DNA from: Acidobacteriota bacterium
GTDB lineage: Bacteria; Acidobacteriota; UBA6911; JACQSX01
Reading direction: 5' to 3'
Length of the DNA stretch: 34,100 nucleotides
Assembly: GCA_036507075.1 (NCBI GenBank)
Contig: DASXQR010000042.1
Span: 1 to 34,100 of the forward strand
Shown: positions 1 to 34,100 of the stretch, one piece after another
Position numbering within the stretch: position 1 is the stretch's first letter
Layout of the letters: every line of letters starts with the position of its first letter
The notes under the pieces: model-generated
What the model was told of the DNA's origin: nothing
The model's input: the letters and a program-made list of their open reading frames with translations, nothing else
Database searches by the model: none
Program-made: the position numbers and the translations under genes

Positions 1-1489
1 CCAGCCCTTGTCCGCGGCGCAGCTTTGATCTCATCGAAAGATGATTGATCCGGGCGAGTTCCATGGGCGAAAGTCCGAAACGGCGCGCGATGCCGCCAAT
101 GGTATCGCCGCGGCGCACGCGATAGCGCCGCAGGCGAATCATGGGCGCATCGGGAAGCTCCGCCATCCGATCAACCAGCTCCATCGATGCTCCCGGAGGC
201 AGCTTTAGATGATATTCGGGATAGTCCCGAGGCGTAGCCAGATGAGTCAGTTCCGGATTCAGTTCCTTCAATGTTTCCAGCGAAAGATTGCATGCTTCCG
301 CGATATCGGACAACCGGACGGAGCGGGTTACGCTGAATCTCTCAAATTCCAGCGGCTTGGCGCAAGTGACGCGGAAACCATAGCGCTCCGGATTGCTGGC
401 GATGATTATTGTCGCCAGGACGCTGGGCACATGATTGATCGTCTCGCTCGGGATCAGGCCCATCTCCGCCATTTCCCAGTAGGAAATGTCTCCATGCCGG
501 GCGAGGATACGCTCAAAACGAGCCGGACCACAGTTGTAGGCGCCCAGCGCGATCTGCCAGTCTCCGAAGCGCCGATAAAGCTCCTTCAAGTAGCGCGCCG
601 CAGCGCGCGTGGATTTTTCAATGTCCGATCTCTCGTCCACCCAGGGTGTGACTCTGAGCGAGTAGTCCTGTGCGGCTGCCCGCGTGAACTGCCAGATGCC
701 TTTGGCATGAGCGCGTGAATACGCCAGCGGTTTGTACATGCTTTCCACCTGTGCCGCGTGGATGAGCTCCAGCGGCACCGACTCTTCTTCAAAAATTCTC
801 CGAAACAGCGGCATGTACTTTCCGGATTGAGCCAACCCGCGCTCCATCAAATCACGGGACCGATTCTGATAGTACTCCAGCATCCGCAACACGCGGTCGT
901 TGAGCGCGATGGGAATGCTGAAGCGCATCTTTTTTATGTCCTCGCTCACCATCGAGACCAGGGCCGGATCGAGGGTGATCTGATACAAGTTGATATTCGG
1001 CAGGGCATCGACGGCGGCCGGTTCCAGAATTTGCTCAGGCCTGTCTTCTGCGACTGCTGGGTTCTTCTCCTGCTCTTCAGTCAGGAAGCGCTCCAGCGAG
1101 GCCGCGTCGTTTCTGAGGTTGAGATAGAAGCGCTCCAGGAACGGGTATTGAGGGATGGCAAAGGGGGCGTTCTTCACCAGCTCTACAGAATCATGGAGGC
1201 GCTGTTTTCCTGCTTCGATTTTACCCTCGCGCAGCAGGCGCTCTCCCTGATCGAACATGAGCGAAGCGCGATCCATCAGCTCCAGGATCTTTTTCAGATT
1301 GGGATCAATGAGAGGCTGCGTCGCGATGATCGCCGCACTCTCGGCCAACGGAACGGCTGTCGATGGTTCCGACGGCCGGCTGACAGGCGGCGTGGGCAGG
1401 AATCGGAGGACAGAAACCTGGGTCTTCGACGAAGCGCACCCGGACAAAACCACGCCCAGCAGCGCCAGACGCTGGAAGTCTCTTCTCAT
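1..1489 (-). CDS. mltD: Membrane-bound lytic murein transglycosylase (SLT domain + LysM), lipoprotein; 3' end runs off the window
   Basis: Manually translated: MRRDFQRLALLGVVLSGC (lipobox LSGC), SLT motifs QVES, AKGIWQF, ALGAYNCG, then LysM YRARRGDTIGGIARRFG. Open to base 1, so absent from the ORF track. Confidence 0.88.
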   Translation of the reverse strand, partial: MRRDFQRLALLGVVLSGCASSKTQVSVLRFLPTPPVSRPSEPSTAVPLAESAAIIATQPLIDPNLKKILELMDRASLMFDQGERLLREGKIEAGKQRLHDSVELVKNAPFAIPQYPFLERFYLNLRNDAASLERFLTEEQEKNPAVAEDRPEQILEPAAVDALPNINLYQITLDPALVSMVSEDIKKMRFSIPIALNDRVLRMLEYYQNRSRDLMERGLAQSGKYMPLFRRIFEEESVPLELIHAAQVESMYKPLAYSRAHAKGIWQFTRAAAQDYSLRVTPWVDERSDIEKSTRAAARYLKELYRRFGDWQIALGAYNCGPARFERILARHGDISYWEMAEMGLIPSETINHVPSVLATIIIASNPERYGFRVTCAKPLEFERFSVTRSVRLSDIAEACNLSLETLKELNPELTHLATPRDYPEYHLKLPPGASMELVDRMAELPDAPMIRLRRYRVRRGDTIGGIARRFGLSPMELARINHLSMRSKLRRGQGL

Positions 1490-1500
1490 TCTGTTGAGTC

Positions 1501-1550
1501 AAAAAAAAGAAGGACAACTAAAAATACCAAAGGTTTTTTAATTGCCCTTC
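1501..1550 (-). terminator. Intrinsic terminator-like hairpin after the S41 protease gene
   Basis: Minus strand GAAGGGCAATTAAAAA...TTTTTAGTTGTCCTTC (16-bp stem with G-U pairs) followed by T8. Confidence 0.55.
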
Positions 1551-1565
1551 AACTGGCGGGAGATT

Positions 1566-3233
1566 CTATTGAGATCGGCTCGAGGTTGCAACCATATTCT
1601 TGTCAGGCTTCTCGGATCGCTGTAACAGAGCTTTCGCTTCCGGAAGGAGCTGAATTGCCTTTTGAACGACTTCGTCGCCTTCAATGGCCACCTTGTAACC
1701 TTCCCGGGAGCCGAAGAAAGAGTCGAACACTTCCTTCCTCACGCGTCGCTTGATGAAATCCGTATTCTTCTGAAAATCTTCATCAGAAATAATGACGGAC
1801 CTTTCCTTCAGATAATTCTTAAAATCCTCCAGAATGGCGTCCGTGATCACCAGCGAATCCATCAGCTTTTTTTGTTCCGCCTCCGAAAGGTCCGAACTCT
1901 TGGCGGGAAGCCTGAAATTGCGGGCTACCGGTATATCTCCGGCGATCAGCTTATGCGCGTAGCTGAAAAATACGTCGCGGGCGTTGAGCATCGCCTGGAT
2001 TTTGTTCGCTTCGATGCTCATTTTGAAATCCGGAGCGATGCCGCCCCCGCCGTAAACCTTTCGACCGGAGTCGGTGAGTTTTACTTCGCCGCCGGGCTTG
2101 GTATCGGGACTGTCCTTACGATTGTAGTAATACTCGTAAAATCCGCCCGAGTAATCGCGCTGAATCAAGCGGTCGCTGGGAGTGTAATAACGGCCGGTTG
2201 TCAGCGCCAGTCCCTTGCGGTCGCTCAACGTGTAAATTGTCTGTACCAGCGCTTTGCCAAACGAGGTCTCACCGATAATCAACGCGCGATCGTGGTCCTG
2301 CAGCGCTCCCGACACAATCTCAGAAGCCGATGCGCTGTAGCGATCAATCAGCACCACCATTGGATATCGATGGTTGGACCCGTTGGGCGCCTTGTACTCA
2401 TTTTCCTTGCCGTGCCGGTTGCGCGTGCTGACAATCACCTGACCCTTTTTCAGGAACTGGTTGGTGACGCGTATCGCCTGATTGAGGGCTCCGCCGGGGT
2501 TTCCGCGCAGGTCAAGGATCAGGCCCTCGAGCGTGGGCTGGTCCATTTTCTCGAGCGCCGCCTCCAGCTCATCAGATGTGGTGTCGGAAAAGCGATTAAT
2601 TTTGATGTAGCCGATGCGCGGCCGAATCAGGAAGGCATCGTGGATGGCATACATTGAAATCTCATCCCGTTCCACCGTCACGGGGATGGCGTTCTGCACG
2701 CCCGGCCTCTCAATGGTGATATCGACTTTGGTGCCTTTGGGTCCTTTCAAGTGACTGATTACATCTTCGGTTTCCCAGTCATCAATCGGTTCATTCCGTA
2801 TGTGTGTGATGATGTCGCCGGCCCGCAACTGTGCCTTGTAAGCCGGTGTGCCGGGCGCCGGTGGCTCGACGACCACGACGCGGCCCGAGCCGGGGCTGAT
2901 GGGGCGGATGGTGATGCCGAGGCCGTAGTACTTGCCCTGCTGCTCTTCCTGCAGGCGGCTGTAGTCACGCGTATCAAAAAACGAAGAATGAGGATCGAGC
3001 GTGTGGAGCATGCCGCGGATTCCGCTCTCTACCAGTTCTTCGGTGTCGACCGGGTAAACATAGTTCTCCGAGACAAGCTGCAGCACACGGGTGAAGTTCT
3101 TCATCTGCTGCTGTTCAGATGAATCTCCCAGCGGTCCACCCGCGCTCACCTTGTCGCCCAAAAAACCGCCGAATGCCGCTGCCAGAAGAATTGTCAGAAA
3201 GCCGAATAGGGAAAGCTTGTGCTTCACAGGCAC
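1566..3233 (-). CDS. ctpA: S41 C-terminal processing peptidase (PDZ + S41)
   Basis: LDPHS, DLRGNPGG, SASASEIVSGALQDHDRA and TSFGKALVQ motifs; N-terminal signal/TM segment. Confidence 0.92.
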   Translation of the reverse strand: MPVKHKLSLFGFLTILLAAAFGGFLGDKVSAGGPLGDSSEQQQMKNFTRVLQLVSENYVYPVDTEELVESGIRGMLHTLDPHSSFFDTRDYSRLQEEQQGKYYGLGITIRPISPGSGRVVVVEPPAPGTPAYKAQLRAGDIITHIRNEPIDDWETEDVISHLKGPKGTKVDITIERPGVQNAIPVTVERDEISMYAIHDAFLIRPRIGYIKINRFSDTTSDELEAALEKMDQPTLEGLILDLRGNPGGALNQAIRVTNQFLKKGQVIVSTRNRHGKENEYKAPNGSNHRYPMVVLIDRYSASASEIVSGALQDHDRALIIGETSFGKALVQTIYTLSDRKGLALTTGRYYTPSDRLIQRDYSGGFYEYYYNRKDSPDTKPGGEVKLTDSGRKVYGGGGIAPDFKMSIEANKIQAMLNARDVFFSYAHKLIAGDIPVARNFRLPAKSSDLSEAEQKKLMDSLVITDAILEDFKNYLKERSVIISDEDFQKNTDFIKRRVRKEVFDSFFGSREGYKVAIEGDEVVQKAIQLLPEAKALLQRSEKPDKNMVATSSRSQ

Positions 3234-3260
3234 CTCGTGTCCTTGGTTAAAGTCAGAGGC

Positions 3261-3269
3261 AGTATACCA
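3261..3269 (-). promoter_or_regulatory. Putative extended -10 promoter for ctpA
   Basis: Minus strand TGgTATACT, about 27 nt upstream of the GTG start; the -35 position falls inside the adjacent heptamer arm. Confidence 0.45.
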
Positions 3270-3273
3270 TTAT

Positions 3274-3478
3274 CTGTTGTCCGTTGTCCGTGGTCCGTTG
3301 TCAGTCGCCGGCAGCCGCGAATGTTGCCGGTAAGGTTGATGCCTTCGGCTACTAAATAGTTGAAACAAAATAACAAAAGGCTTCCCGCGAACTGTGATTT
3401 TTCCCACCCGGGGACTGCGGAATACCGGCAAGCGACCGCCGGCTACGGACAACAGACCACTGACTGCGGGCAACGGAC
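3274..3478. repeat. Palindromic element with CCGTTGT / ACAACGG heptamer arms (family B)
   Basis: Left ctgttgt ccgttgt ccgtggt ccgttgt cagtcgc...ttgccggta; right taccggcaa...ctacggacaacagaccactgactgcgggcaacggac; about 90-nt spacer. Confidence 0.8.
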
Positions 3479-3498
3479 GAGTGACCAGCAGTGATCAT

Positions 3499-3528
3499 TT
3501 GACTGTCGCTGCGCAACTGCTCTAAACT
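3499..3528 (+). promoter_or_regulatory. Putative sigma70 promoter for tatA-tatC-HAD
   Basis: TTGACT (3499-3504) N18 TAAACT (3523-3528). Confidence 0.5.
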
Positions 3529-3556
3529 TGAGATCCATAAGAGGTCGAAGAATACT

Positions 3557-3802
3557 ATGTTTGGTTCTCTGGGTTTTAGCGAGATTCTCATTATTTTCGT
3601 GATTGCTCTCATCGTTTTCGGTCCGCGAAAGCTGCCCGAGCTGGGGAAGTCTCTCGGCAGAGGACTTTCTGAATTCAAGAAGGCCAGCAACGACTTGAAG
3701 CGAACCTGGGAAGACGAGGTAAAGGCCGAAGATGAGAAACTCCGCCAGCTTACCAATCTTTCAGAACCGCCCCCCACGCATCCGGACGACCTGAATTCCT
3801 GA
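3557..3802 (+). CDS. tatA: Twin-arginine translocase TatA/TatE subunit
   Basis: [35 protein letters not shown] signature. Confidence 0.93.
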
Positions 3803-3809
3803 TTGATTC

Positions 3810-4604
3810 ATGATCGACCCGCAGGAGCGCGACCCGGAAGAGGAGCTTCCAGATGAGGGAGAACTCTCCGATAAGATGTCTTTTCTGGAGCATCTGGACG
3901 AGCTCCGTACGCGGTTGATCTATTCGATCATTTCCATCGCAGTGGCCTTCGTTGTCACGTTTTATTACTACGCTCCCATCTTCTACTTTATGGAAGCGCC
4001 ACTGAGGAAGGTTATGCCTCCGGGGCAGGACAAGCTTTATTTTATTGCACCGACGGAGGGCTTCGGGCTGTCGATGAAGGTTGCGTTCGTGGCGGCGATA
4101 TTTCTGGCGTCGCCCTTTCTGATCTGGCAGCTCTGGCTGTTTATCTCGCCCGGCCTCTACCGCAAAGAGAAAAAGTACGTTCTCCCTTTTCTGCTGAGCT
4201 CGACAGTGCTGTTTTTGTCCGGCGGCGCCTTTGGTTATTACATCCTGCTGCCAGGCACACTGAAGTTCCTGATCTACTTCAATCCGGGCATGACTTATTT
4301 GCCGAAGGCTTCGGAGTACTTCGGCATTGTTACCTGGATCATGCTGGGCATGGGAGGAATTTTTCAGTTGCCTGTGCTGATTGCATTCCTCTCGATTTTC
4401 GGAATCGTCACGCCGCGGTTTCTGATCCATAATTTTAAATACGCCTTCCTGCTCGCCTTTGTTCTGGGCGCCGTGATCTCTCCCACCGGTGATCCGTTCA
4501 ATCTGATGATCTATTCCGTCCCTCTCGTTGTCCTGTATCTGGTCGGCATCGGTGTTTCTTTCGTGTTTGCAAAACTGCGGAAGAAGCGCGAGCGGGGCCT
4601 CTGA
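3810..4604 (+). CDS. tatC: Twin-arginine translocase TatC
   Basis: MSFLEHLDELRTRL, WLFISPGLYRKEK, GGIFQLP, ISPTGDP; multiple TM segments. Confidence 0.95.
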   Translation: MIDPQERDPEEELPDEGELSDKMSFLEHLDELRTRLIYSIISIAVAFVVTFYYYAPIFYFMEAPLRKVMPPGQDKLYFIAPTEGFGLSMKVAFVAAIFLASPFLIWQLWLFISPGLYRKEKKYVLPFLLSSTVLFLSGGAFGYYILLPGTLKFLIYFNPGMTYLPKASEYFGIVTWIMLGMGGIFQLPVLIAFLSIFGIVTPRFLIHNFKYAFLLAFVLGAVISPTGDPFNLMIYSVPLVVLYLVGIGVSFVFAKLRKKRERGL

Positions 4605-4608
4605 TTTC

Positions 4609-5451
4609 ATGCTGGGCCGGCAGATCCGTCTGGTTGCGCTTGATCTGGACGGGACGTTTCTGGACGCCAATCACCAGGTTTCTCCGGCCAACGCGCGCGC
4701 AGTCCGGGTACTGAAGCAGCACGGCGTGCCGACGGTGCTGGTTACCGGCCGGCGCTTTCGGAACGTTGCCAGAATCGCGCAGCAGTACGGATTGGGCGAC
4801 CTGGCCATCGTGCATAACGGCGCTTTGATTCGAAGCTGCATTGACGGCGCGCTGCTCTATTTTGAGGAGATCGAGTCGGCTCTCTGTCGCGACGTAATCG
4901 AAGCGGGACGCGGATGCGGGCAATTTCCATTCCTGCATGTGAATCCAAGCGAGACGCGAATTTATTTCGAGCGCCGTGCGGAAGAAAATCGCGCCCGCGG
5001 CGAGTACATAGCGCGCAACAGTCCCGATATGGTGCCGGTCGACAACCTTTGCGACGCTCTGGATGAGTCGCGCCTGATTCAGATGATGTTTACGCATTCC
5101 ATCGCGCCTCTGCAGGCCTGCAGGCAGTGTTTGCTGGAAAACTTTTCAGAACGCGCCACGATTCTCGAAACCTGCTATCCGGAACGAGATCATGTTTTCA
5201 TCGACGTGATTCACGCGAATTGCTCGAAAGGAAAGGCGCTGCAGTGGCTGATGAATCGCGAAAGTCTGCTTCCGTCCCAGGTGATGGCTTTTGGCGACAA
5301 TCACAATGACCTGGAAATGCTGCAGGTGGCCGGCCACTCATTCCTGATGGACAACGCGGCCGGCGAGCTGAAGCGCTACGGTTTTCGCATTGCGCCGCGC
5401 AATGATGATGACGGCGTGGCAAAGATCATCGGGGAGTATTGGGGTGGATAA
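4609..5451 (+). CDS. Cof-type HAD-IIB hydrolase
   Basis: LVALDLDGT, VTGR, HNGA, SKG and AFGDNHNDLEM motifs; ATG at 4609 just after the tatC stop. Confidence 0.9.
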   Translation: MLGRQIRLVALDLDGTFLDANHQVSPANARAVRVLKQHGVPTVLVTGRRFRNVARIAQQYGLGDLAIVHNGALIRSCIDGALLYFEEIESALCRDVIEAGRGCGQFPFLHVNPSETRIYFERRAEENRARGEYIARNSPDMVPVDNLCDALDESRLIQMMFTHSIAPLQACRQCLLENFSERATILETCYPERDHVFIDVIHANCSKGKALQWLMNRESLLPSQVMAFGDNHNDLEMLQVAGHSFLMDNAAGELKRYGFRIAPRNDDDGVAKIIGEYWGG

Positions 5452-5490
5452 TCTGAATGCGGAATGCTGAATGCGAAATGCCGAATGCGG
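5452..5490. repeat. Orphan GAATGCG heptamer arm (family A)
   Basis: tctgaatgcggaatgctgaatgcgaaatgccgaatgcgg directly after the HAD stop codon; no complementary arm nearby. Confidence 0.8.
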
Positions 5491-5497
5491 AGGCGGA

Positions 5498-5597
5498 CCG
5501 TTGTCAGTGGTCCGTTGTCAGTTGTCAGTGGTTGGTCGTGGCACCGACATCTTTGAATTCGTGAAATTCGTGAAATTCGTGAAATTCGTGATCCAAC
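5498..5597. repeat. Left composite arm (5x CCGTTGT-type heptamer + 4x GAAATTCGT 9-mer) overlapping the dusB 3' end
   Basis: ccgttgt cagtggt ccgttgt cagttgt cagtggt...gcacc gacatc tttgaattc gtgaaattc gtgaaattc gtgaaattc gtgatccaac; inverted partner at 6563-6653. Confidence 0.88.
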
Positions 5598-6550
5598 AGG
5601 AACTCGGCAAGGACCCTGCGCGCGCCTTCTATATCCTGGGCGTAAAAGACGGCGCTGCGAAATTCGGCGGAATCGGGAAGACCTTTGGTGAAGCGGCCTA
5701 CCAGGTTCTTGATCTTTCCGAGGGCCGCTTCCGGTGTGGAATCCGAGATGATGCTTTCGAATAGCTCGAATAAGATCCGGTAGGTGAGCCGGCGATCGGG
5801 AATTTCGAAGCTGCCGGTTCGCAGCAACTGGAGGCTCTGCCGGAAGATCCAGGGATTGGCGGTCGCCCCGCGTCCGATCATCACCGCGTCGCAACCGGTC
5901 TCTTGCAGCATTCGAAGCGCATCCTGGGCTGTTTTGACATCGCCGCTGCCGATCACCGGAATATCCATCTCCTTTTTCAGCAGCGCAATCAGCGACCAGT
6001 CCGCGCCTCCAGAGAATTCGGCCACACGGGTGCGCGGATGCAACGTCACCGCGGCAACGCCGACCTGGCGCGCCATGCGCGCAATTTCAAGGAAGTTCCT
6101 GGAATTATCATCCCAGCCCGCCCGGATTTTGATCGTCAGCGGAATCGTCAAGGCCTCCTTGACAGCCTGAACGATGTCGCGCAGCAGTTCGGGCTCGCGC
6201 ATCAGTCCGCATCCGCCGCCGCCTTTGACAATCTTTTTCGCCGGGCAACCCACGTTGATATCGATCATGTCCACGCCGGCGGCTTCTGCCATCCGCGCCG
6301 CCCGAGCCATGGTTTCCGGGTCCGCGCCGAAAAGCTGGATACCGACCGGGCGTTCTTCTTCCGAATAGCGCATCATTTTGAGCGTCTTCTGATTCTCGCG
6401 CACGATGCCTTCGACGCTGATCAGTTGTGAATAGACAAACCCGCAGCCTCCCAGCCGCTTGATGGTGCGGCGAAAGTGAGTGTCGGTCACTGCCGCCATG
6501 GGAGCGAGCACGAAGGGTGATCTGATTTCAATGTTGCCGATGTGGAACAC
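5525..6550 (-). CDS. dusB: tRNA-dihydrouridine synthase B
   Basis: LAPMA, DINVGCPAKK, TIKIRAGW, TLHPRT, GSGDV, VMIGRG motifs. Start is probably the GTG at 6550 (MFHIGNIEI), alternative 6571. The tail HEFHEFHEFHEF is repeat-encoded. Confidence 0.92.
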   Translation of the reverse strand: MFHIGNIEIRSPFVLAPMAAVTDTHFRRTIKRLGGCGFVYSQLISVEGIVRENQKTLKMMRYSEEERPVGIQLFGADPETMARAARMAEAAGVDMIDINVGCPAKKIVKGGGGCGLMREPELLRDIVQAVKEALTIPLTIKIRAGWDDNSRNFLEIARMARQVGVAAVTLHPRTRVAEFSGGADWSLIALLKKEMDIPVIGSGDVKTAQDALRMLQETGCDAVMIGRGATANPWIFRQSLQLLRTGSFEIPDRRLTYRILFELFESIISDSTPEAALGKIKNLVGRFTKGLPDSAEFRSAVFYAQDIEGARRVLAEFLLDHEFHEFHEFHEFKDVGATTNH

Positions 6551-6653
6551 GAATTTCAACAGGTTGGTCACGAATTACACGAATTACACGAATTTCACGA
6601 ATTCAAAATTCGTGGTGCAACAACTGACAACTGACAACGGACAACGGACAACG
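6547..6653. repeat. Right composite arm (CACGAATT(T/A) 9-mers + ACAAC(T/G)G heptamers) between the blaI stop and the dusB start
   Basis: gttggtcac gaattacac gaattacac gaatttcac gaattcaaa attcgt ggtgc aacaactg acaactg acaacgg acaacgg acaacg. Confidence 0.88.
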
Positions 6654-6659
6654 CGATAG

Positions 6660-7118
6660 TCACAGCAGGGTAACGTCCTCTTCTTCGTCCGCCACTGCCG
6701 CCCTTCCCTCCCCTGCCGCCAGGGAAGACTCCGCCGTGCGCACAGCCGAAACAGTCGGAGGACTCGAAATCTCGCGCTCCGTTTTCTTGAGCCCGGAGAC
6801 CGCCTCCGAAGAAGCTGCTCGACCGCTGATAAAACGCATCAGTTCTTCGCGCGACCCGTGGAAAAAATCGTCCACAAAATTTTCCAGCGTGTCCGACAGC
6901 GCCTGCGCGCGCGTCACACGCGGCGTGTAAAGATAGGCGCGACCTTTCTTGGCATGTGCCAGCAGGCCCTTCTTGTACATGTGATCCATTTCCGTCATCA
7001 CCGTCGTATAGGCCAGTCCCTTACGGCGAGCCAGTTGACTGTGGACATCCTTAACAAGAGCACTTCCGCGCTCCCATATGATCTCCATGATCTCAAACTC
7101 GACGGGTGTGAGCTTCAT
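6660..7118 (-). CDS. BlaI/MecI/CopY family transcriptional regulator
   Basis: LTPVEFEIMEIIW, LAYTTVMT, KKGLL, GRAYLYTP, FVDDFFHGS; low-complexity C-terminal extension. Confidence 0.9.
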   Translation of the reverse strand: MKLTPVEFEIMEIIWERGSALVKDVHSQLARRKGLAYTTVMTEMDHMYKKGLLAHAKKGRAYLYTPRVTRAQALSDTLENFVDDFFHGSREELMRFISGRAASSEAVSGLKKTEREISSPPTVSAVRTAESSLAAGEGRAAVADEEEDVTLL

Positions 7119-7144
7119 GTTTTGAAGTCAGCGAGCCAGGCGCA

Positions 7145-7180
7145 TTGGTGGTAAAGAAAGAACGGACCACCAAGACACCA
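7145..7180. repeat. Degenerate ACCAAG(A/G)C octamer hairpin (family F)
   Basis: ttggtggt...accaccaagacacca; same unit as at 22388-22443 and 28952-28994. Confidence 0.5.
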
Positions 7181-7250
7181 GGCGAGGTGTTGCAACTTGG
7201 ACATTGAGCGCAGGCTCAGTCGAGCAGGATCTCTGAGGAGGCCCGGCGCC

Positions 7251-8246
7251 TCACTCTATCGGATACTGGTCCTTGTACTTGGGCGAAACGTAAACGTAGC
7301 TCTGCTGCCGCAGTTGCTCGGCAAAACGAGCCAGCTCAGGCTGCATCTTACCGTAATAGATTTCCCGCTGGATATCATTGCGGACCTGATCCAGCGCCAC
7401 GGGTGTGGGATTGATCTTCTTGTTTAACCGGAGTATCACCAACCCGTAGTCGGTTTGCACGATGCCGGTATGATCATCCGGCTTCAGCGCGAATACCGCC
7501 TTTTCCAGAGCAGGGGCCATCATGCCGGCTTTAAACGCGCCTACACTGCCGCCTTTTCCGGCCGTGGCGCCTTCGGAATATTTCCTTGCAACTTCGGCAA
7601 AATCCTTGCCGGCGCTGATCTCGGCCAGAGCCTGTTCGGCCTTTTTGCGCGCATCGGACGGTTCCTTGCCTTCAAAGAGCACCACCACTTCGCTTACATC
7701 CACTTCGGCCGGCTTGGTGAACTTGTCGAGGTTCTTCTGATAGAACTCATTTACTTCGGCGGTTGTCACCAGGATCTTCGATTGGACGTAACGGCCGATC
7801 AGTCGGTCATATAACAAACGCTTCCGGAGCGAATCCTTATACTCGGCCATGGTGAGGCCCTGCTGCTGCAAAGCTTGTTCGAAGGTTTTCATGTCGGGAA
7901 TTCCTGATTCCTTGCGGATCCCCTCGATCGTTCCCGCCACCTCGACATCAATATTCTGTGTCAGCCCGGCTTCTTCGGCCTTTTGCAGCATCAGTTTGTT
8001 TTCAATCAGGTTTTTCAACGCCTGCTTTGAAACCCGGGCAAATTCCTTGTCAACGATCGCCTTGTCCTTGTACTGCGCCATCAACTGCTCCTGGATCGAT
8101 TCCAGTTCGTTGTTCAAATCGCTCAGAGTAACAATTTCGGTGTTCACTTTCGCCACTATCTCTTCAATCACCCTGGTCTGGGCGTTGAGCGGAGGACGGA
8201 TTGTGCCGATCACAATCAAGATCCAAAAAGTCTTTGTACGAAACAT
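7251..8246 (-). CDS. SurA-like periplasmic chaperone / parvulin PPIase
   Basis: IVAKVNTEIVTLSDL SurA N-domain; FAEVARKYSEG, GGSVG, VQTDYG rotamase motifs; GGGAG RBS before ATG 8246. Confidence 0.85.
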   Translation of the reverse strand: MFRTKTFWILIVIGTIRPPLNAQTRVIEEIVAKVNTEIVTLSDLNNELESIQEQLMAQYKDKAIVDKEFARVSKQALKNLIENKLMLQKAEEAGLTQNIDVEVAGTIEGIRKESGIPDMKTFEQALQQQGLTMAEYKDSLRKRLLYDRLIGRYVQSKILVTTAEVNEFYQKNLDKFTKPAEVDVSEVVVLFEGKEPSDARKKAEQALAEISAGKDFAEVARKYSEGATAGKGGSVGAFKAGMMAPALEKAVFALKPDDHTGIVQTDYGLVILRLNKKINPTPVALDQVRNDIQREIYYGKMQPELARFAEQLRQQSYVYVSPKYKDQYPIE

Positions 8247-8266
8247 CTGTAAAACTCCCGAGTAAG

Positions 8267-8398
8267 AAATTTTCACCACAGAGGCTTAGCGCGGCGAAGC
8301 CGCAACCAAAAGTCAAGGAGAGACGGCCTGAGGGCCGTCTCTCTGCGGTGTACTGGCAAGCTGAGACGGCCCGCAGGCCGTCTCTCCGGTGAAAATTT
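8267..8398. repeat. Nested element: outer AAATTTTCACC inverted ends, GCGGCGAAGCCGCAACCAAA cap and a REP-like doublet
   Basis: Outer IR 8267-8277 / 8388-8398; two GAGACGGCC-N-GGCCGTCTC palindromes; 8290-8388 matches the reverse complement of 34002-34100 at 96/99 nt. Confidence 0.85.
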
Positions 8399-9312
8399 TA
8401 AACACCCATTTTTAGATTTTCCGGGTAAACCCTGACATTGAGCCTTTTCTTCAGGTCCCCAATGCGGGTCTGGATCGCGGAACTTTCCTTGTCCGCCAGA
8501 AGCTTCTCAAAAATCTGATCCTTCACCTCGAAAAACTTCTGCCGGTGGCTGCGAATCCGCTCATCCACCAGAAAAAGATGATATCCCAAATCGCTTTTCA
8601 CGGGCGCACTAATTTGCCCAGCTCGCAGCCTGAAAACGGCGCTCTCAAAGGCTTCCGGCAGGTCTCCCTGCTTGAAAGTGCCCACCTCGCCATTGCGCGA
8701 GGCGCTCGGCGCCCGGGAAAACTTTCGCGCCGCCTGGATGAAGGCTTCCACAGGCTGGCGCTGCAACTGGCGATGGAGCCTCTGGGCCAGCACTTCATCC
8801 GCCACCAGGATTTCACGTACGTGGACGGTCTCGGGTTGCAGAAACTGAAGCTGGTTGAGCTCAAAGTAGGTCTCAGCCTCATCCAGGCGGACCTGAACTG
8901 CAGCAGAAATGTTGGATTTGATCCATTTCTGAACACGGAGGTCGTCGCGCACGGCACGGATCAGCTCCGGATTAGCCAGATCGGTCGAAGTTGTCATTCC
9001 CAGCTTCAACAGGTTCTCGCGCACGTCCTCGTCATCCACGTAAGTTCTGTCCCGCTCGGCCACATGGAGAAGGATCTCGTGGTCCACGAAAAGATTAAAC
9101 AGCTCAGATTCGTCCTGGTGTTCGTCCAGCCTGAGCTTGGCGGAACGAAACCGCTGCCAATCGGTTGTGGTAATTACGCGGTCCTCGATCTTAACCACCG
9201 GAAGTGCGCCTTTCGCTGGCGAGCCCGCGTGACGCGATTGACACGCAGGCGCCGCCAGGAGCATCAGGCAGAGCAGGCGGACTCCTGGCTGCATCCGTGG
9301 AAATGATCTCAC
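8398..9312 (-). CDS. PpiC/PrsA-type peptidyl-prolyl isomerase, probable lipoprotein
   Basis: VHVREILV, ARKFS, NGEVG, SAPVKSDLGYHLF; signal LLCLMLLAAPAC; AGGAG RBS before GTG 9312 (alternative ATG 9294). The ORF-track extension to 9603 is repeat sequence. Confidence 0.82.
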   Translation of the reverse strand: MRSFPRMQPGVRLLCLMLLAAPACQSRHAGSPAKGALPVVKIEDRVITTTDWQRFRSAKLRLDEHQDESELFNLFVDHEILLHVAERDRTYVDDEDVRENLLKLGMTTSTDLANPELIRAVRDDLRVQKWIKSNISAAVQVRLDEAETYFELNQLQFLQPETVHVREILVADEVLAQRLHRQLQRQPVEAFIQAARKFSRAPSASRNGEVGTFKQGDLPEAFESAVFRLRAGQISAPVKSDLGYHLFLVDERIRSHRQKFFEVKDQIFEKLLADKESSAIQTRIGDLKKRLNVRVYPENLKMGV

Positions 9313-9350
9313 CCTGTGTCTCCTAGTAACATTTCCCGAGCACGCTGACG

Positions 9351-9547
9351 AATGCAGATTTCGGAATGCGGAATGCGGAATAGAGGAAGAACCGTATACG
9401 TCCACGACACGTACACGCTTACCGTTAGTCGTGGACGTGGTCGTTGACGTGCACGTGAACGTAGACGGCTTTGCCTTTGCTTGTAGCATGGCTCCTGCAG
9501 GTACAGATCTTTCTTTATTCCACATTCCGCATTCCGAAATCCGCATT
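9351..9547. repeat. Family A (GAATGCG) palindrome enclosing a CACGTC/CACGAC hexamer palindrome (family G)
   Basis: 40-nt arms 9351-9390 / 9508-9547, 36/40 complementary; inner ccgtatacgtccacgacacgtacacg...cgtggacgtggtcgttgacgtgcacgtgaacgtagacgg. Confidence 0.9.
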
Positions 9548-12500
9548 GGAACGGCGCTGTATCTCGCCCAGCAGCTCGACGATCTCCGCGGTGATGTCGT
9601 CAAGCCTGGTGTGCTGCGTCCGCAGCCGCAGCACGCCGCCCGGACTGAGCGTCAGCATCCGGCTGTGCTTGACCATCTCGATCAGCTTTTCTGAGTCAAT
9701 CCTGGCGTCACTGGCAAACTTTAATAAGATCTCGCCGCCCTTCCGATCGAGGGAAATAATGTGGAGTTGTTCCGCTATCAAGCGGAGTCGCGCGTAATAA
9801 AACAAGTTCTCCACCGGCTTCGGGAACTGACCGTATCGATCCAGGATTTCCTCGCGCATCTTCTGCAAGTCTTGCGCGTCGCGGGCGCTGGATATTCGTT
9901 TGTAGAGGCGCAGTCGCTGGTTGGTTTCTTCGATGTAGTGCTCGGGAATACGGATGTCAAACTGCAGATCGATGCTGGTTCGGAAATCCTCCTCCACCTG
10001 CTCTCCGCGAAGCTCGCGCACGGTGCGCTCCAGAAGCTGGGTGTAAAGCTCAAATCCAATCGCGTTGATCTGGCCGTGCTGCTCGCCGCCGAGCAGATTA
10101 CCGGCACCGCGGATTTCAAGGTCCAGGGCCGCAACTCGAAATCCGGCGCCCAATTCGCTGAATTCGCGAATGGCAGCAAGGCGCTTTCGGGCAACCGCTG
10201 AAATCAAGTCACCCGGCGGAATCAGAAGATAAGCGTAAGCGCGCCGGTCTGAGCGTCCGACGCGCCCGCGCAATTGATAAAGCTGGGAGAGGCCGTAACG
10301 GTCTGCTCGATTAATCAGAATCGTGTTGGCGCGAGGGATATCCAGACCATTCTCGATAATGGTGGTGCAGACCAGCACGTCGGATTGGTGCTGAACGAAC
10401 CTGAGCATCACTTCTTCCAGCTCCTTCTCCGACATTTGCCCGTGGCCCACCGCGACGCGCGCCTGGGGACAAATTCGCTGCACCAGATTGGCCATCGAAT
10501 AAATGCTCTCCACCCGATTGTGGACAAAGAAGACCTGGCCTTCACGCTGCAGTTCCAGTTCGATGCCGGACCGGATAATATCCTGGCTGAACTTCAGCAC
10601 GCTGGTCTGGATCGACATTCGATCCTGCGGCGGCGTCTCAATAATCGACAAGTCACGCAATCCAAGAAGCGACATGTGCAGCGTGCGCGGAATGGGCGTT
10701 GCCGACAGGGTGAGGACGTCTACCTTGGTCTTCATTTTCTTGAGCCATTCTTTCTGCGCCACGCCGAACCGCTGTTCTTCATCCACTATAACCAGCCCGA
10801 GATCGAAAAACCTGACATCCCTGGAGAGAATCCGATGCGTTCCAATCAGAATGTCAATCTTTCCTTCCTCGGTACGCTTGACGAGTTCCTTCTGCTCGAC
10901 CTTGTTGCGGAAACGGCTGATCATCTCCACGGTTACCGGGAAAGCTTTGAAGCGCTCCCGAAAAGTGGTGTAGTGCTGGAACGCAAGCACAGTGGTGGGA
11001 GCAAGTACCGCCACCTGCTTTTTGTCCAGCATCGCTTTGAAAGCTCCCCGCATGGCCACTTCCGTCTTGCCGTATCCCACGTCCCCGCAAATCAGCCGGT
11101 CCATGGGACGCGGGGACTCCATATCGCGCTTCATTTCGCGAATGGCCGATTCCTGATCGGGAGTTTCTTTGAACTCGAAGCTGTCTTCGAACTCGCGCTG
11201 CAGGCCGTCGTCTGTGTTGAATGCAAAACCGGACACCGTTTCCCGCTGGGCATACAACCGCAATAGTTCTTCGGCCATGTCGCGCATGGCCTTCTTTACC
11301 CGCGACTTTGTCTTCTCCCAGGTAACCCCGCCGAGTTTGTCCAGCGCGGGCCGCGCGCTGCCGGCGCCCGAGTATTTTTGAATTAGATCGACGCGCTCGA
11401 CGGGCACGTAGAGCTTCGCGTCGTCCCGATAGGTGAGCAGAACGAATTCCCTGGTTGTGTCGGCGACTCCGATGCGAGTCAATCCGTGGAATACTCCAAT
11501 GCCATGATCCACATGGACCACGTAATCCCCTTCTTTAAGGTCGCGCAGATCGGAAATGAAAACTCCCTTGTGATCACGCTGCACGTCGCGGTGGGCCTGC
11601 TTCTTCTCCTCGCCGAAAACATCCCGCTCGCGATAGAAGGAGAGGTGGGAGTCGGGCAGGCTGAAACCGTGCGACAGCGCTCCGGTGCTGACGAATAACG
11701 GGGAGTCCGCCTCTGCGGCAGCCTGTCCGATCTGTGCCGCCAGGCCGTAGTCACGAAAGATGTCCCGCAGCCGCTCGGCCGTTCCCAGCGTTTCCATGGC
11801 AAAAACGATGCGGTTTCCCTGATCGATGGCTTGCTGCACTTCTTCCACCAAATCGCGAATCGCTCCAGCGAAGCCGCGCACGGCGGGAGCCGCGAAGTGT
11901 GTCGGCTGGATGGGCCCGGATCGCCGAACTTCCAGTTCCGAAATTTCCAGGGTGGTCGAAAAACCGGCCGGCTGCCGGCTGAAGAAAAGTTCCGTGGGGG
12001 AAAGCACCAGATCGCGCGCCTGATTTCTGATCTCGAACTGCTCTTGAAGCTGCTGCCATGCCTTGACGCGCTGTTCCTCCAGCCATTCCGGTTCCGGCAG
12101 CACCAGCACCGCGTCTGCGGCGTAATCAAACACAGAGGCGTTTCTGGGGATGGTCAATGGAAGAAGAAACTCGATCCCTTGAAAGGACTGCCCGTGTTCA
12201 GCGAACAAGAGCCGCTCATCGAAAGCGTAACCGTATTCTCCACCGCCCCAGCGTCGCAAGGCGGTTTCGTTCCACTGCTGCATCTGCTCCACACCGGGGC
12301 TGTCTTCACGCATCGGAAGAATAGTGAACTGCGAAGCGTAGCTTATGCTTCGCTGCGTCACAGGATCGAAGTAACGCAGCGATTCAATCGTGTCACCGAA
12401 GAACTCCAGACGGACCGGATTTTGTTCCTGAGGAGAATAAAGGTCCACAATGCCGCCGCGATGCGCGAAGTCGCCGTAGCTGCTGACCGGGTCTTCATCC

Positions 12501-13009
12501 ACGTATCCCATCCGTCGGAGGCCGGCCGTCAGTTCTTCAAGGGCGACGCTCATTCCGGCTTCCAGCCGGATCCAACTCTCCTGGAAATGATGCGGCGCGT
12601 TAAGCTTTTGAATCCATGACCGAAGGGGGACGATCAGGAAGTCGGCCTGGCGCTGAAGCGCGCGCCATAGAGCCACTACCCGCTGCTCGGCGATTTCCGG
12701 GTGCGTGGAAATGCCCCGGTACGGATCGGTCTCGGAGGCGGGGAGGATCGCGATCTCGCCTTCAGTGGCGAAAAGATGTTTGAAGAAATTCAATTCACGT
12801 TGCAGGGATTCCGCGCCGCGGTTGTCCTGAGTAACCCAGACAAAACGCCGGCCGGTCTGCTTCCTGAGCAGCGTCAGAAAAAGCGCCGCGGAGCTCGAGT
12901 TCAGTCCCGACACACTCAGGTGCGGTTGGGAGATGGATTGGGAAAGCTGTTTGAAACCCGGATGGCTTTCGAGTGCTGCCAACAGGGTTCCCTGTAAAAC
13001 TTCTTTCAA
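9515..13009 (-). CDS. mfd: Transcription-repair coupling factor
   Basis: GDYVVHVDHGIG, RLICGDVGYGKTEVA, VDEEQRFGV, QLRGRVGRS, DLEIRGAGNLLG; TTG start with AGGAG RBS. Confidence 0.97.
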   Translation of the reverse strand: MKEVLQGTLLAALESHPGFKQLSQSISQPHLSVSGLNSSSAALFLTLLRKQTGRRFVWVTQDNRGAESLQRELNFFKHLFATEGEIAILPASETDPYRGISTHPEIAEQRVVALWRALQRQADFLIVPLRSWIQKLNAPHHFQESWIRLEAGMSVALEELTAGLRRMGYVDEDPVSSYGDFAHRGGIVDLYSPQEQNPVRLEFFGDTIESLRYFDPVTQRSISYASQFTILPMREDSPGVEQMQQWNETALRRWGGGEYGYAFDERLLFAEHGQSFQGIEFLLPLTIPRNASVFDYAADAVLVLPEPEWLEEQRVKAWQQLQEQFEIRNQARDLVLSPTELFFSRQPAGFSTTLEISELEVRRSGPIQPTHFAAPAVRGFAGAIRDLVEEVQQAIDQGNRIVFAMETLGTAERLRDIFRDYGLAAQIGQAAAEADSPLFVSTGALSHGFSLPDSHLSFYRERDVFGEEKKQAHRDVQRDHKGVFISDLRDLKEGDYVVHVDHGIGVFHGLTRIGVADTTREFVLLTYRDDAKLYVPVERVDLIQKYSGAGSARPALDKLGGVTWEKTKSRVKKAMRDMAEELLRLYAQRETVSGFAFNTDDGLQREFEDSFEFKETPDQESAIREMKRDMESPRPMDRLICGDVGYGKTEVAMRGAFKAMLDKKQVAVLAPTTVLAFQHYTTFRERFKAFPVTVEMISRFRNKVEQKELVKRTEEGKIDILIGTHRILSRDVRFFDLGLVIVDEEQRFGVAQKEWLKKMKTKVDVLTLSATPIPRTLHMSLLGLRDLSIIETPPQDRMSIQTSVLKFSQDIIRSGIELELQREGQVFFVHNRVESIYSMANLVQRICPQARVAVGHGQMSEKELEEVMLRFVQHQSDVLVCTTIIENGLDIPRANTILINRADRYGLSQLYQLRGRVGRSDRRAYAYLLIPPGDLISAVARKRLAAIREFSELGAGFRVAALDLEIRGAGNLLGGEQHGQINAIGFELYTQLLERTVRELRGEQVEEDFRTSIDLQFDIRIPEHYIEETNQRLRLYKRISSARDAQDLQKMREEILDRYGQFPKPVENLFYYARLRLIAEQLHIISLDRKGGEILLKFASDARIDSEKLIEMVKHSRMLTLSPGGVLRLRTQHTRLDDITAEIVELLGEIQRRSNADFGMRNVE

Positions 13010-13094
13010 TCAAACTCCTTGTTTGGAAAGGCGATCTACAATTTTACACACCCTGGCTTGCCGACAGTGATGCTGATTGTCTTTATCCTGCTGA

Positions 13095-13196
13095 GAATGC
13101 GGATTTCGGAATGCGGAATGCGGAATAGGGAAGGGATTTGCTTTCAGTTGCGAGGCCCGAAGATATTCCGCATTCCGCATTCCGAAATCCGCATTC
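13095..13196. repeat. Family A palindrome with perfect 33-bp arms
   Basis: gaatgcggatttcggaatgcggaatgcggaata (13095-13127) is the exact reverse complement of 13164-13196; 36-nt loop. Confidence 0.93.
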
Positions 13197-13245
13197 GGCG
13201 CGGTCCTCGAATGGTATCTTTACAGGCATGATTGGGAGAAATCTG

Positions 13246-13731
13246 TCAGGGGTTCTTTCGAATCTTGTCGATAATCCCGGATGTCGAATATCCGGGCGCA
13301 AATTCAATTTGCCGCACCTGCCCTCCGGCCGCTTCTACCACATCTTTGCCGATGATTTGATCGGTAGGCCAATCGGCGCCTTTTACCAGAACGTCGGGCA
13401 GGACTTCCCGGATTATGCCGTCGGGGTCGGGCTCATCGAATACAGTCACCAGGTTTACAGCGGCGAGAGCCGCCAGCACTTCGGCTCTCTCCAGTTCCGG
13501 CTGGATGGGACGCCCGGCGCCTTTGATCGACCTGACAGAGTGATCGCTGTTAACGGCGACCACCAGCCGATCTCCCAGCGAGCGCGCTTTCTGCAAATAG
13601 CGCACGTGCCCGGGATGCAGCAGGTCGAAGCATCCGTTGGTGAAGACGATCTTCAGACCGGCACTCTTCCATTCTTTCACCCGCCGGCCGGCCTCGGCGC
13701 GCGCCACCACTTTGTCCTTAGCCGATTTCAT
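13246..13731 (-). CDS. rfaE2: D-glycero-beta-D-manno-heptose 1-phosphate adenylyltransferase (stand-alone HldE C-terminal domain)
   Basis: VFTNGCFDLLHPGHVRYL, VAVNSD, PDVLVKGADW, GYSTS. Confidence 0.9.
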   Translation of the reverse strand: MKSAKDKVVARAEAGRRVKEWKSAGLKIVFTNGCFDLLHPGHVRYLQKARSLGDRLVVAVNSDHSVRSIKGAGRPIQPELERAEVLAALAAVNLVTVFDEPDPDGIIREVLPDVLVKGADWPTDQIIGKDVVEAAGGQVRQIEFAPGYSTSGIIDKIRKNP

Positions 13732-15067
13732 TCTGGATCACGCTGGCAATCTGTCTGGCACAATCGCGAACCATCTCTTCCTCTCTGCCTTCGATCATCA
13801 CCCGCGCAATTGACTCCGTTCCGGAATAACGCACCAGTACCCGGCCGTCGTCTCCCAGCCGACTCCTCACTTCAGTGACGGCGCTGTGAATGGCGGGCAC
13901 GGTGGACAATTCCGGTTTGCTGCTGACCGAGACATTAATCAAAATCTGAGGGAATTTTGGAACCGGGGTCGCCAGCGCGCTCAACGCCAAACCGGTTTGC
14001 TGCATTACGCGCAACAACTGAACGGTGGTGAGCAGCCCGTCGCCCGCTACTGACTGGTCGAGCAGCAGAATGTGGCCCGATTGTTCTCCCCCCAGATTGG
14101 CTCCCAGCTCGAGCATTCGCTCCAGGACATAACGGTCCCCCACTTTTGCGCGATCCAGACGAATGGAAAGCTTACTGAGCGCGATTTCCAATCCAATGTT
14201 GGACATGAGCGTGGCAACGACAGTGTCATTCCTGAGCCCCTCACGCTCTTTCAAGAAGCGGGCGAAGATGTACAGGATATGGTCACCGTCGACCACTTGC
14301 CCTCTCTCATCTGAGAAAATTGAGCGGTCGGCATCGCCGTCAAACGCAACACCCAGATCGGCGCCATGTTCCACCACGGCCCGGCACAGGGCCTGCGGGT
14401 GCAGCGCGCCGCATTTCGCGTTGATATTGGTTCCGTCCGGCTGGTTGTAAAGGATCACGACCTCATGACCGAGCGATTGGAATAATTTGGGCGCCAGCCG
14501 GAAAGAAGCGCCGTTTGCGCAGTCAAGCACGATCTTGAACCGGCGGCTCGGGTGATCCGCAGCCGTTCTCAAGAAATCAAGATAGGAATGCATCAGCGGC
14601 TCATTCACCGTGAGCAGCCTGGTGATTAGCGGCTCTGAGGGAGAGTTTTCCGCGGCGGCCCTGCTGCGGAAAACGCGCTCTTCGATTTCATTTTCCGCCT
14701 CATCGGAGATTTTCATCCCGGTATGCGCGAACATTTTGATGCCATTGTCGCGGAACGGATTATGGGAAGCGGAAATGACCACGCCCGCCTGGTAGTTGCT
14801 GGTGCGGGCAAGAAAGCTCACCCCCGGAGTGGTAAATACTCCGGCCAGGTCCGATTTCACGCCTGCCTGGGCCAGGCTTTGGCGGATGATTTCTTCGATC
14901 CAGACTCCGGAGGCGCGCGTATCGCGGCCGATCACAACATGGGCTGTTGTATGATTTTCAACCAGGAACTGCCCCAGTTCTGATCCGATGCGGAATAAAG
15001 TTTTCCCGTCGAGTGGATACTCTCCTGCTACGCCTCGAATTCCATCAGTGCCGAATAATTTTCCCAC
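13718..15067 (-). CDS. glmM: Phosphoglucosamine mutase
   Basis: LFGTDGIRG, VISASHNP, FDGDADR, GGEQSGH, RYSGTE. Confidence 0.95.
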   Translation of the reverse strand: MGKLFGTDGIRGVAGEYPLDGKTLFRIGSELGQFLVENHTTAHVVIGRDTRASGVWIEEIIRQSLAQAGVKSDLAGVFTTPGVSFLARTSNYQAGVVISASHNPFRDNGIKMFAHTGMKISDEAENEIEERVFRSRAAAENSPSEPLITRLLTVNEPLMHSYLDFLRTAADHPSRRFKIVLDCANGASFRLAPKLFQSLGHEVVILYNQPDGTNINAKCGALHPQALCRAVVEHGADLGVAFDGDADRSIFSDERGQVVDGDHILYIFARFLKEREGLRNDTVVATLMSNIGLEIALSKLSIRLDRAKVGDRYVLERMLELGANLGGEQSGHILLLDQSVAGDGLLTTVQLLRVMQQTGLALSALATPVPKFPQILINVSVSSKPELSTVPAIHSAVTEVRSRLGDDGRVLVRYSGTESIARVMIEGREEEMVRDCARQIASVIQNEIG

Positions 15068-15069
15068 GA

Positions 15070-15999
15070 TTAAGAGCCCATCCGAACTTTCACTCGCTCC
15101 GGATTTACCTTATCAATGCGCACAGACCGATCTACCAGGCCGGTGATGGCAATCGTGGGAACGACCTCTCTTTCTTTGCTGCTTCCCAGCGCTGAACGAT
15201 CTACCTTGGCGATGAACATGGAAGGCTTGAGCGTCTTCCGGTAATTCTTGGGATAGCTCACCTGTAACTGGACCGATTTTATGGCGGCACGCAGCCCCTT
15301 CCCCAGCGACAGCGGAATGGTAATCTTCTCGATGGCGCGCTCTTCCTCGATGAGCACTTCAACTCTCACCGGATTGACGCGCTCGATGCGAAGCTTGGAA
15401 TCGCTGATGTCGACGTTGACGTCTCGCTGAATCGAGCGTTTGGCGCCGGACACGTGGACCACTTCGGTAATGGCCTTGAAAGCCCGGTTAACCCGGGATT
15501 CCGGCCCGGTGATCTGAATCTCGCCGGGGTCCGCCCAGACGCGGCTGATCTGATAGCCGGGCAGGGGGGTTCCGGCGATCACCGGTTCAATCGGCACCAG
15601 CTTGTGCACGGTGCGTTCCAGGACGAGGGTGATGCGGGACGGGCTGACGTTGGAGATGGTGACGCCGTCCGGCTTGCGGATGTTGGCCTCAGTGATAGGG
15701 ATGATGCGTTCCCCCCTGGTCGCTCCCTGCAGATTCACCACGGCGGAAATGCCGGAATTGTTTGTGGAATTGAGAAATCCCCGCCGCGTCCGCACGTGTA
15801 CGTCGAGCATCTTTGCATAGTCATTGGAGATCTCCAGGTCCGCAGGCGTATTGAGGAATTCTACCGGAATAGAAAGGGTGCGGTCGATGACCTGCTCGCT
15901 GGAAACGTTGAACCAGAGCAGGAAAGCCAGCAACAGGCTTACCGCCTTCAAAGAAACATTCTCGAAAAATATTTTCCGGAGGTCATCTATCGTCGCCAT
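15070..15999 (-). CDS. cdaR: CdaR/YbbR-like diadenylate cyclase regulator
   Basis: N-terminal TM (ENVSLKAVSLLLAFLLWFNV), YbbR-like domains, position between cdaA and glmM; start ATG 15999 (alternative TTG 16011). Confidence 0.82.
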   Translation of the reverse strand: MATIDDLRKIFFENVSLKAVSLLLAFLLWFNVSSEQVIDRTLSIPVEFLNTPADLEISNDYAKMLDVHVRTRRGFLNSTNNSGISAVVNLQGATRGERIIPITEANIRKPDGVTISNVSPSRITLVLERTVHKLVPIEPVIAGTPLPGYQISRVWADPGEIQITGPESRVNRAFKAITEVVHVSGAKRSIQRDVNVDISDSKLRIERVNPVRVEVLIEEERAIEKITIPLSLGKGLRAAIKSVQLQVSYPKNYRKTLKPSMFIAKVDRSALGSSKEREVVPTIAITGLVDRSVRIDKVNPERVKVRMGS

Positions 16000-16007
16000 G
16001 TCTAAAT

Positions 16008-16362
16008 TCAAAAGTCAAAGGCCAAAAGTCGAAAGCCGAAAGTCGAAGGTCAAAAGTCAAAAGTCGAAAGTCGAAGGTCGAGAGTCGAAGGCGAAATACG
16101 TAATGAGGGGGCAATTTGTAAATGGCTCGTGTCTATTAGCCGGAAGCTTCCGTCACCGAATACCCGACTTTCCGGCAGTCACATTCCATTAATCCGCAAA
16201 CCCCATCGGCAAATCTCCAATCTCTCACTCTCCCAATCCCCAATCCTCATCCGTCACTCGACGCTCGTTATTCAACGTTTTCGACCTTCGACCTTCGACC
16301 TTCGACTTTTGACTTTCGACTTTCGACCTTCGACCTTCGACCTTCGACCTTTGGACTTTCGG
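16008..16362. repeat. Palindromic element with about 12x TCGAA(A/G)G heptamers per arm (family D)
   Basis: Left arm 16008-16096, right arm 16278-16362 (C(C/T)TTCGA units); about 180-nt interior with decayed CCAATC(C/T)-type repeats. Confidence 0.92.
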
Positions 16363-16371
16363 CATTCGGTT

Positions 16372-17184
16372 TTACGACGCTACTTGCTGGCGCTCCTGTG
16401 GTTGGAAGGGCAGAAGGTGACGTGTTTCCACAGCCTGGCGCAGGAATTTCAGAAGAGAAGGCCCATCCAGATTACGCGTGATCTTGCCTCCCATGACGGC
16501 AGAAATCTTTCCGCTTTCCTCGGAAATGACGATGGCGATGGCGTCGGTTTCCTCGGTAATTCCGATGGCGGCACGATGCCGTGTTCCCAACTCTTTGGAA
16601 AGATAAGGATCCAGCGTCAGCGGCAAAAAGCAGGCGGCTGCCGCCACACGGTCCTGCTGGATGATGACAGCGCCGTCATGCAATGGCGTCTGGGGACTGA
16701 AAACGGTAACCAGCAAGTCGTAGGTAAGCGCCGCATCCAGCTTGATCCCGCTGTCCACATAGTTTTTCAAGCCGATCTCTCCCTCGAGCACCAGCAATCC
16801 GCCGATATGGCGGCTGGCAAGAGTGGTGGCGGCCAGCACGATTTCCTCAAAGGCTTCCTTCTTGACGGCATGCGAGAAGCGCCGCAGCATTTGGCTGCGT
16901 CCGATGCTGGCCAAGCCGCGGCGGATCTCGGCCTGATAAATGACCACAATGGCGAAGACAATATAGGTGAGAAAATTCGCCAGCATCCATTGAACGGTTT
17001 TCAACTGGAGGAAGCGGCTTGTGTAATAGAGCAGGGCGAGAACGATGATGCCCATGGTCATCTGCATCCCGCGAGTTCCCCGAATCAGCAGCAGGATCCG
17101 GTAGATGATCAGAGCGACCACCCCAATGTCTATCACATCGACGATGCCGATTTGTCCAGGTTGCAGCAGTTCCCAGCTAATCAT
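16372..17184 (-). CDS. cdaA: Diadenylate cyclase CdaA/DacA
   Basis: Three N-terminal TM segments, PLHDGAVI, LGTRHRAAIG, ISEESG; ATG 17184 overlaps the folP stop. Confidence 0.93.
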   Translation of the reverse strand: MISWELLQPGQIGIVDVIDIGVVALIIYRILLLIRGTRGMQMTMGIIVLALLYYTSRFLQLKTVQWMLANFLTYIVFAIVVIYQAEIRRGLASIGRSQMLRRFSHAVKKEAFEEIVLAATTLASRHIGGLLVLEGEIGLKNYVDSGIKLDAALTYDLLVTVFSPQTPLHDGAVIIQQDRVAAAACFLPLTLDPYLSKELGTRHRAAIGITEETDAIAIVISEESGKISAVMGGKITRNLDGPSLLKFLRQAVETRHLLPFQPQERQQVAS

Positions 17185-18028
17185 GTTCCATCTCGGCAAG
17201 AGCGTCGGCCATTCTGGCCACAGCTTTCATTTCGGTTACATCGTGTACCCGGATGATGTGCGCACCGGAGAGAATGCCGCACGTGACTGCGGCCGCGGTT
17301 CCCCAGAGCCGGTCTTCTACATCCTGCTCCAGAATTTTTCCGATAAAAGACTTTCTGGAAGGACCCACAAGAAGGGGGCGGTCCAGAGGTTGGAAGAAGT
17401 CCAGTCTCCGGAGGAGATTAAGATTGTCCTCAACCGTTTTGCCAAATCCGATGCCCGGATCAATGATGATTTTATCACGCGCCAGACCGGCCCTGGAGCC
17501 TTTCTCAACGCTTTCCCGAAGCTGATAAAGCGTGTCGCCGAGGATGTCCTCGCTGGGAGGGATTTGCTGCATGTTTTCGGGTGTGCCCCGGATGTGCATC
17601 ACCACGGCGGCTGCATCCGAGTCCGCGACGGTGCCGGGCATTCCGGGATCGTGGAAGCCGGTAATGTCGTTCACCAGATCAGCACCGGCTCGCAATGCTT
17701 CGCAGGCGACAGATGCCTTGCAGGTATCTACAGAAAGAAAAATATTGGAGCTCTTTCTCACTGCTTCTATGACGGGGAGAACGCGATCCATTTCTTCCGA
17801 TTCCGGAACCGGCGCGGCACCCGGACGAGTCGATTCTCCACCGATGTCCAGGATGTCAGCTCCCTGTTGAATCATGCTGGCGGCGCGGCTGGCGGCGTCT
17901 CCGACGTCGCGTGCTCTTGAGCCCGGATAAAATGAGTCCGGCGTTACGTTCAAGACCGCCATAATCCAGGTTCGATCACCGAGTTCCATGACACGCCCTC
18001 GCGTTGGGACCGTGTATCGCTTCCGCAT
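17177..18028 (-). CDS. folP: Dihydropteroate synthase
   Basis: VLNVTPDSF, DIGGESTRPG, DPGIGFGK, SRKSFIG, IRVHDV. Confidence 0.95.
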   Translation of the reverse strand: MRKRYTVPTRGRVMELGDRTWIMAVLNVTPDSFYPGSRARDVGDAASRAASMIQQGADILDIGGESTRPGAAPVPESEEMDRVLPVIEAVRKSSNIFLSVDTCKASVACEALRAGADLVNDITGFHDPGMPGTVADSDAAAVVMHIRGTPENMQQIPPSEDILGDTLYQLRESVEKGSRAGLARDKIIIDPGIGFGKTVEDNLNLLRRLDFFQPLDRPLLVGPSRKSFIGKILEQDVEDRLWGTAAAVTCGILSGAHIIRVHDVTEMKAVARMADALAEMEHD

Positions 18029-18033
18029 AAACG

Positions 18034-18061
18034 AAAAGGCCCTCCGTCACCACGGAGGGCC
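18034..18061 (-). terminator. Terminator-like hairpin between ftsH and folP containing a GGAGG
   Basis: Minus strand GGCCCTCCGT-GGTG-ACGGAGGGCC-TTTT, ending 5 nt before the folP ATG. Confidence 0.65.
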
Positions 18062-18122
18062 GGGGAATTCCAGGTGCCTGGAAAGGCAACGGGGCACGAT
18101 CGCGGTGCCTCCGTATTTCAAT

Positions 18123-20036
18123 TTACGCCGGTGACGGCTTCTCCTTGGGCTTGATAAGCTGGGGCAGCGTCGATTTCTTGCCTTCGATCTTCTCGCGCGG
18201 TTCTTCTCTGCCCGGCTGTGCGGCGTCGCGTCTGGCTGCGATGCTCTCGCCTTTGAGAACCATTCGAATCTCTTCCGAATCGAGCGATTCAAACTCGATC
18301 AGGGCCTCCGCCAGACGGACCAGTTCATCGCGGTGCTGGCCGAGTAGTTCCTTGGCCAGCTGGTAACCGGTCATCACAATGCGTTTGACCTCTTCATCGA
18401 TCTTGATTGCCGTTTCTTCGCTGTAATCCTGATGCTGCGCGATCTCGCGTCCCAGGAAGATCTGTTCTTCCTTCTTACCGAAGGTGAGAGGGCCCATGGC
18501 CTCGCTCATGCCCCATTCGCATACCATTCTCCGGGCGCGCTCGGTGACGCGCTCCAGATCATTGGCGGCTCCGGTGGTGCAGCTCCCCAGGAAGATTTCT
18601 TCGGCAGCGCGTCCTGCCAGCAGGATGGCAACTGAAGCCTCCATATATTCCTTCGAGTAGTTGTACTTTTCGTCCTCGGGAAGCTGCATGGTCACGCCCA
18701 GCGCGCGGCCGCGGGGGATGATGGTCACTTTGTGGAGCGGATCCGCGTGGGGGAGCAGATGTGCCACCAGAGCGTGCCCTGCTTCGTGGTACGCGGTGAT
18801 GCGCTTCTCCTTTTCCGTGAGGATCAGAGATTTTCTCTCCTTACCCATGAGGACCTTGTCTTTGGCTTCCTCAAAATCAGTCATGTTGACCGACTTCTTG
18901 TTGTAACGCGCCGCGTTCAGCGCAGCCTCATTGACCAGGTTGGCGAGCTGGGCGCCGGAAAAACCGGGAGTACCGCGCGCCAGCACTTCGAGCTGCACGT
19001 CTTCGGCCAGCGGAATCTTCCGAGTGTGGACTTTCAGGATGCCTTCGCGTCCCTTGATGTCGGGCAGATTCACAACCACCTGGCGATCGAAGCGCCCCGG
19101 CCGCAGCAGCGCGGGATCCAGGACATCGGGACGGTTTGTGGCGGCAATCAAAATCACTCCGTCATTGGATTCGAAACCATCCATCTCCACCAGCAACTGG
19201 TTCAAAGTCTGTTCGCGCTCGTCGTGACCGCCGCCCAGACCGGCGCCGCGGTGGCGGCCCACTGCGTCAATCTCATCGATAAAGATGATGCAGGGAGCAT
19301 TCTTTTTTCCCTGTTCGAACAGGTCGCGGACGCGGGAGGCGCCCACGCCGACAAACATCTCCACGAAATCAGAACCGGAGATGGAGAAGAACGGAACGTT
19401 GGCTTCACCGGCGATGGCGCGCGCCAGCAGCGTCTTGCCGGTGCCCGGGGGTCCCATCAGCAAAACACCTTTGGGAATGCGCCCGCCCAGCTTTTGAAAC
19501 TTCTGGGGCTCCTTGAGAAATTCGACGATTTCCTGCAGCTCTTCCTTGGCTTCTTCAATTCCGGCGACGTCCTTGAAGGTGACGCGCTTCTGCTGGTTGG
19601 ACGAAAGTTTGGCGCGGCTCTTGCCGAATGAAAGGGCTTTATTGCCGCCGCTCTGCATCTGCCGCATCAGAAAAATCCAGAAGCCGATGAAGAGAATGAT
19701 CGGGAACCAGGAACTGAGCGCGTAAACCCAGATTCCCTGATCGGTGTCGTTGACTGTCACCTTGGCCCCGTTGGCCTCCAGGATACCGGCTACGTCAGCC
19801 GGGTTGTTGGGCAGCAGCGTTTTGAATTTCTTGCCTGTGTCCTTGAACTCTCCCTCTACCTTGTTCCCGGTAATGCTGACTTCTTTGATCTGTTTGCCCC
19901 GCGCGGCGGCCATAAAATCGGTGTAGGCCAGAGACTGAGCATTGCCGCTACGCACACTGTTGAGGAAATTCCACAGCACCACGACGGCTACGATGATGAC
20001 GATCCAAAGAAAAATGTTTTTTGCGGTTGCGTTCAA
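18123..20036 (-). CDS. ftsH: ATP-dependent zinc metalloprotease FtsH
   Basis: Two TM segments, [39 protein letters not shown] before the TTG start. Confidence 0.98.
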
Positions 20037-20204
20037 AAAGAACCTCCAAAAACTCTACTAACTCGCAATTCAATTATAGGTTACCGGACGCTCATTCCCA
20101 AGCTAGTAATGGGCCTCACAACATCTATTTCTTAGATTCCAGCAGCCTGGGAAAAGTTTCATTGCCGGGATTCTTTGGAAGAGCCAAGAATTTGTCGCAT
20201 GAGC

Positions 20205-20361
20205 AGGGGAAGGGTTTAGAATCAACAGCCGAGCCGCGCGCGTAAGCAAGCGCACCCTGCCAGGAACAATTACCACCTCAAATTGATTAGAAAGTGCTAA
20301 ATCGAGGGTCCGCTTGCTTACGCGCGCGGTTCGGCTGATGGATCCAAACCCTTACTCCCCC
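20205..20361. repeat. REP-like inverted doublet
   Basis: cagccgagccgcgcgcgtaagcaagcg (20226-20252) vs 20311-20337, 26/27 complementary; flanks aggggaagggttt / aaacccttactcccct extend the stem. Confidence 0.85.
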
Positions 20362-20404
20362 TTCCTTCCCCTTCTTTCATAACCCTTCATAACCCGGCCC
20401 TCCC

Positions 20405-21373
20405 CTACAATTTTTTGGATCGTACAGCCCCGAATCGCTGCTCGATCTCCCAACCGCCTGGAAGCAGCACTTTTTTCCCGCCCGCGTCGGGCGCCAGGAG
20501 TCTTCGCACTGCCTCTATATGGACAAAAGCGAGGCGCCGAAGGTTCCCGCGAACCGTGGAAAGAAAGAGTCGAATCGCTTCGCGCTGCTCGGCGACGGGA
20601 CAGTTCCTCAGATCCAGCGGCAGGAAAGCCCCGCCTTCATCCTGGCACACCCACCGGCGGCAATAATGCTGCCAGAAACGCTCCGTTTCACGTTCGATAT
20701 CGGCCAGCGTGGAGAGCCTTTTCACCACCGCCGAAGAATAGCGACTGCGCAGCAGGGGAAGGAGTTCGTGACGGATTCGATTGCGCATGTAATTGGAATC
20801 CCGGTTGGTGGCATCATCGCAGAAACCCTGGGCAAGCCCGCCGAGATAATCAAGGATGTCGGATCGCGCTGTTTCAATCAGTGGGCGGATCCAGCGTCCC
20901 TTGCGCGGGGCAATCCCGCCCAACCCAGTGGCTCCGCTGCCGCGCAACAGCTTCATCAGCACTGTTTCCGCCTGGTCGTCCAGCGTGTGGCCGGTGGCAA
21001 TGCGCTGGAACCGACCCTTTCGGGCGGTGGCCTGAAGAAAAGCGATCCGCCGCCGCCGCGCGACCTGCTCAAGATTTCCACCGCTCCGTGCCAGGATTGC
21101 GGGAATATCCGCCTCTGCCGAAAAAAAAGGAAGCTCGCGGCTGGAGGATAAATCGCGCACGAACTCAGCGTCCTCGTTCGAACGGGGGCGGATCTTATGA
21201 TCAAGGTGGGCCACTGACAGAACCAGGCCGAGGTCCCTTCGAAGATCGCACATAACGCGCAACAGCGCAACGCTGTCGGCTCCTCCGGAGACTGCCAGCA
21301 GTACGCGATCTCCTGGTTTCAGCAATTTGTGCCTGCGGATCGTGTTCAGGATCTGAGCGCGAAGGTCGACCAT
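20405..21373 (-). CDS. tilS: tRNA(Ile)-lysidine synthetase, short form
   Basis: [40 protein letters not shown]; 322 aa. Confidence 0.93.
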
Positions 21374-21395
21374 GCCTTGTGATTACGCGTATAAT
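21366..21395 (+). promoter_or_regulatory. Putative promoter giving a leaderless serine acetyltransferase mRNA
   Basis: Perfect TATAAT at 21390-21395, 7 nt before ATG 21403; weak -35 TCGACC; no SD. Confidence 0.55.
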
Positions 21396-21402
21396 CTTGG
21401 CT

Positions 21403-22344
21403 ATGCCTGACGCCAAGGAAAGAATTCAGCTTCCCAATATAATTCAGGAGATTGTCGCCAGCTATAACGATGACGCTCCGGTAAACCGGTGCTTCGACGC
21501 GGGGCTGCCCACAGACAGCGACGTGATCGAGCTGCTCAAGACGTTACGTGCAGTGTTGTACGCCGGTTATTTTGGCCAGCACAGGATGGATAAGGATAAT
21601 GTCCGGTTCCACCTGGCCGACAGCGTGTACCTGCTGTACGAACGCCTGAGAGAACAGATTTACCGCAGTTTCCGGCATACCTGCGATCGCGCGGATTTTC
21701 CCACTTGCAACCACTGCCAGGACAGGGCCGAGAAGGCGGCAATCGATTTTCTGGCCTGCCTCCCGGATTTGCGGCGGCGATTGAGCCTGGACGTCCAGGC
21801 GGCCTGGGACGGCGATCCGGCGGCCAAGAGCTTCGACGAAATCATTTCATCGTATCCCGGATTTCACGGAATCACGATTTACCGTGTGGCGCACGAGTTG
21901 CATCGATTGGGGGTTCCACTGGTGCCTCGCATGATGACCGAGTATGCCCACAGCGTGACGGGGATTGATATCCATCCGGGAGCCCACGTCGGGGACAGTT
22001 TTTTTATCGATCATGGAACCGGCGTGGTCGTGGGCGAAACAACCATTATTGGCAACAACGTCAAGCTCTACCAGGGCGTCACTCTGGGCGCGCTGAGTTT
22101 CCCGAAGGACGAAAGGGGCAGGGTCATCCGCGGAGTCAAGCGGCACCCGACCATTGAAGACGATGTTGTTATTTACGCCGGCGCGACGATTCTAGGCGGC
22201 GACACGGTCATCGGCCGGGGATCCGTCATCGGGGGAAACGTCTGGGTCACGCAGTCTGTTCCTGCATTCACCAAGGTAACGCTGGCAACCCCCAAGATGA
22301 ACTATCAGGAAGCATCGTTGGGCAAGAAGCTGCGGGGCGTGTAG
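21403..22344 (+). CDS. cysE: Serine O-acetyltransferase (long N-terminus type)
   Basis: [44 protein letters not shown]. Confidence 0.92.
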
Positions 22345-22360
22345 GCCGGTCTCAGGTTTT

Positions 22361-22483
22361 CGGGTTCCGGGTTACGAGTTGAGCTGGCTTGGTGCCTTGG
22401 TGGTTCATTAATTGTTTACCACCAAGGCACCAAGGCACCAAGCCAGCTCAACCCGCCAACCCGGAACCCGCCAACCCGTAACC
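22361..22483. repeat. Composite palindrome: outer GGGTTAC-type units (family E), inner ACCAAGGC octamers (family F)
   Basis: cgggttccgggttacgagttgagctggcttggtgccttggtggt / accaccaaggcaccaaggcaccaagccagctcaacccgccaacccggaacccg. Confidence 0.88.
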
Positions 22484-22497
22484 AAACTACGCTCCGT

Positions 22498-22526
22498 TTG
22501 AAACTATCCACCTCAGGTGTTATCCT
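22498..22526 (+). promoter_or_regulatory. Putative ssrA promoter
   Basis: TTGAAA N17 TATCCT, with TG extended -10. Confidence 0.55.
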
Positions 22527-22560
22527 GAATACTTGTCAGGCTTTCTGCCAATTCACCAAC

Positions 22561-22911
22561 GGGGGCGAATTGGGTTCGACGGGAGTCGATGAGGCCGAGG
22601 ATGCATACCGAGGTGTCCGCTCACCTCGTTAAACAAGTGGAAATAAACACAACTGCTGACAATCAGTTAGCTTTAGCTGCTTAATTAATTAAGCGGCCGC
22701 TTTGCCCGTCTTGCCTGCGAGGCGGGGCCAAGGCGTCGAACAGCAGGCTGGCCGGTTTCCGCACCCCGTGGAATCGGCGAGACCAAGGGGTTAGTTGCGG
22801 CGGCTGTTTTGCCCGCTTTTGATCCGTCGCGGCGAATGTATAAAGCAGGCTAAGTATGTAGATTCCCAGGCGGAACACTTTCGGACGCGGGTTCAATTCC
22901 CGCCGCCTCCA
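22561..22911 (+). ncRNA. ssrA: tmRNA; tag (A)ADNQLALAA; CCA not encoded
   Basis: 5' GGGGGCGAATTGGGTTCGACGGG; tag ORF GCT GAC AAT CAG TTA GCT TTA GCT GCT TAA at 22655-22684; 3' GGACGCGGGTTCAATTCCCGCCGCCTCCA. Confidence 0.96.
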
Positions 22912-22917
22912 TTACAT

Positions 22918-22944
22918 CGGAATGCGGAAGGCAGAATGCGGAAT
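22918..22944. repeat. Orphan family A heptamer arm
   Basis: cggaatgcggaaggcagaatgcggaat just after the tmRNA 3' end. Confidence 0.65.
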
Positions 22945-22991
22945 CAGCGCTGTGATAGCGAGATTCGCGCCTGCGCGCCTTCGCGGTTACA

Positions 22992-24455
<1,464 letters not shown>

Positions 24456-24609
24456 GGCGCAGAATCCTTTGGTGGACCGCATAAGGTTAACGCCTCGCCT
24501 ATAATCTGGCAATGCGCTACCGCTTCTACACAAGGGAAATTCGATTGTGGCGGTTCGCGCGTCGGTGGTGAATCGGTGATGGTCAGCGAGGGGGGATCGA
24601 AATTCCAAG

Positions 24610-24705
24610 TTGAGCACGAATTTCACGAATTTAATTAACGCGAATTCCACGAAGTAATCAAAAGCTTTGTGAAATTCGTGAAATTCGTGTTAATTCGTGA
24701 TCCAA
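24610..24705. repeat. Palindrome with CACGAATTT / AAATTCGTG 9-mer arms (family C)
   Basis: ttgagcacgaatttcacgaattt...gtgaaattcgtgaaattcgtgttaattcgtgatccaa; same unit and GTGATCCAA end as at 5552-5597. Confidence 0.87.
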
Positions 24706-24706
24706 A

Positions 24707-24859
24707 TCAGAGACGTCCCATCAGGGCAAGTACAAGCACGATTATCAGAACCAGCCCCAAAACTCCACTGGGACCATAACCCCAACTTCTGCTGTGGGGC
24801 CATGCCGGAACGGCGCCCGCCAACAGAAGGATCAGTAGAATCAGCAATAACAATCCCAT
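24707..24859 (-). CDS. DUF3309-family small membrane protein (50 aa)
   Basis: Manual translation MGLLLLILLILLLAGAVPAWPHSRSWGYGPSGVLGLVLIIVLVLALMGRL; GGAGG RBS; below the ORF-track cutoff. Confidence 0.88.
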   Translation of the reverse strand: MGLLLLILLILLLAGAVPAWPHSRSWGYGPSGVLGLVLIIVLVLALMGRL

Positions 24860-24952
24860 CGTTGTCCTCCCGGAAAATTAGACGCTGTGATTTCCAGATC
24901 AGCGAACTGTGCCTGAGCACGAAAGCCCGCGCAGTCTTCATTGCGCTTCAGT

Positions 24953-25102
24953 CTAGGTGCAGCCTCTCAGTAAAAAAAGGATCAGCAATATCGGAATTGG
25001 AACGCCCAGCAGCCACAGGAGAATGTACCCGATTCTTCCTTCCGACCGTGTTTTGCCGAGGCTTTCGATTTCTGCTGTTTCGTTTTTCTTCACGAGATGC
25101 AT
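24953..25102 (-). CDS. Small membrane protein (46-49 aa) with C-terminal hydrophobic segment
   Basis: Manual translation MHLVKKNETAEIESLGKTRSEGRIGYILLWLLGVPIPILLILFLLRGCT; GAGGAG best placed for GTG 25093. Confidence 0.8.
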   Translation of the reverse strand: MHLVKKNETAEIESLGKTRSEGRIGYILLWLLGVPIPILLILFLLRGCT

Positions 25103-25212
25103 CTCCTCTTTCGCCTCTAATTTGAGGATAGCATGGAGATGCTAATGTAAATCAGGACAGGATTTTCCAATGGCAAGGGGAGGATGCGATACATGAGCCC
25201 GCTGCAAGAACG

Positions 25213-25468
25213 ATCACCACAAAGGTGCAGCCCGGCCGCAACCAAAAAGCCGTCGACGTTCACGAGCACGAGCACGTCAACGATCACGTCTTAGGTCTAC
25301 GAACACGACCACATACAACAGCCCTCAGTTCTGCGCGATCTGTGACGAACCGAGCGAAGTCGTAAACGTAATCGTGGACGTTGACGTGCACGTGTTCGCG
25401 AACGTCGACGGCTTTGAAAAACTTTGCCAAAAACAAGAAGTTGGTGTGCTTTGTGCCTTTGGGGTGAT
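25213..25468. repeat. Three-layer nested element: CACAAAG outer arms, CCGCAACCAAA cap, family G hexamer palindrome
   Basis: atcaccacaaagg (25213-25225) / cctttggggtgat (25456-25468); tgcagcccggccgcaaccaaa; inner aaagccgtcgacgttcacgagcacg / cgtgttcgcgaacgtcgacggcttt. Confidence 0.85.
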
Positions 25469-25795
25469 TCAAGCCGGCTTGCACCGGGTGCAGGAACATA
25501 AGTCGCGCAGGTGTTGAAAAGTGTAGATCCCGGTGCCGTGGCCGTCGCTCCACTGGATCTGGATTCCATAGCGTCCCACCAGTTGAATGCTGAGCGGGTG
25601 CACGTCTTGAGCAACTGATTCGGGTCGCAAGGTTTTTCTTCCGGTCATTTCCTCCACGCATCCGGCGCACGAGCAAGCCAGTCTCAGGCCGCGCGCCTCA
25701 TACACGCTTTCATGACCATCACTCCAGACAATCTTCACGTCATGTTTACCGGCGCGCGTGATTTCCTTCGGAATGATCGCAGAGTGTGTCGACAT
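25469..25795 (-). CDS. DUF971 / GBBH-like N-terminal domain protein
   Basis: IVWSDGH, LRLACSCAGC, VGRYGIQIQWSDGHGTGIYTF. Confidence 0.9.
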   Translation of the reverse strand: MSTHSAIIPKEITRAGKHDVKIVWSDGHESVYEARGLRLACSCAGCVEEMTGRKTLRPESVAQDVHPLSIQLVGRYGIQIQWSDGHGTGIYTFQHLRDLCSCTRCKPA

Positions 25796-25796
25796 A

Positions 25797-26012
25797 AGGT
25801 TACGGGTTGCGAGTTTTCGGGTTAGGGTTTACGGGTTACGAGTTGACGAGTTACGGGTTTTCAGGTTACGGGTTAACCGGTTACGGGCTTTCGTATCAGA
25901 GTTTACTGGTCAGCCCGTAACCCGTAACTCGTCAACCCGTAACTCGTCAACTCGTAACCCGTAAACCCGTAACCGTCAACTCGTCAACTCGCAACTCATC
26001 AACCCGCAACTT
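25797..26012. repeat. Family E palindrome (GGGTTAC / GAGTTGAC units) filling the mrp-DUF971 gap
   Basis: Left arm 25797-25889, 22-nt loop, right arm 25912-26012 (GTAACCC / GTCAACTC units). Confidence 0.92.
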
Positions 26013-26014
26013 CA

Positions 26015-27121
26015 CTAAAAGCTCACCTTGATCCCCTGGTGGATTTCTCCCTTGAGCGCCGCAATACTGATCTGCGCGGCCAGATTCTCCGCCACATGAA
26101 TGAAGGCTTGCGCCATAGGAGATTCAGGGTGATCGATGATCTCGGGGCGTCCGCTGTCCGATGTGGATCGAATAGAAGTAGCCAGCGGGATCTTCCCCAG
26201 GAAGGGAATGTCGAGTCGTTCCGCCGCCCGTTCGGCGCCTCCTGTGCCAAAAACCTCTTCTCTTTTGCCGCAGTGCCCGCAGACAAAATAACTCATATTC
26301 TCAATCATGCCCAGGATTGGAGTATTCAGTTTTCGAAACATGGTAATTGCCTTCTGGGCAACCTTGATGGCAACGTCCTGCGGCGTGGAAACGATCACCG
26401 CTCCGGCCAGCGAAATTTTTTGACAGAGACTGAGCTGAATGTCTCCGGTTCCGGGAGGCAGGTCGACAATCATGTAATCCAGTTCGCCCCATTGCACCAT
26501 GCCCAGGAACTGATCGAGCAACTTGTTAAGCATCGGTCCCCGCCAGATTACGGCGTCCTCTTCACTGATGAAGAATCCGGCGGAAATAACCTTCAGCCCG
26601 TATTGTTCTACCGGTATCAGAAGATTCTTTTCCGTGACTGCGGGACGCGCCTTGATCCCCAGGATCACCGGGATGCTTGGACCATAGATGTCTGCGTCCA
26701 GCAACCCGACGCTCGCGCCGGAGCGTTGCAGGGCCAGCGCAATATTAGCGCTGACCGTTGACTTTCCCACCCCGCCTTTTCCGCTTGCCACGGCGATGGT
26801 ATTTTTCACACCCTCGAGAAAGGGCGAGGCGCCGGAAGCGGCCGTTGAGCGGACCTGGGCGGTCATGTTGACATTGGCCTGTTTAATTCCGGGAAGAGCC
26901 GAGATAAGCTGGCGTGCCTGCTCCTTCATCTGATCTTTTACAGGACAGGCGGGGGTGGTAAGTTCGATTGTCACATCGGCAATACCTTCCGCGACTGTGA
27001 CGTCCTTTACAAACCCGAGCGACACGATATCCCTGCCGAGGTCCGGGTCCCTGACGGTTGCGAGAGCTTCCAGTATCTGTTGTTCCAGTTGTTGTTGTCG
27101 TTCAGGCATTGATGCATGCAC
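26015..27121 (-). CDS. mrp: Mrp/ApbC/NBP35 Fe-S cluster carrier ATPase with N-terminal DUF59 domain
   Basis: DPDLGRDIVSLG, TTPACP, SGKGGVGKST, DADIYGPSIP, DLPPGTGD, ENMSYFVCGHC. Confidence 0.94.
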   Translation of the reverse strand: MHASMPERQQQLEQQILEALATVRDPDLGRDIVSLGFVKDVTVAEGIADVTIELTTPACPVKDQMKEQARQLISALPGIKQANVNMTAQVRSTAASGASPFLEGVKNTIAVASGKGGVGKSTVSANIALALQRSGASVGLLDADIYGPSIPVILGIKARPAVTEKNLLIPVEQYGLKVISAGFFISEEDAVIWRGPMLNKLLDQFLGMVQWGELDYMIVDLPPGTGDIQLSLCQKISLAGAVIVSTPQDVAIKVAQKAITMFRKLNTPILGMIENMSYFVCGHCGKREEVFGTGGAERAAERLDIPFLGKIPLATSIRSTSDSGRPEIIDHPESPMAQAFIHVAENLAAQISIAALKGEIHQGIKVSF

Positions 27122-27194
27122 CCCTGAGAAACATTCAGGTTACGTCCGGCGAAATACGAAAGTCAAACTGTGATCGTTGACTTGAACGGTTTTG

Positions 27195-27284
27195 AAAAAC
27201 TTTAACCGCGAAGAGCGCCAAGAGCGCCAAGAATAGCGGGGTCGCTATCTTTGCGCTCTTGGCGTTCTTTGCGGTGAAGTTTTT
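27195..27284. repeat. Palindrome with CGCCAAGAG 9-mer arms (family H)
   Basis: aaaaactttaaccgcgaagagcgccaagagcgccaagaatagcg / cgctatctttgcgctcttggcgttctttgcggtgaagttttt. Confidence 0.85.
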
Positions 27285-27352
27285 GACCTGGCCAAGATTT
27301 CTTGAATTTTCAATTTTGCCTGTGGTGGAATCAGCGGAAAAGGAGCTATTCG

Positions 27353-27586
27353 ATGAGCGACGAAATCATAGTGAATGACAATGGACCATTGCGTGTCACA
27401 GGCGAGAAGATCATCCTGAAAGATGCCCGGGGAAATGTTTACGATCTGGCGGGCCGCACCACCATCTCTCTTTGCCGTTGTGGTCACTCCGCCAACAAAC
27501 CTTTCTGTGACGGCAGCCATAAAACAGTGGGCTTCCAATCGGTCGTCACAGCCACCACCCTTCCGCCCCCGAAGCCTAAAATCTGA
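27353..27586 (+). CDS. CDGSH iron-sulfur domain protein
   Basis: NGPL...SLCRCGHSANKPFCDGSH; AAGGAG RBS before ATG 27353. Confidence 0.92.
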   Translation: MSDEIIVNDNGPLRVTGEKIILKDARGNVYDLAGRTTISLCRCGHSANKPFCDGSHKTVGFQSVVTATTLPPPKPKI

Positions 27587-27836
27587 AAACCCGTAACCCC
27601 GCTAAGCCACCCGTCAGTAGTGCACACGAAGCTGGGGCAAAACAAAGTCGGGAGTGGGGATCACTGCGCGCAAACTCGCGAGCCTTTGCCTGATTGTTAA
27701 GTCGCTGGGCGTAAATTTTTTTAGCGCCACGTTAATAAATGTCGGATTACCCCGTCTAATAGTCAGAATAAAAACAACTTTGGGTCATTATTGTGATCCC
27801 CTGTGCTAGAGTAAACCTTCAAGTTGGGAGACGGAT

Positions 27837-27896
27837 ATGCTGGAATGGATGATAGTGATACTGCTGATTTTGGTTATCCTGATTTTCTTCTTCTGA
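27837..27896 (+). CDS. Putative 19-aa hydrophobic peptide MLEWMIVILLILVILIFFF
   Basis: GGGAG RBS 6 nt upstream; TGcTAGAGT extended -10 at 27804-27812; single TM-like composition. Confidence 0.55.
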   Translation: MLEWMIVILLILVILIFFF

Positions 27897-27917
27897 TTCG
27901 CGCACCAAGGGAACCTG

Positions 27918-28142
27918 GGTACCGCGCCGCCAGGCCACACGGGGCCAGTCCAGGCGGCTCCACGAATGTCAGTACCGCGGGCGTGAGCCCGCGCGGGGTG
28001 ACTCTGGACGGTTCCACCAATGTCAGTACCGCCGGCGTCAGCCGGCGCCGTTATTCGGACGCAAGCAATTGATGCAGCGCCCAATTCCCGCCAGAGTCTA
28101 GCTGTTTTGACCTGGCTTACGCGCGCTGACGCCCGCGGCACT
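27918..28142. repeat. REP-like cluster of AGTACCGC(G/C)GGCGT(G/C)AGCC(C/G)GCG units
   Basis: Direct units at 27971 and 28025 (54-nt period), a decayed unit at 27918, and an inverted unit ending at 28142. Confidence 0.8.
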
Positions 28143-28163
28143 ACGGACAACGGACCACTGACA
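28143..28163. repeat. Orphan family B right arm
   Basis: acggacaacggaccactgaca upstream of the imuA promoter. Confidence 0.6.
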
Positions 28164-28179
28164 AATTTCTATTTCCCCC

Positions 28180-28229
28180 TTGGCAAAACCTAAAAAACCT
28201 TGCTATTATAGGTGAAAAAAAGGTGAAAA
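28180..28229 (+). promoter_or_regulatory. imuA promoter with candidate SOS operator (11-bp-period direct repeat)
   Basis: TTGGCA (28180) N18 TATTAT (28204) with TG extension; AGGTGAAAAAA-AGGTGAAAA at 28210-28229 overlaps the predicted +1 and the RBS. Confidence 0.6.
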
Positions 28230-28919
28230 GTGCTGGCGCTGCGGAAAATCGAACTGGAGTCTCTTCTTAAAGAAAAGCATCTTTTTCCAAATTTCTCATC
28301 ATTTTCCTCCGACTTTCAGGAGAAGCTCGGCACGTCACTTCCGGCCTTAAATGATCTCCTCTCTGGCGGCTTACCCCGGGGGCAAATTTCCGAAATTACC
28401 GGACCGATCTCTTCCGGCAAAAGCAGTTTGCTGTATTCCGTTCTGGCGCAGGCCACCCGCCAGAGGGAAGTCGTCGCCTGTGTGGATTGCAACCAATTCG
28501 ATCCCTGGTCGGCGTATCGAAGCGGATTGGATTTAAAAAAATTACTCTGGGTGAGATGCTCGCAAAGTTATCAACTTTTGAAAGCCGCCGACATTCTCTG
28601 TAATGCCGGAAATTTTGGAGTGATTGCATTGGACATGATCAACCTTAAGCGTGCCGGGCTATACGGGCCGGACGTCTGGTTTCGATTACAGCGTATCGTG
28701 GAAGGGACTAAAACCGTACTGCTGGTATTGTCTGTTCATCCCCAGGCCCGAACTGCCTCGCGCCTCACGCTGAGCTTGAAAAAGAAAGATCTGTACTGGG
28801 AGGGCAGGCAATCAACTTGGAAATTGCTGCAGGGATTTTCCATGGAAGTCAACTGCGCCCGCGGAAAGCGGGACATGACCAAGGTGCTCGTAAGCCGGCA
28901 ATCCCGTAAAACTGCATAA
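28230..28919 (+). CDS. imuA: ImuA-like RecA-family protein
   Basis: LLSGGLPRGQISEITGPISSGKS, VDCNQFDP, LKKLLWVR; first gene of the imuB-dnaE2 cassette. Confidence 0.85.
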   Translation: MLALRKIELESLLKEKHLFPNFSSFSSDFQEKLGTSLPALNDLLSGGLPRGQISEITGPISSGKSSLLYSVLAQATRQREVVACVDCNQFDPWSAYRSGLDLKKLLWVRCSQSYQLLKAADILCNAGNFGVIALDMINLKRAGLYGPDVWFRLQRIVEGTKTVLLVLSVHPQARTASRLTLSLKKKDLYWEGRQSTWKLLQGFSMEVNCARGKRDMTKVLVSRQSRKTA

Positions 28920-28994
28920 ACCGCGAAGGCGCGAAAACGCGAATAAAAATTAACCACCAAAGACACCAAGCTTTGTTCTTGTGTCTTGGTGGTT
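28920..28994. repeat. Decayed CGCGAA arm plus family F hairpin between imuA and imuB
   Basis: accgcgaaggcgcgaaaacgcgaa followed by aaccaccaaagacaccaag / cttgtgtcttggtggtt. Confidence 0.7.
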
Positions 28995-29010
28995 TTTGAT
29001 TTTTTTAAAC

Positions 29011-30429
29011 ATGCAACGTTACGGAGCCGTTTATTTTCACGCGCAAGTCGGCTCTTCTGGCCCATTGGAATCGCAGGAACTGGCGCTTCAGATTGCCGGC
29101 GATTTCTCGCCCTGGGTCGAGCAGGCCGGCATGAACCTGGTGGTGATGGATTTAAGCGGCTTGTCCCGGCAATGGCCCGATGAAAAAGTCCTGGCCCGCA
29201 CGATTGTTCAAAAATTTCAGGACAAAAATCTGCTCGCTCAAATTGCCATTTCTTCCAATCGCGCCACAGCCCGTCTGGTTGCTTCCGGGACTGCGGGCAC
29301 CTCCATCATTCTTCCGGGCCAGGAAAAAGAATTTCTCGCTCCCCTGCCGTTGGCGCTGCTCGAAGCTCCGCTGGAAATAGGGGAAGTTTTTGATCGCTGG
29401 GGATTAAGAACGCTGGGTGATCTGGCAAATCTCCCCGAAAAAGCTCTGGCGCAACGCCTGGATGAAAAAGGCATGGAGCTCTACCGGCAGGCTTGCGGAG
29501 AGGATGCTACCCCTCTGCTGCCCCACACTCCGATTGAAACATTCGAGGTTTTTTATGCCTTCGACTGGCCGCTGGAAAACAGCGAATCTCTGGCGTTCAC
29601 TTTAAATCATCTACTCGATCGATTGTGCCGCCGGCTCGACTCCCGCTCTCTGGTGGCGGAAGCGGTCAGCCTTTCGATGAATCTGGCCGATGGAAGCGAA
29701 AACGCGCGCCATATCCGTTTTGGGTTCCCCTTAAACGATGCCGCTACCATCCTCTCCCTGGTGCGGCTGGATCTGGAAGCCCGGCCCCCGCAAGCCGCCA
29801 TTGAGTCGCTTTTGCTGCGGCTTTATCCTGCGCCTCCCCGGCCGGTGCAATTCTCGCTGGTTGAGCCGCCCATGATTCCTCCCGAAAAGCTGGCCCGTAC
29901 TCTGGCGCGGTTGTGCGCCCTGGTGGGAGACCAAAACGTGGGCTCTCCGGCTTTGCTGGATACTTATCGCCCCGATGCGTTTGAGATGAGACCTTTCGAT
30001 TTAAATCCACCACAGAGACTTCACAGGCGGGGCGGTCGCCAAACAAACTTACCATTGCGGAATGCGGAATGCGGAATGCGGAATAAAGAAAACAGATTCA
30101 CTCTCAATGGAAACAACTCTTCTCTCATTCCGCATTCCGCATTCCCCATTCCGCAATCGGAAGTCGTGATGGCGTTGCGTATTTTCCGACCTTCCCTGCA
30201 GGCGCGGGTAAAGATCGAACGAGTGCGGCCTGTTTCCCTGGAATCCCCCGTTGCCAGCGGAAACATCATCGAGTGCGGCGGTCCCTGGCGAACTTCGGGG
30301 GAGTGGTGGAAGAAAGATCAGCGCTGGGCATGGGATGAATGGGATGTGCTCTTAAACAACGGACAGTTGTACCGACTTTATCGCGATCTGAGCACGGAGC
30401 AGTGGTTTGTTTTCGGAGCATATGACTAG
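29011..30429 (+). CDS. imuB: ImuB, inactive Y-family polymerase homolog, with in-frame palindrome insert
   Basis: FSPWVE, VMDLSG, FLAPLPL, WGLRTLGDLA, GPWRTSGEWW, DEWDV; canonical catalytic motifs not seen. Confidence 0.88.
   Translation: MQRYGAVYFHAQVGSSGPLESQELALQIAGDFSPWVEQAGMNLVVMDLSGLSRQWPDEKVLARTIVQKFQDKNLLAQIAISSNRATARLVASGTAGTSIILPGQEKEFLAPLPLALLEAPLEIGEVFDRWGLRTLGDLANLPEKALAQRLDEKGMELYRQACGEDATPLLPHTPIETFEVFYAFDWPLENSESLAFTLNHLLDRLCRRLDSRSLVAEAVSLSMNLADGSENARHIRFGFPLNDAATILSLVRLDLEARPPQAAIESLLLRLYPAPPRPVQFSLVEPPMIPPEKLARTLARLCALVGDQNVGSPALLDTYRPDAFEMRPFDLNPPQRLHRRGGRQTNLPLRNAECGMRNKENRFTLNGNNSSLIPHSAFPIPQSEVVMALRIFRPSLQARVKIERVRPVSLESPVASGNIIECGGPWRTSGEWWKKDQRWAWDEWDVLLNNGQLYRLYRDLSTEQWFVFGAYD
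30054..30157. repeat. Family A palindrome inside the imuB coding sequence
   Basis: 31-nt arms 30054-30084 / 30127-30157 with one mismatch; translated as LRNAECGMRN...IPHSAFPIPQ. Confidence 0.92.
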
Positions 30430-30432
30430 GCT

Positions 30433-30534
30433 ACGGGTTTCCGAGTTTACGAGTTGACGGGTTACGAGTTGACGAATTGAAAAATTCAAAATTGACTTGT
30501 CAACCCGTAACTCGTCAACCCGCAACCCGCAAAC
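30433..30534. repeat. Family E palindrome filling the imuB-dnaE2 gap
   Basis: acgggtttccgagtttacgagttgacgggttacgagttgacg / ttgtcaacccgtaactcgtcaacccgcaacccgcaaac. Confidence 0.88.
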
Positions 30535-30539
30535 TGAAA

Positions 30540-33500
30540 ATGTACATCGAACTTCATGCCTGCAGCGCCTTCAGTTTTCTCGAAGGGAGCGCTTTGCCGG
30601 AACAACTTGTGAGTCGGGCGGCCCAGCTTGGATATCCCTCCCTGGCGCTGCTGGATCGGGATGGTGTCTACGGCGCTCCCCGTTTTTACAAGGAAGCGCA
30701 AAAAGTGGGAGTTCGTCCTCTGGTGGGAAGCGAAATTACCCTGATGCTTTCCAGGCCCGATACCGGCGGTCTTTGCAGGCTGCCGGTGCTGGTGGAAAAT
30801 CAAACCGGATATCGCAATCTCTGCCGTCTGGTCACGCGCGTGAAGCTGCGCGCCCCCAAAGGAGAAGGCCAGACAAGCATTGCAGAGCTGCAAGAGTTTT
30901 ACCAGGGGCTGGTTTGTCTCACCGGAGGCGACAACGGCCCTCTGCGCGCGTTGCTGCGCGAGCATGGAGTTTCCGAAGCACAGAAATTTCTGGAGCAGTT
31001 GGTTTCCATTTTCGGCAGCCGGAATGTTTACGTGGAGTTGCAGCGGCATTTCATTCGCCGCCAGGAGGAAGAAAATCAGACTCTTATTTCGCTGGCGGGC
31101 CGCTTGCGGCTGCCGCTGCTGGCAACCAACGGCGTGCTCTACGACCAGGCTTGCAGCCGCGCGCTGCTGGATGTGCTTACATGCATCCGCCATAAGACCA
31201 ACCTGGATGAGGCCGGGACCCTGCTGCAGCAAAACGCGGAACGGTATCTGAAAGCTCCCGGAAAAATGGAGAAGATTTTCGCCGATTGCCCGGCCGCCAT
31301 CGCACACACCGTGGAACTGGCGGCGCGCTTGAATTTCACGCTCCAGGATCTGGGATATAAATTTCCCGCCTATCCCGTGCCTGCCGGCGAAAGCATGTCG
31401 GCCTACCTGCGCTGCCTCACGCATATGGGCGGATTGAAACATTACGGAGTCAAGGACACGCGCGCCTGGAAGCAAATCGGACGGGAGCTGGACTTGATTG
31501 AAAAGCTCGATCTGGCCGGCTATTTCCTGATTGTGTGGGATATTGTCCGCTTCTGCCGCGAGGCAAACATCATGGTGCAGGGAAGGGGATCGGCGGCAAA
31601 CAGCGCGGTCTGTTACAGCCTGGGCATTACGGCGGTGGATCCCATTCGAATGGACCTGCTGTTTGAGCGGTTCCTTTCCGAAGAGCGCGGCGAGTGGCCG
31701 GATATCGATCTGGATTTTCCCAGCGGGGACCGCCGCGAGCGCGCCATTCAATACGTTTACGAGCGTTACGGAAAACATGGCGCCGCCATGACAGCCAACG
31801 TTATTACTTACCGGGACAAGAGCGCTTCCAGGGAAGTGGGCAAGGCGCTCGGGTTCGGCCTGGAGCAGATCGACCGTCTTTCGAAATTAATCAGCACCTG
31901 GGGTTATCACGGGGAAGCTCCCAATCTGGCGGAACGACTTTCTCAGGCGGGTTTTCATTTGGATGATCGCCGCGTGGCGCACTTTGCGCGCTTGTGGGAA
32001 TCCATTCAAGACCTGCCGCGCCACCTGGGGCAGCATTCCGGCGGGATGGTGATCTGTCAGGGCGCGTTGGATTCGGTGGTCCCTCTGGAGAATGCCGCCA
32101 TGCCGGGGCGCGTGGTAGTGCAGTGGGACAAGGAAGACTGCGCCGATATGGGAATTGTGAAGGTGGATCTGCTGGGGCTGGGAATGATGTCCGTGCTTCA
32201 GGACTCCATTGGTCTGATTTCCGACGCCTATGGAGACAAGATTGATCTGGCCCACCTTCCGGCGGATGATCCCAGGGTGTATCGAATGCTGCAGCGGGCC
32301 GACACCATCGGATTGTTCCAGGTGGAAAGCCGGGCGCAAATGGCAACGCTTCCCCGCCTGAAGCCCGAATGTTTTTACGATCTGGTTGTGGAAATCGCCA
32401 TCATCCGTCCCGGTCCGATCGTGGGCAATATGGTGCATCCTTACTTAAATCGTCGCGCCGGGCGCGAGCCGGTGCAGTACCCGCATCCCTGTCTGGAACC
32501 CATTTTGAAGCGCACCCTGGGAGTGCCCCTGTTCCAGGAGCAGCTCCTGCGCATCGCGATGGTGGCGGCGAATTTTTCCGGCGGGGAGGCCGAAGAGCTG
32601 AGGCGCGCTTTCGGCTTCAAGCGCTCCGAGGCGCGCATGAAAACGATCGAAGTGAAACTGCGGCGCGGAATGGAGGAGAATGGAATCACAGGCGACACCG
32701 CCGAGCAGATCATCCATTCCATTACCGCTTTTGCGCTGTACGGTTTCCCTGAATCACATTCCGCCAGTTTCGCGCTGCTGGCATATGCCAGCGCTTACCT
32801 GAAGGTTTATTATCCGGCGGCTTTTTATACCGGGCTTTTGAATAATCAGCCGATGGGCTTTTATCATCCCGCAACTCTGATCAAGGACGCGCAGCGGCGC
32901 GGCGTGCGCGTCCGTCCGGTGGATGTGCTGTGTTCCGATTATGACTGTGCCATTGAGGAAGACAAATCCATGCGGCTGGGACTGCGCATGGTCGCGGGCA
33001 TGAAAGCGGAAACAGGCAGACGCATCGCGCAGGAACGCAAGGCAAAGCCGTTTACTTCCCTGGATGATCTGAAAAAGCGCACGCCGGTGAATCGGAGCGA
33101 GTTGGCCACGCTGGCAGAAATCGGCGCTCTCAACAGCCTGGGCCTGCGGCGGCGCGGCGCCCTGTGGCAGATCGAAAAGACAGCGCGCCCGGCGGGAGAG
33201 CTTTTTGAAAACCTGCAGGAATCTGATTCCAATCCTCTGCCCGACATGACACTGGAAGAACGGATTCGTTCCGATTACCGCGGCACCGGCGTTACCGTCG
33301 GCCCCCATCCGATTTCCCTGTACCGCAGGGCGCTGGAACAGAAGGGAGTTGTTCCTGCCCGCCTGCTGCATACGTTGAAGAACGGAAAATGGGTGCGAAT
33401 TGCGGGTTCCGTGATTGTGCGCCAGCGCCCCGGAACTGCTAAAGGATTTTTCTTTGTAACGCTGGAAGATGAAACCGGCGTGTCCAATGCCATCTTCCGA

Positions 33501-33662
33501 CCGCAGATGTTCGAAGAGCAGAGATCGCTGCTGGTTTCTTCACCTTGTCTTCTGATAGAAGGCGTGCTGCAGAATGTGGATGGCGTCATTTCCGTGAAAG
33601 CGGAAAGAGCAGAGCCTCTGGATGTCACCAAACTCTCGGTGCCGTCACATGATTTTCACTGA
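30540..33662 (+). CDS. dnaE2: Error-prone DNA polymerase DnaE2 (ImuC)
   Basis: MYIELHACSAFSFLEG PHP start, GRGSAANS, PDIDLDF, PRHLGQHSGG, YGFPESHS, RQRPGTAKG, C-terminal SHDFH; the ORF-track extension to 30477 is repeat sequence. Confidence 0.96.
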   Translation: MYIELHACSAFSFLEGSALPEQLVSRAAQLGYPSLALLDRDGVYGAPRFYKEAQKVGVRPLVGSEITLMLSRPDTGGLCRLPVLVENQTGYRNLCRLVTRVKLRAPKGEGQTSIAELQEFYQGLVCLTGGDNGPLRALLREHGVSEAQKFLEQLVSIFGSRNVYVELQRHFIRRQEEENQTLISLAGRLRLPLLATNGVLYDQACSRALLDVLTCIRHKTNLDEAGTLLQQNAERYLKAPGKMEKIFADCPAAIAHTVELAARLNFTLQDLGYKFPAYPVPAGESMSAYLRCLTHMGGLKHYGVKDTRAWKQIGRELDLIEKLDLAGYFLIVWDIVRFCREANIMVQGRGSAANSAVCYSLGITAVDPIRMDLLFERFLSEERGEWPDIDLDFPSGDRRERAIQYVYERYGKHGAAMTANVITYRDKSASREVGKALGFGLEQIDRLSKLISTWGYHGEAPNLAERLSQAGFHLDDRRVAHFARLWESIQDLPRHLGQHSGGMVICQGALDSVVPLENAAMPGRVVVQWDKEDCADMGIVKVDLLGLGMMSVLQDSIGLISDAYGDKIDLAHLPADDPRVYRMLQRADTIGLFQVESRAQMATLPRLKPECFYDLVVEIAIIRPGPIVGNMVHPYLNRRAGREPVQYPHPCLEPILKRTLGVPLFQEQLLRIAMVAANFSGGEAEELRRAFGFKRSEARMKTIEVKLRRGMEENGITGDTAEQIIHSITAFALYGFPESHSASFALLAYASAYLKVYYPAAFYTGLLNNQPMGFYHPATLIKDAQRRGVRVRPVDVLCSDYDCAIEEDKSMRLGLRMVAGMKAETGRRIAQERKAKPFTSLDDLKKRTPVNRSELATLAEIGALNSLGLRRRGALWQIEKTARPAGELFENLQESDSNPLPDMTLEERIRSDYRGTGVTVGPHPISLYRRALEQKGVVPARLLHTLKNGKWVRIAGSVIVRQRPGTAKGFFFVTLEDETGVSNAIFRPQMFEEQRSLLVSSPCLLIEGVLQNVDGVISVKAERAEPLDVTKLSVPSHDFH

Positions 33663-33731
33663 AAACTGGCGAATTTTGAATTTGAAAGATTTTTTGGGAC
33701 CTGGCAGGAGACTCGAGTTATCACTTACGAC

Positions 33732-33903
33732 AGTACCGGGGGCGTCAGCCCGCGCACGGCGAATCGCCCCGGTTTCCTCGTGCTCAGTACGGCGGTGGCG
33801 TCAGCCCGCGGCGCGCATATCAAAGGGCCTGAGGCTTTATGCGTCGCAATGCCGGGTCAGATTCCGGCGATGAGCGCGCCGCGGGCTGACGCACCGCGGT
33901 ACT
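33732..33903. repeat. REP-like AGTAC cluster with the same geometry as 27971-28142
   Basis: Direct units at 33732 and 33786 (54-nt period); inverted unit ending at 33903. Confidence 0.82.
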
Positions 33904-33926
33904 GCAAGAGGCAGCGCTAACTCGGC

Positions 33927-34100
33927 TTTGGGATGCGTCCTTCGGCCGCGCTGCACTACTAACCATGAGAATTTTCGCGGCCTGCGCAAATTATTCGGGA
34001 GCGGAGAGACGGCCTGAGGGCCGTCTCAGCTTGGCAGGACACCGCAGAGAGACGGCCCTCAGGCCGTCTCTCCTTGACTTTTGGTTGCGGCTTCGCCGCG
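33927..34100 (-). repeat. CCGCAACCAAA-capped REP doublet (inverted copy of 8290-8388) followed by a second, decayed cap
   Basis: Reverse complement of 34002-34100 equals 8290-8388 with 3 mismatches; the minus strand then reads tttgcgcaggccgcgaaaattctcatggttagtagtgcagcgcggccgaaggacgcatcccaaa. Truncated by the window edge. Confidence 0.85.

Follow-up and report, generated by a model that had tools for sequence, protein, structure and literature searches.

In this stretch of DNA (the window, 34,100 nt), most of the spaces that separate housekeeping genes are occupied by hairpin-forming repeats. What are they, and how did they come to lie there? Both arms of these hairpins are runs of a unit of 6-10 bases. 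Our preferred reading, to which we give roughly even chances, is that the loci, approximately 20 in number, represent copies of a small palindromic type of DNA element with oriented tandem-array arms. These would probably be non-autonomous, gene-less kin of hairpin cassettes in which a four-helix-bundle or GxxExxY nuclease gene is enclosed.

Tandem-array hairpins in the window

By reading of the sequence, unit arrays were present in about 16 of the 21 window gaps of at least 40 nt. Tandem Repeats Finder gave 59 rows for the window and an inverted-repeat search 83 inverted pairs, and the two together recovered in place all eight unit families that an earlier sequence-only reading had described, confirming that palindromes with tandem-array arms are real (Table 1). 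The shared end motifs AATGCGGATTTCGG, GTGATCCAA and AAAGCCGTC were each found, as was the nesting of one element in another. Five of the hairpins have predicted folding energies of -59 to -85 kcal/mol (z of about -11), and the window copies have no gene inside. The two flanks of dus are complementary to each other over 85 nt (84%), and the dus reading frame extends 24 codons into the left one (5498..5598). The mfd stop codon (9515-9517) falls within the right arm of the GAATGCG hairpin at 9351..9547, and the nested hairpin at 22362..22483 sits between the stop codon of a hexapeptide-transferase gene and the tmRNA.

Table 1. Repeat loci of the window, with arm or array limits and setting.
Feature	Position	Arms and arrays	Setting and details
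CCGTTGT/CCGTGGT-type heptamer hairpin	3274..3490	arms 3274-3302 and 3446-3490 (arrays 3276-3302 with 3446-3485); loop about 140 nt	divergent ctpA/tatA gap
GAATGCG array, solo, left-arm form	5453..5491		begins 2 nt past HAD hydrolase stop; repeat units 5455-5491
Left flank of dus	5498..5598	CCGTTGT/CAGTGGT array 5498-5534; (GAAATTCGT)4 plus GATCCAA 5552-5598; with right flank, CCGTTGT arrays 5498-5529/6620-6653 and GAAATTCGT arrays 5556-5591/6569-6603	
Right flank of dus	6563..6653	(CACGAATTA)n with short return arm 6563-6616; CAACTGACAACGG array 6613-6653	
CACCAAG-type hairpin, short, 8-mer class (CACCAAGG family)	7140..7190		blaI/surA gap
GAATGCG hairpin	9351..9547	arms 9351-9396 and 9502-9547, 87%; arrays 9350-9381/9517-9547	
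CACGTC-type hairpin	about 9391-9470	array 9428-9467	nested in GAATGCG hairpin 9351..9547
Canonical GAATGCG element	13095..13196	arms 13095-13126/13165-13196, 33 nt, 100% complementary	end motif AATGCGGATTTCGG; 36-nt family-type loop
TCGAAAG/TCGAAGG heptamer hairpin	16000..16373	arrays 16000-16096/16280-16351; 85-nt arms	unique loop of about 170 nt; cdaA-ybbR-glmM operon spacer
Nested hairpin	22362..22483	outer GGGTTMC/GAGTTGA arms 22362-22402/22449-22483	inner CACCAAGG arms, 8-mer class, 22420-22442
GAATGCG array, solo	22918..22944		4 nt past tmRNA 3' end
CACGAATTT/GAAATTCGT hairpin, 9-mer class	24610..24706	arrays 24615-24632/24669-24700	terminates in GTGATCCAA
CACAAAG-type outer arms	25213..25466	inner CACGTC/CACGAG 6-mer hairpin 25246-25288 and 25373-25415, 88%	outer arms enclose the 6-mer hairpin; AAAGCCGTC ends
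GGGTTAC/GAGTTGAC hairpin	25797..26011	25797-25887/25905-26011; arms about 90-105 nt	fills DUF971/mrp gap
CGCCAAGAG hairpin, 9-mer class	27196..27284	arrays 27207-27232/27248-27273; 37-nt arms, 84%	
ACGGACA array, solo	28143..28164		right-arm form of CCGTTGT
AAAACGCG array and CACCAAAGACACCAAG hairpin	28918..28995		imuA/imuB spacer; short CACCAAGG-family hairpin near 28950
GAATGCG hairpin	30047..30164	arrays 30056-30084/30126-30155; 38-nt arms, 92%	within 3' part of annotated imuB-like frame
GAGTTGAC/GGGTTAC hairpin	30432..30532	arms 30432-30480/30495-30532	imuB/dnaE2 spacer

An assembly or amplification fold-back artefact has next to no probability. The sequence comes from a metagenome bin built on short reads, and public contigs from these samples end within arms, as such an artefact might lead one to expect. 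However, the dus and mfd reading frames enter the arms in an orderly way, and the same design was found at syntenic gaps in the assemblies of four relatives, in one independent metagenome contig and, in other phyla, in complete chromosomes and the genomes of isolates.

Pairing, polarity and dispersal across the genome

The whole genome (6.1 Mb) contains 4826 short tandem arrays in dozens of unit families, 8-10-mers included, GAATGCG being the biggest with 372 arrays. Among the 4334 arrays of period 6-12, same-unit pairs within 300 nt were inverted in 694 cases and direct in 30. Arms were paired well above the expectation from shuffled placement, with 888 inverted same-unit pairs within 3 kb against about 150 after shuffling of the unit labels (20 shuffles). 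In a sample of 800 arrays, the partner within 400 nt was a reverse complement for 39.8%, a direct copy for 1.9% and a reversed copy for 0.4%; about half of the arrays were solo.

Arm polarity is a family property, obeyed by 668 of 685 close pairs (164:0 in GAATGCG). The GAATGCG copies have the end AATGCGGATTTCGG in common; 111 of their loops, about 45 nt each, could be aligned as one family. A non-repeat end variant, GATTTCG, recurs identically in many copies, and one pair of copies from separate contigs shows 89.6% identity across 125 nt, ending where the arms end. Across the genome, a same-family homologue was found for 214 of 558 loops. The proportion was low in the CCGTTGT (2/23), GGGTTAC (0/15), TCGAAAG (0/8) and GAAATTCGT (0/9) families, whose loops are unique, so that only the arms are dispersed in these families. 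The fixed polarity, common ends and homologous loops uphold the claim that these are dispersed families and not locally slipped microsatellites.

The GAATGCG family extends well beyond this genome: over ten phyla contain exact (GAATGCG)3.5, at more than 122 loci altogether, with the same polarity as here (36 vs 4) and with unrelated loops. Within this phylum, a GAATGCG array was present in only 8 of 201 sampled genomes. We take these small elements to belong to a kind that is found throughout the genome and across phyla and is likely mobile.

An origin in place, with no mobility, seems to us rather improbable. Slippage would make the arrays, their inverted partners would result from a template switch, or from fold-back synthesis, across the replication fork, quasi-palindrome correction would keep the arms alike, and common units would reflect mutational bias. 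Such an origin would suit the many solo arrays, the unique loops of the four families, the often very unequal copy number of the two arms (19 vs 4.5 units at C24:19858), the absence of target duplication and the old-unit remnants within the cdaA-ybbR loop (see below). Template switching, however, is expected to yield both polarities, whereas polarity is fixed; nor does local origin agree with the recurrent end variant, the homologous loops, the near-identical whole elements on different contigs, the occurrence of one heptamer in one polarity across phyla, or the link of arm period to cargo gene described next.

Two arm classes and their cargo genes

The sequence-only reading had suggested that similar arms flank four-helix-bundle and GxxExxY genes, and this proved sound. 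In this genome, 7 of 7 four-helix-bundle (PF05635) loci and 4-5 of 6 GxxExxY (TIGR04256) loci are flanked by arrays, in most cases an inverted pair with the same unit, and the arrangement recurs among 60 loci in other genomes. At 30 four-helix-bundle loci in other genomes, inverted same-unit arms had period 7 in 13 cases and period 8 in 2; at 30 GxxExxY loci, they had periods 8, 9 and 10 in 4, 4 and 3 cases, and never 7. Heptamer arms thus pair with four-helix-bundle (23S-IVS/Avd-like) genes, and 8-10-mer arms of the CACNNAG type with GxxExxY (PD-(D/E)XK) nuclease genes. The GxxExxY protein was identified as PF13366 (PD-(D/E)XK, E 9e-42) and the four-helix-bundle protein as PF05635 and bAvd-like (PDB 2gsc); we know of no catalytic role for the latter. 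The eight unit families, earlier called unrelated, therefore fall into two classes by cargo gene, the 8-10-mer class having a CACNNAG-type word in common, and the proposed definition by architecture rather than sequence fits the heptamer class only.

In two hairpins without a gene, the loop is a fragment of a four-helix-bundle cassette that has those same arms. The elements likely depend on the two tiny proteins encoded by the rare gene-carrying copies. In this assembly, which is 95.7% complete, no gene-carrying copy of the GAATGCG family was found. Four-helix-bundle proteins with a common unit are 44.4% identical and those without 43.6%, so that protein-specific recognition of the heptamers is unsupported.

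A REP/REPIN system moved by the HUH Y1 (RAYT-like) transposases of this genome is highly improbable. The genome has 12 PF01797 matches, and the elements are extragenic, palindromic, high-copy and free of target duplication, as such a system would be. However, where Y1 genes are enclosed by long inverted repeats (four cases), the flanks are GC-rich, non-tandem palindromes (e.g., GGCCGCTTCCAGCGGCC) in place of tandem-array arms, and no conserved terminal tetranucleotide was found at the element ends. The enzyme encoded elsewhere to which the spread had been attributed was not found. Of the earlier interpretation, the dispersed families, the presence/absence differences and the cargo link stand; the unrelated units, the supposed lack of precedent and the mobilising enzyme are unsupported or call for revision.

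Position relative to genes and transcripts

On rough gene calls made in this analysis, elements start a median of 13 nt past a stop codon and lie a median of 45 nt before start codons, and about 10% overlap the stop, so that the reported preference for stop codons holds in the sense of closeness. The same calls gave the highest gap occupancy for convergent gaps (20%), with 13.0% for tandem and 12.9% for divergent gaps. The ungapped stem has a median of 31 bp, with 90% of stems at least 22 bp. No T run was seen at the right flank of the elements, and ordinary terminators (GC stem and T run) stand separately alongside. No target duplication of at least 3 nt was observed. Loop orientation relative to gene direction was random (38 to 34), and G·U-compatible mismatches showed no strand-specific bias (262 sense vs 277 antisense).

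These data bear on the possibility, which we regard as unlikely, that the hairpins are structural elements selected by the host, in which the stem, as RNA, would shield 3' ends, define RNase III processing sites or couple translation within operons, and which would spread by recombination with no dedicated enzyme. Positions just past stops, the high occupancy of convergent gaps and the very stable stems agree with this; the STRR literature, in the part cited, proposes transcript stability or translational coupling (PMC2670836), and the retention of a hairpin at cdaA-ybbR despite unit change (below) resembles selection for structure. On the other hand, orientation is random, a sense-strand excess of G·U-compatible mismatches is absent, divergent, promoter-side gaps are as occupied as tandem gaps, terminators are separate, orthologous gaps are empty in two relatives and in most genomes of the class, and the distribution in the phylum is patchy. 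The first three of these observations suggest that the elements behave at the DNA rather than the RNA level.

Turnover at orthologous gaps

Orthologous gaps in five relatives were either empty or occupied by another unit family. The cdaA-ybbR spacer carries a TCGAAGG hairpin (360 nt) in the window genome, a GATTGGC-type hairpin in a relative 89% identical, a GGGAGAGT hairpin in relative G001 and a GAATGCG/GGATTGC hairpin in G003, and lacks a hairpin in G002 (33 nt) and G005 (6 nt); a hairpin is thus present in 4 of 6 genomes, with the unit family varying. G002 and G005 had empty orthologous gaps, as did most of the class, and presence/absence differences were found at five further gaps. This turnover matches the title of a 1995 paper by Jackman and Mulligan, in which the phrase "highly variable but structured intergenic regions" occurs. 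The dispersed families, with their fixed arm polarity, common ends and often homologous loops, come and go at orthologous gaps.

Comparison of orthologous junctions, which the sequence-only reading had called for, thus revealed presence/absence and change of unit family; among the compared relatives (the nearest 89% identical in protein) and public contigs, we saw neither a transposition event nor an excision product, nor any empty site whose flanks could be aligned. At cdaA-ybbR, the loop contains remnants of the relative's unit, as does the sequence beyond the left arm, a pattern that simple cut-and-paste of a contiguous element would not explain.

Under our preferred reading of cassette-related elements, each arm would be a series of oriented sites that the cargo proteins bind or cut, and these proteins, acting in trans, would move or maintain the copies that lack a gene, in the way that RAYTs serve REPINs. 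Insertion would take place with no target duplication, just past stop codons or into existing hairpins, so that a gap would remain occupied while its unit family turns over, and arrays would afterwards lengthen and shorten by slippage. Transcribed stems of 22-85 bp could be RNase III substrates, by analogy with rRNA intervening sequences, and we propose that such cutting would make hairpins tolerable within operons; an RNase III gene is present in the genome. Counting against this reading are the lack of a gene-carrying GAATGCG copy, the near-equal likeness of four-helix-bundle proteins with and without a common unit, the unique loops of four families, the many solo arrays and the unit remnants at cdaA-ybbR.

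Relation to known systems

MITEs such as Correia/CREE are short and non-coding, with terminal inverted repeats, and form hairpins in transcripts; their insertion generates target duplications, and they descend from IS elements with a transposase, whereas here we found no target duplication and no transposase-bearing parent. The claim that no known analogue combines all the traits needs tempering, as hupS-hupL STRR hairpins and the Coxiella IVS (terminal stem and tandem heptamers) combine most of them; the STRR hairpins of cyanobacteria and the intervening sequences of rRNA come nearer as precedents than the sequence-only reading had allowed. The STRR2 unit, reportedly TTGGTCA, is a rotation of the ATTGGTC family of this genome.

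STRR heptamer hairpins of filamentous cyanobacteria, e.g., at hupS/hupL, are described in the part of the account cited as hairpin-capable intergenic 7-bp tandem units inside operons, of unknown function (PMC2670836). The window elements are likewise intergenic tandem heptamers that fold as hairpins, within operons too. In contrast, about 4800 arrays with 8-10-mers among their units are found here, as are fixed polarity, nesting and a link to two cargo genes, none of which is mentioned in that part (PMC2670836).

In the 23S rRNA IVS of Coxiella and Leptospira, a PF05635 (S23p/four-helix-bundle) gene is enclosed by a long stem made of terminal inverted repeats; the Coxiella IVS, whose tandem heptamer number differs between strains, is regarded as selfish, and its heptamer-containing stem is cut by RNase III (PMC4990558, in part). 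The seven PF05635 loci of this genome have the same layout. The window copies, however, lie between protein genes and beside the tmRNA rather than in rRNA helices, are gene-less and number hundreds per genome, and their RNA cleavage is predicted only.

REP/REPIN sequences with RAYTs are high-copy extragenic palindromes in families, with no target duplication and with rare copies tied to a small gene (PMC3116915 and PMC3733652, in part). The window elements resemble them in copy number and extragenic position, and their rare gene-linked copies could similarly act in trans; they differ in their tandem-array arms that lack a GTAG/CGTC end and in their associated genes (PD-(D/E)XK nuclease and four-helix bundle, not HUH Y1), and the Y1 genes of this genome own different palindromes.

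Finally, intergenic direct repeats of the heptamer TAACTGA occur in Beggiatoaceae, cyanobacteria and Bacteroidetes, distant phyla among which horizontal spread by an unknown mechanism is suspected (MacGregor 2015; PMC4679880, in part). The same part reports 169 direct sets against one inverted, just upstream of start codons, read as translational-regulator sites (PMC4679880). The CAACTGA family of this genome is one base away and both systems share heptamers across phyla, but those arrays are nearly all direct and precede starts.

Hairpin Elements in the Window and Across the Genome

Repeat searches of the window returned 59 Tandem Repeats Finder rows and 83 inverted pairs, which together placed all eight unit families where a sequence-only reading had located them. 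The common ends AATGCGGATTTCGG, GTGATCCAA, and AAAGCCGTC that it had reported were likewise found on reading the window sequence. In the inverted-pair search, the window arms were 33–105 nt long with 84–100% complementarity, and the fold energies of five window hairpins ranged from −59 to −85 kcal/mol (z of about −11). The ungapped stem had a median length of 31 bp and reached at least 22 bp in 90% of cases. The gene content of the window is housekeeping: SLT/LysM, ctpA, tatA, tatC, HAD hydrolase, dus, blaI, two surA-like PPIases, mfd, cytidylyltransferase, glmM, ybbR, cdaA, folP, ftsH, tilS, sulfatase, mrp, imuA, imuB, and dnaE2. By our reading of the sequence, tandem-array elements occupy about 16 of the 21 window gaps of at least 40 nt, including spacers of the conserved operons cdaA-ybbR-glmM and imuA-imuB-dnaE2. 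A search of public runs turned up five from soil and none of RNA; four of the soil runs yielded contigs only, and these ended inside the arms (window pieces 5564–6598, 9518–13106, 13169–16307, and others).

In the 6.1-Mb genome assembly (233 contigs, the window being C42), 6562 Tandem Repeats Finder rows merged into 4826 arrays, with dominant periods of 7 (1359 arrays), 8 (1172), and 9 (848). The most frequent unit in the whole genome was GAATGCG, with 372 arrays. Among 4334 arrays of period 6–12, same-unit pairs no more than 300 nt apart were inverted in 694 cases and direct in 30, and the two kinds were equal in number at spacings above 600 nt. Shuffling of the unit labels gave about 150 expected inverted pairs within 3 kb versus 888 observed, so that arms pair far more often than shuffled placement predicts, a point on which the sequence-only reading could have failed. 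A reverse-complement partner within 400 nt was found for 39.8% of 800 sampled arrays, a direct copy for 1.9%, and a reversed copy for 0.4%; about half of the arrays are solo. The hairpin system observed here is real and striking, and has been only partly described.

Unit Families, Polarity, and Loops

Each unit family keeps one arm polarity, as 668 of 685 pairs agreed with the majority of their family, and GAATGCG pairs did so by 164 to 0. The canonical GAATGCG element consists of AATGCGGATTTCGGAATGCGGAATGCGGAAT, a loop of about 45 nt, and then the complement. Of the GAATGCG loops, 111 were alignable as one diverged family, 57 of them in reverse orientation, and two GAATGCG copies on different contigs showed 89.6% identity over 125 nt, stopping at the arm ends. 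The fixed polarity, the alignable loops, and the common ends bear out the earlier view that the families are dispersed. Of the 558 loops compared across the families, 214 had a same-family homologue. Such homologues were abundant in 8–9-mer families (e.g., 22/30 and 9/10) and nearly absent in four families (CCGTTGT, 2/23; GGGTTAC, 0/15; TCGAAAG, 0/8; and GAAATTCGT, 0/9). The whole element is dispersed in some families, and the arms alone in others.

A strict nesting order was rejected: GAATGCG lay outside CCGTTGT in 16 cases versus 1, yet GAATGCG is the inner element at C132:16401, which shows that the order is not absolute. A stop-free arm design gave no signal, with 32 of the 40 top units lacking a stop on either strand compared with 78% of shuffled units, and an enrichment of the 5′ arm in purines or in G/T proved to be a weak trend rather than a rule.

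Position Relative to Genes and RNA-Level Tests

For position counts, 674 hairpin loci were placed against our own rough calls of 4379 genes. The median distance from a stop codon to the start of an element was 13 nt, with quartiles of 5 and 37 nt; elements ended a median of 45 nt upstream of a start codon and overlapped the stop codon in approximately 10% of cases, which, on these rough gene calls, agrees with the earlier remark that they favour stop codons. Gap occupancy was 13.0% for tandem, 20.1% for convergent, and 12.9% for divergent gaps, promoter-side gaps thus being occupied as often as tandem ones.

Among 106 GAATGCG elements with clear boundaries, none had a target duplication of at least 3 nt (chance expectation for 3 nt, 1.7), no flank motif was present, and no T run followed the arm (T, 18–34% at +1 to +12). 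The possibility that the hairpins are intrinsic terminators was rejected, because this U-tract is missing and because, in the relatives, a separate, classical terminator adjoins the hairpin between ftsH and folP. Loop orientation was random with respect to the direction of transcription (38 versus 34, p = 0.72), and no excess of G·U-compatible mismatches was seen on the sense strand (262 versus 277 antisense, p = 0.55). Together with the occupied promoter-side gaps, these results speak for elements that act at the DNA level, RNA consequences being side effects or symmetric.

Orthologous Gaps and Family Turnover

Three genomes from the window's own taxonomic family retain synteny from tatC to tilS (55–87% protein identity). 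The cdaA-ybbR spacer holds a TCGAAGG hairpin in the window (360 nt), a GGGAGAGT hairpin in the relative G001 (329 nt), and a GAATGCG/GGATTGC hairpin in G003 (173 nt), and it has no hairpin in G002 (33 nt) or in G005 (a genome of the same taxonomic order; 6 nt). Among more distantly related members of the class, cdaA and ybbR nearly abut in the majority. At five more gaps, an element was present in one genome and missing from another. A different family again, GATTGGC/GACGAAT, occupies this spacer on a metagenome contig that encodes a YbbR of 89% identity; the first post-stop bases, CGAATGCCGA, are common to that contig and the window, and GATTGG-type remnants lie within the 170-nt loop of the window spacer. 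Different families in one gap, common post-stop bases, and old-unit remnants in the loop suggest that the site stays occupied while its unit family is replaced. Such replacement does not amount to the mere insertion of one contiguous element.

Cargo Genes and Two Arm Classes

Profile searches of the genome detected seven loci of PF05635 (23S-IVS protein, a four-helix bundle) and six of TIGR04256 (GxxExxY). In agreement with the sequence-only reading, neither gene is in the window: 0 of 9 PF05635 matches in the genome fell on C42, and all six TIGR04256/PF13366 loci are on other contigs. The earlier suggestion that similar arms surround these genes also held, as arrays were present within 400 nt of 7/7 PF05635 and 4–5 of 6 TIGR04256 loci, mostly as inverted one-unit pairs. 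The flanking units were GCAGGAG, TGTCCGT, GTCATTG, CACGTC, CGGGTTA, and GAGAGTGG for the four-helix-bundle genes and CGCCAAGAA, AATTCGTG, CACGAAGA, and CACAAAGA for the GxxExxY genes, and every one of them also belongs to abundant gene-less families.

In other genomes of the phylum, sampled at 30 loci per gene, arrays lay within 300 nt of 27 four-helix-bundle and 26 GxxExxY loci. Strict inverted same-unit pairs numbered 15 at the former, with periods of 7 (13) and 8 (2), and 11 at the latter, with periods of 8 (4), 9 (4), and 10 (3), never 7; GxxExxY-flanking units in these genomes were of the CACAGAGG or CACGGAGGA type. The window arms CACCAAGG, CGCCAAGAG, CACAAAG, and CACGAATTT are of the GxxExxY arm type (inverted, 8–10-nt CACNNAG), as at the genome's own copies of that gene. 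On the strength of the arm units and periods at cargo loci, the eight families, previously taken as unrelated, therefore reduce to two classes that match the cargo-gene arms: a heptamer (and 6-mer) class of GAATGCG, CCGTTGT, TCGAAAG, GGGTTAC, and CACGTC, and a CACNNAG 8–10-mer class of CACCAAGG, CGCCAAGAG/CACAAAG, and CACGAATTT. In two gene-less hairpins, the loop is a fragment of a same-armed four-helix-bundle cassette (C17:39818 versus C225, and C82:21273 versus C231); most loops match no cassette.

The GxxExxY protein matched PF13366, a PD-(D/E)XK family (E = 9e-42), and no solved relative was found by sequence; an account of this family lists its function as unknown and describes multiple transfers (PMC3424549). 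The four-helix-bundle protein matched PF05635 and bAvd-like, as well as PDB 2gsc; PF05635 is described as resembling Avd, a DGR accessory protein (PMC10053308). No signal of co-divergence between four-helix-bundle proteins and heptamers was obtained, unit-sharing proteins being no more alike than others. PF05635 was present in all eight genomes with GAATGCG arrays, but also in 117 of the 201 sampled genomes overall (a tally that takes in G053, a genome flagged as unpublished from which no sequence was used), which makes this a weak test of correlation; TIGR04256 was present in 70 of the 201. A four-helix-bundle gene was near foreign GAATGCG arrays at 2 of 122 loci (small profile of our own, 300-nt flanks), and the window's genome assembly holds no gene-bearing GAATGCG copy.

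In most cases of a gene between long inverted arms, each of the two adjoining gaps turned out to hold a complete element of one and the same family; the genes so flanked are ordinary ones such as lepB, fumarase, hemE, efp, cdsA, and coxB. The idea that dus is mobile cargo was rejected, as G001 has dus at the same place without such arms.

Distribution Across Phyla

A sequence search found exact (GAATGCG)3.5 in more than 122 loci. By record title, the carriers were Planctomycetota, Acidobacteriota, Chloroflexota, Verrucomicrobiota, Bacteroidota, Clostridia, Myxococcota, Gemmatimonadota, Nitrospirota, Microbulbifer isolates, and one Thermoplasmatota bin. Where foreign loci had both arms inside the 300-nt flanks, the order was forward-then-reverse in 36 cases versus 4. 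The loops at the foreign GAATGCG loci proved unrelated to those of the window's genome, with two weak matches from 111 loops, and the end motif AATGCGGATTTCGGAATGCGG was found at 0 of 122 (GAATGCG)3.5 loci. Within the phylum, 8 of 201 sampled genomes had a GAATGCG array, with 329 matches in the window's genome, 53 in G073, and 10 in G063; a reversed control pattern gave zero matches in those eight genomes and three in one other, G085. This patchiness, in 8 of 201 genomes and in many phyla, fits horizontal transfer with lineage-specific bursts.

Comparison with Known Systems

Catalogues of heptamer arrays (STRR, long simple-sequence repeats) in bacterial intergenic DNA go back decades, and the arrays have served for fingerprinting, with no origin given. 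To our knowledge, "S23p" and GxxExxY are among the widespread small-protein families with no known function. The closest precedents are STRR hairpins, rRNA intervening sequences, TAACTGA arrays, and REPIN-RAYT.

The cyanobacterial STRR are described as tandem 7-bp units pairing as hairpins in operon spacers (PMC2670836), and the window elements share the tandem 7-bp units, the hairpin capability, and the intergenic or operon-spacer position. The Coxiella intervening sequence is reported to carry an S23p ORF and tandem heptamers of variable number, to end in a stem of 28 bp, and to be cut by RNase III (PMC4990558). With such IVS-type cassettes the window elements share long-stem terminal inverted repeats; PF05635 is absent from the window loops, although the gene lies between arrays at seven loci elsewhere in the genome, and none of the window copies sits in a 23S rRNA helix, their neighbours being protein genes or tmRNA. 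The inverted 8–10-nt CACNNAG arms of GxxExxY cassettes occur in the window, whereas the gene between them does not. TAACTGA arrays are reported as cross-phylum and direct (PMC4679880), in contrast to the inverted arrays of the window. REPIN-RAYT is the nearest mechanistic model, yet its defining features are missing here: the conserved terminal tetranucleotide GTAG/CGTC reported for REP/REPIN (PMC3733652) did not emerge when the ends and flanks of 106 GAATGCG elements were profiled, and the HUH Y1 genes of the genome are flanked by non-tandem, GC-rich palindromes without tandem arms. The target-site duplication of a MITE was seen at 0 of 106 elements. Literature searches, mostly outside subscription journals, found neither GAATGCG repeat strings nor a link between such arms and the two cargo genes.

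Interpretation

The data show that the elements are dispersed, keep a fixed polarity, turn over, are patchily distributed, and have an arm period that goes with the cargo gene, and the window loci are most likely gene-less copies of four-helix-bundle and GxxExxY cassettes. In the mechanism that we propose, the arms would serve the cargo proteins as arrays of oriented sites, lengthening and shortening by slippage, and the cargo proteins would mobilise gene-less copies in trans, by an insertion chemistry that we likewise infer and that would favour the first post-stop bases and pre-existing hairpins. Transcribed stems may be cut by RNase III, given the stem length, the RNase III gene found in the genome, and the Coxiella precedent. 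Counting against the cassette reading are the lack of a gene-bearing GAATGCG copy, the lack of protein–unit likeness, the unique loops in some families, the solo half of the arrays, and the fact that no mobility event was caught in the act; we also know of no catalytic role for the four-helix bundle.

A broader proposal, which we regard as possible but rather unlikely, is that STRR heptamers, rRNA intervening sequences, and the Acidobacteriota hairpins form one cross-phylum mobile class apart from IS, MITE, REPIN, and integron cassettes. In such a class, either an Avd-like four-helix bundle or a PD-(D/E)XK nuclease, some 115 aa long, would write or read its own tandem-repeat arms, the kind of protein setting a period of 7 versus 8–10 nt, and existing hairpins would be targeted, so that gaps stay filled as unit families change.

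If the arrays are arms of cargo-protein cassettes, three loose ends receive one testable explanation, and DNA may be moving here by a new route that needs no classical transposase. The elements take up most spacers, even in conserved operons, alter gene ends (dus, mfd), and break short-read assemblies, and they would produce strong double-stranded RNA in many transcripts; they therefore bear on how soil bacteria are annotated and binned and on studies of their expression.

Further Loci and Other Palindromes

Coordinates of individual features in the window and on other contigs of its genome
Feature	Contig	Position (strand)	Description
dus frame extension	window	5525–5600	frame runs 24 codons into repeats, past the end of its orthologue; adds about 24 repeat-encoded residues at the C-terminus (DHEFHEFHEF...)
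REP-like hairpin	window	8310–8400	two copies; GC-rich, non-tandem (GAGAGACGGCC....GGCCGTCTCTC)
mfd gene end	window	9515–9547	stop within GAATGCG arm; TAA at the arm's inner end
Non-tandem palindrome	window	20210–20353	49-nt arms, 88%; GAGCCGCGCGCGTAAGCAAGCG type
Nested hairpin	window	22362–22483	just upstream of tmRNA gene
tmRNA gene	window	22561–22914 (+)	Rfam RF00023, 184 bits; solo GAATGCG array begins 4 nt past its 3′ end
imuA-imuB-dnaE2 mutasome operon	window	28230–33662	elements in both spacers
Element in imuB-like frame	window	30047–30164	within 3′ part of frame
Sequence of about 55 nt	C37	29550–29620	downstream of GxxExxY gene
efp (elongation factor P)	C62	42047–43069	complete GAATGCG element on each side
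Reverse-transcriptase gene	C146	65986–66615 (−)	PF00078, E = 8e-44; 403-aa frame

The reverse-transcriptase gene listed is the sole clear one of the genome, and its contig has no PF05635 match. The sequence on C37 recurs in loops of at least five arm families (29 matches). The loops of the twin elements flanking efp are almost identical and equally oriented, which suggests local copying into the neighbouring gap; similar element pairs surround cdsA (C69) and other genes (C152, C88).

The palindrome of the GAGCCGCGCGCGTAAGCAAGCG type is another dispersed family, also found in the cytidylyltransferase-mfd spacer of G003 and within a GAATGCG loop on C228. The GAGAGACGGCC....GGCCGTCTCTC motif also flanks a DinB_2 gene on C10, and four IS200-type Y1 transposase genes (C107, C122, C223, and C85) lie between other non-tandem palindromes. 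These REP-like hairpins and Y1 genes look like a separate RAYT/REP system.

Follow-up and report, generated by a model that had tools for sequence, protein, structure and literature searches.

Within the window, i.e. the whole 34,100-nt stretch of DNA that was analysed, dusB lies between a BlaI/CopY-family repressor gene, its kept upstream neighbour, and a HAD hydrolase gene at the end of a tatA-tatC-HAD run. The earlier note's placement of dusB where two operons converge is borne out, and tatC is convergent downstream in 10/10 loci (the window's own locus counted). dusB is single-copy in the 6.1-Mb assembly, G000. Its likely start is the GTG at 6550, which lines up with the ATG in relatives; another in-frame GTG, at 6571, lies inside the 5' arm of an inverted repeat enclosing the gene. 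The features are as follows.

4609..5451, + strand: Cof-type HAD hydrolase, last of the tatA-tatC-HAD run, convergent on dusB (TIGR00099, over cut-off)
5453..5491, + strand: unpaired left-form array of a third heptamer family (GAATGCG type), directly past the HAD stop (TRF)
5500..5540, + strand: 3' arm, outer part, five GTTGTC-family heptamers and a 7-nt insertion, holding the dusB stop (5525-5527) (sequence, TRF, alignment)
5525..6550, - strand: dusB, tRNA dihydrouridine synthase, likely start GTG at 6550 (TIGR00737, 333.9 bits, over cut-off)
5541..5560, + strand: 3' arm linker (GCACC, 6 nt, TTTGAATTC), within the dusB reading frame (array comparison)
5556..5597, + strand: 3' arm, inner part, four nonamers up to CCAAC (TRF, array comparison, alignments)
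6557..6563, no strand: 7-nt word at the inner end of the 5' arm, recurring direct at the 3' arm inner end (5594-5600) (sequence, alignment)
6563..6603, - strand: 5' arm, inner part, four nonamers up to CCAAC (sequence, TRF)
6596..6618, - strand: 5' arm linker (sequence, alignment)
6618..6653, - strand: 5' arm, outer part, five GTTGTC-family heptamers, from 7 nt past the blaI stop (sequence, TRF)
6660..7118, - strand: BlaI/CopY-family repressor, kept upstream neighbour of dusB (PF03965; synteny)

The arms, 5499-5597 and 6563-6653, are 84.8% identical over 99 nt (96.9 bits, BLAST) and are mutually the best match in the assembly, the runner-up scoring 68-70 bits. The mirrored composite claimed at dusB is present, with the same order of units in both arms (heptamers, GCACC, 6-7 nt, TTTGAATTC, nonamers, CCAAC) on either side of a 966-nt spacer. 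From TTTGAATTC to CCAAC the arms differ by 2 substitutions and 1 indel, as had been stated. The whole alignment holds 10 substitutions and a 1-nt indel; the 3' arm also carries 7 inserted nt, which went unmentioned in the earlier note. The longest perfect run is 21 nt. The extents also agree with that description. The 3' arm covers the last 23-24 dusB codons and the stop, and its nonamers are translated as a His-Glu-Phe repeat, with the outer-type end toward the gene. The 5' arm begins 7 nt past the blaI stop, into which the sequence beyond 6653 leads directly, and ends 13 nt ahead of the likely dusB start. Neither array has a local partner within 450 nt, as claimed, save one reversed nonamer unit in the 5' arm, which forms an 8-bp mini-hairpin in the linker (6596-6614); a different 7-mer stands at that place in the 3' arm. 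The GAATGCG-type array past the HAD stop lies outside the inverted repeat, is itself without a local partner and has no counterpart beyond the 5' arm. Two short contigs of sequencing run X1, at depths of 9.3 and 9.2, cover the 5' linker (window 6586-6649), and one of them carries two other letters, one at 6616. This is a hint of a strain allele or an unassembled second copy.

Arrays of 7-9-nt units are dispersed throughout the genome of this soil acidobacterium as intergenic short-tandem-repeat hairpin families. There are 2722 merged tandem arrays (TRF), with 1022 heptamer, 568 octamer and 370 nonamer rows at a score of at least 40, and most of these well over two thousand arrays form hairpin elements in gene gaps. 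The arms are built from two of these families, with 172 (heptamer) and 84 (nonamer) strict arrays. No second genome in a sample of 251 from the phylum is as rich in the arm heptamer: three tandem units of it give 256 matches here and 48 in the next-best genome, with any match at all in 27/251 genomes (an unpublished genome, G015, among the 27). Among locally paired arrays polarity is fixed in 95/95 heptamer and 35/35 nonamer cases, and unpaired arrays present their outer side to the nearer gene end (within 60 nt) in 53/57, 56/58 and 24/33 cases. The array pieces at dusB are oriented as is usual for their families toward the nearest gene end (53 vs 4 and 24 vs 9 among unpaired arrays). The dusB heptamers have the enclosing polarity and the nonamers the reverse, outer ends toward the gene, so dusB does not sit in the loop of one nested element. 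Each dusB gap holds the same chimeric unit, a heptamer left arm joined to a lopsided nonamer element.

Unlike its parts, the join is uncommon. The GCACC linker follows 2/172 heptamer arrays and TTTGAATTC starts 2/84 nonamer arrays, and in each case both are the dusB arms. A looser pattern, heptamers followed by nonamer right arms, occurs at three places in the assembly, and at the third of these (C130), which lacks the linker, paired heptamers adjoin a complete nonamer hairpin. The composite pattern is found in 0/136 other genomes of the class (G015 among those with none). Among 2469 arrays compared, the best match of a partnerless array lies 450-6000 nt away, inverted in 10 cases and direct in 8, by a crude partner test that scores some degenerate pairs as unpaired (e.g. 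window 3276/3443). dusB is the sole reciprocal-best, partnerless, inverted pair at gene scale among them, which makes it an extreme case. Since the linkers are exclusive to the arms and the arms are mutual best matches, one arm is a copy of the other.

Had a mobile composite inserted twice, independently and in opposite orientations, once on each side of dusB, the layout would be the same, and abundant repeats lend this some plausibility. Both families are common, and chance inverted pairs of multi-copy composites do occur in the genome, e.g. in C152 and C88, with better copies elsewhere; the X1 contigs also hint at a second version of the 5' linker. Many unlinked copies had been named in advance as the mark of such a pair, yet only the two dusB-flanking copies were found in the assembly, not the multiple dispersed copies of a MITE or REPIN. 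Marker completeness of the assembly is 95.7%, which should leave few copies unseen, although repeats may fail to assemble. No shared flank is visible around the 100-nt composites, and nothing ties the 12 Y1_Tnp matches in the assembly to either dusB repeat family. A chance pair is very unlikely.

The repeats recur in neighbouring gaps well beyond dusB. The earlier note had called for a search for other genes bracketed by matched arms. Matching flanks are indeed present across the genome (112/2374 testable genes; 29 better inverted, 44 better direct and 39 ambiguous), and the only reciprocal, partnerless, inverted array pair is that of dusB. Among 1183 array-bearing gaps, with a strong match defined as a score of at least 80, strong matches link 24/434 (5.5%) of gaps one gene apart, 19/393 (4.8%) at two genes, 14/379 (3.7%) at three and 10/333 (3.0%) at four. 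At six and ten genes the fractions are 4/305 (1.3%) and 4/237 (1.7%), and random gap pairs give 58/4000 (1.45%). Within-contig shuffles predict 12.0 strong matches one gene apart against 24 observed (0/2000 shuffles), with 4.2 expected and 10 observed for inverted neighbours (23/2000 shuffles) and 5.05 expected and 12 observed for direct ones (2/2000 shuffles). The neighbour excess is about twofold, is alike in both orientations and fades over about five genes, a trend that rests on one genome with 4863 genes called by a simple finder.

Among 22 oriented pairs one gene apart, three are mutual best matches, those around dusB, an S4-domain pseudouridine synthase gene and dxr; 18 other oriented pairs have a better match elsewhere for at least one side. 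The pseudouridine synthase gene is bracketed by direct copies of a 227-nt hairpin element (G000:C17:91880-92105 and 92957-93180), the unique loop of which is copied too. The dxr bracket consists of direct copies of 136 nt with 2 mismatches, and its element is present as three near-identical copies in consecutive gaps (G000:C69:17252-17398, 18311-18458 and 19719-19854), the first inverted and the rest direct. The inverted copy precedes the adjacent cdsA-family gene, so that cdsA is bracketed inverted.

Other flanks of this general kind can be seen in the assembly. A three-family composite stands in direct orientation across the ribosomal protein L5 gene and a neighbour (G000:C17:6838-6990 and 8024-8150). 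Long inverted elements of the same family flank a gene of 307 aa with no Pfam match (C152:27534-27813 and 28775-29072), and such elements also flank hemE, a COX2-domain gene and a GH57 gene (C228, C7 and C187). The flanks in C152, C228, C7 and C187 have equal or better copies elsewhere for at least one side.

The locus was also compared in relatives, as the earlier note had proposed. Of 185 loci examined, 177 have a DusB match passing filters and 159 have both flanks; these loci are interrelated, not independent, and the named relatives are mostly Acidobacteriota MAGs. The place and strand of dusB are conserved, with blaI upstream on the same strand in 61/62 loci where blaI was detected (the window's own locus counted). 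At this locus the inverted flank score reaches 106; the 158 other dusB loci have a 95th percentile of 23 and peak at 58, and arms of this kind are present at none of those 158. The maximum of 58 belongs to a locus (L164) with a palindromic repeat on both sides of dusB. No genome of the same genus turned up. In two relatives of the same family but another genus, G001 and G003, blaI precedes dusB on the same strand and there are no arms around dusB; the full order in G001 is tatA-tatC-HAD facing dusB-blaI-surA-surA-mfd. A response-regulator and HD-domain block stands 3' of dusB in both genomes and is absent from G000. DusB proteins in the metagenome and genome contig scans are 42-52% identical among the matches listed (80 kept per scan), and a protein search gave four at 71-77% identity.

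Several loci differ in content. In L130 the blaI-surA operon faces dusB rather than preceding it. In G002 (L191, C40), a member of the family, blaI is followed, by eye, directly by the convergent HAD gene, with no DusB match found in the genome, and dusB appears to have been lost from the slot. In G003 the blaI-dusB gap is filled, up to just before the dusB start, by a nested hairpin drawn from several other repeat families (L002:2460-2910), and a frameshifted four-helix-bundle remnant lies directly past dusB between inverted heptamer arrays (L026:5700-6070, C206). This remnant has no Pfam match but is 91% and 78% identical, in two frames, to a PF05635 gene of G000. With another hairpin and a broken gene cassette on the two sides of dusB in G003, the dusB gaps would seem to turn over quickly.

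The conserved setting bears on whether dusB is cargo captured by a repeat-bounded element, which the earlier note had offered as a possibility. Other heptamer, octamer and nonamer families of G000 do enclose four-helix-bundle and GxxExxY genes, several such cassettes lying, by eye, between inverted arrays. Among these cassettes, also by eye, none was seen in which the dusB repeat families enclose the gene in normal polarity. The nonamer arms face dusB with their outer ends, the reverse of 35/35 locally paired nonamer arrays. dusB is moreover single-copy, in its ancestral position and orientation, with blaI on the same strand in 60/61 other loci, and capture as cargo is thus extremely improbable. 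Assignment to a mobile cassette or composite transposon was likewise considered and rejected, dusB being neither out of context nor present in extra copy and having kept its neighbours.

The same setting bears on a second suggestion of the earlier note, an invertible segment whose arms would recombine and so move dusB from the blaI transcript to the tat-HAD transcript or back. The position between convergent operons would suit it, and a simulated crossover in the 21-nt perfect core leaves the reading frame intact with a stop at a similar place. The arms are, however, 15% diverged and differ by a 7-nt indel, unlike the near-perfect inverted sites of a fim/hin-type switch; of the serine and tyrosine recombinase matches in the genome (2 for PF00239, 15 for PF00589), none lies on the window's contig. 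The assembled orientation of dusB is the ancestral one, and the sole relative with dusB reversed relative to blaI (L130) has no inverted arms. The pieces listed from 4/8 runs, all of them assembled contigs, break inside the arms (e.g. 5564-6598 in X2 and in X1, which may be the source sample) and speak for neither orientation. With nothing positive in its favour, inversion is highly improbable.

An RNA-level role is less improbable. A duplex of the two arms might be kept by selection and gate dusB, either through an initiation block on untranslated transcripts or through RNase III excision of the cistron. In a 1201-nt fold of the native sequence alone, the duplex is predicted at -121.5 kcal/mol, with 69/91 bases of the 5' arm pairing with the 3' arm at a probability above 0.9. 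The in-frame GTG at 6571 lies inside the predicted helix, promoter and terminator scans are at chance level with no terminator-like site between or at the arms, and rnc is present in the genome. The likelier start at 6550 is nevertheless unpaired to the 3' arm in the prediction, and about 70 nt of the 3' arm are coding, where ribosomes would be expected to unwind the helix. G-U accounts for 1/10 mismatches in the dusB arms, against 28% in 584 local hairpins, where G-U and A-C mismatches are themselves not skewed (1012 vs 936, p 0.09); ten mismatches are a thin basis for dismissing selection on pairing. Arms are absent from the 158 other dusB loci. Direct brackets, which are incapable of pairing, are as frequent as inverted ones, and copies 2-4 genes off close no single cistron, so short-range copying accounts for the genome-wide pattern better than selected RNA loops do. 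Of the mRNA duplex that had been proposed, the predicted pairing stands, while selection for it is disfavoured by the G-U share and the absence from relatives, and a selected duplex is unlikely.

The bracket around dusB is real and non-random, and it is most likely a by-product of local element copying rather than a purpose-built switch. The abundance of the repeats, together with their copying to neighbouring gaps in both orientations, which the earlier note overlooked, explains the bracket without a function. Of that note's wider interpretation, what holds up is that the arms share an origin and that an mRNA duplex is physically possible; the cargo and the invertible switch find no support. 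The bracket is probably a local inverted copy of a repeat chimera, without a selected role. A heptamer left arm and a lopsided nonamer element would have come to abut at one end of dusB, giving a chimera of about 100 nt, and a reversed copy of it would then have been placed at the opposite end of the gene, some 1 kb off. The sequence shows that the arms share an origin; the copying event and its enzyme we infer. The likeliest route would be a template switch during replication, or gene conversion, in which repeat units already standing at both ends served as primers and the CCAAC microhomology as the closing point; alternatively, the element would have hopped locally. dusB itself stayed put and the arms would have diverged later. 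The same process would have flanked other housekeeping genes with direct or inverted copies. Pairing of the arms, predicted for untranslated blaI-dusB mRNA, would be a side effect.

As to the direction of copying, the 3' end is leaned toward as the donor. Two relatives have counterparts of the Phe-Leu-Leu codons that underlie CCAAC, and these codons contain a 7-mer seen again at the 5' arm's inner end. A cluster of differences from the 3' linker makes the small local hairpin in the 5' linker perfect. Both hints are post hoc and weak. The repeated 7-nt word (6557-6563 and 5594-5600), spotted post hoc as well, could be the footprint of a template switch. A native origin of the residues past the His-Glu-Phe repeat looked possible in comparison with G001 and G003, and the tails of four further relatives are highly variable.

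A combined reading, in which repeats spread by short-range copying and sometimes close a gene, the dusB stem is live on untranslated mRNA and cut by RNase III, and the gene flips between the convergent operons, is quite unlikely. If it were true, selfish repeats would be a running source of new whole-cistron switches.

Comparable repeats have been described elsewhere. GGGAATC in Xanthomonas and GGGGA(C/T)T in Nostoc are abundant intergenic tandem heptamers with many close inverted pairs (70 and 75 cases) and a strand bias near stops and starts, their function being unproven according to the accessible part of that account (PMC4692102). The repeats of the present genome are likewise abundant, intergenic, 7-nt tandem units in inverted pairs; at dusB, however, two families are fused and the partner lies 966 nt off across a whole gene, and the accessible part of the account describes neither gene-spanning pairs nor copying to neighbouring gaps (PMC4692102). 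TAACTGA repeats of Beggiatoaceae, Cyanobacteria and Bacteroidetes, to which a heptamer here is nearly identical (CAACTGA), lie toward start codons with strain-specific gain and loss. As far as that source is accessible, they differ from the dusB arms in forming direct arrays with a possible translation role and only one inverted case (PMC4679880). In template switching, one arm of an inverted repeat templates the other, leaving shared multi-base features and a spacer that is kept or inverted, in the accessible parts of two reports (PMC8604942, PMC8794818). The resulting homogenisation of inverted arms is documented there mainly for short spacers (PMC8604942), longer switch distances with a 1-kb spacer being allowed for only in discussion (PMC8794818); the 966-nt spacer of dusB is thus an extrapolation from the short-spacer cases as far as these are accessible (PMC8604942).

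The dusB locus also differs from two further classes of element. In rRNA intervening sequences, RNase III excises a stem. ORF-bearing 23S rRNA intervening sequences and PF05635 cassettes resemble the dusB locus in that a gene is closed by a long stem, and related PF05635-type cassettes with tandem-repeat arms are present in G000, with the broken remnant past dusB in G003. At dusB the enclosed gene is instead a resident housekeeping gene, the inner arms are reversed and the stem overlaps the coding region; an IVS-like four-helix-bundle cassette was rejected as a candidate, the enclosed ORF being DusB and not of PF05635 type. MITEs and REP/REPIN elements are small non-coding hairpin repeats in gene gaps. 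Like them, the present repeats are gap hairpins in a genome with Y1 transposases, but there are only two composite copies and no visible target duplication. In openly accessible main texts, no account was found of a resident gene closed by such arms or of distance-dependent copying between gaps, and Rfam gave 0 matches in window 3000-9000.

It has long been asked how heptamer and nonamer families spread in bacteria. Both the dusB bracket and the neighbour excess that fades with distance point to short-range copying in both orientations, which gives a testable handle on the question. In a repeat-rich genome, a gene enclosed by a long inverted repeat should not on that ground alone be called a switch. 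As a single-locus feature the bracket is modest; were the stem shown to control dusB, it would be much weightier.

Repeats are also evident elsewhere in the window. A 99-nt inverted match of 97% links 8290-8388, a REP-like doublet in the surA gap, with a doublet at the contig end (34002-34100). An imuA-imuB-dnaE2 mutagenesis cassette occupies 28230-33662; tandem arrays stand where imuB meets dnaE2, and the imuB-like ORF contains a heptamer hairpin (30056-30155).
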